Notes under the pieces: model-generated
Database searches by the model: none
What the model saw: the letters and a program-made list of their open reading frames with translations, nothing else
Told to the model about the DNA's origin: nothing
Shown here: piece by piece, positions 1 through 64,000 of the stretch
Layout of the letters: every line of letters starts with the position of its first letter
Numbering within the stretch: the stretch's first letter is position 1
From: Bacilli bacterium
Lineage (GTDB): Bacteria; Bacillota_I; Bacilli_A; RF39; UBA660
Length of the DNA: 64,000 nucleotides
Reading direction: 5' to 3'
Assembly: GCA_017441845.1 (NCBI GenBank)
Contig: JAFRVB010000009.1
Span: forward strand, 38,841-102,840
Made by a program: the position numbers and the translations under genes

Positions 1-461
1 ACAGATTTACCATTAACAAGTTTTGTTCCACTAGCTCTTTCATCCTGACGAGTATATTCTTCGTTTAAAACTTCATAAACTCTACAACCTTTAAGTTCAA
101 CAGTTGCAGCATTTGGATCATCTGACATAGGATATACATAATATGGATTATATCCTTTACTAGTCGCAGCACTCAGACAATACACAGATGCCAGATTCAA
201 AAAATCAGCTTTTGTATAAGTTGGTTTTGTTCCATCTATATCAAAATAATCAATTCTATCACCAACATTTAAACTATATTTAGCTAACATCTTAATAGTA
301 TTATTTTTATTTTCTATTACATAGAAAGATTCAGTACCACATTTCATCTCACTACCAATAGATTTACCACTACTATTAACAATCTTACAATAATCTTTAG
401 CATTTACCATAAAAGGAATAATTAATAAACAAAGTATATTTATAAGAAAAATTTTTTTCAC
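1..461 (-). CDS. Secreted/surface protein, partial (runs off window start)
   Basis: Not in ORF track; translated by hand. GTG at 461 with AGGA-type RBS gives MKKIFLINILCLLIIPFMVNAKDYCKIVNSSGKSIGSEMKCGTESFYVIENKNNTIKMLAKYSLNVG..., open to position 1, with a signal-peptide-like N-terminus. Confidence 0.75.
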   Translation of the reverse strand, partial: MKKIFLINILCLLIIPFMVNAKDYCKIVNSSGKSIGSEMKCGTESFYVIENKNNTIKMLAKYSLNVGDRIDYFDIDGTKPTYTKADFLNLASVYCLSAATSKGYNPYYVYPMSDDPNAATVELKGCRVYEVLNEEYTRQDERASGTKLVNGKS

Positions 462-526
462 TAAATCACGTCCTTATTATTTACTTATATTATATACACA
501 TATAGAAAATAAGTCCACTTTGAAAT

Positions 527-559
527 AAAAAAACATATACTTAATCAGTATATGTTTTT
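527..559 (-). terminator. Intrinsic terminator (bidirectional-type hairpin)
   Basis: AAAACATATAC-ttaatca-GTATATGTTTT at the stop of the 558 ORF. Confidence 0.7.
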
Positions 560-1205
560 AAGATAATACCCATAGGGTTGCCATAATTCCATCTCCATAG
601 CAAGTATACATAATTATATCAGATCTCATATTAAAGAATGAATTACCATTAGTATCTACTAAATCTGGTCCAGTATTAACACCTCTGGCTTTTTTAATTA
701 ATCTGTATCTAATTATAGATCCATCTTTAAATTTAATATATGCAGTAGATTCTTCTCCTAAATTAGTTAAAACACTAAATCCTTGATAGTAATGATCTGC
801 GATAATTAATTTACCTTTATTTATATAATAAGCAGCACTATCTTGATTATTAACTATTGTTTGTAAAGAAGAACTAGAACTTGTATTAACATTATAATCA
901 TATAAAGCTACACTATAACCTCGCACATATAATCTACCAAAAGTACCATATCTAACAGTATTAGTCTTTGGAGCAGGTGTATTCTTAGGAACAGAATTTC
1001 TTACAGTAGAAGTTTTAACAACAGCAGGTTTTTCTCTTTGTACTTGTTTTTCTTTTTGCACTTGCTTTGGTTTTTTAATTTCTTCTTTTATAGTATTAAT
1101 ACCATTATTATCAGCTGTTTTAGCATTAGTGTTAATTCTAAACATAGCAAAAACAGATAATACTACAACAAACGTACATAATAATATCTTTAAACATTTT
1201 TTCAT
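558..1205 (-). CDS. Secreted/anchored protein with sortase-like C-terminal domain
   Basis: Likely start MKKCLK (ATG 1205, GGGG RBS). N-terminal hydrophobic segment, K/P/T-rich linker, then IIADH...MYTC resembling the sortase His and Cys motifs. Confidence 0.5.
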   Translation of the reverse strand: MKKCLKILLCTFVVVLSVFAMFRINTNAKTADNNGINTIKEEIKKPKQVQKEKQVQREKPAVVKTSTVRNSVPKNTPAPKTNTVRYGTFGRLYVRGYSVALYDYNVNTSSSSSLQTIVNNQDSAAYYINKGKLIIADHYYQGFSVLTNLGEESTAYIKFKDGSIIRYRLIKKARGVNTGPDLVDTNGNSFFNMRSDIIMYTCYGDGIMATLWVLS

Positions 1206-1295
1206 AAAACCCAACCCCTTAAAACGCTGTATATTATACCACAAAAAGCCAAAAAAGTCAAAGTATATAAGCATATAGAGTGAGTTTTTTAACAC

Positions 1296-1319
1296 AAAAA
1301 AACTAGTCAACGACTAGTC
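1296..1319 (-). terminator. Terminator of tRNA-Gly transcript
   Basis: Minus strand ACTAGTC-gtt-GACTAGT followed by a T-run. Confidence 0.75.
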
Positions 1320-1328
1320 AAATTCAAA

Positions 1329-1402
1329 TGGAGCGGATGAGGAGAATCGAACTCCCGTAGTCAGCTTGGAAGGCTGAGGTTCTACCATTAAACTACATCC
1401 GC
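1329..1402 (-). tRNA. tRNA-Gly (anticodon TCC), CCA encoded
   Basis: Reverse complement GCGGATGTAGTTTAATGGTAGAACCTCAGCCTTCCAAGCTGACTACGGGAGTTCGATTCTCCTCATCCGCTCCA; cloverleaf with TTCGA T-loop, 74 nt. Confidence 0.97.
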
Positions 1403-1461
1403 AATTAATTAATCAACCTCAGCCTTACGGCCAAGTTGACTAAATCAAGTAGACAAGTAAG

Positions 1462-1489
1462 ATTATATCATAAATAGGGTAAAAGTCAA
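1462..1489 (-). promoter_or_regulatory. SigmaA promoter for tRNA-Gly
   Basis: Minus strand TTGACT-16 nt-TATAAT with extended TG. Confidence 0.75.
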
Positions 1490-1565
1490 GATAAAATCAT
1501 TTGAAAAGACTATTTACAACTTTACGTAAAATGTAAACATTTTAGACAAATGACTTTGAAAACTA

Positions 1566-1594
1566 TTTACAAAAGAAAACCCTTGTGATATAAA
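1566..1594 (+). promoter_or_regulatory. SigmaA promoter for the large ncRNA candidate
   Basis: TTTACA-17 nt-TATAAA with extended TG (1586-1587). Confidence 0.65.
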
Positions 1595-1599
1595 TTAAG

Positions 1600-2165
1600 T
1601 ACAGTAGTAATACATTATTGTAATCATTTATTACAATAAAACAGTTTTCTGTAATTTGTATAACTACTCTGATACAGATATTTAAATCGTATTACATATA
1701 AGTAATTACGAACTGTATCAATTCTAATATGCTTTTCATATTATTTTATATAATAAGTTAAGCATATTAACTTTGGTACGCTAAGTTTTAGTAATTATTT
1801 CGTAATACATTGTGATTTAGATTGATGTGTTGGGGTATTGAATTACTTTAACTATTTTATGTAATATATATATGATTTATGTTAGCTACTGAAGTTTTAT
1901 TTCAATTTCGTTTAGGGCGTTTGGTGAGGCTTATGCATTACTATTTGGAATAAGACGATCTGGATAGATTTCTATCTGAAGAAGCTTATAGTAAAAGGAA
2001 GCTAATTTTACTGTAATGATGTTAATGAGTTGATTGTTGATTTGTTGTTAACACTGATTCAATCGGTTTGCTCTCATCTTTGCTTCGTTAAACTGGTTTG
2101 GGGAGATTTCCTTTCTTATAAGTGTTCGCGCAAAGCATTTATTTGAGAGGTCTTCTCTCTTTTTA
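1600..2165 (+). ncRNA. Large (~565 nt) highly structured non-coding RNA candidate, family unassigned
   Basis: No ORF >=60 aa. Promoter upstream, terminator downstream. Many nested helices (1615-24/1630-39, 1670-77/1713-20, 1726-34/1760-68, 1790-96/1841-47, 1604-15/1933-44, 2078-83/2130-35) and UUCG/UACG loops. Confidence 0.6.
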
Positions 2166-2169
2166 TTTT
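2145..2169 (+). terminator. Intrinsic terminator ending the ncRNA candidate
   Basis: GAGAG-gtctt-CTCTC followed by TTTTTATTTT. Confidence 0.65.
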
Positions 2170-2195
2170 ACAAAAAAATACTTTTATAATATAAT
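2167..2195 (+). promoter_or_regulatory. SigmaA promoter for HAD-typA
   Basis: TTTACA-17 nt-TATAAT. Confidence 0.65.
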
Positions 2196-2218
2196 ACTTC
2201 TGGAATTGGGGTGATATT

Positions 2219-2905
2219 ATGCGTATTATCGCAAGTGATTTTGATGAGACACTTTTAGTAAAAGATCATGATATTTTTGAAAAAAATGTTAAAGCAATCG
2301 ATCATTTCATCAGTAAAGGAAATATCTTTGTAATTATTACTGGAAGATTATATACAGATATAAAATTATTATTAAATAAACATAATATTCATTATTCATT
2401 TCTAATATGTCAAGATGGAGCTAAAATACTAAATGAATTTGATTATTCTATAAAAGATCATCTATTACCTAAAGAAAAGATAGATGAAGTAATAAAGATA
2501 TTTGATAAACATAAATTAGATTATTATTTAGATGATGGTTATAATATTACTACTAATAAGAATGATTGTATAAAAATAAATTCTAAGATTAGAGATAGAG
2601 AAGAAGCTAAAGAAGTTTTAAAAGAAATAAAAGATAATGTAGATGTTTATGCATACCTTTCTAGATCATATATAAATATTATTGATTCTAATACATCTAA
2701 ATCTATTGCGTTAGAATATCTTATGTATCATGAAGATTTTAATAAAGAAGATATATATGTAATAGGTGATGATGTTAATGATTATGAGATGTTGAGTGAG
2801 TTTAATGGAGGAGTAATGACTAAACATAATAAGAAATTAGATTCACTAAATAAAAAAGAATTTGATACTTTATATGAATTCATTGAATATGTAGAAAATA
2901 ATTAA
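2219..2905 (+). CDS. Cof-type HAD-IIB family hydrolase
   Basis: DFDETL motif I, ITGR motif II, SK and GDDVND motifs III/IV. Confidence 0.85.
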   Translation: MRIIASDFDETLLVKDHDIFEKNVKAIDHFISKGNIFVIITGRLYTDIKLLLNKHNIHYSFLICQDGAKILNEFDYSIKDHLLPKEKIDEVIKIFDKHKLDYYLDDGYNITTNKNDCIKINSKIRDREEAKEVLKEIKDNVDVYAYLSRSYINIIDSNTSKSIALEYLMYHEDFNKEDIYVIGDDVNDYEMLSEFNGGVMTKHNKKLDSLNKKEFDTLYEFIEYVENN

Positions 2906-2962
2906 CTTTTATTTTCTTTTTTTATGTGTTATAATTGATTGGTTCAAAAAGAGGTGTACTAT

Positions 2963-4789
2963 ATGGAAAAACGAAATGTCGCAATAATTGCTCATGTAGA
3001 TCATGGTAAAACTAAAATAGTAGATGGTATATTAAAAAGTTCTGGAATGTTTAGAGATAATGAAGATGTTTCTAACTTATCAATGGATTCTAATGCCATT
3101 GAAAAGGAACGTGGAATAACTATTTTAGCTAAAACTACGGCAATTGATTATAAAGGAACTAGAATTAATATTTTAGATACTCCAGGTCATGCTGATTTTG
3201 GTGGAGAAGTTGAAAGAATTATGAATATGGTTGATGGTGTTATTTTAGTAGTAGATGCTTATGAAGGAGCTATGCCACAAACTAGATTTGTTCTTAAAAA
3301 AGCTTTTGAAGCTAAAGTAAAACCTATAGTAGTTATTAATAAGATTGATAAATCATCAGCTAGACCTACAGAAGTATTAGATGAAATATTAGATTTGTTT
3401 ATCGAACTAGGTGCAGAAGATGATCAATTAGATTTTAAGACTATTTATACATCTGCCTTAAATAGAACAAGTTCATATGAATCAGATATTGATTCTCAAG
3501 AAGAAGGATTAACTAAAATATTAGATACAATCATAGAAGAGATACCAGCTCCAACAGGAGATTTAACTAAACCTCTTCAATTTCAACCAGCATTATTAGA
3601 CTATAATGAATTTGTAGGTAGAATTGGTATAGGTAGAGTTACTAATGGTAAGATTAAGACTGGTGAGATGGTTACTTGTGCTAGATTGGATGGCTCAACG
3701 AAACAATTTAGAATTCAAAAACTATTTGGTTTTTATGGATATAATCGTATTGAAATAGAAGAAGCTGAAGCAGGAGATATTGTTGCTATCGCAGGTCTTT
3801 CTGATATTTCAGTAGGAGAGACAATTTGTAATAACAATAATATTCTTCCATTACCTAAATTACATATTGATGAACCAACTCTTCAAATGACTTTTGGATC
3901 TAATTCATCTCCTTTAGTAGGTAAAGATGGAAAGATAGTAACATCAAGAAAAATAGGAGAAAGATTAGATCGTGAAACTCAAAGAGATGTAAGTTTAAAA
4001 GTAGAACAAATATCTAATGAATCATATATGGTATCTGGACGTGGAGAATTACATTTAAGTATTTTAATTGAAAATATGAGAAGAGAAGGTTTTGAAATAG
4101 AAGTATCTAAACCTCAAGTAATTATTAAAGAAGAAAATGGAGTAAAACTAGAACCATATGAAGAATTACAAATAGAAATACCACAAGATGCGATGGGTAC
4201 AGTTATAGAACAATTAGGTGTACGTGGAGCTAAAATGGAAAGTATGCATAATTTTGAAGATCAAGTAAGATTAGTTTATACGATTCCATCTCGTGGCTTA
4301 ATTGGATTCTCAACTGATTTTATGACTTTAACTAAAGGTTATGGTATTATGAATCATACTTTTAAAGAATATATGCCTATGGAAAGCGTTAATATTGGAG
4401 AAAGAAAACTAGGAGTATTAGTTTCAGTTGAAAATGGTAATGCGACTGCTTACTCTATTGGTAATTTAGAAGATAGAGGAGTAATGTTCATCGAGCCTGG
4501 AACTGAAGTATATGAAGGTATGATAGTAGGAGAATGTAATAGAGATGATGATTTAGCTGTTAATGTAGTAAAAGGTAAACAATTAACTAATACTAGAGCT
4601 GCTGGATCAGATCACACAGTAGTATTAAAAAGACCTAGACCTATTACTTTAGAGTATGCTCTAGATTATATCAATTCAGATGAATTAGTAGAAGTAACTC
4701 CAAATAATATAAGATTACGTAAAAAAATACTAAACACTGAAGAAAGAAAAAAATTTGATTCAAGAAAAAAAGAAAATAAAAGCAACTAA
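2963..4789 (+). CDS. typA: Translational GTPase TypA/BipA
   Basis: AHVDHGKT, ERGITILAK, DTPGHADF, NKID; C-terminal EVTP..IRLRK; start moved to MEKRN after GAGGTG. Confidence 0.96.
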   Translation: MEKRNVAIIAHVDHGKTKIVDGILKSSGMFRDNEDVSNLSMDSNAIEKERGITILAKTTAIDYKGTRINILDTPGHADFGGEVERIMNMVDGVILVVDAYEGAMPQTRFVLKKAFEAKVKPIVVINKIDKSSARPTEVLDEILDLFIELGAEDDQLDFKTIYTSALNRTSSYESDIDSQEEGLTKILDTIIEEIPAPTGDLTKPLQFQPALLDYNEFVGRIGIGRVTNGKIKTGEMVTCARLDGSTKQFRIQKLFGFYGYNRIEIEEAEAGDIVAIAGLSDISVGETICNNNNILPLPKLHIDEPTLQMTFGSNSSPLVGKDGKIVTSRKIGERLDRETQRDVSLKVEQISNESYMVSGRGELHLSILIENMRREGFEIEVSKPQVIIKEENGVKLEPYEELQIEIPQDAMGTVIEQLGVRGAKMESMHNFEDQVRLVYTIPSRGLIGFSTDFMTLTKGYGIMNHTFKEYMPMESVNIGERKLGVLVSVENGNATAYSIGNLEDRGVMFIEPGTEVYEGMIVGECNRDDDLAVNVVKGKQLTNTRAAGSDHTVVLKRPRPITLEYALDYINSDELVEVTPNNIRLRKKILNTEERKKFDSRKKENKSN

Positions 4790-4809
4790 TAAACAAATTA
4801 GTTGTTTTT
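4782..4809 (+). terminator. Terminator after typA
   Basis: GCAACTAAT-aaacaa-ATTAGTTGT-TTTT. Confidence 0.7.
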
Positions 4810-4865
4810 GCTTGATAATTATTTAAAAAATTTATATAATGAATATGTAAGGTAAGGTGATAGAA

Positions 4866-5573
4866 ATGGATCCTAATATGAATCAAAATAATCAAATGGG
4901 TGTAGAACCACAAATGATGAATCCACAAGAACAAGTTCAAGCTCAAGTTTTAAATTATAATGATGTTAATACTACTGTTCAAGAAGAAAAACAATCTTCT
5001 TCTTTAAAGAAAGTAGCAATTTTCTTTGTGTTTATCGCAGTTATATTAATAGGTGGAGGAGTATATTATAAAGTTCTTGGTCCAGAAGAAGAACCAGCAC
5101 CAACAGCACCAAGTACTACAAAAGCAGCTTCACCAACAAATGGTACTTCTACATGTACATTAGCAGATGAACAAGGAAGTAACAATCTAATAAGAAAAAC
5201 TATATATACTATGAATTTTGATGAAAGTTTATTGTTAATTAGTTATACAAAAGACTATACAGCTACAACAATACCAGATGATGTTCAAAGTGATTCTACG
5301 TTCTTAGATGAACAAACTAATCTTAGAGTACTTGCTAAAGCTGTAACAACAAAACCAATAAATGGATATTCACTAACTTTAACAGAACCAGCAACAACAG
5401 ATTCACCAAAGACATTAAATGCTAAAGTTATAATTGATTTTGCAGTATTAAATACTAATGATTTAACAAAAGAATTAATAGAAAATACTGTAACAAATGT
5501 TGATCTTAAAAAAGGAGATTCTAAAGACGCTGTTGAAACAGCTTTAAGATCATATGGATATATTTGTCAATAA
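4866..5573 (+). CDS. Single-pass membrane protein with extracellular Cys-pair domain
   Basis: Q/N-rich N-terminus, one TM (VAIFFVFIAVILIGGG), P/T linker, C-terminal domain bounded by CTL...YICQ. Confidence 0.7.
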   Translation: MDPNMNQNNQMGVEPQMMNPQEQVQAQVLNYNDVNTTVQEEKQSSSLKKVAIFFVFIAVILIGGGVYYKVLGPEEEPAPTAPSTTKAASPTNGTSTCTLADEQGSNNLIRKTIYTMNFDESLLLISYTKDYTATTIPDDVQSDSTFLDEQTNLRVLAKAVTTKPINGYSLTLTEPATTDSPKTLNAKVIIDFAVLNTNDLTKELIENTVTNVDLKKGDSKDAVETALRSYGYICQ

Positions 5574-5603
5574 AAAAACTGCATAATTATGCAGCTTTTT
5601 TTT
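5572..5603. terminator. Bidirectional terminator between convergent genes
   Basis: A-run CTGCAT-aatt-ATGCAG T-run. Confidence 0.7.
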
Positions 5604-5766
5604 CTTTATTTAATGTTCTAATTTCTTTAACTGAAAGTCTTACTTTCTTTCCATTTTCTAATGTAGTAGTTTGAAGATTTACTTTTTGTCTCTTCTTTGT
5701 AGCATTCAAAGCGTGACTTCTAATATTCTTAACATTTCCATTTCTTTTTGATACATTTACAGCCAT
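5587..5766 (-). CDS. rpmB: 50S ribosomal protein L28 (zinc-motif-free form)
   Basis: GNVKNIRSHALNATKKRQKVNLQ...KVRLSVKEIRTL; AGGAGG RBS upstream of MAVN. Confidence 0.92.
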   Translation of the reverse strand: MAVNVSKRNGNVKNIRSHALNATKKRQKVNLQTTTLENGKKVRLSVKEIRTLNKEKKAA

Positions 5767-5874
5767 GTTCAAACCTCCTTCATGTCTCGCTTAATAACTT
5801 TATCATAAAAAGCCTTTAAAGTCAAACAAATAAGGCTATTTTTATTGTATAATATAAATGAAAGGAGTGATTTG

Positions 5875-7494
5875 ATGATTATTAATGATTTATCATTATA
5901 CTTTGGAACTCAAACTATCTTTGAAGATATAAACATAAATATACCCAATAATGAAAAAATAGGTATCATCGGAGTAAATGGTTCAGGTAAAACAACACTT
6001 TTTAGATTATTAATGAAACAAATTACTCCAGATAAAGGCAAAATAACAATAACTAATAATAAAAGAATAGATTGGTTACCTCAAGTAATAGATGAAGAAC
6101 TAATAGATAGTAACGAATTAGTATTAGATTTTCTATTAGAAGCAAGACCTATAGAAAAATTAAATAAAAAGTTAGAAGAGTTATATAACTCTTTATCAGA
6201 TTTAAATATTGATCAAAATAAAGTATTTAAAGAAATTGATAAAGTAAATAACAAATTATCATATTGGGAAGCTGAAAAAGCAGAAGGCATATTATTAAAA
6301 TTATGTCATGGACTAGATATAGAAAAACTTCTAGATAAAAGAGTAAAAGATTTATCAGGAGGAGAAAAGTCAAAATTATTATTCGCAAGAGTACTTTATT
6401 CTAATCCAGAAATACTTCTTTTAGATGAACCAACTAATCACTTAGATCCATCTTCTAAAGAGTATATTACTAATTACTTAAAATCATATAAAGGAACAGT
6501 ATTAATAATATCTCATGATATAGATTTTCTAAATAAGATAATAACTAAAACTATATTTGTAGATAAAATAAGTAAAAACTTATATTTATATGATGGTAAT
6601 TATGATAAATTTATTAAGTTAAAGAATGAACATTTAGAATCTTTAAAAAATGAATATAATAAACAAGTTAAAGAAGAAAAGAAATTAAGAAGTATAGTTG
6701 AAAAATATTCTCATTCATCTGGTAAACGTAAAAAAATGGCTCAAGATAGAGAAAAGAAATTAAACAAGTTACTTGAAAATAAAATAGAATTACCAGAAGA
6801 AAACAAAAAAGTAAAACTATCTATGGAAATAGAAAAAGAATCAACCAAACATCCATTATATGTAAAAGACTTATGGTTTAGATATGATAAAAATAATAGG
6901 TATTTATTAAGAAAACTATCTTTTGATATATCTCGTGGAGAAAAATTTTTAATAGTAGGAGAAAATGGTATAGGTAAATCTACATTATTAAAGTTAATTA
7001 TGGGTAAACTAACTCCTGATCAAGGAGAAATAGTATTAACAGAAAAAACAGATATAGCTTATTATGCTCAAGAATTAGAACTTTTAGATGATGAAAAAAC
7101 TGTATTAGAAAATTTATCAGATAATAATTATTCAGAAAAAGAATTAAGAAATATTCTGGGCAGATTTTTATTTAAAGGAGACGATGTCTTTAAAAAAGTA
7201 AAAGTATTATCTCCAGGAGAAAAAGCCCGTGTCTCTTTAGCTAAAATATCTTTAGAAAAAGCTAATTTATTACTATTAGATGAGCCTACTAACCATCTAG
7301 ATCCAGATACTCAAAAAATAATAGGAGAGTTTTTTAAAACTTATAAAGGTACTATGATAGTAGTATCCCATAACCCAGAATTTGTAGACTATTTAGGTAT
7401 TTCAAGAATATTAACTTTACCTGAAGGAACAATAGATTTATATGACAGAAGAAAAATAGAATATTTTTATAAATTAAATACAAAGGAAAAATAA
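5875..7494 (+). CDS. ABC-F family ATP-binding protein
   Basis: Two ABC domains (GVNGSGKT/LSGGE/LLLDEPTNHLD; GENGIGKS/LSPGE/LLLDEPTNHLD), interdomain linker, no TM. Confidence 0.92.
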   Translation: MIINDLSLYFGTQTIFEDININIPNNEKIGIIGVNGSGKTTLFRLLMKQITPDKGKITITNNKRIDWLPQVIDEELIDSNELVLDFLLEARPIEKLNKKLEELYNSLSDLNIDQNKVFKEIDKVNNKLSYWEAEKAEGILLKLCHGLDIEKLLDKRVKDLSGGEKSKLLFARVLYSNPEILLLDEPTNHLDPSSKEYITNYLKSYKGTVLIISHDIDFLNKIITKTIFVDKISKNLYLYDGNYDKFIKLKNEHLESLKNEYNKQVKEEKKLRSIVEKYSHSSGKRKKMAQDREKKLNKLLENKIELPEENKKVKLSMEIEKESTKHPLYVKDLWFRYDKNNRYLLRKLSFDISRGEKFLIVGENGIGKSTLLKLIMGKLTPDQGEIVLTEKTDIAYYAQELELLDDEKTVLENLSDNNYSEKELRNILGRFLFKGDDVFKKVKVLSPGEKARVSLAKISLEKANLLLLDEPTNHLDPDTQKIIGEFFKTYKGTMIVVSHNPEFVDYLGISRILTLPEGTIDLYDRRKIEYFYKLNTKEK

Positions 7495-7524
7495 TATGTT
7501 AATATAATTATTAGGAGGGCATAT

Positions 7525-10479
7525 ATGTATATACCACTATATAATGTGACAAATTATACGTTACTATCGTCTCTATTAAAAATAGATGACTTAGTTTCAT
7601 ATGCCCAAAATAATAATATAAACTCTATATCTATAACAGATACTAATATGTATGGAACTATGGAATTTATAAAAAAATGTAATTCTAAAAATATAAAACC
7701 AATCATTGGATTAACTCTAATTCTAAATGATTATAGATTAGTATATTTAGCAAAAAACTATGAAGGATATAAATGTTTATTAAAACTATCAACTATTCAA
7801 AATGAAAGAGAAGTAACAATAGATGATTTAAAAGAATATAATAACGATGTTATCGCAATACTTCCATATGATTATAGAAATTCATACAAAGATCTATCTA
7901 AATTATTTAAAGATCTATATTTAGGATATACCACTAAAAAAGAAGAATTAGAAGCTTCGGTAATCACAAAAAATATAGTTTTCTTTAGAGAAAATCTATA
8001 TCTAAATAAAGAAGATGAGTATTATTTACCTTATCTTTATAGAATTAGAGATTCTAAAACTATAACAGATGAAATATCTTATGATACATCTAATAAAGAA
8101 TTAAATATTTCTAATATCAATGAATTATCTGATAATGTAGGATTACTTAATACAATTAAAATAGCTGATTCATGTAATATAGAGTTTCCTAAGTATGAAT
8201 TATTATTACCATTATATGATTGTAAAGATCCGGAAAAATACTTGTTCGAATTAAGTAAAAAAGGTTTATCAAAAAGACTAGATGGAAGTATTCCACAAAA
8301 CTATAAAGATAGATTATCATATGAATTAAAAATAATAAGTGATATGGGATTTCCTAATTATTTCTTAGTAGTTTATGATTTTATTAAATATGCTAAAAAG
8401 AATAAAATCTTAGTTGGACCAGGTAGAGGTTCAGCTGCTGGATCATTAGTAGCATATTCTTTGGGTATAACTGATATTGATCCATTAAAATATGATTTAT
8501 TATTTGAAAGATTCTTAAATCCAGAAAGAAAAACAATGCCTGATATTGATACAGATTTCCCAGATAATAAAAGAGATGAAGTAATCGACTATGTAAGAAA
8601 AAAATATGGAGATAAAAGAGTATCTGGTATCGTAACTTTTGGTACTTTAGGTGCTAAACAAGTAATAAGAGACACTTCAAGAGTATTGAATATACCTCTA
8701 CATAAAGTAGATAGTCTATGTCACTATATACCAACTTTTACTAAAGATAAATTACATGATTTTTATAAAAATAATTCTTTATTTAGAAAAGAAATAGACT
8801 CAGATGAATCTTTAAAAACAATGTATAAAATAGCTAATTATATAGAAGGATATCCTCGTCATACTTCTTCACATGCAGCTGGTATCATCATGAGTAAAGT
8901 AGATTTAGATGAGATAATCCCACTAACTACTGGAGATGGAATGTATCTATCTAGTTTTACTATGGAATATTTAGAAGATTTAGGTTTATTAAAAATGGAT
9001 TTTCTAGGTCTAAAAAATCTAACAATCATAACAAATATCATAGAAGATATAAAAACTACATATAAAAAAGAAATAGACTTTTCTAAAATACCATTAGATG
9101 ATAAAGAAGCATTAAAAATATTTGAAGAAGCTAATACTTGTGGAATATTCCAATTTGAGTCAGCTGGTATGAGAAACTTTTTAAGAAAATTAAAACCAAA
9201 TACTTTTGAAGATATCTTTGCTGCAATCGCTCTCTTCAGACCAGGACCAGCTGTAAATATAGATTCATATATTGCAAGAAAACATGGTAAAGAAAGAATT
9301 ACTTATCCAGATAAATCACTAGAGCCAATTCTTAAGAATACTTATGGTATATTTATCTATCAAGAACAAATAATGCAACTTGCTAGAGTCTATGCAGGAT
9401 ACTCATTAGGTGAAGCAGATATCCTAAGAAGAGCCATGTCTAAAAAGAAAGTAGATTTAATTAAACACGAAGAAGAAAGATTCATTAAACAAAGTGTTGA
9501 ACTAGGTCATGATGAAAAACAAGCCAAAGAAATCTTTAATTTAGTATTAAATTTCGCAGGCTATGGATTCAATAGATCACATTCTGTAGCTTATTCAATA
9601 ATTGCTTATAAGATGGCTTATTTAAAAGCCCATTTTAAAGAAGTGTTTTTCTCTAACTTACTTACAAATGTAATAGGTAGTGTTGAAAAAACAAATGAAT
9701 ATCTACTAGAAGTAAAAGCTAACCAAATAGAAATAGAAAAACCTTCTATAAACAAATCATCTGATCATTATATTATAGATAATAAGAAAATAATTTATCC
9801 AATATCAAATATTAAATCTATTGGAGGAGTAGCTTCTAATACTATTTTAGCTGAAAGAGAAAAAGGAGAGTTTATTGATATCTTTGATGCTTTCTCTAGA
9901 CTAGTTAGAGCAGGAATTGGTAAAAAGACAATGGAGACTCTAATATATGCAGATGTCTTTAGAGAATTTGAATTTAATAGAGCTACTTTAATATTTAATT
10001 TAGATAATCTATTTAATTATGGAGAATTAACAAAAGATTTAGATGATTCTTTAGTATCCAAACCAGAAATTATCTTCCAACAAGAATTCTCGGAAAAAGA
10101 TTTACTAGAAAAAGAAAAAGATATTTTTGGATTATACTTATCTAATCATCCAACTAATATGTATAGAAAAGATAATAAATATGCTATTAATATAAACGAA
10201 GTACCTAATCACTTTAATAAACAAGTAGATACATTAATCTTAGTAGATAAAATAAAAAATATTAATACTAAGAAAGGTGATAAGATGGCCTTCTTAACTG
10301 GATCAGATGAAACAGGTTCAATGGAATATACACTTTTCCCTAAAGTATTAGATGATTATCCTAAGATAAAGAAAGGTAATTTATTAAAGATTAGAGGTAG
10401 AGTAGAAAAGAGATTAAATAAATATCAAATAATAGTAGAAAGAATAAAGGATTTAGAAAATGAAAAAGAAACTAAGTAA
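7525..10479 (+). CDS. dnaE: DNA polymerase III alpha subunit (DnaE type)
   Basis: PHP-like N-terminus, GPGRGSAAGSLV, PDIDTDF, LLKMDFLGL, FNRSHSVAY, C-terminal OB fold. Confidence 0.96.
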   Translation: MYIPLYNVTNYTLLSSLLKIDDLVSYAQNNNINSISITDTNMYGTMEFIKKCNSKNIKPIIGLTLILNDYRLVYLAKNYEGYKCLLKLSTIQNEREVTIDDLKEYNNDVIAILPYDYRNSYKDLSKLFKDLYLGYTTKKEELEASVITKNIVFFRENLYLNKEDEYYLPYLYRIRDSKTITDEISYDTSNKELNISNINELSDNVGLLNTIKIADSCNIEFPKYELLLPLYDCKDPEKYLFELSKKGLSKRLDGSIPQNYKDRLSYELKIISDMGFPNYFLVVYDFIKYAKKNKILVGPGRGSAAGSLVAYSLGITDIDPLKYDLLFERFLNPERKTMPDIDTDFPDNKRDEVIDYVRKKYGDKRVSGIVTFGTLGAKQVIRDTSRVLNIPLHKVDSLCHYIPTFTKDKLHDFYKNNSLFRKEIDSDESLKTMYKIANYIEGYPRHTSSHAAGIIMSKVDLDEIIPLTTGDGMYLSSFTMEYLEDLGLLKMDFLGLKNLTIITNIIEDIKTTYKKEIDFSKIPLDDKEALKIFEEANTCGIFQFESAGMRNFLRKLKPNTFEDIFAAIALFRPGPAVNIDSYIARKHGKERITYPDKSLEPILKNTYGIFIYQEQIMQLARVYAGYSLGEADILRRAMSKKKVDLIKHEEERFIKQSVELGHDEKQAKEIFNLVLNFAGYGFNRSHSVAYSIIAYKMAYLKAHFKEVFFSNLLTNVIGSVEKTNEYLLEVKANQIEIEKPSINKSSDHYIIDNKKIIYPISNIKSIGGVASNTILAEREKGEFIDIFDAFSRLVRAGIGKKTMETLIYADVFREFEFNRATLIFNLDNLFNYGELTKDLDDSLVSKPEIIFQQEFSEKDLLEKEKDIFGLYLSNHPTNMYRKDNKYAININEVPNHFNKQVDTLILVDKIKNINTKKGDKMAFLTGSDETGSMEYTLFPKVLDDYPKIKKGNLLKIRGRVEKRLNKYQIIVERIKDLENEKETK

Positions 10480-11068
10480 ATTAATAAAAACTAATAGAAC
10501 TAAAATTAAATCTAATATATTTCAAATAGCCGCAATAGTTCTAATTATTGATCAGTTTGTTAAACTACTAGTAACTACAAACTTAAAAGAATTACATAAT
10601 TATGTAGTAATTAAAGATTTCTTTTCTCTTTACTATGTCAAAAACACAGGAGCTGCTTTTTCTATATTACAAAATCAATCTTTTATATTAATAATTCTAT
10701 CTTTAATAGTATTATTAGTATTAAATAACTACATTACTTTATTAACAAAAGCATCTAAATTAGAAAAATTATCTTTAGGTCTAATCATGGGAGGAATACT
10801 TGGTAACTTAATAGATAGATTACTTTATAAATCAGTAATAGATTTTTTATCATTTAATTTATTTGGTTATGAATTCCCAGTATTCAATCTAGCAGATGCT
10901 GCAATAGTAGTAGGTGTAATACTGTTTATAGTTTCATCTATAATAGATAATTTTAGTGATAAAAATGCTAAAAAAATAGATGTTGAAGCAGAGATAAAGA
11001 AAATGGAAAAAACTACTAAAAAGAAGAAAACAACTAAGAAGAAAAAACAAAGTAAGGTGAAAAAATGA
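10460..11068 (+). CDS. lspA: Lipoprotein signal peptidase II
   Basis: IDQFVK, NTGAAFS, GILGNLIDR, VIDF, FNLAD. Confidence 0.93.
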   Translation: MKKKLSKLIKTNRTKIKSNIFQIAAIVLIIDQFVKLLVTTNLKELHNYVVIKDFFSLYYVKNTGAAFSILQNQSFILIILSLIVLLVLNNYITLLTKASKLEKLSLGLIMGGILGNLIDRLLYKSVIDFLSFNLFGYEFPVFNLADAAIVVGVILFIVSSIIDNFSDKNAKKIDVEAEIKKMEKTTKKKKTTKKKKQSKVKK

Positions 11069-11943
11069 AAGTAATAGATAATGAAAATTTAAGAATAGAT
11101 ACTTACTTATCTAATGAATTAGATATATCTAGAAGTAAAATACAAAAACTAATAAAAGAAGAAAAAGTACTAGTAAATAATAAAGTAATATCAAATAATT
11201 ACAAAGTTAAATTAGATGATGAAATAGAAATAGATGATGATTTAGATTTCGATATCTCAGTAGAACCAAAAGATATACCATTAGATATTGTTTATGAAGA
11301 TGAGTATTTAATGATTATTAATAAAAAAAGTGGTATGGTTGTTCATCCAGCACCAGGTCATTATGATGATACTATGGTTAATGCTTTATTATTTTATTTA
11401 AATAAAGGTACTACTAAAAACATAAGACCTGGTATAGTTCATAGACTAGATAAGGATACTTCAGGATTAATGGTAGTTGCTAAAGATGAAAAGACTATGG
11501 AACTATTATCTAATCTAATGAGTAAACATCAAATTAATCGTCATTATCTAGCAATTGTCGATGGAGTGATTTCGGAAAACTCAGCTACTATAGATGCTCC
11601 AATCGGAAGAGATCCTAATGATAGACAAAAGATGAAAGTAACAGATGTTAATGGAAAAGAAGCTATCACAAACTTTAAAGTTTTAGAAAGATTTGAAAAA
11701 AATACATACATTGAATGTATACTTGAAACAGGAAGAACTCATCAAATAAGAGTTCATATGAAATATATTAATCATCCAGTAACTAATGATCCAGTATATG
11801 GAAAAACAAGTGATGAATTTGGTCAAATGTTACACTCTTATTCAATAGAATTTATTCATCCAATAGCACATAAAAAATTAAGGTTTGAGGTAGAACCACC
11901 AATCGAATTCAAAAACAAATTAGAAGAACTAAGAAACTCTTAG
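11065..11943 (+). CDS. RluA/RluD family pseudouridine synthase with S4 domain
   Basis: S4 N-terminus, NKKSGMVVHPAPG, HRLDKDTSG, TGRTHQIRVH; conserved lspA-rluD synteny. Confidence 0.93.
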   Translation: MKVIDNENLRIDTYLSNELDISRSKIQKLIKEEKVLVNNKVISNNYKVKLDDEIEIDDDLDFDISVEPKDIPLDIVYEDEYLMIINKKSGMVVHPAPGHYDDTMVNALLFYLNKGTTKNIRPGIVHRLDKDTSGLMVVAKDEKTMELLSNLMSKHQINRHYLAIVDGVISENSATIDAPIGRDPNDRQKMKVTDVNGKEAITNFKVLERFEKNTYIECILETGRTHQIRVHMKYINHPVTNDPVYGKTSDEFGQMLHSYSIEFIHPIAHKKLRFEVEPPIEFKNKLEELRNS

Positions 11944-11951
11944 TTCTTTTT
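11925..11951 (+). terminator. Terminator of dnaE-lspA-rluD
   Basis: AGAACTAAG-aaact-CTTAGTTCT-TTTT. Confidence 0.75.
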
Positions 11952-12065
11952 AGTAAACATGTGTACACTCGGTTGACATCGGACATTTTGTTGGCTATTA
12001 TTAAGTTAGATTGAAAAATAAAGACAAATGTGTTATAATAGCAACCATTAACGGGGGGTAATAGT

Positions 12066-13967
12066 ATGTCAAACGACAGAGAAATAAAAGAATTAATTGA
12101 ATTAAAAAAAAGAATAAAAGAATATCCTAATTTTTCTGATGAAGAAAAAACGAGACTTTTACACGAAATTGAACAAGGTAAAACATTTGATTTTAAAACC
12201 GGGTATGCAACTATAGATAGACCATGGTTACAGTTTTTTGATATGGATAAGTATTATAAAATGCATAATGATAAAACAGTTTATCAAGATATTTTAGAAA
12301 TAAATAAAAATTATTTAAAAGATTTAGCTATAATGTATTTTGGGAGTAAAATATCATTTAAAGAAATGTTTGAAAAAATTGATGAAACAGCAAAATCACT
12401 TTCTGAATATGGAGTTAAAAAAGGTGACTTTGTAACAGTATGTTCGGCAGGAATCCCAGAATTAATATATACATTTTATGCACTGGCAAAAATTGGTGCT
12501 GTAGCTAATCTTATGGCCCCAAATTTTGAACCTAATCAAATGATTGATAGAATATGTGATTGTGAAAGCGATACGCTTATTGTGATGGATAAGTTTTATC
12601 CAAACATTAAAAATGTAATTGACAAATCCAGCATTAAAAAGACAATTGTTATTCCAACGTTGAATTCTAGTCCATTAAGATTTATTCCAAAGAAAAAGGA
12701 AATAAAATTAGATTATGTTAATGAATTATGGTGGAATCAATTTATAAAAGATGGAAGAAAAACTGGAATACCAAAAACAATGCCATATGAAAAAGATTAT
12801 CCACTTTGCATGGTTTACTCAAGTGGTACTACAGGAGCGAGTAAAGCAATTCTATTATCAAATGATAGTTTCCAAAATTCGGTTTTATCGTATGACCCTA
12901 ATACGTTGGATATAATTAGAGGGCAAAAATTTTATCAAATAATACCACCGTGGTATTCAACTGGTTTAAACTCTTCTATTCATCTTCCTCTACACAGAGG
13001 ATTAATTGTTTTTCTAGATCCTAGATTCGAAAGAGAAGCTTTTGTAAAAAACATATCAAAACATAATATTGATTTTACAATCTCTCCAACAAGTTTATAT
13101 GAAGGATTCTTAGATGAAAAATTAACAAAAGGAAAAAGAGTCAAATCATTTACAAACCCATATGAAGGTGGGGAACCATTACCATATGAATTAAAGACAA
13201 AAATTGAAGATAGTCTTAGAAAAATGGGGTGTGACACAACGATTCGAATTGGATATGGTCAGTGCGAGTGTGGTGCTCAAATAAGTACACAAACACAAAA
13301 TGTTAATCATCCAGATGGATCAGTCGGATTACCAATTCCAGGAGTCACAATAGGTATATTTGATGATCAATTTAATGAATTAGAATATAATCAACGAGGT
13401 AACATTCTAGTAGATACAAGATGTGGAATGTTAGAGTATTATAAGAGACCAGAAGCAACCAAGAATTATTTCCATACAGATGAATTTGGAACAAAATGGA
13501 GCTGCACAGGAGATATCGGCTATTTGAACGAAAATGGTGATTTATTTATTGAAGGAAGAAAAGAAGATTATTCAATAGTAAATGATAGAAGAATATATAA
13601 TTTTGATATAGAAAAGGCCCTTATCAATGAGGATGATATTAATATATGTGATTGCATAAGTATGGAACCGGATGGAACATCAGAGGGATTAGCTTTACAC
13701 ATTATTTTTAAAGAAAATATGAAAAAAGAAATTCAAGATAACCCAGAAAAACTATATGAGAGATTATATGAATTACAACATACTATATATGATAAATATC
13801 ATGATATAGATATGGTACCTTCACATTTTAAAGTTAGAGAATCATTTCCAATAAAACCATTTGGAAAAAGAGATACAGAAGCACTAAAAAAAGAAAAAGA
13901 TGGTTTTATATTTATAGATAATAAAAATGTTTTAGAAAAAGAAAACAAAAAAGTAAAAAGAATTTAA
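12066..13967 (+). CDS. Class I adenylate-forming enzyme (acyl-CoA synthetase-like)
   Basis: YSSGTTGASK P-loop, IGYGQCE, TGD, C-terminal PFGKRD lysine. Confidence 0.85.
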   Translation: MSNDREIKELIELKKRIKEYPNFSDEEKTRLLHEIEQGKTFDFKTGYATIDRPWLQFFDMDKYYKMHNDKTVYQDILEINKNYLKDLAIMYFGSKISFKEMFEKIDETAKSLSEYGVKKGDFVTVCSAGIPELIYTFYALAKIGAVANLMAPNFEPNQMIDRICDCESDTLIVMDKFYPNIKNVIDKSSIKKTIVIPTLNSSPLRFIPKKKEIKLDYVNELWWNQFIKDGRKTGIPKTMPYEKDYPLCMVYSSGTTGASKAILLSNDSFQNSVLSYDPNTLDIIRGQKFYQIIPPWYSTGLNSSIHLPLHRGLIVFLDPRFEREAFVKNISKHNIDFTISPTSLYEGFLDEKLTKGKRVKSFTNPYEGGEPLPYELKTKIEDSLRKMGCDTTIRIGYGQCECGAQISTQTQNVNHPDGSVGLPIPGVTIGIFDDQFNELEYNQRGNILVDTRCGMLEYYKRPEATKNYFHTDEFGTKWSCTGDIGYLNENGDLFIEGRKEDYSIVNDRRIYNFDIEKALINEDDINICDCISMEPDGTSEGLALHIIFKENMKKEIQDNPEKLYERLYELQHTIYDKYHDIDMVPSHFKVRESFPIKPFGKRDTEALKKEKDGFIFIDNKNVLEKENKKVKRI

Positions 13968-14005
13968 TATTAAATTCTTTTTTTACATGCTATAATATAA
14001 TTGTA

Positions 14006-16339
14006 ATGATAGGGAGTGGTTATGTGATATTCACTAAAATGACAATTGCGATAATCATATGTTTAGCATATATACTATCTTTAATTATTATATTTTTTAC
14101 TAAGAAATATGTAAGAAATGAAGAAACCATTATTTATAGATTTCTTTTAATATTAAATAGTATAGGATTGTTTATTCATTTAATAGCAGAAAATGTGTGC
14201 TTTTATTATGACAAAATACCATATAGTTTTTCCTTTGTTATATTAAAAGCAATGCTCGTATATTATTTTCTATTTGGAATTGTGTTATTTACATATTCAT
14301 TAATAGTCGTTAAAACAAAGAAAAATGAGCAAATACGAAAGATAATAAATATTTTTTCAGTTATAATGATCATAGTATTTTTACTTTTGCCCCTTCATGT
14401 CTATAGAGACGTTGATTCTATGAAATTTTATACCTATGGAACAGATGTTATTTTAACTTATATAGTATCTGGATTATTAGTATCGGTTATGATTGTTCTT
14501 TTAACAGTTAAACATAGAGATATATCTATGAAAAAAGCATTACCATTATTGATTTTTTTCATTGGTGGAGGAATATCAATGATTATTCAATTAAACTATC
14601 CACATATAACCTTAATAGATTTAATTGAATCAGTTATATGTTGTATGATGTATTTCACAATTGAAAATCCAGATGTAAAAATGGTTCAACAATTAAAACT
14701 TGCTAAAGAAGAAGCAGATAAAGCTAATGCTGCTAAGACTGATTTCTTGAGTAGTATGTCTCATGAGATACGTACTCCTTTGAATGCGATTGTTGGTTTT
14801 TCAGATTTAGTTAGTGAAGCTAAGACATTAGATGAAGCTAAAACTAATGCTAAAGATATAGTAAATGCCTCTCAAACATTACTTGAAATAGTTAATGGTA
14901 TTTTAGATATTTCTAAGATTGAAGCAGGTAAATTAGAGATAAAAGAATCTCCTTATAATGCTAAAGAGACATTTGAAGATTTAGCTAAATTAATTAAACC
15001 AAGAATGGAAGAAAAGGGATTAGATTTCTCATATTTCATCGCACCAGATATCCCAACTACTTTATATGGTGATCATGCTAATGTCAAAAAGATTGTTACT
15101 AATTTTTTAAGTAATGCTGCTAAGTATACTGAGAAGGGTTATGTAAAGTATGAAGTAAACTGTATTAATGCTAATGGTACATGTAAACTAATTGTCTCAG
15201 TTGAAGACTCTGGTCGTGGTATTAAAAAAGAAGATGTAAATAAACTATTTGAGAAATTTGACAGACTTGATGTAGAAAGAAACACTACTGTAGAAGGTAC
15301 TGGATTAGGTATGGCTATCACTAAACAATTAGTTGAAATGATGGGTGGAAAAATAATAGTTCATACTGTCTATGGAGAAGGTTCTAAGTTTACAGTTATG
15401 TTAGATCAAAAGATTTCAGATGAACAAATTCAAGAAGCAGAAAAAGTATCTGGAGATCTTAACTTATCAGGCATTAAAATATTACTTGTTGATGATAATG
15501 ATTTAAATATTAAAGTAGGATGTAAACTACTTGAGAAGTTTAATGCGAATTTGGTTTCTACTGCGAAAGATGGATTTGAATGTATTGATAAAGTTAAAAA
15601 TAATCAATATGACTTAATATTACTTGATGATATGATGCCTAAGAAGAGTGGAACTGAAACATTAAAAGATTTAAAAGAAATTCCAGGATTCAATACTCCT
15701 GTAATAGCTCTAACAGCTAATGCGATTGCGGGTATGAGAGAATCTTATTTAGCAGCTGGTTTTGATGAATATTTAGCTAAACCAATAGAACGTCAAGATT
15801 TAATCAAAGCAGTTAATAAACTTCTAGCAGATAAATTATCAGCTGGACCTGTTGAAGAAGCGACACATGTAGTTGACAATGCTTATCCAACTAATGCGAC
15901 TGAAGCACCTACTGAAGAAACAAATACTGTAATTGATAATAATCAAATACCAATTCCAGTTGAACCTACTAGAGAATCAGATGAAGAATTCTTACGTAAT
16001 CGTGGAGTAGATATGGACAAAGCCCTAGAATTACTTGGTGATATGGAAATGTATAATATGACTATGGAAGATTTTGCTCAGGAATTAGAAAATAAATGGT
16101 CTAAGTTAGAGCAAGAAAAACTTCAAAATGATATGGAAAATTATGCTATAGATGTTCATTCTTTAAAGAGTGATTGTAAATACTTAGGTTTCTATAATCT
16201 AGCAGATGTCGCCTATGAACACGAACTTAAGAGTAAAGAAAATGATAGTACTTTTGTAAATGATAATTTTGAGCGATTAGCTAATGAATATTTAAAAGTA
16301 CTAAATATTGTCAAAGAGTATAAAGATCGATTAAAATAA
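14006..16339 (+). CDS. Hybrid sensor histidine kinase (multi-TM sensor, HisKA, HATPase, REC, Hpt)
   Basis: About 7 TM; MSHEIRTPLN; N/G boxes (DSGRG, GTGLG); REC LLVDD...LLDDMMP...LAKP; Hpt VHSLKS. Start may be GTG 14024. Confidence 0.92.
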   Translation: MIGSGYVIFTKMTIAIIICLAYILSLIIIFFTKKYVRNEETIIYRFLLILNSIGLFIHLIAENVCFYYDKIPYSFSFVILKAMLVYYFLFGIVLFTYSLIVVKTKKNEQIRKIINIFSVIMIIVFLLLPLHVYRDVDSMKFYTYGTDVILTYIVSGLLVSVMIVLLTVKHRDISMKKALPLLIFFIGGGISMIIQLNYPHITLIDLIESVICCMMYFTIENPDVKMVQQLKLAKEEADKANAAKTDFLSSMSHEIRTPLNAIVGFSDLVSEAKTLDEAKTNAKDIVNASQTLLEIVNGILDISKIEAGKLEIKESPYNAKETFEDLAKLIKPRMEEKGLDFSYFIAPDIPTTLYGDHANVKKIVTNFLSNAAKYTEKGYVKYEVNCINANGTCKLIVSVEDSGRGIKKEDVNKLFEKFDRLDVERNTTVEGTGLGMAITKQLVEMMGGKIIVHTVYGEGSKFTVMLDQKISDEQIQEAEKVSGDLNLSGIKILLVDDNDLNIKVGCKLLEKFNANLVSTAKDGFECIDKVKNNQYDLILLDDMMPKKSGTETLKDLKEIPGFNTPVIALTANAIAGMRESYLAAGFDEYLAKPIERQDLIKAVNKLLADKLSAGPVEEATHVVDNAYPTNATEAPTEETNTVIDNNQIPIPVEPTRESDEEFLRNRGVDMDKALELLGDMEMYNMTMEDFAQELENKWSKLEQEKLQNDMENYAIDVHSLKSDCKYLGFYNLADVAYEHELKSKENDSTFVNDNFERLANEYLKVLNIVKEYKDRLK

Positions 16340-16350
16340 TCGATCTTTTT
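16322..16350 (+). terminator. Terminator after histidine kinase
   Basis: AAAGATCGATT-aaaat-AATCGATCTTT-TT. Confidence 0.75.
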
Positions 16351-16376
16351 ATGTTAAAATAAAAGAGGTGATGACT

Positions 16377-17150
16377 ATGTTTGAAAATGATACTGATTTC
16401 TTAGATCAACATTTTTTAATAGATGAAAAAGTAATTGATGATTTTGTTAGATATGCGTGTGTTAATAAAGATGATCATGTTGTTGAAATAGGACCAGGTA
16501 AAGGTAATATTACTAAAATATTATTATCTAAAGCTAATAAAGTAACTGTTATTGAAAAAGATGATAGATTAATACCTTATCTATTAGAACTAAAAAAGAA
16601 ATATTCTAATTTAGAAATTATACATGGTAATGTTTTAGATACTTTTATACCTGATTGTGACAAGATAATTACTTCTTTACCATACTCGATAATTGAACCA
16701 TTTATTAATAAAATAATTAAATGTAAATTTAAAACATTAACTATGATTATGGGTTCTAATTATATTGAAGAAGTAATGAATAAATCAAATAACAAATTAT
16801 CATTACTTACTAATTCATTTTTTAATGTAGAAAAGTTGGAAGATATTGGACCTAATTGCTTTGAACCATCACCTAGAACTTTAAGTGGAATAATAAAACT
16901 TAGTCCATTGAAATTAGATAAAATTAAAGACAAAAAGATGTTTATTATTAGACAATTATTTTTTTATCGTAATATGAAAATAAAAAATGCTTTAAAAGAA
17001 GCAATTATTTCATATGAAGATTGTACTCAAAATATAGCTAAAGATAAGATTAATAAATTGAATATAGAAGAATCTATTTTAGAAGAAAAAATGGAAACTA
17101 TTAGTAATTCTGATTTAGATAAATTAGTTAAATATATTGAAAGATTATAA
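16377..17150 (+). CDS. RsmA/KsgA/Erm-family rRNA adenine dimethylase-like protein (divergent)
   Basis: QHFLID, VVEIGPGKG SAM motif, FEPSP; catalytic motif reads SLPY instead of NLPY. Confidence 0.75.
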   Translation: MFENDTDFLDQHFLIDEKVIDDFVRYACVNKDDHVVEIGPGKGNITKILLSKANKVTVIEKDDRLIPYLLELKKKYSNLEIIHGNVLDTFIPDCDKIITSLPYSIIEPFINKIIKCKFKTLTMIMGSNYIEEVMNKSNNKLSLLTNSFFNVEKLEDIGPNCFEPSPRTLSGIIKLSPLKLDKIKDKKMFIIRQLFFYRNMKIKNALKEAIISYEDCTQNIAKDKINKLNIEESILEEKMETISNSDLDKLVKYIERL

Positions 17151-17201
17151 CTTTAAATAATTAATAAAATATTATATAATAAAACTGTTAAGGAGGACTC
17201 T

Positions 17202-18347
17202 ATGAACGGTGAGATTAAGTTAGATGATAAAAACATTATAGTTATGAAATTACTTCATTATTTCATTACAGAGAAGAATTACAATCCTATTATTCTACAA
17301 GGTGTAGAAGATGAAATTTGGCTTGAAAATATGGATGAAGATTACAAAGTAATACGTATTGTTTCTAACTATATTCATAATAACGAACAATTTGATTTTG
17401 ATAAGTTTAAGACAGAGAGAATCGTTAAAAAGATAAAAAGAAAAACTTTATCATTTAACGTTAATGTTTTGAGTATCTTCTTAGACTTAGGAGAAAATGT
17501 TACTACAGATCTTCTAGCATCTAATAATAATTTATGTATAAAGATAGATGATGAAACTGATTTATTAAAGAATGGAATCATCAAAGAACATTTTCCTGAT
17601 ATTTCTAAAAAATTAAAATTTAATGAAAAAGGAATAGAGTTATTTGCGAAGATAACTAATGATATAAATAAACATAATGAGAAAGATGCAAGAAAAGTAG
17701 ATGATGTATTTAAACCTAAAGTTCCATATATTACAATTGCGTTGATTGTTATTAATGTTTTAATCTATTTTGGAACTACTCTTACTGGTACATATGACAA
17801 GATAGTTAATGATTTCTGTGTATATGGACCAGCTATTAGAGATGGAGAATACTATCGTATTATTACTGGTATGTTCTTACATGGTAATATTCTTCACTTA
17901 TTCTTTAACTGTTGGGTTCTATATATAATTGGATCTCAGTTAGAGAGTTTTATAGGTAAATTTAAATATGCAATTATTTACTTTATAGCAGGTATATCTG
18001 GTAGTTTGTTCTCAATGATCTTTTCACATTCTGCATCAATTGGAGCTTCAGGAGCAATCTTTGGTCTTATGGGAGCATTAATCTACTTTGGATATCACTA
18101 TAGAGTATACTTAGGAAATTATGTTAAAACACAGTTAATTCCATTAGTAGTATTAAACTTAATTATAGGTATGTCACCTGGTATTGATAACTTTGCTCAT
18201 ATCGGTGGATTAATTGGAGGAACTATCGCTACTATGGCTTTAGGAATTGATGGAAAATCTACTACATTTGAAAAAACTAATGGTTTGATCATAACAATAT
18301 TATTCTTAGCATTCTCAATTTATATGGCTTTTGTAATAGTCCATTAA
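17202..18347 (+). CDS. Rhomboid intramembrane serine protease with soluble N-terminal domain
   Basis: YYRIITGMFLH, HLFFN, GASGAIFG, AHIGG. Confidence 0.92.
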   Translation: MNGEIKLDDKNIIVMKLLHYFITEKNYNPIILQGVEDEIWLENMDEDYKVIRIVSNYIHNNEQFDFDKFKTERIVKKIKRKTLSFNVNVLSIFLDLGENVTTDLLASNNNLCIKIDDETDLLKNGIIKEHFPDISKKLKFNEKGIELFAKITNDINKHNEKDARKVDDVFKPKVPYITIALIVINVLIYFGTTLTGTYDKIVNDFCVYGPAIRDGEYYRIITGMFLHGNILHLFFNCWVLYIIGSQLESFIGKFKYAIIYFIAGISGSLFSMIFSHSASIGASGAIFGLMGALIYFGYHYRVYLGNYVKTQLIPLVVLNLIIGMSPGIDNFAHIGGLIGGTIATMALGIDGKSTTFEKTNGLIITILFLAFSIYMAFVIVH

Positions 18348-18401
18348 TATTGTAAATAAATAATAATTTTGATAAAATGAAATTGTAGTTGAGGTGATAA
18401 T

Positions 18402-18656
18402 ATGGAAAAAGAAAAAACTTCTTTATTCAACATCAAAGATATCAGCGAAAAACAAGTTAGTGATATTTTAACTGAAGTATATGCTTCACTAGAAGAGAGA
18501 GGATATAACTCTATTAATCAAATAGTAGGATATCTAATCAGTGGAGATCCAGGATATATTTCAAGTTATAATGGAGCACGTAAAAAGATTCAAGAAATTG
18601 ATCGTGCTAAAATAGTAGAAATTATTCTTGAAGACTTTTACAAGAATAATAAATGA
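18402..18656 (+). CDS. IreB/UPF0297 family regulatory protein
   Basis: LEERGYNSINQIVGYLISGDPGYI; synteny with ruvX. Confidence 0.9.
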   Translation: MEKEKTSLFNIKDISEKQVSDILTEVYASLEERGYNSINQIVGYLISGDPGYISSYNGARKKIQEIDRAKIVEIILEDFYKNNK

Positions 18657-19069
18657 GATATTTAGGACTTGATTTAGGGTCTCGTACTTTAGGTATCGCA
18701 ATATCTGACGCTACTGGGACTATTGCGTCTACTTATAAGACTATAAGACATAATGAAGATTATAGACATCTTTTGAATGTCGTAAAAGATATAGTAAAAG
18801 AAGAAGAAATTGATGCGATAGTATTAGGATTTCCTAAGAACATGAATAATACTATTGGACCTAAAGCAGAACTTAGTATTGAATTTAAAGAAGAACTTGA
18901 GAAGAAGCTTAATATTCCAATCTACTTACAAGATGAAAGATTAACCACAACTATCGCCACAAATATATTAATAGAAGGAAATATGAATAGAAAAAATCGT
19001 AAGAAAGTTGTTGACCAAGTAGCCGCAACTATTATTCTTCAAGATTTTTTAGATAGAAAGGAAAAATAA
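18653..19069 (+). CDS. ruvX: YqgF/RuvX family pre-16S rRNA nuclease/resolvase
   Basis: LGLDLGSRTLGIA, VLGFP, QDERLTT, VDQVAATIILQ. Confidence 0.93.
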   Translation: MRYLGLDLGSRTLGIAISDATGTIASTYKTIRHNEDYRHLLNVVKDIVKEEEIDAIVLGFPKNMNNTIGPKAELSIEFKEELEKKLNIPIYLQDERLTTTIATNILIEGNMNRKNRKKVVDQVAATIILQDFLDRKEK

Positions 19070-19070
19070 T

Positions 19071-19349
19071 ATGGATAAGAATTCATTCACAATAATTGAT
19101 CCAGAAGGAGTAGAAAAAACATTTGATGTTTTATTTACATTCGATAATGAAGAAACTAAAAAAAGTTATATTATCTATACTGATAATACTTTAGATAGTA
19201 ATGGAAATGTTGAAGTATATGCTTCTATCTATGATCCAAAAGATCCACATTCTAAATTAGAAGAAATTAAAACTGATAAAGAGTGGAAAGTAATTGAAAC
19301 AATTCTTTCTTCAATAGAAGAAGAAATAAAGAATAAAAAAGGTGAATAA
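19071..19349 (+). CDS. DUF1292 family protein
   Basis: FDVLFTFDNEETKKSYIIY...IKTDKEW; position after ruvX. Confidence 0.85.
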   Translation: MDKNSFTIIDPEGVEKTFDVLFTFDNEETKKSYIIYTDNTLDSNGNVEVYASIYDPKDPHSKLEEIKTDKEWKVIETILSSIEEEIKNKKGE

Positions 19350-19374
19350 GAATTAAAAAGGGAGACAACACGAT

Positions 19375-20427
19375 ATGAAACTAAGAAAACCAATTAAGAT
19401 AATTATGATTCTAACAATACTCCTAGTCGCAACAGGAGTGTTTTATGCTTATTTAATTTCCCCTGTAGATAAAAATGATAATACAGCGATTAAAGTTAAA
19501 GTACAAAGAGGAGCAAGTGTTAAACAAATAGCTAAAACTCTAAAACAAGATGACTTGATTAGAAGTGAAACTCTGTTCTTAATAGAGATGAAATTAAATC
19601 ATCATAAATCATTAAAAGCAGCTACTTATACTTTTGATAAAACTATGAACTTAAATGAAATAATTACTAAATTAGAAAATGCTACTAGTATGGGTGAAGT
19701 ACAAATTACTTTTAATGAAGGAGAGCGAATTACTACATATGCTAAACAGATAGCTGATAAAACAGATAATTCTTATGATTATGTATTAAATAGTATGAAA
19801 GATAGGGTATTCTGTGGGCAATTTGTTAATAAATATTGGTTCTTAACTAATGATATTCTTAATCAAAATATTTATTATCCATTAGAAGGATATTTAGCTC
19901 CAGATACATATGATTTTACTAATGAACAAGTTGATTTAACTACTATTATTGAAACTATGTTAGATCAAGAAGAAAAAGTACTTGAACCATATAAATCTAA
20001 AATAGCAAAAAATCCTCATCATTATATAACTATGGCTTCTATTGCTGAGATAGAAGGAACTAATAAAACTAATAAAAAGATGATAGTAGGAATATTTAAT
20101 AATAGATTACAAGCTAATATGAATTTAGGTAGTGATGTTACTACTTATTATGGATTACAAAGATCTTTAAAAGACAAAGTATCATCTGAAGAATTTGCTC
20201 AGACTAATGCCTATAATACTAGAAGTGTAAATATGGCTGGTAAGATGCCTGTTGGACCAATAAGTAATCCATCTAAAGAAAGTATTGAAGCTAGTGTTTA
20301 TCCAACTAAGAATGATTATTATTTCTTTGTAGCTGATAAACATAGAAAGATATATTATTCTAAAAATCAAGTTGAACATGATAGAACAATCGCAAGACTT
20401 AAAGAAAGTGGTGATTGGCTTTGGTAG
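19375..20427 (+). CDS. mltG: Endolytic transglycosylase MltG
   Basis: N-terminal TM, LEGYLAPDTY, ASIAEIE, YNT...PVGPISNPS, YYFFV. Confidence 0.92.
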   Translation: MKLRKPIKIIMILTILLVATGVFYAYLISPVDKNDNTAIKVKVQRGASVKQIAKTLKQDDLIRSETLFLIEMKLNHHKSLKAATYTFDKTMNLNEIITKLENATSMGEVQITFNEGERITTYAKQIADKTDNSYDYVLNSMKDRVFCGQFVNKYWFLTNDILNQNIYYPLEGYLAPDTYDFTNEQVDLTTIIETMLDQEEKVLEPYKSKIAKNPHHYITMASIAEIEGTNKTNKKMIVGIFNNRLQANMNLGSDVTTYYGLQRSLKDKVSSEEFAQTNAYNTRSVNMAGKMPVGPISNPSKESIEASVYPTKNDYYFFVADKHRKIYYSKNQVEHDRTIARLKESGDWLW

Positions 20428-21029
20428 AAACTTATAAGGAATTAATTCAAGAGATAATGGATTATGCAGAAGAAAATAAGATTCCTATTATGCAACAAGA
20501 AGGTATTATTTATTTAACTAATTATATTGAAAATAATAATATTCATAGTGTACTTGAAATTGGAACAGCTATAGGTTTTTCTGCTATAATGATGGCTCTT
20601 ACTAAAGATGATATCCATATAACTAGTATTGAAAAAGATGAAGAAAGATATATGGAAGCTTTAAAAAATGTTAAGAAGTTAGGTTTAGAAGATAAAATAA
20701 CTTTACTGTATAAAGATGCTTTAGAAGTATCATTAAATAATACTTATGATTGTATTTTTATAGATGCAGCTAAATCTAAAAATACTGAGTTTTTTGAAAA
20801 GTTTTCTCCTAAACTAAATGAACATGGAACTATTATTACTGATAATATGAAATTTCATGGTTATGTAGATAAAGATGAATCTGAAATTAAAAATAGAAAT
20901 CTACGTGGTTTAGTTAGAAAAGTAAAAGAATATAGAGAATTCTTAAAGAATAATAAAAAGTTTGAAACAGACTTTTTAGATGATATAGGAGACGGTATCG
21001 CAGTATCAAGAAAAAGAGAAGAAAAATAG
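20415..21029 (+). CDS. SAM-dependent O-methyltransferase (YrrM/TrmR-like)
   Basis: VLEIGTAIGFSA, IFIDAAK, ITDN, GDG; synteny with mltG and U32 genes. Confidence 0.88.
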   Translation: MALVETYKELIQEIMDYAEENKIPIMQQEGIIYLTNYIENNNIHSVLEIGTAIGFSAIMMALTKDDIHITSIEKDEERYMEALKNVKKLGLEDKITLLYKDALEVSLNNTYDCIFIDAAKSKNTEFFEKFSPKLNEHGTIITDNMKFHGYVDKDESEIKNRNLRGLVRKVKEYREFLKNNKKFETDFLDDIGDGIAVSRKREEK

Positions 21030-21038
21030 GAGTTATTT

Positions 21039-21815
21039 ATGTTTAATAAGTTTAATCTAGATAATCATTATGAAGAAGTATCTAGTAATAAAAAAAATAA
21101 CAATTATAAAAAAATAGATAATTCAACACTAAGATTAATAGCAATCGTATCAATTGCGTTTATAGGGCTATTAGTCTTTTTAGGTATAGATAAAATAATG
21201 AATAATAAGAGTATAACTTTTAGACAAGATAATTCTAAAGATATAGTATATACATTATATGAAAGTAAAAAAGCAGATCAAAAGATCCCTTATTTTAATA
21301 CTAGTAATAAAGATTTACAGTTAATTAATGATAATATTTCTAAATATGTAAAACCTTATCTAAATAATTCAAAAGTAAAAATAAGTTATGATTATAATTT
21401 AAGTGGAATAATACTTTCTTTAGTAGTAAAAATTTATAATGAAGAAAATTATTCTGTTAAATTTAGATCATATAATATTAATTTAGATGAAGAATCTCTA
21501 TTAAGTGATGAATATCTATTAAATTATTATTCTATAGATTCATCTGAAATAAAACAAAAAGTAAAAACAAAATTAAATGATTATTATTTAGATGAAGCAG
21601 GTAAATATTTTGAATTACAAGAAGTGGATTTTGATAGATATTTAGAAATGAGATTATTTAACTCTATTGATACTAAGGATTATGCCTATTATGTAAAAAA
21701 TGGAAAATTAACAGCATATGTTCCTTTTAATCCATATTCTATATATGGAGAAGAAGAGTATTTTACAGAAGATCGTTTTAATATTACTTTAAGTAAGGCT
21801 CCTGAGGAAAGATAG
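21039..21815 (+). CDS. Single-pass membrane protein, extracellular domain resembling DUF4163/DUF3298 (RsiV/PdaC-like)
   Basis: One TM; IPYFN...ILSLVVKI...SYNINL...LLS pattern. Confidence 0.5.
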   Translation: MFNKFNLDNHYEEVSSNKKNNNYKKIDNSTLRLIAIVSIAFIGLLVFLGIDKIMNNKSITFRQDNSKDIVYTLYESKKADQKIPYFNTSNKDLQLINDNISKYVKPYLNNSKVKISYDYNLSGIILSLVVKIYNEENYSVKFRSYNINLDEESLLSDEYLLNYYSIDSSEIKQKVKTKLNDYYLDEAGKYFELQEVDFDRYLEMRLFNSIDTKDYAYYVKNGKLTAYVPFNPYSIYGEEEYFTEDRFNITLSKAPEER

Positions 21816-21824
21816 GAGGAAGTT

Positions 21825-22757
21825 ATGAATTATATTAATATTTTAGCTGGATGTAATTCTACACTTGGTACTTGTTGTAAAGATTATGGATTAGTAAAAA
21901 TATTAGCTATTTATGATAATGTTTTCTCCTTGATTCAGATCTTAGTACCAATACTATTATTATTATCTGCTTCAGCTCAATTATTTAGAATGTTAAGACA
22001 ACCAGAAGAAAAGAAACATATAAAGTCTTTAAGAGCTAAATTTCATGCAGCTGCTATAGTATTTGTTATACCAATATTTGTAAATTTAGTTATCGCAATA
22101 GCTACTGATAATTCTGATTTACAAAAGTATGAAACACTAGCTTGTTTAAAAGAGGCTAAACATACTGTTAGTTCTATGAATAAACAAGGTAATTATATAA
22201 AGAAGAATTCCAGTAATAAAGGTAGCGGACCTATGATTATAGATCCTAGTAAATATAAAGGTACTGATGGTAATCCTAATGCTTCAGAAGGAACTTATTC
22301 TACTAATTCAAGTAGTGATGATTCGTCTACTAATAGTTCCGATACTAGAAATTATGCAGTTACCACAACTTCTGATGGTAAAAAAGTAGTAAGTTATGCT
22401 AAACAATTCTTAGGTAAAGCATATCAATATGGTGGTCAATGGAATGGCTCTCCTACCTATACACCAACTGATTGTAGTGGGTTTGTCAAAGGAGTTTATG
22501 CTCACTTTGGATATAATATCCCAAGAGTCGCTGGAGCTTCTTACTATAATTCAAGTAGTGCTTTAAAGAAAGTTTCAAATAGTAACTTACAAGCAGGAGA
22601 CTTAGTATTATATTCTGGGCATGTCGCTATGCTAACAGGTAATGGAAAAGAGATAATCCATGCTTCAAATAGAAAAGATGGAATAAAATTAACTTCAACG
22701 TATGCTTATCGTGGAGGAAATATACTAGGTTTTTATAGAGTAAAAGGTATAAGCTAA
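21825..22757 (+). CDS. VirB2/TrbC-like pilin domain fused to NlpC/P60 cell-wall peptidase
   Basis: N-terminal two-TM hairpin aligns by eye with ORF 41980; S/N/T linker; C-terminal YQYGG, DCSGF, GHVAM, IIHAS. Confidence 0.8.
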   Translation: MNYINILAGCNSTLGTCCKDYGLVKILAIYDNVFSLIQILVPILLLLSASAQLFRMLRQPEEKKHIKSLRAKFHAAAIVFVIPIFVNLVIAIATDNSDLQKYETLACLKEAKHTVSSMNKQGNYIKKNSSNKGSGPMIIDPSKYKGTDGNPNASEGTYSTNSSSDDSSTNSSDTRNYAVTTTSDGKKVVSYAKQFLGKAYQYGGQWNGSPTYTPTDCSGFVKGVYAHFGYNIPRVAGASYYNSSSALKKVSNSNLQAGDLVLYSGHVAMLTGNGKEIIHASNRKDGIKLTSTYAYRGGNILGFYRVKGIS

Positions 22758-22819
22758 AAAATAAAGTCTAACTTTATTTTTTTATTTATTTATCATATAA
22801 TATGAACGGGTGGACTACT

Positions 22820-23677
22820 ATGAAATTATTAATAGAAAAAATTGATAATAACTTTAAAAATCTAAATGTAGATGGAATAATTCTAGCTTTAAAAGATTTA
22901 TCTATTCAAAGTATAAAATACTATTCAATTGATGAAATAAAATCTATTAAAGAAGAATATCCTAATCTAGAAATATTCATTAAAATAAATAAAAATATTA
23001 TGAATAAAGATTTAGATTTATTGAAAGAAAGTTTAATTGAATTAGATAAGTTAAATATTAATGGAGTATTCTTCTATGATTTAGCTTTTTTACAATTAAA
23101 GAAAGAATTAAATCTTTCCATAGATTTAGTATGGGATCAAACTCATATGGTTAATAATTATAAGACATGTGATTACTATAATTCCTTAGGAGTAAAATAT
23201 GCTTTATTAAGTAAAGAAATAACTCTAAATGAAATAAAAACTATAATTGAAAAATCTAAAATAACTTCTATGGTAGAAGTAGTCTCAGTACCTAGTATAG
23301 CTTTTTCTAAAAGAAAGTTATTAACAAGTTATTTTAAAAATATAAATAAAGAATTAAAAGAAGAAATAGAAGTAATAGAGAAAGTATCTAATAATAAATA
23401 TATAGTTATGGAAGATAATAATGGTACTAGTTTTTATGATGCGAACATAGTTAATGGTACTTCTCTAATTAAAGATTTATATGAAATGAATTGTCCATAT
23501 ATAATTATGAGAGAATATAAAATACCTAAGTTTGATGAATTGGTTAATGATACTAAAGAATATATTGATAATAAATGTATAGATACTAAGTATATTGATA
23601 AATACAAAGTTTTAGGAGATAATACTAATTTCTTCTATAAAGAAACTATATATAGGGTGAAGAAAAATGAAAAATAA
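22820..23677 (+). CDS. Peptidase U32 family protein (YrrN/TrhP2-like)
   Basis: LVWDQTHMVNN, LLSKEITL; directly upstream of the second U32 gene. Confidence 0.75.
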   Translation: MKLLIEKIDNNFKNLNVDGIILALKDLSIQSIKYYSIDEIKSIKEEYPNLEIFIKINKNIMNKDLDLLKESLIELDKLNINGVFFYDLAFLQLKKELNLSIDLVWDQTHMVNNYKTCDYYNSLGVKYALLSKEITLNEIKTIIEKSKITSMVEVVSVPSIAFSKRKLLTSYFKNINKELKEEIEVIEKVSNNKYIVMEDNNGTSFYDANIVNGTSLIKDLYEMNCPYIIMREYKIPKFDELVNDTKEYIDNKCIDTKYIDKYKVLGDNTNFFYKETIYRVKKNEK

Positions 23678-24857
23678 GAGAATAGAATTATTGTCTCCCG
23701 CAGGAGATTTAGAAAGATTAAAAGTAACACTTCTTTATGGCGCAGATGCTGTATATTTTGGAGGAGAGAAATACTCTCTAAGAGCTAATGCGACTAATTT
23801 TTCATTAGATGAAATTAGAGAAGGATGTGAATTTGCTCATAAACTAGGTAAAAGAGTACATTTAACTTTAAATATAGTTTTTCATAATGAAGATATGGAT
23901 GGAGTAGAGGAGTACATTAAAGATGTAGTGGATTGTGGAATAGATGCTTTTATCGTAAGTGATCCATTTATTATTTCACATATTAAGACTAATTATCCTC
24001 AAGTAGAAGTACACTTATCTACTCAAAACTCTACTACTAACTATGAAGCAATTAATTTCTTTGGTTCTCAAAAAGTAGATAGAGTAGTACTAGCTAGAGA
24101 ATTAAGTAAAGATGAAATAAAAGAGATAATTGATAATACCGATGTCGATATTGAAACATTTATTCATGGCGCTATGTGCACATGTTTTTCAGGAAGATGT
24201 GCTCTATCTAACTATGTAACTAACAGAGATGCTAATCGAGGAGGATGTTCTCAAGTATGTAGATTTACATTCTCTAATGGTAATGAAGAAGATTTCTCAC
24301 TAGCTACTAAAGATATGAATATGTCAAATTATATTAAAGATTTAATAGACATTGGAGTAACCTCTCTAAAAGTAGAAGGTCGTATGAGATCTTTATATTA
24401 TCTAGCTACTGTTATAGGTACTTATCGTAAGATAATAGATGAGATTTATGATAATACTTTGACTGATGAGAAGATGAAAATCTATGAAGAAAGATTAAAT
24501 AGAGTAGCTAATAGAGAAACTTCATCACATTACTTCTTAAAAGAAGCAGATGAAACTGATCAGTATTTTACAGGTAGACAAGAAATATCTAATCAAGATT
24601 ATCTAGGACAAGTTATTTCTTATGAAAATAATTTAATTAAATTCTATGAAAGAAACTATTTTGAAATAGGGGACACAGTAGAACTATTTACTCCTAAAGG
24701 AGATAGTATTACTTTTATAGTTGAAGAATTATTAGATGAAGAACAAAATAAAATAGATGTCGCAAGACATCCAGATAATATCTATTATTTAAAAATAGAT
24801 ACTGATATAGATATACCAGAGTATTCTATGTTAAGATTAGTAAAAAGAAATAAATAA
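23667..24857 (+). CDS. Peptidase U32 family tRNA hydroxylation protein (YrrO/TrhP1-like)
   Basis: ELLSPAG, GADAVY, HLSTQ, HGAMC..SGRC, RGGCSQVCR, SLKVEGR. Confidence 0.9.
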   Translation: MKNKRIELLSPAGDLERLKVTLLYGADAVYFGGEKYSLRANATNFSLDEIREGCEFAHKLGKRVHLTLNIVFHNEDMDGVEEYIKDVVDCGIDAFIVSDPFIISHIKTNYPQVEVHLSTQNSTTNYEAINFFGSQKVDRVVLARELSKDEIKEIIDNTDVDIETFIHGAMCTCFSGRCALSNYVTNRDANRGGCSQVCRFTFSNGNEEDFSLATKDMNMSNYIKDLIDIGVTSLKVEGRMRSLYYLATVIGTYRKIIDEIYDNTLTDEKMKIYEERLNRVANRETSSHYFLKEADETDQYFTGRQEISNQDYLGQVISYENNLIKFYERNYFEIGDTVELFTPKGDSITFIVEELLDEEQNKIDVARHPDNIYYLKIDTDIDIPEYSMLRLVKRNK

Positions 24858-24871
24858 TACTAGGAGGATAT

Positions 24872-26494
24872 ATGAAAAGAATAAAACTTTTAAATTTATT
24901 ATTTAGTTTTTTCATTTCAATTTCAATAAATCTAAAATTAATAATAGATAATAATCTAAATTATTTTATAAAACATAATATTATTAATTTTACTTTTATT
25001 ATGAAAATAATTGGTATTACAATACTAGTATATTTTATATTAGAATTATTATTCTATGTACTTGATAAAGTACCATTAAAAAATAAAGAATTAAATTTAA
25101 ATAAGAAAAAGATTTTTATTATATTCATATGTATCTTTATACCTTCAATGATATATTTATTATCACATTATCCAGGAGTATATTTGAATGATACTATGTT
25201 TATGATTTATTCTCCTATATTAAGAGGAGCTCCAATAATATTTAGTTTATTTCTTGCAGCTTCTTTTCATATATTATCTAATTTTTTTGGTAATTTTAAT
25301 GCGATATTTATAATGTCAACTACTCAAGTATTAATCGCAAGTATAATACTTACATATATAGTTTATTGGTTTAATAATAAAACACATAATAAGATATTAA
25401 CTATTCTTTTAATTTTATATTATGTATTAACACCTATACTTGCTAATTACAATGTTGCTTTAAATAAAGATACACCATTTGCTTTACTAATATTATTATT
25501 CTTTACTTTTATATGCGACATAGTAGAATCAAAAGGAAAACTTCTTTCTGATAAAGGGATATTAATATTATTAGTAGCTATATCTTGTTTATCAATTTGT
25601 ATAAGAAATAATGGTCTTTATATAGCTATTATATCTATATTACTTTTATTTATTATTTATGGAATAAAAAATTATAAAAAAGAATGTAGTATTGTTTTAA
25701 TTTTAATTATTCTATTCTCATTTTTACCAGTTGTTTTGGTGAATGTACTACATGCTGAAAAATTAAAAAGAGAGTATTATGGAGTACCTATTCAACAAGT
25801 TTGTTATTTAGTAAAATATCATCCAGATAAATTAAATAAAAAAGATTATAATACATTATCTAAATTTATAAAAGATCCTAAAAAGACTATTCCTGAAAAG
25901 TATGATGTTTATACAGTAGATTCAATAAAATTCCAAGAAGAATTTGATTCAGATAAGTTTAATAAATCTTCTAAAGAATTTTTATCTCTTTGGATTAGAA
26001 AGTATCCAAGTAATATTTCATCATATACTAAGAGTTATTTATTAAATTCTTATCACTTATGGTCGATAAATAAACTTGAAACTGGTCAAAGTACGTTTAG
26101 AGCTGCTTCTATGGATGGACCTCAAGGAGAAGAAGTTTATAATAAACAGATTCTTCCTCAAAAGATTCAAGATAGCTTACTTAAGTTTTATGATAAATAT
26201 AATACTTATTTAAATCCAGCAGGATGTTTTATATTATTATTAATAATTAATTTATATGCATATTATAGAAAGAAAAAAGATATTATAATTATCAGTATTC
26301 CATTATTTGTAGTATGGTTTATCTTGATGTTGGGATCACCACAATCTGGTGCTTTAAGATATATGTCTCCATATCTTTATATATTACCTATAATTGGATT
26401 ATATACATTTAAAATAACAAGAAAGGATGATAAACATGGATTGTCTAGAACAAGCAAAACTAAACTTTCTAAGAAAAGAAAAAGATCTGTCTGA
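24872..26494 (+). CDS. Polytopic membrane protein, DUF6020-like (possible GT-C glycosyltransferase)
   Basis: About 12 TM; YPG...NDT, KDTPF, RNNG, PIQQV, LRY motifs. Confidence 0.6.
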   Translation: MKRIKLLNLLFSFFISISINLKLIIDNNLNYFIKHNIINFTFIMKIIGITILVYFILELLFYVLDKVPLKNKELNLNKKKIFIIFICIFIPSMIYLLSHYPGVYLNDTMFMIYSPILRGAPIIFSLFLAASFHILSNFFGNFNAIFIMSTTQVLIASIILTYIVYWFNNKTHNKILTILLILYYVLTPILANYNVALNKDTPFALLILLFFTFICDIVESKGKLLSDKGILILLVAISCLSICIRNNGLYIAIISILLLFIIYGIKNYKKECSIVLILIILFSFLPVVLVNVLHAEKLKREYYGVPIQQVCYLVKYHPDKLNKKDYNTLSKFIKDPKKTIPEKYDVYTVDSIKFQEEFDSDKFNKSSKEFLSLWIRKYPSNISSYTKSYLLNSYHLWSINKLETGQSTFRAASMDGPQGEEVYNKQILPQKIQDSLLKFYDKYNTYLNPAGCFILLLIINLYAYYRKKKDIIIISIPLFVVWFILMLGSPQSGALRYMSPYLYILPIIGLYTFKITRKDDKHGLSRTSKTKLSKKRKRSV

Positions 26495-27578
26495 ATATGC
26501 GACTTTATCAACTTCTGCAATACGTTTGAAAGAAGAAGAGAAAGTTGATATTAGACCTGATTATTATAGAGATATTGATAGAATCATTTACTCATTAAGT
26601 TTCTTAAGATATCAAAAGAAAACTCAAGTATTTTCTTTTCCTGATAATGATCATATATCTCATCGAATGATTCATGTTCAATTTGTCAGTAAGATTGCGC
26701 GTACTATTGGTAGAAGTCTTAATCTAAATGAAGATTTAATTGAAGCTATTGCTTTGGGTCATGATATTGGTCATACTCCTTTAGGTCATACTGGAGAAGC
26801 TATGTTAAATAAGATATCTCAAAGAGAGTTAGGGGAGTACTTTGCTCATAATGTCCAAAGTGTAAGGAACTTAATGTTTGTTGAGAAAAATGGAGAAGGT
26901 TTAAATCTATCTGTTCAAGTATTAGATGGAATATTCTGCCATAATGGAGAGATTCTAGAACCTATCTATAAACCAATGAAAAAATCAAAAGAAGAATTCT
27001 TAGATATGTATAATACTGCTTATAAAGATTTAGCTAAAACTAAAAAATGTTCAGCTATGACTTTAGAAGGATGTGTCGTAAGAATATCTGATATTATTGC
27101 ATATGTTGGTAGAGATATCGAAGATGCGATTAGATTAAAAAAGATAAAAAAAGAAGATTTACCAGAGAGTATTACTAGTGTACTAGGTACTACAAATAGG
27201 GAGATAATTAATAAAGTAGTAATTGATATAATCACTGAAAGTATGAATAAACCTTATATCAAATTAAGTGATGAAGTATATAAAGCTTTACTTGATCTAA
27301 AGAAGTTTAATTCAATAAATATTTATAAGAAATCTATGACTCAAGAAGAATATGATTATTATGAGAATGGAATGGAAGAATTGTTTGAACAGTACTTAAA
27401 AGATATTAGAGAAAATAATAAAGATTCTGTTATTAATGATTCGTTTTTAAAAGATCAAAATGAACTATATTTAAAAAATACTTCTGATAAGAGAAAGGTA
27501 ATAGATTTTATAGCTGGAATGACTGATTATATGTTTGATAAAGAGGTATCAAAATTAACCAAAAAACTTGCGAAATAA
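26436..27578 (+). CDS. HD-domain dNTP triphosphohydrolase (dGTPase-like)
   Basis: RDIDRIIYS..F.R.QKKTQVF, HRMIH, GHDIGHTPLGH, SDIIAY...DIED, DFIAGMTD. Confidence 0.9.
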   Translation: MDCLEQAKLNFLRKEKDLSEYATLSTSAIRLKEEEKVDIRPDYYRDIDRIIYSLSFLRYQKKTQVFSFPDNDHISHRMIHVQFVSKIARTIGRSLNLNEDLIEAIALGHDIGHTPLGHTGEAMLNKISQRELGEYFAHNVQSVRNLMFVEKNGEGLNLSVQVLDGIFCHNGEILEPIYKPMKKSKEEFLDMYNTAYKDLAKTKKCSAMTLEGCVVRISDIIAYVGRDIEDAIRLKKIKKEDLPESITSVLGTTNREIINKVVIDIITESMNKPYIKLSDEVYKALLDLKKFNSINIYKKSMTQEEYDYYENGMEELFEQYLKDIRENNKDSVINDSFLKDQNELYLKNTSDKRKVIDFIAGMTDYMFDKEVSKLTKKLAK

Positions 27579-27596
27579 CACTTTTTATGGTATAAT
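27568..27596 (+). promoter_or_regulatory. Upstream greA promoter P1
   Basis: TTGCGA-17 nt-TATAAT with extended TG. Confidence 0.65.
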
Positions 27597-27652
27597 TATG
27601 CAATGTAATTGAAGGGGACTTTAGGTCCCCTATAAATTTCATAAAAAAATTC

Positions 27653-27681
27653 TTGCTAAAAAAAATTACTTGTGATATAGT
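27653..27681 (+). promoter_or_regulatory. Proximal greA promoter P2
   Basis: TTGCTA-17 nt-TATAGT with extended TG. Confidence 0.6.
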
Positions 27682-27723
27682 TATGCATGTTAAGTGTAAA
27701 AATACGAAATAGAGGTGATTATA

Positions 27724-28194
27724 ATGCCAAACAAAAATACAGTTTATTTAACAGAAGAAGGATTAAAAGAATTACAAAGTGAGCTAGATAATTTAATTAA
27801 TGTTAAACGTCCAGCAAACATCGAAGCTATCAAAGAAGCTAGATCTTTCGGAGATTTATCTGAAAACTCTGAATATGATGCTGCACGTAATGAACAAGCT
27901 CAAATCGAATCAAGAATTAAAGAAGTAGAAAAAATGTTAGAAAACGTTTCTATCATCAAAGATATTGCTACTGATAAAGTATCAATTGGAAATACTGTTA
28001 AAGTAAAATATGTTGATGAAGATGACGAAGATGAATATAAGATTGTAGGTTCACAAGAGGCTGATCCATTTGAAGGTAAAATATCAAATGAAAGTCCTAT
28101 TGCTGCTGCATTATTAAATCATAAACTAGGAGATACTGTTACAGTTGAATCACCTAATGGTAGTTATGACATCGAAATAACAGCGATAAGCTAA
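27724..28194 (+). CDS. greA: Transcription elongation factor GreA
   Basis: ARSFGDLSENSEYDAAR, ISNESPIAAALL. Confidence 0.96.
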   Translation: MPNKNTVYLTEEGLKELQSELDNLINVKRPANIEAIKEARSFGDLSENSEYDAARNEQAQIESRIKEVEKMLENVSIIKDIATDKVSIGNTVKVKYVDEDDEDEYKIVGSQEADPFEGKISNESPIAAALLNHKLGDTVTVESPNGSYDIEITAIS

Positions 28195-28195
28195 T

Positions 28196-28357
28196 ATGGA
28201 TAAGATAATAAAACCAGAGATAAAATCAGTACTTGGAATAGCTGTATTACTATTAGTTTTAGGAACAGTAATAACTATTGGATTAACTAATCTAATTCAA
28301 AAAACTTATAGTAATAATGACAGTGTTTACAGTCAAGTTACATTTTTATACAAATAA
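28196..28357 (+). CDS. Small (53 aa) single-TM protein, not in ORF track
   Basis: MDKIIKPEIKSVLGIAVLLLVLGTVITIGLTNLIQKTYSNNDSVYSQVTFLYK; ATG 1 nt after greA stop; ends at the terminator. Confidence 0.6.
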   Translation: MDKIIKPEIKSVLGIAVLLLVLGTVITIGLTNLIQKTYSNNDSVYSQVTFLYK

Positions 28358-28387
28358 ATAGTTAACTAAGTGTTAACTATTTTTTTT
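28357..28387 (+). terminator. Terminator after greA/small ORF; left border of the surface-machine locus
   Basis: ATAGTTAAC-taagt-GTTAACTAT-TTTTTTT. Confidence 0.8.
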
Positions 28388-28444
28388 ATTGCTTTTTTTT
28401 GTAGTAAAAATAATGTATAATTAAATAAGATAGGGGAATTAGTT

Positions 28445-30010
28445 ATGATAATAAGAAGACCATATGCATTCCTAATAAAACATTTCAAAATTATACATAT
28501 TATCCTATTAGTAATAGGTGGTTTTATTTTGTTAAAAAACTCATCTATTTCTAGCTATATAAAAGACTTTGTTACTTATGGTGTATATGATAGTATGAAT
28601 AATCCTATAACTAAGTATATACCAATATATTTATTTATAATTTTAATAGCAATGTCTGTCTTAAACATAACAGCAGTTTTTCTATTAAAGTATAAAGATA
28701 AACCATGGAAATTATATTTAATACCTACAATAACATATTTAGGTTTAATGATACTTTATGCATTATTGTTACTATACTTTAATGGATATAATGGAGTTTT
28801 TGAAAGAACTCAAATAGGTTTATATAAAGATTTATTAAATATATTTACAATTACTCAGCTACCTTCATTAATTATTTATTTAGTTAGATGTTTAGGTCTA
28901 GATCTAAAGAAATTTAATTTTCAGAATGATGATGAATTCTTAGAATTAGATGAAAAAGATCGAATGGAATTAGAAATAAATGTTAATGTTGATAAAGAAT
29001 CTATAAAAAGAGTATTTAGAAGATTTAAAAGAAATGCTGGTTATTTTGTAGAAGAACATAAAAAACTAGTTACAGTAGTTTCAATTATTTTAGTTGTTGC
29101 TATAGGATTGGTTATTTATAAGAATCAATTTATTACTAATAAGTCATATGGTATAAATGATGAATATAATGCTGGTAGATATACATTCAAAATAACTAAT
29201 GTTTATTACACTAATAAAAATTATACAGGAGAAGTTATTTCAAATTCTTCAGCTTTTGTTATCGTAAAACTTAATATTAGAAATAATTATGATGATGCGG
29301 TAGTAAAAGTAGATAGATTTCATCTATATAATGGAATAGAACAATATGCTGAATCTAGTAATCAAAATGCTGATAAGTTTATTGATTTAGGAAAAACTTA
29401 TGCTCAACAAACTATTTTAAAGAAAGGTGAAACAACAAGTGTAATTCTAATATATAGAGTTAATAAAAAATTAGATAAGAATAGATTTGTACTATTCTAT
29501 CAAGAACGTAATGGTAATGATTCACATTTAAGAAAGATAAAAATAAAAGTAGAAGATTTATCTACTATTAAAGACAATGGTATCTATAAATTAGGCACTG
29601 AAATAAAGGCTCCTGTCGTTGGTAGAGAAGAGGGAGAAATGCTTGCTCCAGATGGATTTAAAATACGAGATGCTGTTAAATATATGATGGCTGATTGTGA
29701 AAATGGATACTGTGAACAAGTAGAGCAAATTTTACGTGCCAAAGCAGGTTACAAAATCGCAGTAATATCATATATGACAGAAGAGTTTGACAGCAAAGAA
29801 CTCATTGACTTTTCTAGTAATTATGGTAAAATTAATTATATAGATAGTAATAATAAAAAATGCGGTGTCAAGATGAAAAAAGCAATGAATTATAGCTATC
29901 TAGGACAGTATGCTTATGTGTTTGTTCCTGAAGAGATAGAACAATCAAAAACAATCGATTTAGTATATACAATCAGAAACAATAGATATACATACAGAGT
30001 AAAAGGATAG
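28445..30010 (+). CDS. Multi-TM membrane protein with large extracellular beta-rich C-terminal region
   Basis: Four N-terminal TMs, a cytoplasmic linker, one further TM, then an extracellular domain with a Cys pair. Confidence 0.65.
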   Translation: MIIRRPYAFLIKHFKIIHIILLVIGGFILLKNSSISSYIKDFVTYGVYDSMNNPITKYIPIYLFIILIAMSVLNITAVFLLKYKDKPWKLYLIPTITYLGLMILYALLLLYFNGYNGVFERTQIGLYKDLLNIFTITQLPSLIIYLVRCLGLDLKKFNFQNDDEFLELDEKDRMELEINVNVDKESIKRVFRRFKRNAGYFVEEHKKLVTVVSIILVVAIGLVIYKNQFITNKSYGINDEYNAGRYTFKITNVYYTNKNYTGEVISNSSAFVIVKLNIRNNYDDAVVKVDRFHLYNGIEQYAESSNQNADKFIDLGKTYAQQTILKKGETTSVILIYRVNKKLDKNRFVLFYQERNGNDSHLRKIKIKVEDLSTIKDNGIYKLGTEIKAPVVGREEGEMLAPDGFKIRDAVKYMMADCENGYCEQVEQILRAKAGYKIAVISYMTEEFDSKELIDFSSNYGKINYIDSNNKKCGVKMKKAMNYSYLGQYAYVFVPEEIEQSKTIDLVYTIRNNRYTYRVKG

Positions 30011-30022
30011 AAGGGAAAAAAT

Positions 30023-31807
30023 ATGGAAAGACGTTATGACAAAATAATGACTAAAGTAACATACGTTATAGCTGCTATAGTAGTTTTACTAGTAGTATAT
30101 TTTGTTTTTGCTAAACCATATTTTACTTTCCAATCATATGAGAAAAAAATGCTTGCTGCTGCTCAAAGATATTATGAGATCAACTCATCTAAATTACCTA
30201 CAGGAAAAAGAGTTGATACTGTAGGATTATCAAAACTATATAATGAAAAATATATAGATCAAGATTTCACAGTACCTCTATCATCTAAGTTGTGTAACAT
30301 AAAAGATAGTTGGGTAAAAGTTAGAATGGAAGAATCTGATTATCAATATTATGTCTATTTAGATTGCGGTTATATGGAATCAAAAGTAGATCATGAAGGA
30401 CCTGTAATTAAATTAAATGGTGATAAAGAAATGACAATTACCAAAAAAGAGAAATTTACAGATCCTGGTATAAGCAGTGTTATTGATAAAAATGATGGAA
30501 AAATGAATGTTGGAGATGTAAAAGTATCTGGAGAAGTAGATACATCTGTAACAGGAATATATAAAATAAAATATTCTATTATGGATTCATTAACAAATAA
30601 AACAGAAGTAACTAGAGTAGTTAATGTAATAGATACAGTTGCATCAATCACAAAGAGAGAAAGTCAAAAAGGATATTATTCTGGTAATGCCAGTAATAAT
30701 CATATAGCTTTCGCTAATCATTTATATAGAATAATTGGATTAGATGGAGATAATGTAAAAATAGTTTCTGATGAAGTAGTAACTTTAAGTAATTATGATG
30801 CTATTAATAAACAATTAGAAAAGTATTATGATACTTTACCATCTAAAACTAAAAAACTAATAGTTAAAAATAAATATTGTAAAGATCAATTATCTACTAA
30901 AAATACAGATACAACAGAATGTTCAAGTTATACAGAAGAAAGAAATATGTATATTCCTTCACTTGCTGATATCAATAAAGTAAAAGCAGGTACTGATAAT
31001 TATCTAATTTCTCAAAACTTAATTTGGACAGCAAATACTGTTAAAGAAGATTATTCATACATGGTTGGAGAAAGTATGATGTACCTAAAAGGTAATATAA
31101 TTGCTATGAATAATTCGTACAATGCTGGAATAAAACCAGTTGTTACTATTAAAGGAGATTTAATAGTAGAAGATGGTGATGGATCGTTAGATAATCCATA
31201 TATCATTCAAAAAGATTTTAAATCTTCAAAACCAGGTGAAGAAGTAAATAAACGTTTACCTGGAGAATATATATCATTAGAGAGTGGAACTTGGGAAATA
31301 ATTGAAACGTTAGATGATGGAACTACAAAGATAATCCTAGATGGGGTTATTGAAACAGAAGAAGATCTTTTAACTTTCGCAAATCCAAGAACAAGTAATT
31401 ATGAATATGATCCTAAGAAAGTTGGTTCATATGCATATAATATCAATAATAAAGCAAATACATACTTACCATTTGATAAATTGGTAAGTCATGAAATAGA
31501 AATACCAGTATATGATGGAAAAATATTATATGGTAAAGAAAAGAAAACAATTAAACGTAAAGTAAAATTGTCAGCTGTTAATATTTATGATTTATATACT
31601 GTTGGAAATGGTGGATTTGAATATTTACCTATAAATGCATCAAAAGATAAAAATGAATTCTACATAATTAATGAAGAAGGAAATTTACAAAGACAGAAAT
31701 ATCTTCCAGATAGGGGATATGCTGTTAGACCTGTAGCGTTCTTAAAACAAGGCGCTAAGGTAGTAGAAGGTACTGGAAGAATCGATGAACCATACACAAT
31801 AAAATAG
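30023..31807 (+). CDS. Surface protein: TM, pilin-like Cys-pair domain, DUF5011-type Ig domain, two DUF6273-like domains
   Basis: AAQRYY...C...YYVYLDCG; PVIKLNGDKEM..DPG..SGEVDTSVTGIYKIKY; repeated (K/R)PV..(I/L)K....G.G..D.PY.I. Confidence 0.65.
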   Translation: MERRYDKIMTKVTYVIAAIVVLLVVYFVFAKPYFTFQSYEKKMLAAAQRYYEINSSKLPTGKRVDTVGLSKLYNEKYIDQDFTVPLSSKLCNIKDSWVKVRMEESDYQYYVYLDCGYMESKVDHEGPVIKLNGDKEMTITKKEKFTDPGISSVIDKNDGKMNVGDVKVSGEVDTSVTGIYKIKYSIMDSLTNKTEVTRVVNVIDTVASITKRESQKGYYSGNASNNHIAFANHLYRIIGLDGDNVKIVSDEVVTLSNYDAINKQLEKYYDTLPSKTKKLIVKNKYCKDQLSTKNTDTTECSSYTEERNMYIPSLADINKVKAGTDNYLISQNLIWTANTVKEDYSYMVGESMMYLKGNIIAMNNSYNAGIKPVVTIKGDLIVEDGDGSLDNPYIIQKDFKSSKPGEEVNKRLPGEYISLESGTWEIIETLDDGTTKIILDGVIETEEDLLTFANPRTSNYEYDPKKVGSYAYNINNKANTYLPFDKLVSHEIEIPVYDGKILYGKEKKTIKRKVKLSAVNIYDLYTVGNGGFEYLPINASKDKNEFYIINEEGNLQRQKYLPDRGYAVRPVAFLKQGAKVVEGTGRIDEPYTIK

Positions 31808-31820
31808 TAAGGAGATTATT

Positions 31821-32630
31821 ATGAAAAAAAATAAGAAAAAACGACAAAGAAAACGAATACTCATAATCTTATTTTTAATCATTTGTATTTTTCTAGTATT
31901 TATATTATTTAGAAATAATAAAGAATTTTATAAAGTTGAAGATAGAACAACTAATATAAAAGAAGAAAAGAAAAAAGATAATAATAAAGTTACAACTATA
32001 GGATGGATTAGAGTTCAAGGAACTAATATAGATGCTCCAATCGTTGCCTATTCAAAAGATTATGATTTCTATGAAGATTCAGTAGGTAAAAGTAATTTTG
32101 CTTACAACATTGAAACAACAGAAAAAATATACAATAAAGTTAATATAATGGGTCATAATATTTTGAATTTATCAAAGAATCCTAGAATAAAAGATAAGAG
32201 ATTCTCAAGATTTGATAATTTGATGGCTTTTGTATATATAGATTTTGCTAAAAAGAACAAATATATACAATATACAATAGATGGAGATAATTATTTATAT
32301 AAAATATATGCAGTTAGACTGTATAGTTCATACGATAAAGTTGAAACTGAAATCAAAAAAAGATATACTGAAAGTGCAATAGAAAAATATGTTAAAGAGA
32401 TAAAAAAAGATAGTATATATGATTATGATGTCAAGATAGATGGAAAAGATAATCTTATATCACTAATAACTTGTAGTAGATTCTATGGAGAAGATACAGA
32501 TTCCTCATTTGTTGTGGATGCAAGGATGGTAAGAAAAGGGGAACCAATAAAGAATTATACTGTTCAAGAAACAGATAATTATAAAAAGATTTTAAAAATA
32601 ATGAAAGGTGATGGAAAGAATGAAGTCTAA
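31821..32630 (+). CDS. Class B sortase
   Basis: N-terminal TM; TIGWIRVQGTNIDAPI, IMGHN, YKIYAV, LITC, R in VDAR (His-Cys-Arg triad). Confidence 0.85.
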   Translation: MKKNKKKRQRKRILIILFLIICIFLVFILFRNNKEFYKVEDRTTNIKEEKKKDNNKVTTIGWIRVQGTNIDAPIVAYSKDYDFYEDSVGKSNFAYNIETTEKIYNKVNIMGHNILNLSKNPRIKDKRFSRFDNLMAFVYIDFAKKNKYIQYTIDGDNYLYKIYAVRLYSSYDKVETEIKKRYTESAIEKYVKEIKKDSIYDYDVKIDGKDNLISLITCSRFYGEDTDSSFVVDARMVRKGEPIKNYTVQETDNYKKILKIMKGDGKNEV

Positions 32631-35600
32631 AGGAAGAAGAAAAGGAAAAGAACTTGCAATATTATTACTGATAGTAGCTGCTTTCGTTGGTGTGTTAATA
32701 TGGGGCAACCATCGAAGTAGTCAATCACTAAGAACACAATCAAGTGAGAAAAAAGCTGAAAGCCCTGTTAACTTCTATTACAAAATCGTTAACAAACAAA
32801 ATAGCAATGCTAATGATAAGTGTGTAGAAGGATTAGAAGTGTTGGGAGTAGGACTATGGAGATCTTCTGACGGTAAGGTACAAGTATATTGTGCACCTGG
32901 TACTGATCCAACTGTAGATGAATTTGGTTGGAATAACGGAAGTTTCAAATTAAGTCTTGGTACATCTCCACGTTCATATGTATGTAAAAAATCATATGAT
33001 GATGAAGACACTGAACTAGTAAAAACTTCTGCTGGAAATAGCGGTAAATTAAAAGTACACGCAGCATCAAACTATACTTATAAAGGAAAATCTTGTGATA
33101 AAGACAAATTCTATTATGAGTTTGATTTGAGTAAAGTTCCAGGAGATAGTGATAATGCTATAGACCCAGATGAGGTAACTTCAGGAAAAGACGCTGAAGG
33201 AAATCCAACTTCAATGACTGGTACAGTTAGTGTTAAGATTGATGATTTAATTGATAAAGCTGAACTAAAACCTGAGCAAGATGATCCGGAGGAAACTCTT
33301 GAAGATAAAACATCAGTAGTTGGTCAAAAAGGTGATTATGAAATTGTATCTCATTTAGATGGTAATGCAACATATAATACATATAAAAAAGCATTCGAGA
33401 GTATGTATAATGCTAGTCAACAAAAGGCTCGTACATATGTGTTTGAAGGAAACACTAAGAATGAAGCTGCTAAACAAACTAAAGACAAATCTGGAAAGAG
33501 TAAAACAATTTCATTATCTTGTAATTATAAATTAACAAGAACTGATATAACTAATATTGAAGCATATAATAGACGAGGATTGATAGATCAAAATAGTGGT
33601 AAGATATCATATTATTATTATGATAAAGCAAATTTGAATATGTATAAAGGTTATTGGGAGAAGACAACAAAAGAATCAATCCCATATAAATACCATTATA
33701 TGCCAGCTAAATTTAGTAATGATACATATCCAACAGTTGTTACTAAGTCAAAAGAGTTCAATTGTAAGAGAACATGTACCGAATATGTAAAAGTTGAATA
33801 TGGTCCACCTGTTCAAGTAGATGCAGGAATGTGTTTTGAATATAGATTAAAAGTAAGCAGTGTTACAAACTGTACTGCTACTGCTAATAAAGAACAAGCA
33901 AAACCTGAAACTTCAGGTAAGAAATGTGTATTAAAACCTAAATGTGGTGCTGGTTTAAGACAAGCAGGACCAACAGAAGATTTTGATAATTGTGTACAAT
34001 CATGCGACGGTGGAAAATACACTGAGGCATGTAGTAATAAATGTTACGATGAAGTATATGGAGAAGAAGATTCTAATAATGCTGAAAACGTAGCTTATGA
34101 TTCAACTACATTGCCATTAACTCAACAAGTTAAGTTCCCTAATAGTAAAGCACCATCACCTGGAAGTTTCTACTATAATGATAGTAATGGTAATGAAGTT
34201 TCACACAAAGGTGAAAGATGTGTAAGAGGACAACATTATGTTAATAGTAATGGTAAATATAGTTGGTGTCCATTAACTACAAGTGGAAAAGTTGGAATCC
34301 ACAACAATGGTAGCATCAGTACAAATCATTCAACTAAAAATGCTGTAGCTAAAGGATATATAGGAATTTGGTACTGGTATCAAAACTATCATACAATTTG
34401 GTTCAGTGACCATAGTTATGCTAGTGATGCTAGTGGAAATGGATATATTAGACATCAAACATCATCTGGTCAATGTAGAGATAAATGCTCATGGAATAGT
34501 GGATGTAATAAATATAATAGTTATTATTACTTCAACTACAACATAACAAACTCAATTGGAAAGAATAAAGATCAACGTTGTCCAAAAATGTATGTTTGGG
34601 ATAACAAAAACAACAAATATGTTAAAGAAAATATTTGTACAACAGATGATTTAATTAAAGCAGATATTAAGAACAACATGAAAATATATAATGAAAAAGT
34701 TGTAAAAGCCTGTGAAGGAAGAACATCTTGTGAAGAGAGAACTGCAGAATATACTATAGACTTTAAATATAAAGATAACGAAACACAAAAAGTCGATACT
34801 GTTCACTTCCCTTATACAAAATCTAAGGATGAAGTATACAGTAAAGATAAATCAATGCCTACACTTAATAACAATCCAGAAGTTATCATAAAATATGGTG
34901 GATGTTATTCAAATTATAATAACAGAAGATGGTATTATACTGAATGGACATTCCCAGGAACATGGTTACCATACAAAGGAGATTCAAGAGTTTATGGTAA
35001 ACCTGATGATACTTCACAATATAGTTTCGTAAAAGGTAAAGTATGTATACCACATAAATTATCTGATACAAATAAAGATTGGGCTAATTACTACATACAA
35101 CTTTTAAATAATACAAGTTTAGTTCCAGATAATAGTAAATGGAAATTCTATGAAAAAGATCCAAAAACAGAACAAGATTATAATGGATATAATATTTTCG
35201 GTAGTGCTAAGAATTTTGGTCTATTCAGATGGACATTCAATATGAAATGTTTCTATGCATTAACTAACAATCCAACTCCACCTGGAACAACAACAACTAC
35301 TAACAATGTTGACCCTTCTGCTGAACAAACAACAATTAAGACATATGACACTGCTGATCCATTCTTACAAAACACAGCAGTTGATCAAAGAGTTCAATAC
35401 AAGAAACAAACAAGAGCAATTGGATTTAACTGGACTTCAGCAGCAACTCTAGGTAAATATAAAGATGCTGGTGGAGGATATGATCAAAATCCATCACAAT
35501 TATTAAAGAAAATTCAAACAACTGATACATTCAGTCGTAGTAATTTAGATTTCGAGTTTAAACTAGATGTTAAAACATTAAGAAAACTAAGACAAGATAA

Positions 35601-35751
35601 ACGTTATAACTACAGTAAACCAAAATATACTTCTGATGGACATGGAGTATCACATTATACAAGTAGTTTATTACGTAACGGTATAACAAAAACAGTTTCA
35701 CACTTTAATAAGTGTAATAACAAAACATGTAAAGTTTTAGGAGGCGAATAA
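32620..35751 (+). CDS. Giant Cys-rich membrane-anchored surface protein (adhesin-like)
   Basis: Basic N-terminus, one TM, ~1000 aa extracellular with 29 Cys by manual count, no C-terminal sorting signal. Confidence 0.7.
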   Translation: MKSKGRRKGKELAILLLIVAAFVGVLIWGNHRSSQSLRTQSSEKKAESPVNFYYKIVNKQNSNANDKCVEGLEVLGVGLWRSSDGKVQVYCAPGTDPTVDEFGWNNGSFKLSLGTSPRSYVCKKSYDDEDTELVKTSAGNSGKLKVHAASNYTYKGKSCDKDKFYYEFDLSKVPGDSDNAIDPDEVTSGKDAEGNPTSMTGTVSVKIDDLIDKAELKPEQDDPEETLEDKTSVVGQKGDYEIVSHLDGNATYNTYKKAFESMYNASQQKARTYVFEGNTKNEAAKQTKDKSGKSKTISLSCNYKLTRTDITNIEAYNRRGLIDQNSGKISYYYYDKANLNMYKGYWEKTTKESIPYKYHYMPAKFSNDTYPTVVTKSKEFNCKRTCTEYVKVEYGPPVQVDAGMCFEYRLKVSSVTNCTATANKEQAKPETSGKKCVLKPKCGAGLRQAGPTEDFDNCVQSCDGGKYTEACSNKCYDEVYGEEDSNNAENVAYDSTTLPLTQQVKFPNSKAPSPGSFYYNDSNGNEVSHKGERCVRGQHYVNSNGKYSWCPLTTSGKVGIHNNGSISTNHSTKNAVAKGYIGIWYWYQNYHTIWFSDHSYASDASGNGYIRHQTSSGQCRDKCSWNSGCNKYNSYYYFNYNITNSIGKNKDQRCPKMYVWDNKNNKYVKENICTTDDLIKADIKNNMKIYNEKVVKACEGRTSCEERTAEYTIDFKYKDNETQKVDTVHFPYTKSKDEVYSKDKSMPTLNNNPEVIIKYGGCYSNYNNRRWYYTEWTFPGTWLPYKGDSRVYGKPDDTSQYSFVKGKVCIPHKLSDTNKDWANYYIQLLNNTSLVPDNSKWKFYEKDPKTEQDYNGYNIFGSAKNFGLFRWTFNMKCFYALTNNPTPPGTTTTTNNVDPSAEQTTIKTYDTADPFLQNTAVDQRVQYKKQTRAIGFNWTSAATLGKYKDAGGGYDQNPSQLLKKIQTTDTFSRSNLDFEFKLDVKTLRKLRQDKRYNYSKPKYTSDGHGVSHYTSSLLRNGITKTVSHFNKCNNKTCKVLGGE

Positions 35752-35754
35752 TAT

Positions 35755-36270
35755 ATGAATAAAGGTGTATTAGGATTAGGAATAATATTATTAGGCTCTG
35801 TAGCTTTACTAATAATATTTGTAATATCAAATTATTCTACAGGAGGAGAAGTTGATTATTATCTAGTAAAGGAAACATCCGAGGCTGCTATGACAGAAGC
35901 CTTGGATGAGACCTTCATGTCAGTTCATGGAATTCCAAGAATGGACAAAGAATTATTTATGGAATCTTTCATAAGAAGATTTGCTAATAATGTTACTGAT
36001 ACAAGAGAATATACAATAGGATTCTATGGAATGAATGAAGTACCACCTACAGTAAGTGTTAAAGTTGATTCAATGACACTAATTAGTGTTAAAGTAGGAG
36101 ATGAACAATCAGCACAAGAAATAACAACAAGTATTAGTCAATTGGTTGAAACAAATCAAACTTATAATCCATCATTGACATATCAATATACAAATAAGAA
36201 GAGTTTTATTGGATCGCCAATTACTGCTGATGGTAATCAAATAATACTTAGTCCAAAGGTAATAAGTTAG
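35755..36270 (+). CDS. DUF5411-like minor pilin/Tad accessory protein
   Basis: N-terminal hydrophobic helix; YYLVKETSEAAM..A.D, KELFMESFIRRFA, NEVPPTVSVKV. Confidence 0.6.
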   Translation: MNKGVLGLGIILLGSVALLIIFVISNYSTGGEVDYYLVKETSEAAMTEALDETFMSVHGIPRMDKELFMESFIRRFANNVTDTREYTIGFYGMNEVPPTVSVKVDSMTLISVKVGDEQSAQEITTSISQLVETNQTYNPSLTYQYTNKKSFIGSPITADGNQIILSPKVIS

Positions 36271-36284
36271 AAAGGGGAAAAAGA

Positions 36285-37070
36285 ATGAATGGTTTAAAAA
36301 AATTGTTGGCTAACAAAAATACAGTAACTGTAATTGGTATAGTTGTTGTAATTGCAGTACTATATTTTGCTTATAACTGGCGTGTAAATCAAGCAACAAA
36401 CCCTATAACAGTACCATATGCATTAAAGACAATTTCTCCTGGTACACAGATAACTGAAGATATGGTTGGATCTATGAAGGTTTCACCATCTATGGTTACT
36501 GAAGGAGTAATTACTACAGCTGGAGATGTTGTTGATAACTATTCTAATGCTGATACTGTTATACCTGAAGGAAGTTTGTTCTTCAAAAGAACAGTAGTAA
36601 CAAAAGAACAATTACCAGCAGCAGATATCCTTGATATTGAAAAAGGATATGTTGTATATAACATGGCTGTTGATACTAAAACTACATATGGTAACTCAAT
36701 TTATCCAGGAAATTATATTGATATTTATTTAAAAATATTAAAAAATCCAAAAGAAGAAAATGCTTCTATGTATGTTGGTAAATTGATTGAAAATATTAAA
36801 GTATTAGCTGTAAAAGATGAAAAAGGACAATCAGTATTCTCTAATAGAGACGAAGAAAAAACACCAGCTATGATCATCTTTGCAGTACCAGAAAAATATT
36901 TCAATCTGCTAAAGAAAGCTGAGTATTTAGATAGTAGTTATCAATCACAATTAATACCAGTTCCAACAAATGAATCAAAAGAAGAAACACCTGGAGAAAT
37001 TAATATTTCTAGTGAAAAATTAGAAAAATTTATTGAACAAGTAACACGTTCAGAAAATATTATTAGATAA
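36285..37070 (+). CDS. Flp pilus assembly protein CpaB/RcpC-like (SAF domain)
   Basis: TM, then VPYALKTISPGTQITEDMV SAF signature; GNSIYPGNYIDI and IENIKVLAV RcpC motifs. Confidence 0.8.
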   Translation: MNGLKKLLANKNTVTVIGIVVVIAVLYFAYNWRVNQATNPITVPYALKTISPGTQITEDMVGSMKVSPSMVTEGVITTAGDVVDNYSNADTVIPEGSLFFKRTVVTKEQLPAADILDIEKGYVVYNMAVDTKTTYGNSIYPGNYIDIYLKILKNPKEENASMYVGKLIENIKVLAVKDEKGQSVFSNRDEEKTPAMIIFAVPEKYFNLLKKAEYLDSSYQSQLIPVPTNESKEETPGEINISSEKLEKFIEQVTRSENIIR

Positions 37071-37095
37071 AAAAGAAGAAAAGGGAAGTGAAATA

Positions 37096-38397
37096 ATGAC
37101 GGAAAGCATATTTGACAAATTAGACTTTGGTCCGTTCAAGCCATTATTAGAAAATGACGATATTACAGATATTTCATATTGTAATGGTGGTCAAATATGG
37201 ATTCGTTCATTACAACAAGGATCAATGCATGTACAAATAGAAGGAGCTACTCCTGAATTTGTAGAACGTTTAGCATTTCAATGTTCGAATGTCATGGGGA
37301 CAACATTTAATAATGCTAAACCTTTTTTAGATGCTGAATCTGCAGAATTACGTTTAAATTTTGTACATTCGTCTATTGCGACAAATGGTATTGCATTAGT
37401 TATTCGTAAAACTCCTGCTAAGATCAGATTAAAAAAAGAAAAATTGATTCAAGAAGATTATTTTACAAATGATATTCATGATTTCCTAATTAAATGTGTT
37501 TTAGGACACTGTAATATCATGGTTGCCGGAGAAACTGGTTCTGGTAAAACTGAGTTTGTAAAATATCTAGCTTCTCATACTGATTCTAAAGAAAAAATAA
37601 TAACAATAGAAGATACATTAGAATTGCACTTAGATAAGATCTTTCCACAGAGAGATATAGTTGCTATGAAGACAAATAATGTTGCTTCATATACAGACGT
37701 TTTAGTTACATGTATGCGTCAGAATCCAAAATGGATTCTACTATCAGAGGTTCGTTCTGCAGAAGCGGTTTCTGCTGTAAGAAACTCAATATCTTCTGGA
37801 CATAACATCTTATCTACGATCCATGCTGATAAAGCAGCTTCTATTCCGTATCGTCTTTATTCATTGATGGAAACGGATTTAGAAGTAGGGCAATTCTTAA
37901 ATACAATTTATCGTTATATCCAATTAGGTATTCATATTAAAGCCTATTATAGTAAAAAATATGGTAAATTTCATCGTGAAATTGATGAAGTTACTGAATT
38001 CTATGTAGATGATAATAATGAACCACAATCAAGAACTATCTATAGAAAAACTAATGATGGTAATGGAATAATGATAAAACCAAGTGCTCATTTAATTGAG
38101 TATATTGAAAATCAAAATATAGATATTTCTAATATAGTATCTCATTTACCAGAAGAGATGCCATATAAAGAAAATACTCTTGAAGAGTATCATGATAATA
38201 GTGAAGTAGAAGCTAAACCAGAGGAAAAACCTCAAGAAGTAGCTCCAGAGACACCAACTATTGAACAAACACCACCAGCTATTACCAATGTTACTCCAGA
38301 ACCTGTGGCACAACCACAGATTACTCCTGTTACGGAAGCACAACCTGTAATACAACCAACTCCAGTAGCAGGACAACCATTAGATAAATTAAACTAA
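37096..38397 (+). CDS. Tad/Flp pilus assembly ATPase CpaF/TadA
   Basis: LLENDDITDI, Walker A AGETGSGKT, TIEDTLEL, MRQNP..ILLSEVR, STIHA; P/E/T-rich tail. Confidence 0.9.
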   Translation: MTESIFDKLDFGPFKPLLENDDITDISYCNGGQIWIRSLQQGSMHVQIEGATPEFVERLAFQCSNVMGTTFNNAKPFLDAESAELRLNFVHSSIATNGIALVIRKTPAKIRLKKEKLIQEDYFTNDIHDFLIKCVLGHCNIMVAGETGSGKTEFVKYLASHTDSKEKIITIEDTLELHLDKIFPQRDIVAMKTNNVASYTDVLVTCMRQNPKWILLSEVRSAEAVSAVRNSISSGHNILSTIHADKAASIPYRLYSLMETDLEVGQFLNTIYRYIQLGIHIKAYYSKKYGKFHREIDEVTEFYVDDNNEPQSRTIYRKTNDGNGIMIKPSAHLIEYIENQNIDISNIVSHLPEEMPYKENTLEEYHDNSEVEAKPEEKPQEVAPETPTIEQTPPAITNVTPEPVAQPQITPVTEAQPVIQPTPVAGQPLDKLN

Positions 38398-38416
38398 AAA
38401 AGAAAGGGGCAATTAT

Positions 38417-39319
38417 ATGTACTTTGAAGAACTTTTGCTAATAGTAGTAGTTGTAGTAGGTATATATTTATATCGTGTCTATCAAGGCCAAAATGTTAGT
38501 AAGTTTTTCTCAGATGGTGTTGCAGGAATTGTTGATAGAATAACTCCATACTCATATAGATCAGTAAGAGAAAAAACTAAAGAATTAGGTCAAGAATACA
38601 CTGTACGTCAATATACTATTCAATTAGTTGCGATAGGTGGATTTACTGCTGTTGTTACATATTTATATTTCTATAATTTAACTATTACTATATTTTATGT
38701 AATTATTTCTTCTTTTATAGTTCCATATATTTCTTATTTGAGATCTAAAAAGATATATTCAGAATTCATTTTTGAGCAAATTCAAGTATATACATCAAAT
38801 GTAATTATGGAATTTGCGACTACACAATCTTTTGTTAAATCATTAGAAGGTGTTTTAGCTTCTGGATTATTAGAAGATCCTGTTAAGACAGATGTTCAAC
38901 ATATGGTAGATTTATCATATGATAATGGTACTATTGATGAAGCCCTAGAATACATGTCTAAACTATATCCTTATTATATAGTTAAGAATATGCATCAATT
39001 ATTCTTACAAATAACTAAAGAAGGAGCTAGAAACTCTGCTGATTCTTTAGATAATATGCAAGCGGATATAGATATGTTAATTGAAAGTGTTTATCGAGAT
39101 AGAATAGAAAGAGCTTCTTTCCATAGAAACTTTCTACAGTTTGGTATAATGCTTTACCTTTTAGTAATGCTGGTTCAATACCTAGTCGGTAGAGAAACTT
39201 ATATTAATTTATTATCTCTGTGGTATATAAATATAATACTTCATGGAGTGTTGATAATTAATACATATTTCTTATTAAAAGGTGAAAAATATTATAATGA
39301 GAATGTAGGTGCTGAGTAG
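38417..39319 (+). CDS. TadB-like inner membrane platform protein
   Basis: TM pattern and T2SSF-like cytoplasmic domain; follows cpaF. Confidence 0.7.
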   Translation: MYFEELLLIVVVVVGIYLYRVYQGQNVSKFFSDGVAGIVDRITPYSYRSVREKTKELGQEYTVRQYTIQLVAIGGFTAVVTYLYFYNLTITIFYVIISSFIVPYISYLRSKKIYSEFIFEQIQVYTSNVIMEFATTQSFVKSLEGVLASGLLEDPVKTDVQHMVDLSYDNGTIDEALEYMSKLYPYYIVKNMHQLFLQITKEGARNSADSLDNMQADIDMLIESVYRDRIERASFHRNFLQFGIMLYLLVMLVQYLVGRETYINLLSLWYINIILHGVLIINTYFLLKGEKYYNENVGAE

Positions 39320-40121
39320 TATGGAGATATTAATAGTAGGAGCAATACTTTTATTCATATTTTTCTATAATAATACTATAGATAAAGATAAATTTATTGC
39401 GGATAATGAAAAGTATTTAGAAATATTCAAAGAAGAAGATTATGCATTCTTATTATATGCAAAATATGGTGATGAAGTAGATGTAGATCAAGTGTATATG
39501 AAGAGATGTACAAGTAGTTTGGTTATATTCTTGATAGTATTAGTATTATCAATTGGAGGAGCTTCAACTGGTGGGCAAAACATCATTTTAAATGTTGTGT
39601 TTGCCGCAGCTATCGCAGTAGCTTTCTTCAAATATTCATATATGAATTTAAAATCTTACTACAAGAGACATTTGCATGAGATCGATATAATGTTGCCATA
39701 TTACTTAAAGAGTTTAGAGATCTTAATTCAACATTATACAGTTCCGGTTGCTTTAGGAAAATCAATTGAAGATGCTCCTGATATATTTAAACCAGGACTA
39801 AGAAGAATGATAGATAGAATTAACGGTGGAGATGCATCAGTAGATCCATATATGGAATTTGCTAATACATATCCAGTTAGAGATTCAATGAGAATGATGA
39901 GATTACTTTACAGATTAGGTATCGGTGGTCAAGAGAAGAAACAAGACCGTTTGATGATGTTTTCTAGATCAATCTCATCACTTCAAAACAAAGCTAGAGA
40001 AACAAAATACAAAGAAAGATTAGATCATATGGAAAGTCAAACAATGATCATGTTAATTGTTACAGGTGTATCAGTCATGCTGTTAATCTTAGTGACAATG
40101 ATGATGATGTTTAGCTTTTAA
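39309..40121 (+). CDS. TadC-like inner membrane platform protein
   Basis: TM pattern; EIDIMLPYYLKSL helix, C-terminal TM; paired with TadB-like gene. Confidence 0.7.
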   Translation: MLSSMEILIVGAILLFIFFYNNTIDKDKFIADNEKYLEIFKEEDYAFLLYAKYGDEVDVDQVYMKRCTSSLVIFLIVLVLSIGGASTGGQNIILNVVFAAAIAVAFFKYSYMNLKSYYKRHLHEIDIMLPYYLKSLEILIQHYTVPVALGKSIEDAPDIFKPGLRRMIDRINGGDASVDPYMEFANTYPVRDSMRMMRLLYRLGIGGQEKKQDRLMMFSRSISSLQNKARETKYKERLDHMESQTMIMLIVTGVSVMLLILVTMMMMFSF

Positions 40122-40124
40122 TAA

Positions 40125-40154
40125 TTGATTTAGAAAATTAATATTTGATATAAT
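40125..40154 (+). promoter_or_regulatory. Internal promoter for small pilin
   Basis: TTGATT-18 nt-TATAAT with extended TG. Confidence 0.55.
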
Positions 40155-40183
40155 TAAAATAGCAAAAATATGGAGGTGATATA

Positions 40184-40342
40184 GTGAAAGCAGCAACAGG
40201 AGAATTAAACTTAACAGTAATTACATTAATTGCTATCGGATTAGTAATTGCATTCTTTACAGCATTTCTTTATCCTGCAATTAAAAATAGTATTAAAAAT
40301 ACATGGACTAATATAAGCACTTCAACTGCACCAACAGACTAA
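40184..40342 (+). CDS. Flp-like major pilin candidate (52 aa), not in ORF track
   Basis: GGAGGTG RBS, GTG start, MKAATGELNLTVITLIAIGLVIAFFTAFLYPAIKNSIKNTWTNISTSTAPTD; size, hydrophobic helix and position fit an Flp pilin. Confidence 0.75.
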   Translation: MKAATGELNLTVITLIAIGLVIAFFTAFLYPAIKNSIKNTWTNISTSTAPTD

Positions 40343-40358
40343 TATAGGAGGTTTTTAA

Positions 40359-40886
40359 ATGAGTGACGCTATAGGAGGAACTGTAAACGTAATGTTAGTC
40401 GCAATCTTTATGGTTATAGTTTCTGGTTATATGGCTTTCAATGTAAGCTATGTAAAAGCCTTCAAAGTTAAAAATAGAATAATAGATTTAGTAGAACAAT
40501 ATGAGGGGAATTGTAATCCAACTGTTAAAAACAAATGTACTCAAAAAATAGAAGAGTACATGACAGAAATTGGTTATAATACACCAGTCGGAGCAAATAC
40601 TGGTAAATGGTGTTCAGAATCAGCAGGTTTAAGTACTGCTGCAGCAACTGGTTCAGCTGCAACTTCAGCTGGAGGATGTTGCGATCGAAATAGAGGATAC
40701 TGTATTGGAGAAGTACGTGTCCAAAACAAAAAAGTTTCGGGTGGAAAACTAGTAGGAGATACAAAATCATATTATAGAGTTTTAACTCAAGTTAACATTG
40801 ATATACCAATAGTTAATAAGATTATGCCTAATATGAAGGTATTCCAAGTAACCGGTGAAACAAAAGTAATAAAAACAGCTGGATAA
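40359..40886 (+). CDS. TadE/G-like minor pilin
   Basis: MSDAIGG plus hydrophobic helix; Cys-rich globular domain; follows the pilin gene. Confidence 0.55.
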   Translation: MSDAIGGTVNVMLVAIFMVIVSGYMAFNVSYVKAFKVKNRIIDLVEQYEGNCNPTVKNKCTQKIEEYMTEIGYNTPVGANTGKWCSESAGLSTAAATGSAATSAGGCCDRNRGYCIGEVRVQNKKVSGGKLVGDTKSYYRVLTQVNIDIPIVNKIMPNMKVFQVTGETKVIKTAG

Positions 40887-40910
40887 AAATAGAAAAAAGG
40901 GGATGAAAAC

Positions 40911-41924
40911 ATGAATATTTTAATTACTAACAATTTAGAAAAAGAATTGTCATCCCTAGATGTTGATATAATTAAACATATATCAGGAACATATTCAACT
41001 AAGGAAATTGTTGATATGTTTAGAAATTTTTTCTATAACAAGATGATTATTGATGTTACAGCAATAGATGGTAATAATGACATAAGAAATTACCAATCAC
41101 TAGTAGAAGGATTAGATGCAGATAAATTAATTCTCTTCTTACCTGAAGGTAGTGATTATTGTAAGGCTAATTTCCTTTCAAATTTAATATCTATTGGAAT
41201 CTATAATTTTACAACTAACTTAGAGGGTATTAAATATTTATTAAAGAAATCTAATTCTTATAGTGATGTTTCACATATTCAAAAATTAGGAGGAACTAAC
41301 GCCGAATCTACAAATGAAGCAGTAACTGTTTCTCAATCAACTACTATGGAACAAGTAGTTCAAGATACTACTATCGTTTATGGTATAAGAAATGCTACTG
41401 ATCATGCAGGAGCAACTACTTTAACATATATGATGGTAAAAGAATTATCTAAAATATATGGAACAGATAAAGTATTAGGATTAGAGATTGATAAGAGTGA
41501 TTTCAAGTATTTTAAACAAAAAAACTTGTTATCCACAACAGCAAACAATGCTAGACAGGCAATTGGTCAATCAGGCGCAAAATATGTCATTATAGATTTA
41601 AATAAATCTACAGATTCATCTATGTGTAACGTAATAATATATCTAATTGAACCATCAATTGTTAGACTAAATAAAATGATTGATAGAAATAAATTAGTAT
41701 TAGAAAAATTAAAAAATAAGATGGTAATATTAAACAAAAGTTTATTATCAAATAAAGATGTTAATGATTTAGAATATGAATCAGGATTAAAAATATTTTA
41801 TAATATACCACCATTAAACGATCGAAAAAATAATGAAATAATAGTAGACTTTCTAGGTAGAATTAATTTAATTCAAAAACCTAATGATGGTGACAAAAAA
41901 ATATTTGGTCTATTTAGACGCTGA
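40911..41924 (+). CDS. CpaE/TadZ-like protein (degenerate receiver plus MinD/ParA-like domain)
   Basis: N-terminal atypical receiver-like domain; degenerate Walker A ATDHAGATT, EID, IIDL. Confidence 0.55.
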   Translation: MNILITNNLEKELSSLDVDIIKHISGTYSTKEIVDMFRNFFYNKMIIDVTAIDGNNDIRNYQSLVEGLDADKLILFLPEGSDYCKANFLSNLISIGIYNFTTNLEGIKYLLKKSNSYSDVSHIQKLGGTNAESTNEAVTVSQSTTMEQVVQDTTIVYGIRNATDHAGATTLTYMMVKELSKIYGTDKVLGLEIDKSDFKYFKQKNLLSTTANNARQAIGQSGAKYVIIDLNKSTDSSMCNVIIYLIEPSIVRLNKMIDRNKLVLEKLKNKMVILNKSLLSNKDVNDLEYESGLKIFYNIPPLNDRKNNEIIVDFLGRINLIQKPNDGDKKIFGLFRR

Positions 41925-41926
41925 TA

Positions 41927-41955
41927 TTGACAAATTATTAATAAAAAAATATAAT
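41927..41955 (+). promoter_or_regulatory. Perfect-consensus sigmaA promoter for VirB2-like pilin 1
   Basis: TTGACA-17 nt-TATAAT. Confidence 0.8.
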
Positions 41956-41979
41956 TATAGTAGGTAGAGGAGAGATTTT

Positions 41980-42321
41980 ATGAACAAGTATTTTTTAATA
42001 GGAACAAACACTGATTTATCATCAGATTGTATGGGACTTGAACCATTTGTAAAAATAGTAAAGAAAGCATTACTTCCAATGTTCTATATCATAATTCCAA
42101 TTGCTTTAATTTTATATGGAGTTATTGATTTAGGAAAAGCAGTTATTGCTTCAGATGAAAAGGAAATTAAGGAAGCTCAAGGAAAATTAATTAAGAGATT
42201 TATATATGCTGCTTTAGTATTCTTAATTGTCTTCTTAGTTTCATTATTGATGCAAATTGTATCAACATCAAGCGTTGGAGATACAAATGCATGGTTCGCA
42301 TGTTGGAAACATATAAAATAG
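41980..42321 (+). CDS. VirB2/TrbC-like T4SS pilin 1
   Basis: Two hydrophobic helices with a charged loop (DLGKAVIASDEKEIKEAQ...KRFIYAALVF), Cys near each end. Confidence 0.7.
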   Translation: MNKYFLIGTNTDLSSDCMGLEPFVKIVKKALLPMFYIIIPIALILYGVIDLGKAVIASDEKEIKEAQGKLIKRFIYAALVFLIVFLVSLLMQIVSTSSVGDTNAWFACWKHIK

Positions 42322-42345
42322 TAAATTTGTTTACTATTTTTTTTT
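42317..42345 (+). terminator. Terminator after pilin 1
   Basis: AATAGTAAA-tttg-TTTACTATT-TTTTTTT. Confidence 0.7.
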
Positions 42346-42425
42346 GTAAACAAAAGTAAGAATAATTGATATTTTTCCCTTGATTTGATATACTTATTAT
42401 GATAATAATAAGAGATGTGATTCAT

Positions 42426-42887
42426 ATGAAAAAGTCAATTTTTATTTTATTTATATTAATAATTGGTATCTTAGTAATGGTACCTAAAAACACATATGCT
42501 TATACTAATGGATATGTATTGACGACAACTAACAGTCAAGATGTAAATGAATACATTAATAGTGTAAAAAGTGGAAACGTATATAAACAAGATGCTTCAT
42601 CATGTAATTCATTATTGGGTAATCCAAATGAACCTGATTCAGTAGCTTGGTTATTATATAAAATTTTGAACTATATGAGAGTTTTAGGTCCACTAGCAGT
42701 AATTGTACTAAGTGGAATAGAATTTACTAAAGCTATCGTAAATAGTGATGATGATACAATGAAGAAAGCCACGGGTCATCTGAAAACGAGACTTATTATG
42801 GCAGCCTTACTATTCTTAATACCTACAATCACTAAGTTATTGTTCCAAGTATTTGGAATAGCTACTGATTGTGGAATACTTAATTAA
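42426..42887 (+). CDS. VirB2/TrbC-like T4SS pilin 2 (with signal peptide)
   Basis: Signal peptide ...NTYA; paralogous hairpin EFTKAIVNSDDDTMKKA...RLIMAALLFL; Cys pair. Confidence 0.7.
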   Translation: MKKSIFILFILIIGILVMVPKNTYAYTNGYVLTTTNSQDVNEYINSVKSGNVYKQDASSCNSLLGNPNEPDSVAWLLYKILNYMRVLGPLAVIVLSGIEFTKAIVNSDDDTMKKATGHLKTRLIMAALLFLIPTITKLLFQVFGIATDCGILN

Positions 42888-42913
42888 TAGTATGGCCTGA
42901 AAGAAGGGATTAG

Positions 42914-45121
42914 ATGATTTTAGACTTTGAAGTCAACGAAGATCAGCCTGGCGTTGGCAACAATCTAATCAGAATCATATTTAGTAAGCTTGATTTTGTT
43001 GCATTCTCATTGATGAAATTCATGTATGAAATATTCTTCAATGTTGCAACTGCAGAGTTCTTCAGTAATGCAACTATCAGAAGCTTCTATGGAAGAGTCC
43101 AATTAATACTTGGAGTTTTTATGGTGTTTAGATTATCTATCGTAGTACTTCAAACTCTAATAGACCCAGAAAAAATAAATGATAAAAATGAAGGCTTTGG
43201 TGCCATTATTAAGAGAGTAGTTCTAGGTTTATTATTACTAGCTGCTTTAACTCCGATAAATGTACCAAATGCTAGTAATGATTTTGAAATAGAATTAAAC
43301 AATAATGGTTTAATATTCGGAACACTTTATTCCCTACAGAATCGAATATTAGCTAATAATACAATAGGTCGAATAGTCTTAGGTACCACAGACACCAATA
43401 CGGGTACCAATGAATCGGCTAATTCAACGGCCCAGACGGATAATGAAGGAAAGCGGCTAAGTTCAATGGCCAATGTCTTTACTTCAACGATAATGCGTAT
43501 CTTTGTCAGGATAAATCTCCGAGGCGAAGATACATCGAATCCTCGTAAACTGGATGCTAATGGCAATGTCGATATGACGGATAACAGTAACTGGATGTGT
43601 GATATAGAAAATGGTGTATTAGAAACATATACTAGACTAGATGCTGATCCAGCAGACTTAACTTCAAATGCTCTTTTAACCACAACTTGTGGTAATGGAA
43701 AAATAGCATCTGCATTTAATAAGATTTCAGGACATAACTTGTGGTATTCAGGAAAAGCAAGATATGCCTTTAACTATATTCCAATTCTAGGAACTATAGT
43801 GGCGATAATAATGACAGTTATCCTATTAGGATTTACAGTAGATATAGCTGTCCGTGCGATTAAATTATCAGTATTAAGATTGATCGCACCAATCCCAATA
43901 ATTGCTTATATGGGACCACAATCAAAAGATAATAATGCGTTCTCTAACTGGGTTAAAGCAGTTGTTGGAACATATTTAGATTTATTTATACGTTTAGCAG
44001 TTGTATTCTTTGTACTATTCTTAATTCAAGATATTTTAGTAAATGGAATTACAATAAACATTGGTGGAGGAATTGTTGGAGCATTCTCAATGATCTTCAT
44101 CATAATCGGTTTATTTATCTTTGCTAAACAAGCACCACAATTTATTAAAGATGTATTAGGTATTAAATCATTTGGTTCAAATATTGGACTTGCTACTATT
44201 ATGGGTGGACTTGGTTCAATTAGAGGTGGAGGAATCGGTATGGCCTCAGGTGCCTTAAATGCATTCAGAGAGCAAACTGATGCTGCTGCTCAAGGAAAAC
44301 AAGCTCCAGGAATCATGGATACTTGGAGACAATCAACTGATAATATGGCTAAGATTAGAACTGGAGATAAACAAGCTCACGGTGGACCACTTGGAGCATT
44401 ACAAGATAGATTAGCATATCAAAATAGAGAAGCTGCTGCTGATAGACTTGGTATTGGTAGTAGGGACTTTGCTAGAGCTTCATATGTTAATAAAGCTAAT
44501 AAGCTAGATATGGAAAATAAAGAGGCTGAAATGAATGCTGCTAATAAAGATCTTGCAAGATATCAACGTAATGGTGGTATGATGACAAGAGCACAATTAG
44601 CTCAAGAACATGGTCTAACTGATCAACATGAAATTGATAATGCATACAGTGCATACAAACAACAATATGCTCAAGCTGAACAAAGAGCTAGAACAGCTGA
44701 AGCAGAATATAAAGAAGCTGCTAATAAATACTCTGATTCTAAAGACAACGTAGAGAGAATGAGCAAAGAAAGACAAGCTATGGATGTTCTTCCAAGAATT
44801 GTCGATGTTGAAAGACATCATGGTAAAAATTACCAAGGTGTGGCTGGAAGAGTACAAGATGCAATTTACTATAGAGAACCACAAAAAGTTGTTACAGATT
44901 CTAATAAAGTTGCCATTGATTCTAATGGCCAACAAACTCAAAATGTGGAAGATTATCAATACGAAAGAAGCAACGAAGGTTACGATGGTGCTGTTGATGA
45001 TACAACATTCTTAAGTATAGCTTCTGGTCATGGAACTGGACAAGGTGGACCATCTGGAGGAGGCGGAGGCCCTATAGGAGGACCGCCACCAGGAGGAGGA
45101 TCTCCACCACCTACACCGTAG
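42914..45121 (+). CDS. Extended VirB6/TrbL-like T4SS channel subunit
   Basis: N-terminal TMs, extracellular loop, AVRAIKLSVLRLIAPIPI...WVK core TMs, KQAP motif, ~330 aa hydrophilic C-terminal tail. Confidence 0.75.
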   Translation: MILDFEVNEDQPGVGNNLIRIIFSKLDFVAFSLMKFMYEIFFNVATAEFFSNATIRSFYGRVQLILGVFMVFRLSIVVLQTLIDPEKINDKNEGFGAIIKRVVLGLLLLAALTPINVPNASNDFEIELNNNGLIFGTLYSLQNRILANNTIGRIVLGTTDTNTGTNESANSTAQTDNEGKRLSSMANVFTSTIMRIFVRINLRGEDTSNPRKLDANGNVDMTDNSNWMCDIENGVLETYTRLDADPADLTSNALLTTTCGNGKIASAFNKISGHNLWYSGKARYAFNYIPILGTIVAIIMTVILLGFTVDIAVRAIKLSVLRLIAPIPIIAYMGPQSKDNNAFSNWVKAVVGTYLDLFIRLAVVFFVLFLIQDILVNGITINIGGGIVGAFSMIFIIIGLFIFAKQAPQFIKDVLGIKSFGSNIGLATIMGGLGSIRGGGIGMASGALNAFREQTDAAAQGKQAPGIMDTWRQSTDNMAKIRTGDKQAHGGPLGALQDRLAYQNREAAADRLGIGSRDFARASYVNKANKLDMENKEAEMNAANKDLARYQRNGGMMTRAQLAQEHGLTDQHEIDNAYSAYKQQYAQAEQRARTAEAEYKEAANKYSDSKDNVERMSKERQAMDVLPRIVDVERHHGKNYQGVAGRVQDAIYYREPQKVVTDSNKVAIDSNGQQTQNVEDYQYERSNEGYDGAVDDTTFLSIASGHGTGQGGPSGGGGGPIGGPPPGGGSPPPTP

Positions 45122-45154
45122 GATAGAATAATAAAAAAAGGAGTGTGATACTAC

Positions 45155-45481
45155 GTGAATAATTACTTGATACCTGCTAATACAAAACAAGGAAAATTAA
45201 TAATGGGATTATTTAAACCAATAGATTTAATACTATTTGGTACAGGAATATTGATTACTTTAATAATGTTAGCGTTTGCTCAAAACAGTTCATTATTATT
45301 TACAATATTATCCTTACTTCCTGGTTTAATTACTGCTTTCTTAGTAGTACCCATTCCTAATTATCACAATATTTTAACAATAATAATTGAAATGTATGAG
45401 TTCATTACTCATAATCAAACTTATAAATGGAGAGGTTGGTGTGTGACAAATGGCGCAAGTAAAAAAAGAATCAAAAAATAA
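45155..45481 (+). CDS. PrgI/VirB3-like small membrane protein
   Basis: YLIPAN...GLFKPIDL, two TMs, precedes VirB4. Confidence 0.65.
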   Translation: MNNYLIPANTKQGKLIMGLFKPIDLILFGTGILITLIMLAFAQNSSLLFTILSLLPGLITAFLVVPIPNYHNILTIIIEMYEFITHNQTYKWRGWCVTNGASKKRIKK

Positions 45482-46031
45482 TACACAAGTAAAAGCAACA
45501 ACTAACTGGACTGAAGATTGGCTTCCAGTTAAAAGTATTCAAAACAACTGTATTATTACTAAAAGTAATTTGAAAGTGACAGGGGTTAAAATAACTCCAC
45601 GAAATATCTTTATTTTAGATCTAGATTCTCAAAATAGAGTATTGACTGGATTAAAGAATTTTTATAACATGCTTGATTTTGAATTCTGGCTAGTTGTAGC
45701 AGACCGTCCAGTTGATTTAAGCGTGTACATGTCACAATTACAACTTCTATATAACGAAACACAATCTCAAGCAATAAGAAAATTAATTGCTCAAGACTTA
45801 GATAAAGGAACTTCATTTATAAGAAATAATATAGTTGATACAGAATATTACTTCTTGTTTAAAGATAAAGATCAAGATGTAATAGATAAAAAGATCAGAT
45901 TAATGATAAATGGTCTAGCAACTTGTGGACTAAATGCTTCCCAAGTAAATAATGAAGATTTAAGAGTAATCTTAGATAACTTCTTAAATGGTGGAACTAA
46001 AACTGAGTTTGGGACGGTGATGAGTATATGA
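45450..46031 (+). CDS. TrsD-like / VirB4 N-terminal-like accessory protein
   Basis: WLPVKSI, VKITPRNIF, RPVDL, EYYF, L..CGL; stop overlaps the VirB4 start (ATGA). Confidence 0.55.
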   Translation: MAQVKKESKNNTQVKATTNWTEDWLPVKSIQNNCIITKSNLKVTGVKITPRNIFILDLDSQNRVLTGLKNFYNMLDFEFWLVVADRPVDLSVYMSQLQLLYNETQSQAIRKLIAQDLDKGTSFIRNNIVDTEYYFLFKDKDQDVIDKKIRLMINGLATCGLNASQVNNEDLRVILDNFLNGGTKTEFGTVMSI

Positions 46032-47821
46032 GTTTAAATTTTAGAAGTCAAGTAGCCCCAAAAGGTTTAAGTTTTTCACCAAGTGATTTTTACATAAGTG
46101 ATCATTATGCAACTATTTTAACAGTAGTTTCATATCCAAAATATATTTTACCTGGTTATTTATCATCTTTAACTAATATGTCTGGAATTAAGGTTGTTGT
46201 AAAACATATACCAGTTCCATTTACAGATATGGCTAAGATGTTAAATAAACAAGTTGCAGAATTAAGAGAACAATATAAAAATGAACGTGATCAAACTGCC
46301 AGAGAACGTATTAGACAAGATGCTGAATCTTTAGAATATTTCACATCAATGCTAGCTGGTTCTCAAGCTAAAATATTTGATTATCAAATGCATATCATGA
46401 TTACAGCAGGAACAAAAGAAGAATTAGAAATTAAAAAAATTAATGTTAAGAATTATTTAGATGCGATGGAATTAAAAGCAGTATCACTACGTTTTGAACA
46501 AGAAAAGGTATTAAAATCAATTTTACCTGTCTTTCCAAAACAAGATATTGAAGAGAGAATTGGTACACCAATACCAAGTGTAACAATTTCAGCTATGTAT
46601 CCATTCATCTTCGATAGTGTAAAAGATCCAGGATTATCAACACTACTTGGTGTAGATTTCTCTGGAGGAGTTATATTATTTAATCAATTCTTATATAAAA
46701 TTAGAAAAGAAAACAATAGAAATAACGCTAATATGATTATTTTAGGTACATCTGGTTCTGGTAAATCTACAGCAGCTAAATTGATGCTTAGAACTCATAT
46801 TAGAAATGGATGTCAAATAGTAATAATCGATCCAGAAGATGAGTTGAGAGAAATGACTCAAACTTTTGGAGGAGATACAGTAGATATTGGTAAAGGTGGA
46901 GAATTTGGACTTATCAATCCATTAGAAGTGGTAATAGATGCTGATGAAGAAGAAATTAGACAAGGACTTGGTTATACAGTATTGACGAGAACACTTCAAT
47001 TCTTAAGAGCATTTATGACATACTATGATCCATCTATGCAAGATGATGTTCTTACAATGTTTTCTGAAGTAGTACAAGATACATATAAACGTTTCGGAAT
47101 AGATTTTAATACAGATTTCTCTAGATTTACATCAGAGGATTATCCAACATTTAGTGATGTATACGCTACTATAAAGGGACGTTTAATGGCAATGACTGAT
47201 CAAACACATGAAAAAGATATTATGGAAAGATTAGAGTTAAAAGTTAGACCTATCGTAAATGAATTAAAATTCTATTTTGATGGTAAAACTACTCTAAGAA
47301 AAGATTCTGATTTTATGGTATTTAATATTAAAGAATTAATGAATTCTGATTCTAATATTAGAAATGCACTATTCTTTAATGTATTAAAATATGCTTGGAG
47401 TCTATGTTTAGACTTCAATGTAAATACAGTACTAATGGTTGATGAAGCACATGTTTTATTAGGAGATAAGAACGCTTTAGGAGCTGAATTCTTATCACAA
47501 GTACAAAGACGTGCTAGAAAATATAATACTGGTACAATTCTAATTACACAGCAACCATCAGACTTTGTTGCGAATGAACAAATCTTGATGCATGGTAAAG
47601 CTATTTTCGATAATGCTTCATACTATTTAGTAATGGGCTTAAAGAAACAAGCTGTTGAAGATTTAAGTTTATTAATAGATTTAAACGAAAGTGAAAAAGA
47701 GGGTATTAAGAGATATTCTCAAGGAGAAGCACTATTTGTCTGCGGTAATAAACGTATGCAAATAAATGTTGCTGTAACTAAAGAAGAATTAGAATCATTC
47801 GGTTCTGGAGGAGGTTTCTAG
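46028..47821 (+). CDS. virB4: VirB4/TrsE-like T4SS ATPase
   Basis: Walker A GTSGSGKS, IDPEDE, INPLE, Walker B MVDEAH, RRARKY, ITQQPSDF. Confidence 0.9.
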   Translation: MSLNFRSQVAPKGLSFSPSDFYISDHYATILTVVSYPKYILPGYLSSLTNMSGIKVVVKHIPVPFTDMAKMLNKQVAELREQYKNERDQTARERIRQDAESLEYFTSMLAGSQAKIFDYQMHIMITAGTKEELEIKKINVKNYLDAMELKAVSLRFEQEKVLKSILPVFPKQDIEERIGTPIPSVTISAMYPFIFDSVKDPGLSTLLGVDFSGGVILFNQFLYKIRKENNRNNANMIILGTSGSGKSTAAKLMLRTHIRNGCQIVIIDPEDELREMTQTFGGDTVDIGKGGEFGLINPLEVVIDADEEEIRQGLGYTVLTRTLQFLRAFMTYYDPSMQDDVLTMFSEVVQDTYKRFGIDFNTDFSRFTSEDYPTFSDVYATIKGRLMAMTDQTHEKDIMERLELKVRPIVNELKFYFDGKTTLRKDSDFMVFNIKELMNSDSNIRNALFFNVLKYAWSLCLDFNVNTVLMVDEAHVLLGDKNALGAEFLSQVQRRARKYNTGTILITQQPSDFVANEQILMHGKAIFDNASYYLVMGLKKQAVEDLSLLIDLNESEKEGIKRYSQGEALFVCGNKRMQINVAVTKEELESFGSGGGF

Positions 47822-47845
47822 ACCATATAAAAAGAAGGTGAGGAA

Positions 47846-50176
47846 ATGGCATCATATCAAGCTAATAGAGATGGTATGGATGGTGGAGACAGAGCTGCTC
47901 AAAGCTATTCAGATCAGAAAAAAGCTGAAGATAAGAGAAGCGATGAAAATAATGCTAAAAACATACAAAATGCTGCTGATGTTGCCATTGCTTCCAAAAA
48001 TCCTTATGCTATGGCTGCAGGAGCAGCTGTAAAAGGTGCAGATAAAGTTACTGGTGGAAAAGCCTCAAAAGCTCTAGGTAAAGCACTTACTAGATCTAAC
48101 AAATTTAATCCTGCTGGTAAAAAAATCCAGGATGCTTCTAATAAATTAAGTGAAAGTGGAGCAAGTGATGCCATTGGCAAAGTTGCTTCAATGAAAGGTG
48201 GCGCTGGAGGTGCCGAAGCAGGAACAGCAGGGGCAGCCGGTAAAGCTAATGCTGCAAGTGATATGTCAAAAGCAGGAGGAGGACCAGAAAGTTCTCTTCC
48301 TTCTTCTAGTGGAGAAGGCTCTGCTTTAGATAAAATAGGTGGAGGAAAGAAGTCTAGTTCTAAAGATTCCTCAAAACCAGAAGAAAAACCATCTGATCCA
48401 GGAGAAGGAAACTATGATTTTTCTAAAGGTTTATTAAAGATGATAATGGCTAATCCAGTAGCTATTGCTTTAGTTTTTGGATTACCAATCTTAATCGCAA
48501 TATCATTCATGACAGTAATGTTAATCAACAGTATAGAAGAAGATTCTAAATATGAAGATGCTCTAGCAGTTTCAACAGCTACAGGAGGCGCCACAGGTTA
48601 TACACAATATAATTCAATGAATGATGAATTTAGAGATTATATTCAAAGAGTTATAGGTGTTACTGGAGACGATGGAACTAGTGATAGTTATACTTCATAT
48701 AATGATAGTCCATATCTAATTGTTGTCGGAACAGTACATGTCATAATGGATAAAGATGGTACTTATACTTATGAATATTTTACTAATGGTAAATTAAGAA
48801 AAATAGCTAGAGCGGTCGCTGGAGATGAACAAGGTACTAAAACTAATCTAGCTAATAATATTTTTCCAAAATATTTCCCTGGATTATCTCAAGGAGAATA
48901 TGAGAATTTAGCTGATAGAGTATTTGAATATATTACTAATTATTATAGTTATATAGGTGCCAATCGAAATAGTGGAGTATGTGTTCCTACATCTACTAGT
49001 AATTGTACTTATGGAATAAAAGGATTCTATATTCCTGGAAAAGGTAATGTTAAAGAAGAACTAAATCTTAATAATGTTAAAGTTAGAATAATGGATTGTA
49101 ATGATAGTTCTAAAGCTGTTGCTGGTGAAGATTTAGTTGATTTTGAAAAATATGTTTTAGGTGTTGCTTATGCTGAAAATGAAGGGGCACCTGAAGAAGC
49201 TTTTAAAACACAATTGATTGCGGCTCGTAGTTTTATTCTTGCTAGACATGCTGATATGGGTGGCAAGATTAAAAAAGAGGGCGATAACTATATAATAGAA
49301 GCTAGATCATGTACTAAAGATCAAGTTTATTGTAATCCTGATTTAGGATGTTCAAAAACTAATGGTAACATGCGAAGTGGAACTGATTATACTTTATATA
49401 AGAAAGCTATTCCAAGTGATAGTAAATATCGTTCTTGGGCAAAAGAAGTAGAAGGAAAAGTTCTACTTAATGATCAAGGTTATGTTGTTTATACTGGCTA
49501 TAAACGAAAAGAACAAACTCAATTTAATTCTTTAGCAAAAGCAGGAAAAGATTATAAACAAATATTACTTGAAGTATATAGTTCTTCTAAAGCTTCTAGT
49601 ATTGGAGGATCTAGTTGTTCAACTTCAGAAGCATGTGCTTCAGTAGGTACAGCAGCCTCAGGAGACTATACAACGTGGAAACAAACAAATAGTTTATGGG
49701 GAAGTATACCTTTAGGTAATTCTTCAACAGATATAGCTAATTCTGGTTGTACAGTAACTTCTATTGCTATGCAGATAAAAAGAAGTGGAGTAGACACTTC
49801 TAATGTTCAAGGAGATTTTAATCCAGGTACTTTTGTTCAAGGATTAAATAAAATTGGTGGATTTGCTGATAATGGAGGAATAATTTGGGAAAAAGTAACT
49901 GAATTAGTTCCACACTTTAAATATATAACTACTAAAGAAGTAAGAGGTAAAACTCAAGAAGAAAAATTAAATGAATTAAGAAATTTAGTAGGAAAAGGAT
50001 ATTATGTAGTTGCTGAAGTTAAAGGAGCAACCCAAAACTCACAACACTGGGTTGCTGTAAATCAAGTAGTAGGAAATACTATTACAATGATGGATCCAGG
50101 TTCTTCAGCAACAGATATGTGGAAAACATATGACCCTGTTAAAACAACATTCTTTGTATGTTATAAAGCTGATTAG
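47846..50176 (+). CDS. Membrane-anchored cell-wall hydrolase: SpoIID/LytB-like plus peptidase C39-like domains
   Basis: G/A/S-rich N-terminus, TM; FEKYVLGVAYAEN...EAFKTQLIAARSF...DQVY; WKQ..WG..LG...SGCTVTSIAM...HWV...DPG. Confidence 0.75.
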   Translation: MASYQANRDGMDGGDRAAQSYSDQKKAEDKRSDENNAKNIQNAADVAIASKNPYAMAAGAAVKGADKVTGGKASKALGKALTRSNKFNPAGKKIQDASNKLSESGASDAIGKVASMKGGAGGAEAGTAGAAGKANAASDMSKAGGGPESSLPSSSGEGSALDKIGGGKKSSSKDSSKPEEKPSDPGEGNYDFSKGLLKMIMANPVAIALVFGLPILIAISFMTVMLINSIEEDSKYEDALAVSTATGGATGYTQYNSMNDEFRDYIQRVIGVTGDDGTSDSYTSYNDSPYLIVVGTVHVIMDKDGTYTYEYFTNGKLRKIARAVAGDEQGTKTNLANNIFPKYFPGLSQGEYENLADRVFEYITNYYSYIGANRNSGVCVPTSTSNCTYGIKGFYIPGKGNVKEELNLNNVKVRIMDCNDSSKAVAGEDLVDFEKYVLGVAYAENEGAPEEAFKTQLIAARSFILARHADMGGKIKKEGDNYIIEARSCTKDQVYCNPDLGCSKTNGNMRSGTDYTLYKKAIPSDSKYRSWAKEVEGKVLLNDQGYVVYTGYKRKEQTQFNSLAKAGKDYKQILLEVYSSSKASSIGGSSCSTSEACASVGTAASGDYTTWKQTNSLWGSIPLGNSSTDIANSGCTVTSIAMQIKRSGVDTSNVQGDFNPGTFVQGLNKIGGFADNGGIIWEKVTELVPHFKYITTKEVRGKTQEEKLNELRNLVGKGYYVVAEVKGATQNSQHWVAVNQVVGNTITMMDPGSSATDMWKTYDPVKTTFFVCYKAD

Positions 50177-50188
50177 AAGGAGATTAAT

Positions 50189-50992
50189 ATGAAAAAAAAT
50201 ACTCAAGTCGCAATAATAGTAATTATTTCATTGACAATATTCTTGTTAGTATTTTTCCTATTCTCTAATAGAGATGGAGTAGTTTTTACTTCTTCTAAGA
50301 GTGAAGGCTATTTAATAGTAGGTCAAAACTCTATGTTTTCTTATCATAATAAGAAAATATATAATGTACCAATCAATAGTAATGTAATGAAAGAATTAGA
50401 TTGGAATGAATTCAAAGTATTAGATAATTATAAAGTTAAAGGAAATTATCTAATGCACTTTGATGAAAAATGGTATTTATTTACTAAAGATAGAAAAGCT
50501 GTTACTTATGAAAGTGATAGTATTATAGCTTATAAAGCTAATTATAAAATGAACTATGTATATAAAGAATCTATTCCTATAGTAGATAATGAATATGTAG
50601 AGAAAGTTGCTGATAAAAAAGGTGTGGCAGCAGAAAATTTAACTGTTAATGAAGAAGTAAATATGGATATAGATAATGATGGTAAAAATGAAACTTTCTA
50701 TCTAATAAGTACAGCTTTACCAGTAATACCTACAGAGGATAAAGAGTACTCTATAGTATTCATGGTTAAAGATGGCAAAATCTATAATATTTATGATACT
50801 TTAGTAGCTAAAATAATTCCTGATATATGTCAACCTAAGATAGAAGGATTTATTAATTTAAATGAAAATAATAAGTATGAAGTAATACTTTCTTGTAGTA
50901 CGATTGGACCTCGTGAACAAAAAGTTTATTTGTATGAAATGACTAAGAAAAATGGTAATTTACAATTTGAATTAAAAGCATCTAATACATAG
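50189..50992 (+). CDS. Single-pass membrane protein with DIDNDGKNE Ca-binding-like motif
   Basis: N-terminal TM; DxDxDG motif; Cys pair. Confidence 0.6.
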   Translation: MKKNTQVAIIVIISLTIFLLVFFLFSNRDGVVFTSSKSEGYLIVGQNSMFSYHNKKIYNVPINSNVMKELDWNEFKVLDNYKVKGNYLMHFDEKWYLFTKDRKAVTYESDSIIAYKANYKMNYVYKESIPIVDNEYVEKVADKKGVAAENLTVNEEVNMDIDNDGKNETFYLISTALPVIPTEDKEYSIVFMVKDGKIYNIYDTLVAKIIPDICQPKIEGFINLNENNKYEVILSCSTIGPREQKVYLYEMTKKNGNLQFELKASNT

Positions 50993-51018
50993 ACAGTTTT
51001 AAAAAGTTAAGATATAAT
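50990..51018 (+). promoter_or_regulatory. Internal promoter for VirD4
   Basis: TAGACA-17 nt-TATAAT. Confidence 0.55.
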
Positions 51019-51042
51019 ATTAAATGAGAAAGGACGAAGTAT

Positions 51043-53298
51043 ATGAAACTAAAATTACGTGTTGATTCAGATGATTTATTAATGTTTGGTGTATTTGCAG
51101 TATTCTTACTATATGTAATAGCTGTATTAATTTTAAATGTTTCACATTTAGCATCAGAAGGTTCATTATCTGGATTAAACCCATTTCCAGCTTTTGGTCC
51201 TAAATATATAGCAATTACTATACCTTTATGGCTACTAGGATTAGGTGCCATTCTTTTCAGTGTTAAATCATATATCTTTGAAAGAGATACAGGAATAGGT
51301 TTAACTACTGAAAAAGTATCTAAAGGTTATTCAAGATGGGCAAAAGATAAAGAAGTTCAAAATGATGCAGACATGATGGAAATAGATGTCTATGATAAGA
51401 ATGTTAAAGGTGCAGGAGTACCATTAATACTTAAAAAAGATAAACTTTGGGTAGATAATGGAGAATATCATACTTTAGTTATTGGATCTACTGGTTCAGG
51501 TAAAACTCAAACAGTAGTTTTCCCTATGGTTAGAGTTCTAGCTCGTCATGGAGAAAGTATGATTATTACTGACCCTAAAGGTGAAATCTATGAAAAGACA
51601 GCTAATATGCTTCGTAAAAAAGGTTATCAAATATTATTATTAAACTTCCGTGATCCTCAAAGAGGTAATGCTTGGAATCCGATGAGCCTACCTTATAGCC
51701 TATATCAACAAGGAAATCAAGATAAAGCTATCGAGTTATTAGATGACTTAGCACTAAATATTTTGTATGATGCTTCATCTAATCAACAAGATCCATTCTG
51801 GGAGAAAACTTCAGCTGATTACTTCGCAGGTATTGCCCTAGGTTTATTTGAGGATGCTAAACCAGAGGAAATAAACATCAATTCTATTTCTTTAGCCACA
51901 ACAGTTGGTGAAGAAAAGTTTGGTGGTTCTACATATATTAAAGAATATTTTGGAGATAAAGATCCAAGAAGTGCTGCTGCAATTGATGCATCTTCTACTA
52001 TAATGGCACCAGATGATACAAAAGATTCAATTCTAGCAGTATTCAAACAAAAAATTAAATTGTTCGCTTCACGTGAAAATTTAAGTGAAATGTTATCTTA
52101 TTCTGATATAGATATATCTACTATCGGAGAAAGAAAAACAGCTGTATTTATCGTTATTCAAGATGAAAAGAAAACATATCACGCCTTAGCGACAATTCTA
52201 TTAAAACAAATTTATGAAACACTTATTTCAACAGCTCAAAAACATGGTGGAAAACTACCAGTTAGAACAAACTTCATCTTAGATGAGTTTGCCAACATGC
52301 CACCATTAAAAGATGTTACTACTATGATTACCGCAGCTCGTTCTCGTAAGATAAGATTTACAATGATTATTCAAAACTATGCTCAATTAGATCAAGTTTA
52401 TGGTAAAGAAGAAGCTGAAACTATACGTGGTAACTGTGGTAACTTAATTTACTTATTAACTACTGAGTTAAAAGCCTTAGAAGAAATATCTAAGATGTGT
52501 GGTGAGGTTAAATCTAAGAAAGATGATAAAACAGCTTCAACACCTTTAGTAACAGTTTCAGACTTACAAAGAATGAAGAAGTTTGACGTTATCATTATGC
52601 GTACAAGACTTCAACCATTCAAAACACACTTTACTCCAGATTTTCAAATAGATTGGGGAGAAAAACCTCCTAAATCTGGATATCCAACTAGAGAAAAACG
52701 TGAAATTCATACTTTCGATATAAAACAATTTGTTAAAGATACTAAAAAGAAAAAATTATTAGAAATGATGAATCAAGATACATCTGGTTCAAATGATTCT
52801 AGAGGTGGAGGAGCTAAACCTGTACCACCAATAAGTCCATTTGAACAAAGAATTAAAGAAAAACAAGCTGAAATCAGTAAAGAAGATTCTAATATTACTC
52901 ATGAAATACCAAAACCAAGTATTGATATAAAAGAAAATGATAAGAGTTCTATCGCAATGAGTAAAGAAGAATTAAAAACAACACCATTTGGTCAATTTAA
53001 TAATGAATCAGTAATTAAACCTAATCCATTCCCATCTATCGATGTTAAAGAAGATGAAGATGATCAAGATGAATTAGAATTTGATGTGGATGAATTAGTA
53101 AAGAAAATAGATGCTAAAATAGCCGAACTAGAAAGAGAAGAAGCCTTAGAACGTCAAAAATCTAAATCCAAAGGAGCATCCTCAACTAAAGAGACTACAC
53201 CGGTTGTTGAAACTCCTCAGCAAAAACCAACTAATCTTAACTTAGAAGAATTAGATGAAGATGATGATGATTTCTTTGATGATTTCTTTGATAATTAG
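51043..53298 (+). CDS. virD4: VirD4/TraG-like type IV coupling protein
   Basis: Two N-terminal TMs, HTLVIGSTGSGKT, ITDPKGE, WNP, FILDEFAN, ARSR, IQNYAQL..YG; long acidic tail. Confidence 0.92.
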   Translation: MKLKLRVDSDDLLMFGVFAVFLLYVIAVLILNVSHLASEGSLSGLNPFPAFGPKYIAITIPLWLLGLGAILFSVKSYIFERDTGIGLTTEKVSKGYSRWAKDKEVQNDADMMEIDVYDKNVKGAGVPLILKKDKLWVDNGEYHTLVIGSTGSGKTQTVVFPMVRVLARHGESMIITDPKGEIYEKTANMLRKKGYQILLLNFRDPQRGNAWNPMSLPYSLYQQGNQDKAIELLDDLALNILYDASSNQQDPFWEKTSADYFAGIALGLFEDAKPEEININSISLATTVGEEKFGGSTYIKEYFGDKDPRSAAAIDASSTIMAPDDTKDSILAVFKQKIKLFASRENLSEMLSYSDIDISTIGERKTAVFIVIQDEKKTYHALATILLKQIYETLISTAQKHGGKLPVRTNFILDEFANMPPLKDVTTMITAARSRKIRFTMIIQNYAQLDQVYGKEEAETIRGNCGNLIYLLTTELKALEEISKMCGEVKSKKDDKTASTPLVTVSDLQRMKKFDVIIMRTRLQPFKTHFTPDFQIDWGEKPPKSGYPTREKREIHTFDIKQFVKDTKKKKLLEMMNQDTSGSNDSRGGGAKPVPPISPFEQRIKEKQAEISKEDSNITHEIPKPSIDIKENDKSSIAMSKEELKTTPFGQFNNESVIKPNPFPSIDVKEDEDDQDELEFDVDELVKKIDAKIAELEREEALERQKSKSKGASSTKETTPVVETPQQKPTNLNLEELDEDDDDFFDDFFDN

Positions 53299-53308
53299 GA
53301 GGTAAATT

Positions 53309-54577
53309 ATGGAAATTAACTTTAATGAAGGAAAAAAAGAATTAGATAATGTCCAAGAAACTGAAACTCAAGAAGAAGAAATGATTTCAGAAGATGGTGA
53401 AATAATTACTGATTATGAAGAAGATACTACTGATTATGAAAAGATTAAACAAGATAGAAATAAAGAAGAATTAAAAGGACAAATAAAAAAACTATTAATT
53501 ATAGCTGGTGTTATTCTAGGTATTATATTGTTCTTTATACTAATTGTTAGTTTATTTATGAAAAAATCATATACTTATGACGATGTTGAATTAGTAATGA
53601 AGAATGCTACTCAAAAATACTTTGTAGAGTATAAAAACTATCTACCTAAAGAAGAAGGAGATACTAGAAATGTACCTGTAGATAATTTAGTAGCTGGCAA
53701 ATATATGAAAGAATTATCATACTATTTACCAAATGATACTTGTACAGGACGTGTAACAGTAGAAAAAACAGCTGATAGTTATGACTATAGACCTTATCTA
53801 AATTGTGGAGAAAGTTATCAAACAATAGAGTTATATAAGAAAGTAGCAGGTGATGATAATATCGTTACTTCAGGTTATGGATTATATAATCTATATGGTA
53901 ATTATGTATTTAGAGGAGAAGATGTTAATAACTTTGTTAAATTAGGTGATAATCTATGGAGAATATTCAAAGTAACATCTGATGGAAATATCGGTCTAGT
54001 TTATCATGATCGTATCAGTTATTCGTCTCTAAGTTGGGATGATAGATACAATAAAGCTAAAGATTATAATATAGGTATAAATAATTATGTAACAAGTAGA
54101 GTAAAAGAAAACTTAGAAAAACTATATAATAATAAATTAGATGAAGAAGATGAGTTTAAATTATTAAATTCTAATCATAAAGAAAAATTAGCTAGATTTG
54201 ATTTATGTGTAGGTAAACGTGCTCATAAAGATAATACTAATAATAATTCTACTGAGTGTAGTGAGAAAGTTAATGATCAATTAATAGGTTTATTAACAAT
54301 ATCAGATTACATGCAAGCATCTCTAGATACTAGTTGTACTTTAACTTTATCAGAGAGTTGTCAAAACTATAATTATTTAAATACTGATTTTGCATGGTGG
54401 TTTGTTACTGCTGATGCGGCTAATACTTATGATGCTTATAACTTTACTCCAGAATACGGAGTACAAACTAAACATACTAGTAGTAGTGCTTATCTAAGAC
54501 CAGTAATCTACTTAAAGAACAATGTATTCTATAAGAGTGGAAAAGGTACTTTAGAAAAACCTTATAAAATTAAATAG
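53309..54577 (+). CDS. Surface protein paralogous to 30023 (acidic N-terminus, TM, pilin-like Cys domain, DUF6273-like)
   Basis: MKNATQKY...C...YRPYLNCG; C-terminal LRPVIYLK...GKGTLEKPYKIK. Confidence 0.65.
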   Translation: MEINFNEGKKELDNVQETETQEEEMISEDGEIITDYEEDTTDYEKIKQDRNKEELKGQIKKLLIIAGVILGIILFFILIVSLFMKKSYTYDDVELVMKNATQKYFVEYKNYLPKEEGDTRNVPVDNLVAGKYMKELSYYLPNDTCTGRVTVEKTADSYDYRPYLNCGESYQTIELYKKVAGDDNIVTSGYGLYNLYGNYVFRGEDVNNFVKLGDNLWRIFKVTSDGNIGLVYHDRISYSSLSWDDRYNKAKDYNIGINNYVTSRVKENLEKLYNNKLDEEDEFKLLNSNHKEKLARFDLCVGKRAHKDNTNNNSTECSEKVNDQLIGLLTISDYMQASLDTSCTLTLSESCQNYNYLNTDFAWWFVTADAANTYDAYNFTPEYGVQTKHTSSSAYLRPVIYLKNNVFYKSGKGTLEKPYKIK

Positions 54578-54595
54578 AGTCGTAAGACTCTTTTT
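54576..54595 (+). terminator. Terminator; right border of locus
   Basis: AGAGTC-gtaa-GACTCT-TTTT. Confidence 0.8.
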
Positions 54596-54652
54596 ATATG
54601 TTGAAAAGTATAATAGTTCATATTATAATAAAAACATAATGGAGATGATCAT

Positions 54653-55726
54653 ATGGATTATATAATTATAGGATTATTAGTATTATTAATAATATTAGTA
54701 GTAATATCTCTCTTTAAAAATATTAATGAATCTAATATTACTGAAAGATTAGGTAAATTAGAATTAAGTATGACTAAGGAATTAGGAGAATTTAAAGTAG
54801 ATATTAATAAAAACTTAAATGAAGATTTCAATAAATTAAATGAACAAGTAGAAAAAAGATTATTAAGTATTAATGAAAAAGTAAATGAAAGATTAGATCA
54901 AAACTTTGAAAAGACTAATAAGACTTTTATGAATGTTATTGAAAGATTATCTAAGATAGATGAAGCTCAAAAGAAAATAGATAATCTATCTACAGATATC
55001 GTGTCTTTACAAAGTATTCTTACTGATAAAAAGACTAGAGGTATCTATGGAGAAGTTAATCTGGCTCATATACTTGCTAGTGTCTTTGGTGAACATAATG
55101 ATAAGATTTATCGTTTGCAACATACTTTATCTACAGGAGTAATTGCGGACTCTGTGTTATTTGCTCCTAAACCATTAGGTACTATTGCTATAGACTCTAA
55201 ATTTCCACTAGAGAATTATCAATTAATGGTAGATAAAAAGTTATCAGTGTCAGACAGAGAAAAAGCTGAAAAGATGTTTAAAATGGATATGAAGAAACAT
55301 ATTGATGCGATAAGTGAAAAATATATTATACCTGGTGAAACAACTGATCAAGCCATTCTTTTCTTACCAGCTGAAGCTATATTTGCTGAAGTTAATGCTT
55401 ATCATCCAGATATAATTAATTATGCTTATAAAAAGAGAGTATGGATAACTTCACCAACAACTCTAATCTCAACTTTAACAGTCATTGAAATGATTATTAA
55501 AAATATGGAAAGAGATAAATATGCGTCTATTATTCATGATGAATTAAATAAATTAGGTTTAGAATTTGCAAGATACAAAGAACGTTGGGATAAATTAACT
55601 AGAAGTATTGATACTGTAAACAAAGATATTCAAAGTGTATCTATAACTACAGATAAGATTACTAAGAAGTTTGCTTCTATTAATAAAGTTGAAGTAGAAA
55701 ATAATGAAATAAAAGAACTTGAGTAA
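54653..55726 (+). CDS. rmuC: DNA recombination protein RmuC
   Basis: TM plus coiled coil; RGIYGEVNL, IDSKFPLENY, LFLPAEAIFAE, SPTTL. Confidence 0.93.
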   Translation: MDYIIIGLLVLLIILVVISLFKNINESNITERLGKLELSMTKELGEFKVDINKNLNEDFNKLNEQVEKRLLSINEKVNERLDQNFEKTNKTFMNVIERLSKIDEAQKKIDNLSTDIVSLQSILTDKKTRGIYGEVNLAHILASVFGEHNDKIYRLQHTLSTGVIADSVLFAPKPLGTIAIDSKFPLENYQLMVDKKLSVSDREKAEKMFKMDMKKHIDAISEKYIIPGETTDQAILFLPAEAIFAEVNAYHPDIINYAYKKRVWITSPTTLISTLTVIEMIIKNMERDKYASIIHDELNKLGLEFARYKERWDKLTRSIDTVNKDIQSVSITTDKITKKFASINKVEVENNEIKELE

Positions 55727-55739
55727 GTTCTTTTATTTT
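55711..55739 (+). terminator. Terminator after rmuC
   Basis: AAAAGAACTT-gagt-AAGTTCTTTT. Confidence 0.7.
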
Positions 55740-55767
55740 ATGTTATAATAATACTAGGAGGGCTTTT

Positions 55768-56385
55768 ATGGAGATTAAAACAAAGAGTATTTTAGAAAAA
55801 TTAGAGATGATTAAAGAAATAGAAGACATCCAACAAGAAGACCTAGATAAAATAGATGAATTAAATATCACAGGTAAAGACTTTAATAATGATACTCAAA
55901 CAGTAGATTTCAATGATTTAAAATTATTTCCTAATTTAAAAAATCTAAGTATTGAATATTCTACTATAGATTATGACTGTATCGATATAATTAGAAATTA
56001 TGAATTAAAGAATTTATCATTTATATCTTGTGAATTTGATTCTGATTTAACTAATATAAAATCTATTAATACAGAGAATATTTATATAAGTAATTGCTAT
56101 GACTTTGATTTTTCTTTTATTAATAATAAAGAATTTAATGAAGTAAATATCTCTACTGAAACTATAAGAGATAAGATTAATATAAATTGTAATAAATTAA
56201 ATTTAGAACATTGTGAAATAGAAAATCCTGAAGTATTAAGAGGTCTAAATATTAAAGAATTAATTATTTCTACAATTCAATATGAAGAAAATCCTACTGT
56301 TTATGAGAATTTAGGATATCCAGTTACTGTTATGGATGAAGATAGTGAATTTGTCTATACTAAGTTAGGTGAGGGTAATGAGTAA
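55768..56385 (+). CDS. Acidic protein with degenerate leucine-rich repeats
   Basis: FPNLKNLSIE, LKNLSFISC, LNLEHC repeats. Confidence 0.55.
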   Translation: MEIKTKSILEKLEMIKEIEDIQQEDLDKIDELNITGKDFNNDTQTVDFNDLKLFPNLKNLSIEYSTIDYDCIDIIRNYELKNLSFISCEFDSDLTNIKSINTENIYISNCYDFDFSFINNKEFNEVNISTETIRDKININCNKLNLEHCEIENPEVLRGLNIKELIISTIQYEENPTVYENLGYPVTVMDEDSEFVYTKLGEGNE

Positions 56386-57658
56386 AAGAGTCATAAGAGT
56401 AGAAAATAATGTATTATCTTTAACTGATGTTATTAAGTTAAATGCTCTTGCTAAAAGTGAAGATATAATTGTAGAAATAGAAAATACTAAAGGACAAAAC
56501 TCTGAAATATTCAAAAAGTTCTCAGAAAATATTACTATAAGTATTCTTGGTGGACTTAATTATGTTAATAAAGATAAATATAATGATGATGAATATCGAG
56601 TAAGAACATTTTATAAACCAAGAGAAGTATCAAATATAATTAAAACTTTTGAATATATTGAAAGAAAAATTGATCCTGCTTGGAATCAATTAGAAAAAGC
56701 AATGTATGTTTATAAAGTATTTGTAGAAAACTTAAATTATAATGAATATCATAATCATGCTACTGGAATAGTTGACAGAAACCTATTAGTTTTAAAAAAT
56801 AGAAGAGGTGTTTGTGCAGGATTCGCACTACTTTATAAAGAAGCTATGGATAGATTAGGTATTCCTTGTGAATATCAAAATAGACATCATCATCATTGCT
56901 GGAATGTATTAAAATTAGATGATAAATATATTGCTGTAGATATGACTTGGGATATTGAAGATAAAAAAACATTTAAAGATAATAAATGTCATTTTAAATA
57001 TTTTGGTACTGATCAAGATTTCTATAGTAATAAACACCATAATATCTTCGATGATAAAGATGAAGAAGTATTCCCAATAACTACTATACCTGAAGATGTA
57101 TTAAGAGAAGCTTATCAACATATTATTAAAAATAAATCTTATAAAGCACCAATCAAAGAAGAAGCAGTTAATGGTAAGAGAGTAGAATATGCCATGGAAC
57201 AAATAGGTGATACTAATCTTTGCCTATATAGAATAGATAATCAATTATACTTAAATAATTATCAAAATGGTATGAGTAAAGAACAAGTATTTATTGATCA
57301 AAATCAACAATATAATTATGATGATATAACTATGCCACAATATAGAATGTATAGAAGAGATGATAATAGTACTTTCTGTTTAATAAAAGATAAAGATAAA
57401 GAAAATGGTTTTATCTATTGTGACTTTGATGATCAAACTAGAGAATATCGAAGTTATAGAATCTATTCAGAAAGTGATTTGATTAAACCAACTTCAATAA
57501 TAGAAGCAAAAACTATTGCGAATAATCTATTAAAACCAGAAAGACTAATAAGAAAAGTTGATCATTTCAATGGATATGTTGGTTTCATTAAAGCAAGATC
57601 AGTATATTATGATTCTAATTATGAAAAAGAAACATTAAATATTGTTAATAGAAAATAA
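56378..57658 (+). CDS. Transglutaminase-like (papain-fold) cysteine protease domain protein
   Basis: GVCAGFA, HCWNV, VDMTWD triad; no signal peptide. Confidence 0.75.
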   Translation: MSKRVIRVENNVLSLTDVIKLNALAKSEDIIVEIENTKGQNSEIFKKFSENITISILGGLNYVNKDKYNDDEYRVRTFYKPREVSNIIKTFEYIERKIDPAWNQLEKAMYVYKVFVENLNYNEYHNHATGIVDRNLLVLKNRRGVCAGFALLYKEAMDRLGIPCEYQNRHHHHCWNVLKLDDKYIAVDMTWDIEDKKTFKDNKCHFKYFGTDQDFYSNKHHNIFDDKDEEVFPITTIPEDVLREAYQHIIKNKSYKAPIKEEAVNGKRVEYAMEQIGDTNLCLYRIDNQLYLNNYQNGMSKEQVFIDQNQQYNYDDITMPQYRMYRRDDNSTFCLIKDKDKENGFIYCDFDDQTREYRSYRIYSESDLIKPTSIIEAKTIANNLLKPERLIRKVDHFNGYVGFIKARSVYYDSNYEKETLNIVNRK

Positions 57659-57697
57659 AAAGCTATGAGATTAATAATCAATCATCATAGCTTTTTT
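57657..57697. terminator. Bidirectional terminator between the TGase gene and trpS
   Basis: AAAAGCTATGA...TCATAGCTTTT. Confidence 0.65.
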
Positions 57698-58675
57698 AAC
57701 TGTCTTCATAACTTTTTCTGCTTTTTCTTTCGCAGCGACATGTCCTTCTTCAAGAATACGTTTAACTTCATCTGGGTTTTCATCATAGTATTTTCTCTTT
57801 TCTTGAATTGGTTTTAAGAATTCATTCATAGCTTCAATTAATTCTTTTTTACATTGAACACATCCTCGTTCACCTTTTTTACATTCTTCACATATAGTTT
57901 TAAGATTCTCTTCTTTATTTACTAATTTATGATAATAATAAACCATACATATATCAGGATCAGCAGGATCGTCTTTTTTAATCTTTTTAGGATCTGTAAC
58001 AGCTCCCATTATCTTTTTACTAATAGTTTCTTCATCATCTACTAAGAATATAGCGTTACCTAAACTTTTTCCCATCTTTTCATTACCATCAAGTCCTTTA
58101 ACACGTTTAGTTTCAGTATATAATCCCTCTGGTTCTTTTAATACATCTCCATAAATAGAATTAAACTTTCTAACTATTTCTCTACATTGTTCAATCAATG
58201 GAGCTTGATCTTCACCAACAGGTACTAATTCTCCATCAAAACAAGTGATATCAGCTGCTTGAGAAACAGGATAACCTAAGAATCCATAAGTAATAGATTC
58301 TCCTTCATTACCAAATAACTCTTTCTTTTGAAGTATTTCACTCTTAACAGTAGGATTTCTTTGAAGTCTAGCTACTGTTACTAAATTAGAATAAAAAATA
58401 GTTAATTCAGCAATCTCAGGTATTCTAGATTGGATAAAGATATGTACTTTTTTAGGATCAATACCAATCGCTAATAAATCTTTCACAATCTCATCGACAT
58501 TTTCTCTTACTTTTTCAGGATCATTAAAATTATCTGTTAAAGCTTGAACATCAGCTATCTCTAAATAAAAATCATAATCATCTTGTAATTTAACCCAATT
58601 TTGTCCAGCTCCAAAATAATGTCCTAAATGTAAATTACCTGTAGGACGTATTCCTGTCAAGATAGTCTTTTTCAT
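57671..58675 (-). CDS. trpS: Tryptophan--tRNA ligase
   Basis: TGIRPTGNLHLGH, GYPVSQAADI, VPVGEDQ, KMGKS. Confidence 0.96.
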   Translation of the reverse strand: MKKTILTGIRPTGNLHLGHYFGAGQNWVKLQDDYDFYLEIADVQALTDNFNDPEKVRENVDEIVKDLLAIGIDPKKVHIFIQSRIPEIAELTIFYSNLVTVARLQRNPTVKSEILQKKELFGNEGESITYGFLGYPVSQAADITCFDGELVPVGEDQAPLIEQCREIVRKFNSIYGDVLKEPEGLYTETKRVKGLDGNEKMGKSLGNAIFLVDDEETISKKIMGAVTDPKKIKKDDPADPDICMVYYYHKLVNKEENLKTICEECKKGERGCVQCKKELIEAMNEFLKPIQEKRKYYDENPDEVKRILEEGHVAAKEKAEKVMKTVKKAMMIDY

Positions 58676-58793
58676 AATATCACTTCCATATATAATTTTA
58701 TCTAAATTATTTTAATTTTACAATAAAATAATAGAATATTTATTGTTAAAAAGTCAATAATAAGATATAATATTAAACGTTGGAGGGATAATA

Positions 58794-60101
58794 ATGGCTA
58801 AAAAAGAAGAAAAAAATACAAAAAAAGAAGAAACTAAAAAATCTGGTAAAGATTTTGTACATGAAATAGTAATTAAAGTTGAAGGAGACGAATGGAAAAA
58901 AGCTATCGATGAAACTTTTAAGAAGAAACAAAAGAATCTTTCTATCGATGGATTTAGAAAAGGTAAAGTACCTAGATCAGTTTATGAGAAGAAATTTGGA
59001 AAAGAATCTCTATTCTTAGATGCTGCTGATTCTTTAGTACAAATGGCTTATATGAAAGCATTAACTGAATCTAAATTAGTACCAGCAGTACAACCTTCTG
59101 TAGATTTAAAATCTATTGATGAAAAAGGAGTAGAATTTAAATTTACTATTATTACTAAACCAGAAGTAAAAGTTAAAAAATATTCTGGATTAAAGGTAGA
59201 AGAAGAAAAAGTAGAAGTAACTAAAGAAGAAATAGATCATGAAATATCTCATATCTTAGAACATTATGCTGAGATGGCTACTAAAGATGGAAAAGTAGAA
59301 AATGGAGATATTGCAATCATTGATTTTGAAGGATTCAAAGATGGTGAAGCATTCGATGGTGGAAAAGGAGAAAACTATTCTTTAGAAATCGGATCTAATA
59401 CATTTATACCTGGATTTGAAGAAGGTGTAATTGGTATGAAAGCTGAAGATGAAAAAGATATAGAATTAACTTTCCCAGAAGATTATGCTGCTAAAGAATT
59501 AGCTGGTCAAAAAGTTACATTCAAAGTAAAAGTAAATGAAGTTAAAACTAAAGTTGAAAGAACATTAGATGAAGATTTCTTTGAAGATTTGGGTATGAAA
59601 GATGTAACTAATGAAAAAGAATTACGTGATAGTATCAAGAAGAGTCTAGAAGACAGAAAGAAATATGAAGCTGAGAATGTTTACTTAGAAAAATTATTAG
59701 AAGAAGTATCTAAAAATGTAGAAGTAGATATTCCTGAAGAAATGGTTTCAGAAGAAGTTGAAGGTCTTAAACATAGAATGGAACATGAAATGTCTCATCA
59801 AGGATTAACACTTGATATGTATTATCAATTTACTGGTACTACAGAAGAAGACTTAAATGCTCAACTAGAAAAAGAAGCTTATAAGAATGTCTTATATAGA
59901 TTAATGTTAGAAGAAATTAGAACTTTAGAGAAGATTGAAGCTACTGATAAAGAAATGAATGATGAAGCAGATAAATTAGCTGAAAGATATCAAGCTCCTA
60001 AAGAAGAAATTCTAGCTCAAATGGGTGGTTTAGAAGCTCTAAGATACGATGTAGAGATGAATAAAACTATCGATAAATTAAAAGAATTAAATAAGGCTTA
60101 A
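58794..60101 (+). CDS. tig: Trigger factor
   Basis: IDGFRKGKVP, FKBP domain (IDFEGF..GEAF.GG, FIPGFEE, FPEDY). Confidence 0.96.
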   Translation: MAKKEEKNTKKEETKKSGKDFVHEIVIKVEGDEWKKAIDETFKKKQKNLSIDGFRKGKVPRSVYEKKFGKESLFLDAADSLVQMAYMKALTESKLVPAVQPSVDLKSIDEKGVEFKFTIITKPEVKVKKYSGLKVEEEKVEVTKEEIDHEISHILEHYAEMATKDGKVENGDIAIIDFEGFKDGEAFDGGKGENYSLEIGSNTFIPGFEEGVIGMKAEDEKDIELTFPEDYAAKELAGQKVTFKVKVNEVKTKVERTLDEDFFEDLGMKDVTNEKELRDSIKKSLEDRKKYEAENVYLEKLLEEVSKNVEVDIPEEMVSEEVEGLKHRMEHEMSHQGLTLDMYYQFTGTTEEDLNAQLEKEAYKNVLYRLMLEEIRTLEKIEATDKEMNDEADKLAERYQAPKEEILAQMGGLEALRYDVEMNKTIDKLKELNKA

Positions 60102-60132
60102 AATAGATAAAGAAATTTATCTATTTTTTTTA
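60101..60132 (+). terminator. Terminator after tig
   Basis: AATAGATAAA-gaaa-TTTATCTATT-TTTT. Confidence 0.75.
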
Positions 60133-60203
60133 ATTTTAGTGTTGAAATTATTTTAAATTATGTTAGTATAGAAAACATATAAAAAATTTGGAGGTGAGTA
60201 CTG

Positions 60204-62507
60204 TTGAAAAATGATAAATTGAAAGTTTTAATTTTAAATGATATGGTACTATTTCCAAATACTGAACTTAGAGTAGAGTATGATAATATTTATGACCGTG
60301 AAGTTATCGATATAATCGATAAAGTAGAAGAGAATATGTTATTAGTAAATCCTATCGATGATGGTGAAGAGTTTAATATAACTCAATTACCTAAGATAGG
60401 AGTTTTAGCTCGTCTAAAATTAAAATTAAATGTTCCTAATGGAAGAACTAGAGTAGTAGTAGAAGGAATAACTAGAGTAAAACTTTCTAACTATGAAGAA
60501 GCTAATAAATTCTTTGAAGCAGATTATGAAATTATTGAGAATATTCCTGATGAAAATGAAGAGAATTATTATAATGTCTTATTAAAATTTATAGATAAAT
60601 ATGTAGATAAAGTACCTTATATGGGTAATGCGATAGTTTCACAAGTAGATAAAGTAAATAACTTATCTGATTTATGTGACTTAGTAGCTTCTTATATAGA
60701 AGTAAGTTATGATAAAAAGAAAAAATATATTGAAGAATTAAATCCAATCAAAAGATGTGAATTATTAATAGAAGATATGTCACAAGACTTAAAGTTGATA
60801 GATTTACAAAGAAAGTTAGAACAAGAAGTAGAAAAAGAATTATCTGATCAACAAAAAGAATTCTTCTTAAGAGAAAGAATTAGAGCTATAGAAAAAGAAT
60901 TAGGAGATGTTTCTTCTAAAGATGATGAATTAGTAAACTTAAAGAAACAAGTAGAAAAGATAAAATGTAATAAAAAGATAAAAGAAAGAATAAATAGAGA
61001 ATTAAAACGTTATGAAGCAACACCTTCTGCTTCACCTGAATTAAGTATCGTAAGAGAATACTTAGATTGGTTAATAAATCTACCTTGGCAAAAATACACT
61101 AAAGATGAAAGTAATCTAAGAAATGTAAAAGAAGATCTGGATTCTTCACATTACGCGTTAGATGAAGTTAAAGAGAGAGTTTTAGAATATTTAGCTGTTA
61201 AACAAAATACTAATAATTTACGTAGCCCAATTCTATGTTTAGTTGGACCTCCAGGAGTAGGTAAAACTTCTCTAGCTTTCGCGATAGCTCGTGCACTAGG
61301 CAGAAGTTGTACTAAGATATCAGTTGGTGGAATAAATGATGAAGCTGAAATAATTGGGCACAGACGTACTTACATTGGAGCTAATCCTGGACGTATTATT
61401 CAAGGAATCAGAAGAGCAGGTACTACAAACCCAGTATTTATAATTGATGAAATTGATAAAATGACTAAAGATATTAAAGGAGATCCTGCTTCAGCACTAC
61501 TTGAAGTATTAGATCCAGAACAAAATTCTAAATTTTCAGATCATTATATAGAAGAAGAATTTGATCTATCAAAAGTTATGTTTATCGCAACAGCTAACTA
61601 TATAGAACAAATTCCATATGAATTACGTGATCGTTTAGAAATAATAGAAGTATCTAGTTATACTGAATATGAAAAATTAGATATAGCGAAGACTCATCTT
61701 TTACCAATTGCCCTAGATGAGCATGGTCTAACTGCTTTACAAGTTTCTGTAACAGATGACGCTATTATGCATATTATTAGACACTATACTAAAGAAGCTG
61801 GTGTTCGTGAACTACAAAGAATGATCGCAACACTACTTAGAAAAATAGTTAAGAGATTATTATTAAATACTGATGAAAGTTTCTTCTCAATAGATGAAAA
61901 AGATGTTGAAGAGTTTTTAGGTAAACCAAAACATTTTCATCAAGAAAAAGCTACTAATGGTGAAGCTGGTATTGTTAATGGACTTGCTTATACTATTTTT
62001 GGAGGAGATGTGTTACCTGTCGAAGTTACTTCATTTAAAGGAAAAGGAGAACTAATATTAACTGGTTCTCTTGGTGAAGTAATGCAAGAATCATGTAAAA
62101 TAGCTTTCTCTTATATTAAATCTAATGCCAAGAAGTTTGGTATCGATCCTAAATTTTTAACAGAGAATGATATTCATATTCATGTTCCTGAAGGAGCTGT
62201 TAATAAAGATGGTCCATCTGCTGGTATAACTATCACTACCGCAATCATTTCTCTATTAAAAGAAAAGCCTGTACCTAATGATATTGCTATGACTGGTGAA
62301 ATAACTTTACGCGGTAGAGTATTAACTATTGGTGGATTAAAAGAGAAGGTAATAGGTGCTCAACGAGCAGGAATAAAACGTATATTTATTCCAAAAGATA
62401 ACGAAAAAGATTTAGATGAAATTCCTAAAGAGATAAGAAATGATGTTAAATTTATATCTGTTAAGAATTATCAAGAATTATATAAGAAAATATTTCAAAA
62501 GAAGTGA
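60204..62507 (+). CDS. lon: ATP-dependent Lon protease
   Basis: GPPGVGKTS, DEIDK, DGPSAG (Ser), IGGLKEK (Lys). Confidence 0.96.
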   Translation: MKNDKLKVLILNDMVLFPNTELRVEYDNIYDREVIDIIDKVEENMLLVNPIDDGEEFNITQLPKIGVLARLKLKLNVPNGRTRVVVEGITRVKLSNYEEANKFFEADYEIIENIPDENEENYYNVLLKFIDKYVDKVPYMGNAIVSQVDKVNNLSDLCDLVASYIEVSYDKKKKYIEELNPIKRCELLIEDMSQDLKLIDLQRKLEQEVEKELSDQQKEFFLRERIRAIEKELGDVSSKDDELVNLKKQVEKIKCNKKIKERINRELKRYEATPSASPELSIVREYLDWLINLPWQKYTKDESNLRNVKEDLDSSHYALDEVKERVLEYLAVKQNTNNLRSPILCLVGPPGVGKTSLAFAIARALGRSCTKISVGGINDEAEIIGHRRTYIGANPGRIIQGIRRAGTTNPVFIIDEIDKMTKDIKGDPASALLEVLDPEQNSKFSDHYIEEEFDLSKVMFIATANYIEQIPYELRDRLEIIEVSSYTEYEKLDIAKTHLLPIALDEHGLTALQVSVTDDAIMHIIRHYTKEAGVRELQRMIATLLRKIVKRLLLNTDESFFSIDEKDVEEFLGKPKHFHQEKATNGEAGIVNGLAYTIFGGDVLPVEVTSFKGKGELILTGSLGEVMQESCKIAFSYIKSNAKKFGIDPKFLTENDIHIHVPEGAVNKDGPSAGITITTAIISLLKEKPVPNDIAMTGEITLRGRVLTIGGLKEKVIGAQRAGIKRIFIPKDNEKDLDEIPKEIRNDVKFISVKNYQELYKKIFQKK

Positions 62508-62512
62508 TATAA

Positions 62513-63142
62513 ATGCAAAGAGAAAAATTTGTTAATTCAATGTTATTTAAACATTTAATATTAGCTAATAATGATAAAGAATTAGTTAAAATGCTAAGTA
62601 AAAGTGAAAAGTCATTTGACTTATTTATGGAGATACTTGAAGATGCATATGAATTAGATGAAGATTTCTTCGGAATAGATTCATCAATTCCTAGTAAAGT
62701 TTTATCTGTACTTAATTATTATAGATTTGAAGAAAGGTATAGAAAAAAATATTCTGATAAAATAAATGCTTATATTATTGAAATGAATAGAATAGATAAT
62801 ATAAGAAGCGAAGATAAAGATAATTTATGTAGATCATATTTAAATAGACAAAGCAGACTACGTCAGATTAGAATACCTAGTAAATATGATTTATTATATT
62901 TATTAAGAAATGATATGATTGTATATCAAACTTTATTAGATGGAGATATGAATAAGAAAACATTTTTCTTAGTAGAAGAAGCATCAACATATTTTATGAA
63001 ATCTTGTATTGAGTTATATGATGATGATAATTTTCTAACTAATAGTTATAATTTATTAACTGCTGAAGATAATGGTATTTCTAAAAAAGATAACTTTTTA
63101 ATGAAAAGATTAATAAAAGAGATGAATAAAAAGAAAAAATAA
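62513..63142 (+). CDS. Hypothetical cytoplasmic protein
   Basis: 209-aa ORF co-oriented after lon; no recognised motif. Confidence 0.6.
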   Translation: MQREKFVNSMLFKHLILANNDKELVKMLSKSEKSFDLFMEILEDAYELDEDFFGIDSSIPSKVLSVLNYYRFEERYRKKYSDKINAYIIEMNRIDNIRSEDKDNLCRSYLNRQSRLRQIRIPSKYDLLYLLRNDMIVYQTLLDGDMNKKTFFLVEEASTYFMKSCIELYDDDNFLTNSYNLLTAEDNGISKKDNFLMKRLIKEMNKKKK

Positions 63143-63172
63143 GTTATAATAAAGTAGAAGAGGAGGATTGTT

Positions 63173-63712
63173 ATGGAATTAAAAGGATCAAAAACAGAAC
63201 AAAACTTGCTAGCAGCTTTCGCTGGAGAATCACAAGCTAGAAATAAATATACATACTATGCATCTAAAGCTAGAAAAGATGGTTATGAACAAATCGCTGC
63301 TTTATTTGAAGAAACAGCAAACAACGAAAAGGAACATGCAAAAATGTGGTTTAAAGAACTACATGATGGAGCAGTACCTGATACAATAACTAACTTAAAT
63401 GATGCTGCTGATGGTGAAAACTTTGAATGGACTGACATGTATGAAGGATTTGCTAAAACAGCAGAAGAAGAAGGATTTGATGCTATTGCTAAAAAGTTTA
63501 GAGCAGTAGGAGAAATTGAAAAACATCATGAAGAACGCTATAGAAAACTACTTAAAAATATTGAAGATAAAGTAGTGTTCTCTAAGGATGAAGAAGCTAT
63601 TTGGATCTGTCGTAACTGTGGACATATCGTTGTAGGAAAACAAGCACCAATCGTATGCCCAGTATGTGCACATCCTCAAAGTTATTTTGAACTTAGAAGT
63701 GAAAATTATTAG
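63173..63712 (+). CDS. rbr: Rubrerythrin
   Basis: [23 protein letters not shown]-terminal CRNCG...CPVCAHP. Confidence 0.94.
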
Positions 63713-63720
63713 TTAACAAG

Positions 63721-63753
63721 AAAGAATGACAAAATGTCATTCTTTTATTTTTA
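63721..63753 (+). terminator. Terminator after rubrerythrin
   Basis: AAAGAATGACA-aaa-TGTCATTCTTT-T. Confidence 0.75.
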
Positions 63754-63796
63754 ATAATTAGAATTAATGTTATAATATATAATAGAGGGTGATAAG

Positions 63797-64000
63797 ATGA
63801 AGCATGAATTACTTGTACCTGCTGGCGATATGGATTCATTAAAACAAGCAGTCGCTAATGGTGCTGATTCTGTCTATGTTGGCTGTGAGAATTTTGGAGC
63901 TAGAAAGTTTGCCAAAAATTTTAGTAATGAAGAAATGTTATATGCCATTAGATTATGTCACCTATATGGAGTAAAAATATATGCAACAATGAATACACTT
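63797..64000 (+). CDS. Peptidase U32 family protein, partial (runs off window end)
   Basis: MKHELLVPAGDMDSLKQAVANGADSVYVG...FGARKFAKNF. Confidence 0.88.
   Translation, partial: MKHELLVPAGDMDSLKQAVANGADSVYVGCENFGARKFAKNFSNEEMLYAIRLCHLYGVKIYATMNTL

Follow-up and report, generated by a model that had tools for sequence, protein, structure and literature searches.

New bacterial RNAs that run to several hundred nucleotides and have covariation-backed helices are rare. Among the closest described systems, ROOL self-assembles and OLE forms a homodimer in cryo-EM (PMC12286853). ROOL (RF03087; PMC5737381) was first seen in rumen material and sometimes adjoins tRNA genes. The origins of OLE, ROOL, GOLLD, and raiA cannot be traced, because these RNAs are old and widespread.

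We analyzed a window (the whole stretch of DNA under study, 64,000 nt) in which the initial annotation had noticed a candidate noncoding RNA (ncRNA) beside a tRNA-Gly gene and had interpreted it as either a divergent ROOL-like RNA or a new large ncRNA class. We lean toward reading positions 1599 to 2169 (+ strand) as a stand-alone gene whose product is a stable and highly structured ncRNA from an uncatalogued family confined to one genus-level clade, which would act in trans as a folded RNA with possible self-pairing. Collecting homologues, as had been suggested, yielded ~14 distinct sequences from rumen MAGs and metagenomes, which fell into three subtypes: L (~575 nt, the type of the window), S (~310 nt), and T (~330 to 480 nt). 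All three share a promoter, a 5' hairpin, a three-way junction, a linker AAAC-NN-GUUU-GGGG, and a long terminator hairpin, and the core common to them covers ~170 nt with one multistem junction. The genes and signals of the locus in the window are as follows.

1329..1402 (-): tRNA-Gly(UCC), divergently transcribed, upstream neighbor in the L and T subtypes (ARAGORN and Rfam)
1566..1594 (+): predicted promoter of the RNA, with -35 TTTACA (1566-1571), a 17-nt spacer, and extended -10 TGaTATAAA (1586-1594), read from the sequence
1599..2169 (+): ncRNA gene, L subtype, ~571 nt (fold z = -7.7; covariation in alignment A3)
2100..2169 (+): intrinsic terminator, a long hairpin 2100-2126/2134-2160 followed by a T-run at 2161-2169 (covariation)
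2167..2195 (+): promoter of the downstream phosphatase gene, TTTACA-17-TATAAT, overlapping the end of the T-run (scan, 11/12 matches)
2219..2905 (+): Cof-type HAD-IIB phosphatase gene (HAD), not part of the RNA (NCBIfam TIGR01484 and TIGR00099, Pfam PF08282; synteny)

Positions 1403 to 2218 contained no ORF longer than 38 aa and none conserved in homologues, in agreement with the ORF-free 0.57-kb unit described initially; every sequence string quoted in that description was located where it had been placed. The putative 5' end of the RNA lies 5 to 7 nt past the -10, and its 3' end was placed within the T-run. The extended -10 promoter proposed at 1566-1594 turned out to be conserved in every homologue, the hexamers, the TG, and the 17-nt spacing being the same in all L, S, and T sequences and the spacer sequence diverging; the final A of the -10 was the sole reason that a consensus scanner overlooked it. 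The separate promoter claimed for the next gene was likewise found, at 2167-2195, with its 17-nt spacing retained in most homologues. We predict a heavily folded ncRNA gene of ~570 bases that is transcribed separately.

We then evaluated the folding of the RNA against shuffled sequences. The + strand folded at -151.1 kcal/mol, compared with -109.9±5.3 kcal/mol in shuffles (z = -7.7), and the - strand folded at -93.8 kcal/mol (z = -4.4), which demonstrates that folding is strand-specific, + over -. The S and T forms gave z values of -4.3 and -5.5, respectively. The base composition (U 43%, G 17%, A 29%, C 11%) confirmed the G+U bias reported earlier, and 31 of the 204 pairs of the MFE fold were G-U. 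The plus-strand gene beside the RNA is A-rich.

Comparison with known RNA families left the RNA without a match. A cmscan search against all 4227 Rfam 15 families (GOLLD, OLE, raiA, and HEARO included) returned only the tRNA-Gly, with nothing on the RNA at the gathering threshold; at E ≤ 10 with permissive filters, no family was found on the RNA within positions 1300 to 2300, where the weak matches at E > 1 were snoRNA/sRNA noise. Three homologous loci (L002 to L004) gave no RNA family match at E ≤ 1, and a search of G000 to G004, five genomes of the genus, with RF03087 was likewise empty at E ≤ 10, a negative of limited weight, as the control genomes gave no match either. RNase P RNA, tmRNA, and SRP RNA, whose signatures had been reported missing from the unit, were present elsewhere in the genome. 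The true copy of RNase P RNA type B (RF00011) lies at G000:C4:161371-161703 (274.7 bits; present in 8/8 genomes tested), the tmRNA at C6:12045-12410 (ARAGORN), and the SRP RNA S-domain at C1:12511-12576. 6S RNA (RF00013) was also rejected as an identity, with a true copy at G000:C11:130444-130624 (48.5 bits) and a fold, a rod with a central bubble, that differs from the multibranched window RNA.

The RNA is new in that no existing family can hold it; "new" here means the absence of a family, and any novelty of mechanism is a separate question. The alternative of a new large ncRNA class was thus supported, the RNA being stand-alone, covariation-backed, structured, and without a known family, but that of a divergent ROOL-like RNA was not, as neither ROOL, GOLLD, OLE, nor any other Rfam family scored at E ≤ 10. 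It seems extremely improbable that the RNA belongs, as a very divergent member, to a known ornate family (ROOL, GOLLD, OLE, or raiA) and lies beyond current models. Its length (~575 nt, against a ROOL average of 581 nt; PMC5737381), its rumen origin, and its tRNA neighbor would fit such a membership, but the 1-kb region lacks any Rfam match at E ≤ 10, the common core reaches only ~170 nt around a single multistem junction, the sister subtypes lack the 5' half to which the RNA owes its length of ~575 nt, and the family occupies one genus, not several phyla, and was not found in phages, plasmids, or viruses.

Evaluation of the distribution placed the family in a single genus-level clade of uncultured ruminant-gut Bacilli with small genomes. 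Outside this genus (g1), model R1 found no homologue in 401 genomes of the family and 399 of the class, and a 32-mer motif searched with ≤3 mismatches in 301 genomes of the family was found in the genus only. R1 run with filters off on the typA neighborhoods of 10 other genera gave no match, and the two of these that were read for ORFs (G014 and G006) showed no long ORF-free gap upstream of typA. Three metagenome pattern matches (L021, L023, and L024) were chance matches in a GC-rich coding region. A repeat or mobile element was rejected as an identity, given a single copy in the genome and no copies of the RNA in phage, plasmid, and viral collections; the lone viral pattern match was a chance one inside a coding region.

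We also looked into the gene neighborhood. In outgroup genomes, the tRNA-Gly gene lies 117 to 160 nt from the HAD phosphatase gene, with no RNA between them. Since this is an empty site, with tRNA-Gly directly beside the phosphatase gene, we take the RNA to be an insertion and a gene in its own right rather than a 5' UTR, which strengthens the initial argument against a mere 5' UTR. tRNA-Gly also adjoins the RNA at eight other loci (L018, L020, L022, L075, L041, L077, L081, and L089); in the S subtype, the upstream neighbor differs and the RNA sits behind gpmI. The tRNA adjacency once taken as a likeness to ROOL is plain inherited synteny with a divergent tRNA-Gly, lost in the S subtype. The HAD phosphatase gene is the constant downstream neighbor.

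We then analyzed the structure of the RNA comparatively and obtained the following elements.

1599..1890 (+): 5' domain, the 5' hairpin P1 in expanded form, L subtype only (RNAalifold and pair counts, 5 L sequences)
1603-1615/1879-1890 (+): closing helix of the 5' domain
1617-24/1630-37, 1665-75/1827-37, 1689-95/1702-09, 1715-41/1754-79, 1858-63/1869-74 (+): inner helices of the 5' domain
1894-1905/1945-1956 (+): helix A, enclosing the invariant block, L and S subtypes (two-sided changes in 4/10 pairs between L and S)
1911..1945 (+): 35-nt invariant block, UUUAGGGYGUUUGGUGAGGCUUWUGCAUUACUAUU, with hardly any variation among 11 L and S sequences
1962..1977 (+): helix B, hairpin GGAUAG-AUUU-CUAUCU, confined to the L subtype (compensatory variants by eye)
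1981..2086 (+): three-way junction, all subtypes (covariation; single-sequence folds)
1981-1985/2082-2086 (+): helix D (100% paired in 14 sequences)
1986-1996/2006-2016 (+): helix C (6 pairs changed on both sides, L sequences)
2018-2037/2059-2078, tip 2043-46/2050-53 (+): helix E (5 pairs changed on both sides, L sequences)
2087..2099 (+): conserved single-stranded linker GUU-AAAC-UG-GUUU (unpaired in MFE folds of all three subtypes)

The covariation test, which the initial annotation had also suggested, showed that 28 of the 152 pairs changed on both sides among the five L sequences, compared with 10.1±2.3 in shuffles (0/500) and 3 to 9 in slid controls, and that 15 of 43 pairs did so in the 3' domain when L and S were taken together, compared with 9.1±1.4; these statistics are inflated by shared ancestry, as the ~14 distinct sequences of this narrow family all come from one clade. 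Helix D and the terminator were paired in 96% of cells over 14 sequences, with 7/16 pairs covarying, and the 5 bp of helix D showed five pair combinations, with 3/5 pairs covarying in the same 14 sequences. These results demonstrate that the helices of the RNA have been preserved through compensatory changes. When folded singly, S and T independently yielded the same junction, formed by helices D, C, and E, which is the one junction common to all subtypes, the others lying inside the L-only 5' domain. In place of this ~290-nt domain, the S subtype has a 40-nt hairpin. For helix B, we saw by eye the variants GGAUAA/UUAUCC and GGAUGG/CUAUCC in L018 and L022, which carry no formal count because the alignment shifts register there. 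No covariation was found for candidate pseudoknots h1 and g.

Some of the pairings proposed initially, namely, 1615-24/1630-39, 1726-34/1760-68, GATAG/CTATC, and AGTAAAA/TTTTACT, agreed with the comparative structure. Others did not hold: TGATACAG/CTGTATCA, AGTAATT/AATTACT, CTTTGC/GCAAAG, and the long-range 5' pairings 1605-15/1933-43 and 1600-04/2011-15 showed no compensatory change in 5 homologues and stayed at the level of shuffles, and the comparative data gave other partners for most of the rejected segments (e.g., 1665-75/1827-37, 1715-41/1754-79, and 1603-15/1879-90). The terminator placed at 2145-2169 was right in that a scan found a hairpin plus T-run, but the conserved stem is 2100-2126/2134-2160, and the small local hairpin 2145-2159 is peculiar to the window sequence alone. 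The conserved hairpin opens with GGGGAGA and has covarying pairs in its lower stem (4/11) and its inner hairpin (5/6).

The position of the RNA, 5' of the same HAD-typA pair at all loci seen, would suit a cis-acting leader, in which the junction would sense a ligand or protein, control the terminator, and tune read-through into HAD (and typA) beyond HAD's promoter. So would the riboswitch-like geometry of the core, with its 5-bp closing helix, junction, 13-nt conserved linker, and terminator with an invariant 5' strand, and the fact that nucleotide conservation peaks at the edge of the terminator and within it. In addition, a recognizable HAD -35 is missing in L022, L075, and L089, so read-through could matter there. 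We nevertheless consider this explanation unlikely. In most homologues, the HAD promoter with its conserved 17-nt spacing comes straight after the T-run, and outgroups without the RNA also carry a promoter-like TATAATATACT (-10) upstream of the same HAD gene. Inspection of alignments A3 to A5 showed no conserved antiterminator pairing for either terminator strand, the candidates AUCUCU/GGAGAU and 5' end/AUUACUA not being retained across subtypes. The RNA is intact and unchanged in G001 and L019, despite a 1.7-kb surface-protein gene between it and HAD, and a length of 330 to 600 nt with lineage-variable 5' domains is unusual for leaders. The inserted gene has its own promoter in G001 and L019, and the same gene adjoins HAD in L091, as seen from gene order only, the RNA sequence of that locus not having been read.

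From the gene anatomy alone, we infer that the RNA acts in trans. It would do so as a folded molecule, protein-bound or self-associating, and not as the leader of the next gene. Its working part would be the 3' core, to which the L and S subtypes would add a module displaying the 35-nt invariant block in the loop of helix A. The ~290-nt 5' domain is an accessory expansion of the 5' hairpin.

The flanks of the invariant block are <60% identical among the same 11 L and S sequences, and the T subtype has no such block. The block includes an SD-like GGUGA and AUG/UUG, contains a predicted hairpin (1922-1930/1935-1943), and carries a 2-nt insertion in L022 and L075. A locus for a small peptide or leader peptide, with the block serving as RBS (GGUGA) and start of a mini-ORF MHYY..., could draw on GGUGA, which HAD also uses as its RBS in the window and which stands 5 nt ahead of AUG 1933, and on the toggling of the block's only variable base between AUG and UUG. 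We regard this as very improbable, as the ORF would have 4, 6, 19, 25, or 29 codons across homologues with only four codons conserved, conservation runs 20 nt upstream at every position without synonymous variation, the T subtype lacks the block, and the predicted hairpin would sequester both the SD and the start codon. We found no ORF common to the homologues. Two candidates in the window were rejected: the 38-aa ORF at 2030-2146 is shortened to 10 codons in G004, and a 24-aa ORF across the block is broken by the 2-nt insertion (L022 and L075) and by the lack of a start or the presence of stops (G004 and the S subtype).

We finally turned to the linker, in which 2090-2099 is a self-complementary 10-mer. 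Nowhere else in the 216-column core alignment is an 8- or 10-mer self-complementary in 14/14 sequences. Its center is GC, UG, UA, or AU (four words; background frequency, 1.9% of positions), and three independent changes support the palindrome (~0.05 by chance). The palindromic linker is the best candidate for a putative RNA-RNA (homodimer) contact, and it could equally be a DNA operator. As an RNA element it would mediate self-pairing, its center varying only in self-complementary ways. In cofold, the S subtype used the linker (ddG -9.9 kcal/mol), and the other two subtypes preferred trivial hairpin swaps.

The linker (GUUAAACNNGUUUGGGG) and, in L and S, the invariant block are also the candidate pairing stretches of a base-pairing regulatory RNA or sponge, a function that we judge quite unlikely. 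A stand-alone gene with a promoter and terminator, conserved segments predicted to be unpaired, and a narrow, fast-evolving distribution typical of sRNAs would all be expected of such an RNA, but its size and structure are far beyond the needs of a seed-type sRNA. Moreover, no extended antisense complementarity was found in the rest of the 0.78-Mb assembly, although its completeness of only 67% leaves room for an overlooked target. The longest antisense match, 18 nt to C10, falls in a non-conserved part of the RNA and is within chance, 18 nt being attained by 38 of 200 simulated queries.

Returning to the trans-acting folded RNA, we can extend it into a speculative picture that we hold to be rather unlikely, in which a young, genus-restricted ornate RNA was born as a complete gene in the tRNA-Gly/phosphatase gap, has been growing by domains on its 5' hairpin, and forms an RNA-only homodimer or oligomer via AAAC-NN-GUUU. 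If true, the family would be a small, recent counterpart of the ROOL, GOLLD, and OLE assemblies and would show the birth and elaboration of such RNAs. Restriction to one clade, a visible empty site, and three subtypes that differ by whole domains around a 170-nt core together open a window onto the way large structured RNAs arise and are elaborated, and the core is a compact object for probing, native gels, and cryo-EM. The narrow distribution and the uncultured hosts limit the breadth of its importance.

Compared with terminating riboswitches of the purine/TPP type, the window RNA has a similar short closing helix, three-way junction, short conserved linker, terminator, and constant downstream gene. 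It differs from them in that no conserved antiterminator was found on inspection of the alignments, the promoter of the downstream gene comes after the terminator (L022, L075, and L089 being exceptions), the junction loops are poorly conserved, the variable 5' domains are large, and the element persists when a gene is inserted downstream. The raiA motif (~200 nt, Firmicutes; Weinberg et al. 2017) is similar in size to the window 3' core and, like the window RNA, looks like a separate gene despite its position upstream of a protein gene; it spans two phyla and has other neighbor genes, and the window RNA gives no match to its model. OLE (RF01071), an RNA of anaerobic Firmicutes, is likewise large, structured, and stand-alone; unlike the window family, which is young, fast-evolving, and without a match to the OLE model, it is widely conserved, with many invariant nucleotides. 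ROOL has six conserved multistem junctions where the window RNA has one, occurs in several phyla and often in prophages, whereas the window family keeps to one genus and is not in phages or prophages, and is set apart by the lack of a covariance-model match or a supported pseudoknot in the window RNA, half of whose length is a lineage-specific add-on. The window RNA resembles ROOL (RF03087; PMC5737381) in being large, rich in helices, and stand-alone, and its palindromic linker might allow self-assembly like that of ROOL (PMC12286853).

The RNA lies in an 816-nt gap between a tRNA-Gly(UCC) gene and the gene of a Cof-type HAD-IIB phosphatase (HAD), at a single-copy locus of a 0.78-Mb MAG that is 67% complete and in which the window is C5:38841-102840. 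The relatives of this MAG are the rumen MAGs RUG343, RUG13444, and SRR8387716_bin.23, labeled uncultured Firmicutes or Erysipelotrichaceae. We found every string quoted in the initial annotation at its position, and the longest ORF of the unit, described there as ORF free, has 38 aa. The plus strand (1600-2169) folds with an MFE of -151.1 kcal/mol, against -109.9±5.3 in dinucleotide shuffles (z = -7.7), and is thus more stable than this control, which had been proposed beforehand; on the minus strand, the MFE is no lower than -93.8 (z = -4.4). The G+U bias reported for the plus strand is present (U 43%, G 17%, A 29%, C 11%), unlike the A-rich neighboring coding strand, and 31 of the 204 MFE pairs are G-U. 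Based on the z-scores by strand, the composition, and the G-U pairs, the fold is beyond chance and specific to the plus-strand RNA.

Whole-genome searches, one pattern scan each of genome and metagenome collections, and a walk along the protein relatives of the phosphatase and their encoding contigs yielded about 14 distinct homologous copies, plus near-duplicates, all from ruminant-gut samples. A related 5' end, a 5' hairpin, and a 3' core are common to the three structural subtypes. The S subtype has a 40-nt hairpin at the place of the 290-nt domain of L. In the T subtype, the middle region is distinct, and a 35-nt block, invariant across L and S, is absent.

Subtypes of the RNA (G, genomes of the genus; L0xx, loci or contigs)
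L: 560-605 nt; window, G004, L018/L088, L020/L085, L022, L075
S: ~310 nt; G001, G002, L019, L025, L082
T: 330-480 nt; G003, L077, L081/L090, L089

No match outside the genus was obtained with a 32-mer motif (up to 3 mismatches) in 301 family genomes or with the covariance model of the RNA, R1, in 401 family and 399 class genomes. R1 with filters off found none in the typA neighborhoods of ten other genera, and in two of these (G014 and G006), where ORFs were read, typA is not preceded by a long ORF-free gap.

With the homologues in hand, the covariation that the initial annotation had called for could be evaluated, and compensatory changes exceeded those of shuffles. RNAalifold on five L sequences gave 152 pairs (93.7% of cells paired), 28 of which changed on both sides, in both halves of the RNA, compared with 10.1±2.3 in column shuffles (0/500) and 3 to 9 when the 3' partners were slid. 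The 3' domain, aligned for nine L and S sequences, had 97.9% of its cells paired and changes on both sides at 15 of its 43 pairs, versus 9.1±1.4.

Features of the locus (RNA elements on the plus strand)
1329-1402, minus strand: tRNA-Gly(UCC), one border of the gap
1603-1615/1879-1890: P1 closing helix
1894-1905/1945-1956: helix A
1911-1945: invariant block
1962-1977: helix B
1981-1985/2082-2086: helix D
1986-1996/2006-2016: helix C
2018-2037/2059-2078: helix E
2087-2099: linker
2100-2126/2134-2160: terminator hairpin
2161-2169: T-run
2219-2905: Cof-type HAD-IIB phosphatase gene, other border of the gap, followed by typA/bipA

Between L and S, helix A changes from GUUUUAUUUC/GAAAUAAGAC to GAAUUAAAUUUC/GAAAUUUAAUUC, and helix E, at its tip, from UGUU-GUU-AACA to UGGU-GUU-ACCA. 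Helix D (5 bp) is paired in each of the 14 sequences of alignment A5, which covers all three subtypes, in five forms (GAAGC/GCUUC, GAAAC/GUUUC, GGAAC/GUUCC, GGAAU/GUUCC, and GGAAU/AUUCC), with three of its five pairs covarying, and four pairs covary in the lower stem of the terminator (14 sequences). Single-sequence folds of one S and one T member, made without an alignment, recover this three-way junction and the terminator. Other pairings proposed initially, local (1670-77/1713-20, 1790-96/1841-47, and CTTTGC/GCAAAG) or long-range (1605-15/1933-43 and 1600-04/2011-15), showed no compensatory change and did not rise above shuffles.

Between helix D and the terminator, all subtypes conserve a linker, C(G/U)NN-AAAC-NN-GUUU-GGGG, predicted to be unpaired in the MFE folds of all three (one fold each). 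Its AAAC-NN-GUUU part is a self-complementary stretch; within a single molecule, the two bases at the center cannot pair together. The centers found were exclusively GC (S and T), UG (four L sequences), UA (L018/L088), and AU (L020/L085). The linker is the sole position of the 216-column core alignment with a self-complementary 8-mer or 10-mer in 14/14 sequences, against a background of 1.9% for 10-mers; the center underwent only three independent changes, which puts the probability of chance at roughly 0.05. This pattern would fit an RNA-RNA homodimer contact, a lead rather than a finding. The same symmetry could mark a DNA site, but the UG center is not palindromic as DNA.

The promoter of the RNA, TTTACA (1566-1571)-N17-TGaTATAAA (1586-1594), is present as annotated; a consensus scanner left it off its list solely because the -10 ends in A. 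All subtypes keep the form TT(T/A/C)ACA-N17-TGnTA..., with fixed spacing and a variable spacer sequence. The scanner also listed the annotated hairpin (2145-2159) and T-run. This hairpin is peculiar to the window sequence; the conserved terminator stem begins at GGGGAGA (2100). About 40 nt upstream of the -35 lies a box, TTTACGTAAA (1521-1530), with the variants TTTACGTCAA in L018, L020, and L088 and TTGACGTAAA directly after the gpmI stop codon in S. Its retention in two distinct upstream settings suggests a possible operator or UP-like element of the RNA promoter. Two copies of the word ACTATTTACAA lie 52 nt apart (1510-1520, followed by the box, and 1562-1572, containing the -35) and may represent a duplicated promoter element.

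We then considered whether the unit is a gene of its own or a cis-acting leader of the phosphatase gene. The scanner lists a second promoter, for HAD, at 2167-2195, and most homologues have one with a 17-nt spacer directly 3' of the T-run. Outgroup phosphatase genes (48 to 52% identity, outside the clade) show the order tRNA-Gly, HAD, VTT-domain gene, typA, with tRNA-Gly(UCC) 117 to 160 nt from HAD (L079 2279-2503, L083, and L084) and no R1 match; aligned to this empty site, promoter, RNA, and terminator together form one insertion. The upstream neighbor in S is gpmI, not a tRNA. In one S-subtype lineage (G001, L019, and L091), an inserted 550-aa LRR surface-protein gene lies between HAD and the RNA. 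The RNA, read in G001 and L019, is intact in both; the L091 sequence covers just the inserted gene next to HAD. These observations favor an independent gene, in agreement with the initial view that the unit is not just a 5' UTR. A leader would accord with the constant position upstream of HAD-typA, with the most conserved nucleotides adjoining the terminator, and with the lack of a recognizable -35 for HAD in L022, L075, and L089; however, inspection of the alignments revealed no conserved antiterminator pairing, and we therefore regard a leader as improbable. In the best-supported account, the independent gene would encode a trans-acting folded RNA with the 3' core as its working part, to which L and S would add the invariant module and L, in addition, an accessory 5' domain.

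The inserted gene (L017 2843-4510, L019 1793-3451, and L091 1-1260) encodes LRR_5 and SpaA-like domains and a C-terminal membrane anchor. HAD and typA of G001 contain in-frame stops (L017 4551-5230; G001:C84), which point either to pseudogenes or to misassembly near the ends of contigs.

Protein coding was rejected, as the homologues have no common ORF: the frame through the invariant block does not survive a 2-nt insertion in L022 and L075, and elsewhere it meets stops or lacks a start. This block contains an SD-like GGUGA, also the RBS word of HAD in the window, 5 nt before AUG 1933 (1923-1953); the start codon is UUG in S, L018, L022, and L075. The mini-ORF MHYY... varies from 4 to 29 codons, with only the first four conserved, and the block is absent from T. 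Antisense targeting was set aside, the sole 18-nt antisense match in the genome being within chance, as was a mobile element, the locus being single copy, with no counterpart in phage, plasmid, and viral collections.

The housekeeping RNAs lie elsewhere in the genome (RNase P, C4:161371-161703; 6S, C11:130444-130624; tmRNA, C6:12045-12410; SRP S-domain, C1:12511-12576), consistent with the absence of RNase P, tmRNA, and SRP signatures noted initially. The 6S model RF00013 scored 48.5 bits in the genome holding the window and 36.7 bits in G004, with no match in G001, G002, and G003 (3/5 genus genomes), where 6S is either very divergent or missing. Against all 4227 Rfam families at the gathering threshold, cmscan matched tRNA alone; the 1-kb region around the RNA gave only noise at E<=10, and three homologous loci gave no match at E<=1. 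The ROOL model at E<=10 had no match in the five genomes of the genus; as control genomes gave none either, the direct cmscan is the stronger test. The initial observation was largely right. Neither search supports its ROOL-like reading; its other proposal, a new large noncoding RNA class, finds support at RNA-family level.

Follow-up and report, generated by a model that had tools for sequence, protein, structure and literature searches.

A VirB2-like pilin hairpin joined to a predicted peptidoglycan endopeptidase in small-genome Bacilli

Pilins and wall hydrolases in described systems

A review of type IV secretion systems (T4SSs) describes VirB2-type pilins as absent from Gram-positive systems except those of Patescibacteria (PMC12857230). 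Pilins of the Pfam family PF18895, including those of the patescibacterial arrays, are two-TM hairpins with a positive loop, and their systems are chromosomal and conserved (PMC12102498, PMC12857230); for systems with PF18895 pilins, a pilus is called only a possibility in a 2025 review (PMC12857230). Patescibacteria need their T4SS to grow as epibionts (PMC12102498, PMC12857230). Membrane-anchored NlpC/P60 or CHAP hydrolases are standard in monoderm T4SSs, as in PrgK, TraG, CwlT and the CD419 profile (PMC12102498). Type IV pili are known to include modular pilins that bear functional domains (PMC8179133), for example PilB and PilC of Streptococcus sanguinis, whose filament-subunit module is followed by a functional C-terminal domain (PMC8179133, PMC9934059). 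Finally, the housekeeping DL-endopeptidases of Bacillota and Proteobacteria, such as CwlO, LytF and Spr/MepS, have signal peptides, are held in place by LysM domains, coiled coils or a lipoprotein anchor, and depend on FtsEX or similar regulators. We know of no such housekeeping enzyme with a pilin-derived hairpin.

Here we describe a gene of a Bacilli bacterium that encodes a 310-residue fusion of a pilin hairpin and an NlpC/P60 domain (21825..22757; this and all other features below lie on the forward strand of the window, the 64,000-nucleotide stretch analysed). Like the PF18895 pilins, the fusion has a two-TM hairpin with a positive loop that is profile-homologous to a pilin encoded beside VirB6 and VirB4; its paralogues and many relatives reach the Pfam model, and the T4SS of its host is chromosomal and conserved. 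Unlike them, it bears 200 residues of linker and enzyme at its C-terminus, has its gene in a housekeeping cluster 24 kb away from VirB4, has a hairpin in a clade apart from the locus pilins and comes from a Bacillota lineage rather than from Patescibacteria. With the VirB1-like hydrolases (PrgK of pCF10, TraG of pIP501, CwlT of ICEBs1, TcpG, CD419) it shares an N-terminal anchor followed by an outside peptidase, and a host genome that holds a monoderm T4SS. However, its anchor is a pilin homologue and not a plain signal-anchor, it has no glycosidase domain, and its gene is core chromosomal, outside the T4SS operon and not on a mobile element. The modular type IV pilins belong to an unrelated filament superfamily, whose members have a class III signal peptide and one N-terminal helix, and their known modules are adhesins or lectins, whereas the fusion carries a wall enzyme, starts with MNYINILAGCNSTLGTCC, has two TM helices and lacks a class III signal peptide or prepilin-peptidase site. 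In catalytic domain family and residues it matches CwlO, LytF and Spr/MepS, and an own-wall role like theirs would fit its position near MltG. The earlier note knew of no system with this design, and our literature search likewise found no published description.

The fusion gene and its product

The start of the gene is well defined: an AGGAGG ribosome-binding site at 21814-21819, 5 nt ahead of the ATG, overlaps the stop codon of the upstream gene. Start, ribosome-binding site and full length are kept across about 95 full-length homologues of 274-320 residues, which rules out an ORF-calling artefact. The gene was correctly described as lying in trans to the T4SS, the pilin genes being 19 kb downstream and the VirB4-like gene 24 kb away; it stands outside that locus, flanked by O-methyltransferase and U32 peptidase genes. 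The order of the surrounding genes (IreB, RuvX, DUF1292, YceG/MltG, O-methyltransferase, the fusion with its partner, U32, U32, HD, GreA) is kept in relatives at only 35-41% identity. This copy is a fixed, syntenic, single- or double-copy gene of a housekeeping cluster and not part of a variable island: a vertically inherited member of a family-wide set. No forward-strand terminator was detected from 17000 to 28500, which together with the overlap of ribosome-binding site and stop codon suggests that the region forms a single transcription block. A promoter scan was uninformative in this AT-rich DNA (80 sites against 91 expected).

The partner gene (21039..21815), recognized by synteny and AF2 modelling, encodes a 258-residue single-TM protein with an alpha/beta outer domain (pLDDT 82). 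It adjoins the fusion gene in three relatives at 33-37% identity, although the gene order flips. Searches of Pfam and of PDB sequences gave no match for it, and its top fold match, DUF3298 (4e72), was rejected as not significant (E 0.05). No paralogue of it occurs in the assembled genome, and none beside the other three fusions encoded there.

Conservation, charge, hydropathy and AF2 modelling divide the N-terminal part of the fusion as follows. The N-tail (residues 1-32, 21825..21920), predicted to lie outside, has a net charge of 0 and a cysteine cluster in the motif CNxTLGTCCxDYGL, in which C18 is invariant and C10 and C17 are at least 90% conserved; AF2 models residues 1-16 with low confidence. 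TM helix 1 (residues ~33-54, 21921..21986), with invariant Q38, P42 and L45, leads into a predicted cytoplasmic loop (residues 55-72, RMLRQPEEKKHIKSLRAK, 21987..22040) with charges of +7/-2 and the family motif NPD/E-x-K; P60 never varies in this loop, and N71 is conserved to 90% or more. In TM helix 2 (residues ~73-94, 22041..22106), A75, A76, F80 and P83 are conserved, and the helix that follows it (residues 95-120, 22107..22184) contains C107, invariant in alignments of 48 and of 82 sequences. AF2 places helices at residues 21-58, 64-96 and 104-117, and hydropathy peaks at residues 32-48 and 77-88. Two hydrophobic helices around a short positive loop are a trait of VirB2-like pilins. Both ends of the hairpin are predicted to lie outside, and the C-terminus should face outward, because the loop is strongly positive, the N-tail is neutral and a homologous pilin of the same genome has a signal peptide before its hairpin. 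C107 may be the disulfide partner of C18.

The linker (22185..22412) is, as the earlier note had it, rich in S, N and T (15 S, 9 N and 8 T among the 68 residues 115-182). It contains the motif I138-I-D-P-S-K-Y-K-G146 (22236-22262), which is common to all three own-genome paralogues and recurs in relatives as h-[DN]-P-x-x-[YF]-x-x-G. The NlpC/P60 (C40) peptidase domain (22413..22700) is delimited by conservation and by Pfam (PF00877, residues 197-292, E 1e-14, 54.8 bits against a cut-off of 23). Its catalytic residues, which the earlier note had read as intact, are indeed so: D216-C217-S218-G219, H266 and H279 are at least 90% conserved across 48 relatives (codons of C217, H266 and H279 at 22473-22475, 22620-22622 and 22659-22661). 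The closest solved chains are the CD1368 hub-hydrolase, Spr/MepS, CwlO and 4fdy, the last of which we take to be a CwlT-type protein. Judged by these residues the enzyme looks active, and the gene product is a predicted membrane-tethered peptidoglycan endopeptidase.

Descent of the hairpin and the family of fusions

The T4SS locus of the same genome contains two stand-alone VirB2-like pilins that are 38% identical: pilin 1 (113 residues, 41980..42321), a homologue of the fusion N-domain, and pilin 2 (162 residues, 42399..42887), with a signal peptide and an N-terminal extension before the hairpin. The T4SS core follows (42914..53298), in which Pfam recognizes a TrbL/VirB6-like protein (42914-45121), a VirB4-like AAA_10 protein (46028-47821), a SpoIID-domain protein (47846-50176), which is a candidate wall hydrolase, and VirD4 (51043-53298). 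The VirB4-like protein occurs in 142 of 151 genomes of the order at 63-88% identity. A Tad apparatus is encoded between the fusion locus and the T4SS locus, and both machines are conserved in these small genomes (0.6-1.6 Mb).

The N-domain had been aligned by eye with pilin 1 along the whole hairpin. BLASTP reproduces this alignment, pairing residues 7-112 with full-length pilin 1 (33/111 identical, 30%, E 3e-6), and extends it to pilin 2 (23% over 94 residues, E 1e-4). The profile comparison that had been proposed, in which a lack of similarity would have spoken against the pilin idea, found clear similarity, and the idea passes this check: with hhalign, 24 fusion N-domains match 28 stand-alone pilins over 102 columns (probability 99.3%, E 1e-20). 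The cysteines correspond as well, one in the N-tail and one after TM2 being invariant in fusions (C18/C107) and pilins (C17/C108). Against PF18895 the N-domain itself gave no match at E <= 0.1; the three own-genome paralogues score 25.5-28 bits, around the cut-off of 26.6, pilin 2 just exceeds it (26.8 bits), pilin 1 falls below it (16.4 bits), and 39 of 82 long relatives match at E <= 0.001. The N-domain and the locus pilins are genuine homologues, and the first 110 residues of the fusion descend from the VirB2-like pilins of the chromosomal T4SS. Nonetheless, the fusion hairpins form a radiation of their own, apart from the clade of locus pilins, and have an invariant P60 and P83 instead of the pilins' invariant DLGKAVIASDEKE loop; hhalign pairs P83, in TM helix 2, with a non-proline in the pilins. 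Foldseek, run with the AF2 hairpin model (pLDDT 69.5), found nothing in the PDB at E <= 0.001, and a PDB profile search returned only chance matches to GPCRs and Sec61, with no solved VirB2 or TraA pilin among them. A helical hairpin holds too little information for such a comparison.

The gene belongs to a large and apparently undescribed family found in small-genome Bacilli. A genome-wide search for other pilin-domain fusions, suggested in the earlier note, revealed three more in the same genome. Relatives have up to ~16 hairpin matches per genome, by a profile that also recognizes the locus pilins; many paralogues are scattered over the genome. In all, the hairpin profile retrieves 5,852 clusters at 50% identity. 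The domains carried include NlpC/P60, CHAP, C39-like, glucosaminidase, amidases, M23, VanY, S11, YkuD, GDSL, NAGPA-like and C39/C70-like, and in one relative an ATLF-like protease. Several of these (S11 DD-carboxypeptidase, YkuD L,D-transpeptidase, VanY, GDSL, NAGPA-like) point to maintenance and not merely to lysis. N-modules can be 85% identical while their C-domains are unrelated, so that a conserved N-module with variable C-domains, a trait of polymorphic toxins, is present at the family level; Q38, P42, L45, P60, A76, P83 and the cysteine pair are invariant across paralogues with unrelated enzymes. The paralogue cluster of this genome, in which the genes of a 417-residue and a 336-residue fusion follow each other with no gene between, is surrounded by genes that encode a glycosyltransferase and two NAGPA proteins.

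In the genomes sampled, fusions are confined to one family of Bacilli with genomes of 0.6-1.6 Mb, and the genomes that bear them also hold a highly conserved chromosomal T4SS. A formal co-occurrence test over 151 genomes (2x2 table 141/5/1/4, with four genomes that have neither feature; Fisher p 3e-5) was rejected as evidence, because the hairpin profile also matches the locus pilins, because the loci are linked on the chromosome and gaps in MAGs remove both, and because both features are near-universal in one clade. The refuting outcome named in the earlier note, fusions that predominate in genomes without the T4SS, gives a test of no power when a VirB4-like protein is this widespread.

Possible roles of the tethered enzyme

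The reading we prefer, and to which we give about half of our credence, is that of an outward-facing endopeptidase that acts on the producer's own wall and is exported and anchored by a disulfide-stapled hairpin of pilin descent. The hairpin would insert with both ends outside and the positive loop in the cytoplasm, a C18-C107 disulfide would staple the two outer ends, and the flexible linker of ~75 residues with its IIDPSKYxG motif would let the NlpC/P60 domain reach the wall and cut stem peptides in the producer's peptidoglycan, perhaps jointly with the 258-residue neighbour (21039-21815) and the adjacent MltG. One pilin-derived module would then serve as the export-and-anchor handle for nearly all wall enzymes of the family. 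The homology and topology of the hairpin, the intact catalytic residues, the housekeeping context and the single transcription block are consistent with this, as are the maintenance enzymes on the same module, the paralogue cluster amid envelope genes and the separate lineage of the fusion hairpins. The organism also builds its own wall, with PBPs and four Mur ligases found in 8/8 genomes, and its T4SS locus has a candidate hydrolase of its own in the SpoIID-domain protein. On the other hand, the hairpin is not needed for mere export, because the same genome exports another NlpC/P60 protein via an ordinary signal-anchor, and the invariant residues point to a specific interaction. Given that it is conserved far beyond plain hydrophobicity, the hairpin probably also binds a partner, be it itself, the pilins or the T4SS. 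The swapped C-domains on 85% identical N-modules and the ATLF-like domain, which recall polymorphic effector families, and the confinement of the sampled fusions to a lineage with a T4SS also sit less well with a plain anchor.

Alternatively, the fusion could be a cargo pilin, as the earlier note proposed, or a minor pilin: the T4SS would extract the hairpin as it would VirB2 and build it at low stoichiometry into a pilus of pilins 1 and 2, where the enzyme, on a long linker at the outward C-terminus, would cut either a contacted cell's wall or that of the producer around the growing pilus. Pili of the F type and T type expose both termini of their pilins on the outside, with the loop facing the lumen. 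The predicted topology of the fusion agrees with this and would place the enzyme outside; homology over the whole length of the hairpin, cysteine pair included, its conservation well past hydrophobicity, the confinement of the sampled fusions to a T4SS-keeping family and the precedent of modular type IV pilins (PMC8179133) likewise argue for a pilus subunit. We nevertheless consider it unlikely. A pilus is merely a possibility for any PF18895 system (PMC12857230), fold and profile searches gave no link to solved VirB2 or TraA, and the fusion hairpins form a clade apart, without the invariant loop of the pilins and with an extra invariant proline in TM2. For a filament lattice, as many as ~16 hairpin genes in one genome, bearing bulky enzymes, are a large number, and the housekeeping location, a producer that makes its own wall and the SpoIID-domain protein already in the T4SS locus do not favour a cargo pilin either.

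The hairpin might instead dock the peptidase to VirB6/VirB4 or to Tad, thinning the wall only at the sites of their assembly, as VirB1-like hydrolases do for Gram-positive T4SSs. Anchored NlpC/P60 and CHAP hydrolases are common in monoderm T4SSs (PMC12102498), 4fdy is among the matching solved chains, and a pilin-like hairpin could plausibly be a ligand of the machine's pilin-binding site. The fusion and VirB4 genes also lie 23-36 kb apart on the same strand in five genomes, but this linkage may merely reflect the general synteny of the family. A machine-associated role seems quite unlikely to us, since the gene is outside the T4SS operon, the operon already holds the SpoIID-domain candidate, and many paralogues are non-lytic (S11, YkuD, GDSL) and spread over the genome.

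It is very unlikely that the fusions are contact weapons or feeding tools, polymorphic effectors shown to neighbours by the T4SS against which the 258-residue protein protects the producer. Such effectors would account for the kept N-module (85%) with swapped C-domains, the conserved junction motif after the module, the breadth of C-domains up to the C39/C70-like and ATLF-like ones and the partner gene that travels with the fusion despite a flipped order, and small genomes with conserved Tad and T4SS machines repeat the pattern of Patescibacteria. However, the copy studied is a syntenic housekeeping gene outside any variable island, the tandem fusions have no candidate immunity gene between them, none of the other three fusions has a paralogue of the partner next to it, several of the C-domains belong to wall-maturation enzymes and not to toxins, and the producers have peptidoglycan themselves. 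A holin-endolysin type of fusion was set aside, the hairpin being homologous to T4SS pilins by hhalign.

Returning to the pilin hairpin itself, its presence beside VirB6 and VirB4 makes this Bacillota family a second exception among Gram-positive systems without VirB2-type pilins, and one that has turned the hairpin into a carrier of wall enzymes. The size of the family and its clear signature residues make systematic annotation feasible. With little probability, the hairpin is a general carrier: the conserved, relaxase-less T4SS would pull hairpin subunits from the membrane and assemble a filament or surface array bearing exchangeable wall enzymes, with which a partner bacterium's wall would be breached, remodelled or harvested. 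This Bacillota lineage would in that case share the contact-dependent lifestyle machinery of ultrasmall epibionts, by convergence or gene transfer. If it is a pilus subunit, the fusion would be the first enzyme-bearing conjugative-type pilin and would hint at the role of the conserved, relaxase-less T4SSs of small-genome bacteria. If it is an anchor only, it would be a novel means by which reduced genomes export their autolysins and put them in place.

A pilin-homologous hairpin joined to an NlpC/P60 enzyme

The ORF at 21825..22757 (+) encodes a protein of 310 aa in which a linker joins a pilin-homologous hairpin to an intact NlpC/P60 domain. An AGGAGG box (21814-21819) lies ahead of it and shares bases with the preceding gene's stop codon, and the same start is kept in ~95 full-length homologues (274-320 aa). 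The earlier note had described an S/N/T linker and an intact enzyme domain, and both descriptions hold: the low-complexity, S/N/T-rich linker spans residues 115-182, the NlpC/P60 domain residues 197-292 (Pfam, E 1e-14, 54.8 bits vs a cut-off of 23), and D216-C217-S-G219, H266 and H279 show at least 90% conservation among 48 relatives. The nearest solved chains to the enzyme are the CD1368 hub-hydrolase, an NlpC/P60 domain protein, Spr/MepS, CwlO and 4fdy.

Residues 7-112 of the fusion align to all 113 aa of the locus pilin encoded by ORF 41980..42321 (BLASTP, 30% identity, E 3e-6), and the other locus pilin, ORF 42399..42887, aligns at 23% over 94 aa (E 1e-4); the two pilins are 38% identical to each other. 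Moreover, a profile of 24 fusion N-domains (A2) matched one of 28 stand-alone pilins (A3) in hhalign with a probability of 99.3% (E 1e-20, 102 columns), so the whole-hairpin likeness to pilin 41980, first noticed by eye, is confirmed. The same applies to the shared N-terminal and terminal cysteines, an invariant pair located before helix 1 and after helix 2 (C18/C107 in fusions, C17/C108 in pilins). The N-domain is a true homologue of the T4SS pilins. The label 'pilin' itself derives from matches to the VirB2-like Pfam model PF18895 (26.8 bits for ORF 42399, 16.4 bits for ORF 41980, 25.5-28 bits for the own-genome fusion paralogues) and from the position directly upstream of TrbL/VirB6-like, VirB4-like and VirD4 genes. 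From the fusion hairpin, neither Foldseek nor a PDB profile search reached solved VirB2 or TraA pilins. Pilus formation is undemonstrated for the PF18895 family (PMC12857230).

The AF2 model of the N-domain places helices at 21-58, 64-96 and 104-117 (pLDDT 69.5). The loop carries charges of +7/-2 and the N-tail is neutral; hydropathy and charge fit an N-out/C-out hairpin, and the signal peptide preceding the hairpin in pilin 42399 agrees with this topology. In the hairpin tree the locus pilins form a clean clade (support 0.915) separate from the fusion hairpins; the latter are without the loop that is invariant in the pilins, and their TM2 contains one more invariant proline. Inside the T4SS loci of relatives the pilin genes form arrays of 2-3, and in some of these locus pilins the hairpin follows a signal peptide and a long extension rich in Cys (L033, L034, L037; P0359), so that the hairpin module is extended at either end.

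A family-wide modular design

Hairpin fusions follow a modular design throughout the family. Of the six hairpin ORFs in the own genome (784 kb, 67.5% complete), two are the locus pilins and four are fused to enzymes; genome-wide, three pilin-domain fusions were therefore found beyond ORF 21825..22757. These lie in tandem on contig C4 (minus strand, 8807-12677 of L019, G000:C4:15001-35000) and comprise a 303-aa protein with a C-terminal CHAP domain (E 2e-12; PF18895 26.5 bits), a 417-aa protein (28 bits) and a 336-aa protein with an NlpC/P60-like C-terminus (25.5 bits). The C-terminal part of the 417-aa paralogue has no Pfam match and is likely of S11 type; its motif REGGSTTKIFTGYAA is close to REGASTTKIFTGYAA of a relative's fusion that matches Peptidase_S11. 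The cluster lies among genes for two NAGPA phosphodiester glycosidases, a lipoprotein and a glycosyltransferase. Over residues 1-140 the 336-aa and 417-aa paralogues share 85% identity; beyond this point they are unrelated. All four own-genome fusions share the junction motif xGTMIIDPSKYxGxDxxPN, which other genera repeat less strictly as h-[DN]-P-x-x-[YF]-x-x-G (L020-L026 among the loci). Within the window, IIDPSKYxG (22236-22262) is a conserved stretch of the low-complexity linker, ~45 residues past TM2, and might serve as a junction for processing, docking or recombination.

In relatives the hairpin module occurs with Peptidase_C39_2/C70, glucosaminidase, Amidase_5, Amidase_3, M23, VanY, S11 and YkuD domains, as well as with GDSL and alpha/beta-hydrolase domains and, in one case, an ATLF-like domain. 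This ATLF-type metalloprotease domain (Pfam, E 3.5e-46) replaces the wall enzyme in a metagenome hairpin protein of alignment A5, in which hydrolase domains of the S9, DLH or GDSL type are found on other proteins. In one genus (L028, L030, L031, L039; G017, G109) an E/K-rich stretch of ~70 residues replaces the S/N/T linker; it has the look of a coiled coil or a single alpha-helix, and might keep hairpin and enzyme apart as a rigid spacer. A hairpin-profile search of 1.84 billion representative proteins returned 5,852 clusters with a limit of E <= 1e-3 and 845 with one of E <= 1e-10, and among 82 long top matches 39 reached PF18895 and 37 carried NlpC/P60. Database entries for short 'stand-alone' hairpin proteins include frameshifted or truncated copies of fusions, and metagenome counts of stand-alone pilins are therefore inflated; P0241, for example, follows P0048 over ~118 residues before diverging.

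Distribution and chromosomal setting

Hairpin matches occur in 146/151 genomes (83/86 genera) of the order, up to 16 per genome, and all positive genomes but one belong to a single family with 0.6-1.6 Mb genomes. In a class-wide sample, 28/28 genomes of that family were positive, as were 2 of ~222 from other families, both with short stand-alone ORFs. A VirB4-like ATPase (63-88% identity) is present in 142/151 genomes of the order and is a core gene of the family carrying the fusions. The co-occurrence of hairpin and VirB4-like genes (141/5/1/4, Fisher p 3e-5), a check that the earlier note had proposed, has no power as a test, because the profile also picks up locus pilins, the loci are linked, and in one clade nearly every genome has both features. 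These bacteria make their own peptidoglycan, with PBPs and four Mur ligases found in 8/8 genomes examined.

The T4SS locus of the window (41980-53298) has its two PF18895/VirB2-like pilin genes directly upstream of the VirB6-like, VirB4-like and VirD4 genes, and also encodes a SpoIID-domain protein. Fusion and VirB4 share a strand and are 23-36 kb apart in five genomes, and the region as a whole is syntenic in the family. The interval between fusion and T4SS (28445-40121), the beginning of which is syntenic in relatives, contains genes for a surface Ig-like protein, a sortase, a 1047-aa protein, DUF5411 and RcpC/CpaB (Tad-type pilus).

The fusion gene has a conserved housekeeping position. In three relatives (35-41% identical) the order runs IreB, RuvX, DUF1292, YceG/MltG, O-methyltransferase, the fusion with a ~250-aa protein, and onward to U32, U32, HD, GreA, surface-protein genes and sortase genes, with which the window agrees. 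The ~250-aa counterpart in the window (21039-21815) is a partner of 258 aa with a single TM, which adjoins the fusion even where gene order flips between genera; in L005 the fusion is duplicated in tandem. No + strand terminator is predicted in window 17000-28500. The AF2 model of the partner has a confident alpha/beta outer domain (pLDDT 82), for which the best match in a fold search, DUF3298, was not significant (E 0.05). The DUF3298 fold binds lysozyme in RsiV. The own-genome assembly contains no paralogue of the partner.

Role of the enzyme and comparison with known systems

The most likely reading, to which we give about an even chance, is that the fusion is an enzyme tethered in the membrane that works on the wall of the cell producing it. 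The hairpin would be inserted N-out/C-out and stapled by a C18-C107 disulfide, while the linker would give the enzyme reach to the wall, whose stem peptides it would cut. This is favoured by the MltG-adjacent core position, by the peptidoglycan that the producers themselves make, by the wall-maturation enzymes S11, YkuD and VanY sharing the module, and by the own-genome tandem cluster, in which no paired immunity genes were found.

The interpretation in the earlier note has partial support: the homology and the fusion are real, and the display of the enzyme on a pilus, which it proposed, is an alternative that seems unlikely. Several observations speak in its favour. C18, P42, P83 and C107 are invariant over 82 hairpin proteins bearing unrelated enzymes, a conservation that far exceeds the needs of an anchor, and an ordinary signal-anchor serves a second NlpC/P60 protein of the same genome. 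Moreover, C-domains are exchanged while N-modules stay nearly identical, and the predicted topology would put the enzyme outside; in F-type and T-type pili both pilin termini are on the outer surface. The same observations keep in play two bolder readings: docking to the T4SS or Tad machinery, where the enzyme would open the wall locally, which we find rather improbable, and a contact-dependent effector role, which is more doubtful still.

In a literature search that combined pilins with hydrolases, the pilin-hairpin plus hydrolase design was not found described, in line with the earlier note, which knew of no such system. In papers using PF18895, VirB2-like pilin arrays appear for Patescibacteria alone, and enzyme fusions go unmentioned. 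The VirB1-like hydrolases of monoderm T4SSs resemble the fusion in enzyme classes and membrane anchor, but are operon-encoded and anchored by something other than a pilin. Modular type IV pilins share its design logic but belong to an unrelated filament family (PMC8179133). The fusion is a variation on two designs already known, the anchored wall hydrolase and the modular filament subunit. Finally, whereas a 2025 T4SS review holds VirB2 to be absent from Gram-positive T4SSs, Patescibacteria excepted (PMC12857230), VirB2-like pilins stand here beside VirB6, VirB4 and VirD4 on a Bacillota chromosome, and the hairpin fusions belong to a Bacillota lineage with a syntenic copy in its core genome.

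Follow-up and report, generated by a model that had tools for sequence, protein, structure and literature searches.

Does the cluster of surface and secretion genes between greA and rmuC in a reduced-genome, RF39-type gut Bacilli represent two machines that lie side by side, or one? We analysed this locus in a window of 64,000 nucleotides, by which we mean the whole stretch of DNA under study, from a genome that is 67.5% complete. An earlier sequence-only reading, which had the host lineage right, described 20 or more packed genes on one strand and assigned them to a Tad/Flp pilus joined to a sortase, a giant adhesin and a type IV secretion system (T4SS). Our ORF survey of the window gave 23 tightly packed ORFs from 28445 to 54577, a block of 26 kb, all on the + strand, with intergenic gaps of -32 to +77 nt and no competing long ORFs on the - strand opposite them. 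The block is flanked by greA (27715-28194) and rmuC (54653-55726). Most of the gene labels proposed earlier hold in profile searches, and the exceptions are given gene by gene below. Three features lie outside the genes:

28358..28390, +: upstream boundary hairpin, ATAGTTAAC/GTTAACTAT and a T-run, read directly
41927..41955, +: consensus sigma-70 promoter, TTGACA-17-TATAAT, preceding the first T4SS pilin gene (g13)
54576..54596, +: downstream boundary hairpin, AGAGTC-GTAA-GACTCT and a T-run, read directly just before rmuC

The upstream hairpin stands 3′ of a 53-aa ORF, itself downstream of greA, and is a likely intrinsic terminator. A terminator scanner called neither boundary hairpin, the stems being AT-rich or short and under its G+C threshold. 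Therefore, the two "clean" terminators of the earlier description are real as hairpins with T-runs at both ends, but are better regarded as plausible terminators with weak stems. The promoter recurs at the same place, with at least 11/12 matching positions, in 50/75 related loci compared with 5/300 background windows.

The locus is headed by a membrane protein, an Ig-like protein, a sortase and a Cys-rich protein, and closes with a paralogue of the second of these:

28445..30010, +: g01, polytopic membrane protein of 521 aa, with one domain outside the cell (weak DUF4352)
30023..31807, +: g02, 594-aa surface protein, anchored at its N-terminus and carrying a bacterial Ig-like domain (PF16403, E 9e-17)
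31821..32630, +: g03, class B-like sortase (PF04203, E 6.5e-7; TIGR03064, E 3e-14)
32608..35751, +: g04, 1047-aa extracellular protein with exactly 29 Cys, directly upstream of DUF5411
53309..54577, +: g22, 422-aa N-terminally anchored surface protein, g02 paralogue, kept in 72/80 loci

The Ig-like, sortase B and 29-Cys labels are borne out by these matches and counts; the match of g03 to the SrtB model TIGR03064 falls below that model's cut-off, and its TLxTC-type motif reads LITC. That g02 and g22 are paralogues is seen in both their C-terminal (BLASTP E 2e-5) and N-terminal (4e-5) domains. The proposal that sortase and adhesin are part of the machine agrees with the presence of the genes, but not with the restriction of the head (28445-35751) to the window's own genus and one other, nor with the lack of a sortase substrate in the locus, where no protein has a C-terminal motif, TM segment and basic tail. 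Candidate [NV]PxTG substrates sit elsewhere in the genome, on other contigs. Moreover, g01 (dN/dS 0.31) is present only in G001-4, G024 and partly G006. Profile searches (Pfam, NCBIfam) gave no family match for g04, whose identity within the genus is 28-47% with a dN/dS of 0.47. Other genera fill its position with unrelated secreted Cys-rich proteins of 708-1296 aa, and g04 thus occupies a variable adhesin slot upstream of DUF5411.

Behind this slot lies a Tad-like module, which opens with the first gene of the family-wide core:

35755..36270, +: g05, DUF5411 protein, N-terminally anchored and pseudopilin-like (PF17424, E 3e-39)
36285..37070, +: g06, CpaB/RcpC-type SAF-domain protein (PF16976, E 6e-9, above cut-off; TIGR03177, E 2e-12)
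37096..38397, +: g07, hexameric secretion ATPase of the CpaF/TadA-FlaI-VirB11 clade (PF00437, E 2.5e-27)
38417..39319, +: g08, divergent TadB-type platform protein with a single T2SSF-like domain (hhalign)
39309..40121, +: g09, second platform protein, TadC-like, g08 paralogue (hhalign)
40184..40342, +: g10, 52-aa pilin-like protein with the invariant N-terminus MKAATG-ELNLTVIT
40359..40886, +: g11, pseudopilin-like protein of 175 aa in which MRDAxGG precedes a hydrophobic helix and a domain containing Cys
40911..41924, +: g12, 337-aa TadZ/CpaE-like protein, N-terminal alpha/beta and MinD/ParA-fold domains (AlphaFold, Foldseek)

The DUF5411 and CpaB labels stand, and g05 is conserved in every relative examined. 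As for the ATPase, earlier called CpaF, its best PDB match is indeed CpaF (76 bits, against 73 for FlaI and 57 for VirB11), its top NCBIfam match is VirB11 (113 bits) and its identity across the family is 56-87%. The platform proteins are far more divergent. PF00482 matches neither g08 nor g09, g08 has no Pfam or PDB match by sequence, and its structure model is poor (pLDDT 62) with nothing returned by a fold search. Profile-profile comparison nevertheless upholds the TadB and TadC labels (hhalign 96-98%): g08 aligns with canonical TadB at 97.7% (E 1.4e-12) and canonical TadC at 96.1% (E 3e-9), and g09 with g08 at 97.4% (E 1.3e-11) and canonical TadC at 53% (E 1.4e-4). The Priestia homologue of g08 does match PF00482 (E 3.4e-5), as do, weakly, the g09 orthologues in G021, G005 and G018. 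By these comparisons g08 and g09 are true but very divergent TadB/TadC-type (T2SSF) paralogues.

The small subunits are less easily placed. Those labelled Flp-like and TadE-like are indeed pilin-like and pseudopilin-like, but g10 has no Flp G/xxxxEY processing motif, and the MRDAxGG of g11 has no Glu and is no TadE motif; canonical Flp and TadE proteins in family genomes show G-QALVEY and G-QALVEF. The resemblance of g12 to CpaE is one of fold only (pLDDT 81; Foldseek matches to MinD, ParA, BcsQ and FlhG with probability 1.0, E about 1e-4). Its Walker A is degenerate (GIRNATDHAGATT), the lysine missing in 14/14 orthologues; like TadZ, the protein thus has the MinD/ParA fold but a dead P-loop. 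The locus contains no prepilin peptidase (TadV/CpaA, A24); A24 genes occur once per family genome, adjoining PilC elsewhere. One relative (G037) has the locus and no A24 peptidase which, like the want of a canonical prepilin motif in the pilin, makes a processed filament no more than a tentative proposal. The earlier "Tad/Flp pilus" is therefore sound in its CpaF-clade ATPase and TadB/TadC pair, but a canonical Tad/Flp pilus was rejected on the missing Flp and TadE motifs, the dead TadZ P-loop, platform proteins unseen by PF00482 and the lack of a dedicated A24 peptidase.

The remaining genes encode the T4SS:

41980..42321, +: g13, VirB2-type T4SS pilin candidate A (PF18895, E 0.0095; Mbov_0395 family, E 0.003)
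42399..42887, +: g14, T4SS pilin candidate B, which has a signal peptide (PF18895, 26.8 bits; cut-off 26.6)
42914..45121, +: g15, VirB6/TrbL-type channel protein (PF19597, TrbL_4, E 5e-6; Mbov_0396, E 8e-6)
45155..45481, +: g16, PrgI/VirB3-like small membrane protein, in the position of the pBMB67 PrgI-family protein (weak TcpE match)
45450..46031, +: g17, separate N-terminal domain of VirB4 (NF045975 positions 92-279, E 1e-16)
46028..47821, +: g18, VirB4 ATPase body (NF045975 positions 295-893, E 1e-103)
47846..50176, +: g19, wall hydrolase in the VirB1 slot, SpoIID/LytB domain (PF08486, E 5e-6, above cut-off)
50189..50992, +: g20, 267-aa N-terminally anchored protein, in 63/80 loci at ~32% identity
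51043..53298, +: g21, VirD4 coupling protein, its long tail acidic and of low complexity (PF02534, E 3e-56; NF045973)

VirB6, VirB4 and VirD4 were correctly named, the last matching the CD1115 family NF045973 at 312 bits against a cut-off of 250 and possessing a TraG-D_C domain. Both candidates for a duplicated VirB2 match PF18895, but with scores that are at the cut-off or lower; g13 is followed by a weak hairpin and a T-run. The PrgI label is based on position and on a short N-terminal motif common to g16 and the pBMB67 protein (N-YLIP-N-K). The ORF read as TrsD-like is really the N-terminal part of VirB4, which overlaps g18 by ATGA and has an ORF to itself in pBMB67 as well as in all relatives. 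In g19, which has no PDB match by sequence, the SpoIID part of the label holds, but the possible C39-like peptidase domain is weak (PF11814, E 0.06). No Pfam or PDB match was found for g20, a possible VirB8-slot component by its plausible position.

The locus is kept in nearly all of the order. VirB4 was found in 380/401 genomes and 137/145 genera, and identities follow those of GyrB (r = 0.86 for VirB4 and 0.81 for the ATPase; mean identities 72, 75 and 68% for GyrB, VirB4 and the ATPase). The dN/dS of the VirB4 C-terminal part is 0.027, compared with 0.036 for greA. Whole-locus synteny from greA to rmuC is also seen in another genus (G024), and rmuC lies downstream in 62/64 species. These comparisons show a vertically inherited core locus under strong purifying selection. 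The T4SS half is thus not patchy, and no relaxase adjoins it, so that the refutation foreseen by the earlier reading does not apply.

We compared the locus with conjugative plasmids, pBMB67 and one Priestia plasmid directly and pLS20 and pAW63 through the literature. pBMB67 is conjugative with a MobP3 relaxase, and encodes homologues of VirD4 (E 3e-67), VirB4-C (E 4e-81) and VirB4-N (E 1e-11) together with those of the Tad-like SAF/CpaB (E 4e-21), T2SSE ATPase (E 7e-34), TadB-like (E 2e-10) and TadC-like (E 5e-4) proteins, as well as TrbL, PrgI, DUF5411, an AAA_31 ATPase and DUF4320. The Priestia plasmid has the order Ig-like adhesin, DUF5411, SAF, AAA_31, CpaF/VirB11, T2SSF, membrane protein, DUF4320. 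DUF5411 holds an equivalent position in both plasmids, and DUF4320 is the plasmid protein at the position of g11. A like pattern is found in genes 36-41 of pLS20, where a VirB11-like ATPase lies beside small membrane proteins of unknown function (PMC8557374), and in CDS19-23 of pAW63, which include a "VirB11" (PMC1196294). Among mobile cousins, G032 carries a TED adhesin, an ATPase, two TM proteins, TrbL, VirB4 and ArdC, and G016:C3 a relaxase, VirB4, a T2SSF-like protein and an ATPase within 16 kb. The joined architecture had been thought undescribed; the same set on pBMB67 and the Priestia plasmid rules out a novel Tad pilus/T4SS junction, and its occurrence on Bacillaceae conjugative plasmids argues that the locus is one inherited unit. 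We consider it probable that the locus is a chromosomal, vertical descendant of a pLS20/pAW63/pBMB67-class conjugative T4SS that has lost its relaxase and mobility genes and become core.

Alternatively, two independent machines might happen to be neighbours, an adhesive pilus of Tad type and a T4SS, each working on its own. In G012, G013 and G018 the two blocks do lie on different contigs with long flanks, so that physical linkage is not obligatory, and the strong conserved promoter stands between them. However, 23/24 family genomes have both sets, the two adjoin each other in 55/58 close species with a full upstream flank, and they co-vary in identity (r = 0.89), so the earlier view that they belong together is well founded. 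Unrelated plasmids and ICE-like elements carry this pairing too, breakpoints between the blocks vary by genus (in G012, g11-g12 go with the T4SS block), and separate canonical Tad loci exist in 9/24 family genomes. Independence is, in our judgement, improbable.

The other alternatives turn on DNA. Profile searches of the locus and its flanks revealed no relaxase or integrase. We surveyed 25 family genomes with five relaxase queries (pBMB67 MobP3, PF03389, PF02486, PF03432 and PF01076): all five types are absent from 16/25, and the first three from every genome (0/25). PF03432 occurs only beside extra ICE-type full-length VirB4 genes, and PF01076, in 6 genomes, is outside the locus wherever compared; relaxases in the family thus either adjoin extra ICE-type T4SSs or lie on other contigs, in keeping with the claim of a relaxase-free T4SS. 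Chromosomal DNA conjugation among RF39 cells through a non-canonical or unrecognised DNA-processing enzyme, such as a relaxase of the HUH/Rep, DDE or tyrosine recombinase kind, much as mycoplasmas transfer chromosomal DNA independently of a relaxase, would fit a VirD4 of a conjugative coupling-protein family with TraG-D_C, closest homologues that are all conjugation systems and T4SS proteins resembling those of Mollicutes ICEs. With none of the five relaxase types in 16/25 genomes, and no candidate nuclease or Rep gene found in the locus by profile searches, we regard it as unlikely, if the least so of these alternatives. A competence machine like Helicobacter ComB or archaeal Ced/Ted would accord with a relaxase-less system, with a reduced genome that probably scavenges nucleotides and with weak CedD/CedB similarity among the NCBIfam matches. 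Yet each of the 24 other family genomes has ComEC and a separate canonical PilB/PilC/PilD set, which tells against DNA uptake, and the conserved VirD4 points to export; ComB-type importers are not known to have VirD4. We hold this reading to be very improbable. An active or recently integrated ICE might be suspected from the conjugation-type gene content and a GC slightly higher (0.30-0.335) than that of the flanks (0.25-0.28), but is scarcely credible given the same greA-rmuC site across genera, housekeeping flanks without integrase, nearby tRNA or att repeat, the 95% prevalence and the GyrB-like divergence.

Under a domesticated conjugative T4SS of the pLS20/pAW63/pBMB67 class, a T4SS core (VirB2-like pilins, VirB6, PrgI/VirB3, two-polypeptide VirB4, wall hydrolase and VirD4) would be natively paired with a very divergent Tad-type module (DUF5411, CpaB/SAF, CpaF/VirB11-like ATPase, TadB/TadC-like pair, small pilin, pseudopilin and TadZ-like pseudo-ATPase), headed by a swappable large adhesin gene. 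The RF39 lineage would have lost relaxase and mobility genes and retained the machine as a core set. The Tad-like motor and platform may then build the 52-aa pilin, with DUF5411 and g11 as minor subunits, into a short filament or pseudopilus, which would cross the wall, display fast-evolving Cys-rich or Ig-like adhesins and dock the cell to a partner. The hydrolase would breach the wall, VirD4 would recruit a cytoplasmic substrate, and VirB4/VirB6 would export it through the channel. Since most genomes offer no canonical relaxase, this substrate would most likely be protein or nucleoprotein. The formation of a filament, its display of adhesins, the direction in which transport runs and the kind of cargo are all predictions.

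Nearly every relative keeps the locus as tightly as a housekeeping gene, and its probable role is therefore in contacts that the cell itself makes with others, as a putative domesticated contact-dependent transfer organelle; a predatory or epibiotic function may be conjectured. More speculatively, and with considerable doubt, RF39 may depend on this relaxase-free conjugation machine as a core organelle of cell contact, with a new class of Tad-derived filament (pilin N-terminus MKAATG-E) showing fast-evolving Cys-rich adhesins and the T4SS delivering cargo. If so, protein or nucleoprotein would enter partner bacteria or host cells via the T4SS channel, and pLS20-type genes 36-41 would be an unrecognised pilus of Gram-positive conjugation. 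In the guts of animals and humans, RF39 is among the commonest lineages that are uncultured and have reduced genomes.

Among known systems, Tad/Flp (type IVc) pili share with the locus a CpaF-clade ATPase, a single-domain T2SSF pair, CpaB, a MinD-fold TadZ-like protein, a small pilin, pseudopilins and the order tadA-tadB-tadC-pilin. They differ from it in the processing motifs, peptidase, Walker A and PF00482 matches discussed above, and the module of the locus is always associated with a T4SS. The T4SS of Mollicutes ICEs (Mbov_0395/0396/0397) gives the best NCBIfam matches of the pilin-like, VirB6-like TM and VirB4 proteins, all below equivalog cut-offs, and this and the minimal Gram-positive T4SS (PrgI, PrgJ, PrgH; Tcp) share the wall hydrolase and VirD4; however, they are without the secretion ATPase and platform module, and the RF39 VirB4 is split. 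Patescibacteria/Saccharibacteria keep a relaxase-less conjugation-type T4SS as a core feature of reduced genomes, and are likened to the RF39 locus by description, being of another phylum and envelope. Lastly, the tra regions of pAW63/pXO2/pBT9727/pBMB67-type and pLS20-family plasmids have a relaxase (MobP3 or MOBL), replication/partition genes and regulation, whereas the RF39 locus has a fixed chromosomal site and no relaxase, and is vertical in about 95% of the order. Identities between the two are low (22-34%), the RF39 TadZ no longer has its P-loop and has shifted to a place behind the pilins, and the T4SS block follows the Tad-like block in RF39 but precedes it on the plasmids. The likeness lies in gene set and local order: adhesin, DUF5411, SAF/CpaB, TadZ-like protein, CpaF/VirB11-like ATPase, two T2SSF-like and small N-anchored proteins, together with VirD4 (CD1115), VirB6/TrbL, PrgI, a VirB4 split into N and C parts and a wall hydrolase.

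The locus comprises 23 ORFs between greA and rmuC, all on the + strand with intergenic gaps of -32 to +77 nt, and is bordered by two terminator-like signals:

28358-28390, hairpin/T-run 3′ of greA, upstream edge of the locus
54576-54596, hairpin/T-run 5′ of rmuC, downstream edge of the locus

The tightly packed gene block proposed by the sequence-only reading was borne out, and most of its labels were backed by Pfam and NCBIfam scans. These support an Ig-like surface protein, a class-B-like sortase, DUF5411, CpaB/RcpC, a T2SSE-family ATPase, VirB6/TrbL, VirB4, a SpoIID-domain hydrolase and a VirD4 of the CD1115 family (score over the cut-off), with two T4SS-pilin candidates, both weak. The ORF labelled TrsD-like (g17) does belong to the T4SS core but is the VirB4 N-terminal domain, matching model positions 92-279; the next ORF (g18, VirB4-C) matches 295-893. 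The pair overlaps by ATGA in differing frames. Genetic code 4 was ruled out, as 74 long ORFs end in TGA, and the VirB4 split is a true frame change. The 1047-aa protein g04 contains exactly 29 Cys; its A_deamin match (E 8.5e-5, under its cut-off) was taken as spurious. Sequence searches of the PDB returned no relative of the g19 hydrolase and, by sequence profile, no match to the anchored protein g20. The assembly (0.78 Mb, 27% GC, 67.5% complete, translation table 11; the window is on contig C5) shows a GC content of 0.31-0.335 in the T4SS half (42000-50000) against 0.23-0.28 in the flanks.

A patchy T4SS half nested within ICE clades with a nearby relaxase had been named beforehand as one observation contrary to a dedicated apparatus. 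Instead, VirB4-C is present in 380/401 genomes and 137/145 genera of the order (E <= 1e-150), with at least 554 species representatives carrying it, and relaxases of the five types searched lie outside the locus wherever their position was compared. The flanking genes are housekeeping (KsgA, rhomboid, RuvX, MltG, U32 peptidases, a dGTPase-like HD protein, GreA and RmuC), no integrase occurs among them, and the nearest tRNA, the sole one present, is 27 kb away. G024, a 98%-complete genome of another genus, keeps the entire locus in colinear order between greA and rmuC, and rmuC lies 3′ of the locus in 62 of 64 species. Synteny and prevalence led us to reject an ICE. Moreover, VirB4-C identity to the window follows that of GyrB (Pearson 0.86; means of 75% and 72%, respectively). 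Against the closest relative, dN/dS was 0.027 for VirB4-C and 0.036 for greA, with 0.07-0.22 in the other core genes measured and 0.31-0.47 in the adhesin head. Two genomes deserve separate mention. G037, of another family (f14), carries a linked locus on contig C76 whose VirB4-C is 70% identical to that of the window, against 60% for GyrB, which could be an inter-family transfer or a taxonomic quirk. G005, of the same family and 92% complete, has the ATPase block at 58% identity and no VirB4-C match, so that either the T4SS half was lost or the assembly has a gap.

The pBMB67 MobP3 protein, PF03389 and PF02486 had zero matches in the 25 family genomes, of which 16 lack any of five relaxase types (these three, PF03432 and PF01076). 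PF03432 was found only beside extra, unsplit ICE-type VirB4 genes, and these matches serve as an internal positive control for the search. PF01076 occurs in 6 family genomes, outside the locus wherever its position was compared; in G006 the two are on one contig, about 25 kb apart. The extra ICE-type T4SSs (G001:C45, G016:C3, G016:C22, G022:C2, G033:C28 and G034:C1) have unsplit VirB4 frames of 780-850 aa, with a PF03432 relaxase encoded within a few kb of them. ComEC and PilB/PilC/PilD are encoded in each of the 24 other family genomes, and therefore DNA uptake already has machinery of its own.

The sequence-only reading had assigned a Tad/Flp pilus to the locus. Among solved structures, the g07 ATPase is closest to CpaF (76 bits), followed by FlaI (73) and VirB11 (57). 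The putative platform proteins g08 and g09 match neither Pfam nor the PDB, show no mutual similarity in shallow alignments, and gave nothing when these alignments were compared by hhalign; the g08 AlphaFold model was too poor to serve a fold search. Remote g08 homologues were gathered from 1.84 billion representatives (359 matches), 19 of which yielded 0 Pfam T2SSF matches. Only once remote homologues had been added to the alignments did hhalign succeed, with canonical TadB and TadC from other loci of same-family genomes as the yardstick.

Table. hhalign probabilities and E-values for the platform proteins
g08 family vs canonical TadB: 97.7%, E 1.4e-12
g08 family vs canonical TadC: 96.1%, E 3e-9
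Control, canonical TadB vs TadC: 97.4%, E 1e-11
g09 family vs g08 family: 97.4%, E 1.3e-11
g09 family vs canonical TadC: 53%, E 1.4e-4

These probabilities show a genuine, strongly diverged TadB/TadC-type platform pair. For g12, sequence-profile search gave no PDB match; its predicted fold (pLDDT 81) combines an N-terminal alpha/beta domain with a MinD/ParA/BcsQ/FlhG-type domain, the architecture of TadZ/CpaE. The Tad-like character of ATPase, platform pair and TadZ fold thus stood, whereas membership of the canonical Tad/Flp family did not: the Walker A lysine is absent from every g12 orthologue, and Flp and TadE motifs are in neither the 52-aa pilin g10 (invariant N-terminus MKAATG-ELNLTVIT) nor the pseudopilin-like g11 (MRDAxGG). 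No A24 prepilin peptidase lies within the locus; in each of the other family genomes a single copy sits beside canonical PilC, and none was found in G037, though it carries the locus. The g05-g12 module is Tad-derived and outside the canonical Tad/Flp family. Only 9 of the 24 family genomes possess canonical compact Tad loci, a patchy second system that comprises Flp with G-QALVEY, two TadE, TadZ with an intact P-loop (KGGVGKTT), TadA, TadB and TadC:

Canonical Tad loci L137-L144: G013:C7, G006:C3, G023:C6, G022:C1, G007:C14, G009:C12, G005:C14, G017:C12

The sortase and giant adhesin had also been counted as parts of the machine. Their genes are present, but g01-g04 (membrane protein, Ig-like protein, sortase and 29-Cys protein) are limited to the window's genus and G024. 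Directly 5′ of DUF5411, other genera have an unrelated secreted Cys-rich protein (708-1296 aa), with a C-terminally anchored protein (about 220 aa) encoded ahead of it. The position, where plasmids too place a large adhesin, is a slot for swappable adhesins. No protein of the locus has a sortase sorting signal, and therefore the sortase is not demonstrably part of the machine. Its likely substrates are [NV]PxTG candidates elsewhere in the genome, several of them large surface proteins in which a TM segment and basic tail follow:

C2:9713-15670, [NV]PxTG surface protein
C4:76196-77668, [NV]PxTG surface protein
C4:116014-117243, [NV]PxTG surface protein
C11:6613-9189, [NV]PxTG surface protein
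C11:30423-32084, [NV]PxTG surface protein

A perfect promoter match, TTGACA-17-TATAAT, lies 5′ of pilin A, followed 3′ of the gene by a weak hairpin/T-run. Promoters matching at least 11/12 positions likewise precede pilin A in 50 of 75 related loci, compared with 5/300 control windows. Two genes upstream were also observed:

21825-22757, + strand, 310-aa NlpC/P60 hydrolase (PF00877, E 1e-14), 20 kb upstream of the T4SS
14006-16339, + strand, hybrid sensor kinase (HisKA, HATPase_c, receiver, Hpt), 12 kb upstream of the locus

The N-terminal ~110 aa of the former resemble pilin A in sequence (BLASTP 30% identity, E 3e-6) and share its hydrophobic hairpin and terminal Cys; the product is a wall hydrolase with a fused pilin-like domain. 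The kinase is unusual for so small a genome.

ATPase and VirB4 occur together in 23 of the 24 other family genomes. Of 58 close species whose upstream flank covers the full 10 kb, 55 have VirB4 within 10 kb of the ATPase, and in two more an insertion separates the blocks. In three more distant genera (G012, G013 and G018) the blocks are on separate contigs with long flanks and differing breakpoints; therefore linkage is common, not obligatory. An ICE-like element of G032 combines a thioester adhesin and the ATPase with two TM proteins, TrbL, VirB4 and ArdC. A mobile cousin of the conserved locus lies on G016:C3, where a relaxase and a full-length VirB4 share 16 kb with a T2SSF-like protein and a CpaF-like ATPase of 36% identity. 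Moreover, tblastn against pBMB67, a conjugative MobP3 plasmid of B. thuringiensis, matched VirD4, a separate VirB4-N ORF, VirB4-C, CpaB/SAF, the ATPase and both platform proteins; its annotation further lists TrbL, PrgI, DUF5411, an AAA_31 TadZ-like ATPase and DUF4320. A Priestia koreensis plasmid encodes an Ig-like adhesin, DUF5411, SAF, AAA_31, CpaF/VirB11, T2SSF, a membrane protein and DUF4320. The "VirB11 homolog" of pLS20 is gene 37, whose neighbours 36 and 38-41 are small membrane proteins of unknown role, and that of pAW63 is the ATPase CDS22; pili are mentioned in neither paper (PMC8557374, PMC1196294, PMC9673590). The joined architecture, which the sequence-only reading did not know as a described system, thus occurs on pBMB67 and the Priestia plasmid, and the literature shows the same pattern for pLS20 and pAW63. 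It was already known as gene order, though it was not read as Tad-like. Our literature search found no paper tying RF39 or RFN20 to a T4SS or pilus, and only one mentioning DUF5411.

Taken together, the original interpretation is partly supported: there is a T4SS with a Tad-like module and no relaxase, but neither a novel junction nor a canonical Tad/Flp system. The Tad-derived nature of the native module of pLS20/pAW63-type T4SSs is recognised here. Gram-positive T4SSs are usually described as being without a VirB11-type ATPase and without pili; the locus and its plasmid relatives reveal an entire T4SS class in which ATPase, platform and pilin form a Tad-derived module. A putative filament and the adhesins would dock the cell onto a partner, into which VirD4-dependent export may follow. 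Among the close relatives are Mycoplasma sp. CAG:877 and Candidatus Faecimonas gallistercoris, whose genus is GTDB CAG-877 of the order RF39 (PMC8035907). Throughout this order, whose members are abundant, uncultured gut bacteria with small genomes, ~3% of the genome is given to a relaxase-less copy, and its conservation, like that of GyrB, points to an obligate contact-dependent trait. Such a trait could account for their resistance to cultivation, and RF39 might be grown by supplying co-culture partners or a host to attach to. The locus is best read as a domesticated variant of the pLS20/pAW63-type Gram-positive T4SS with its native Tad-derived module, differing from those plasmid systems in being relaxase-free and vertically inherited.
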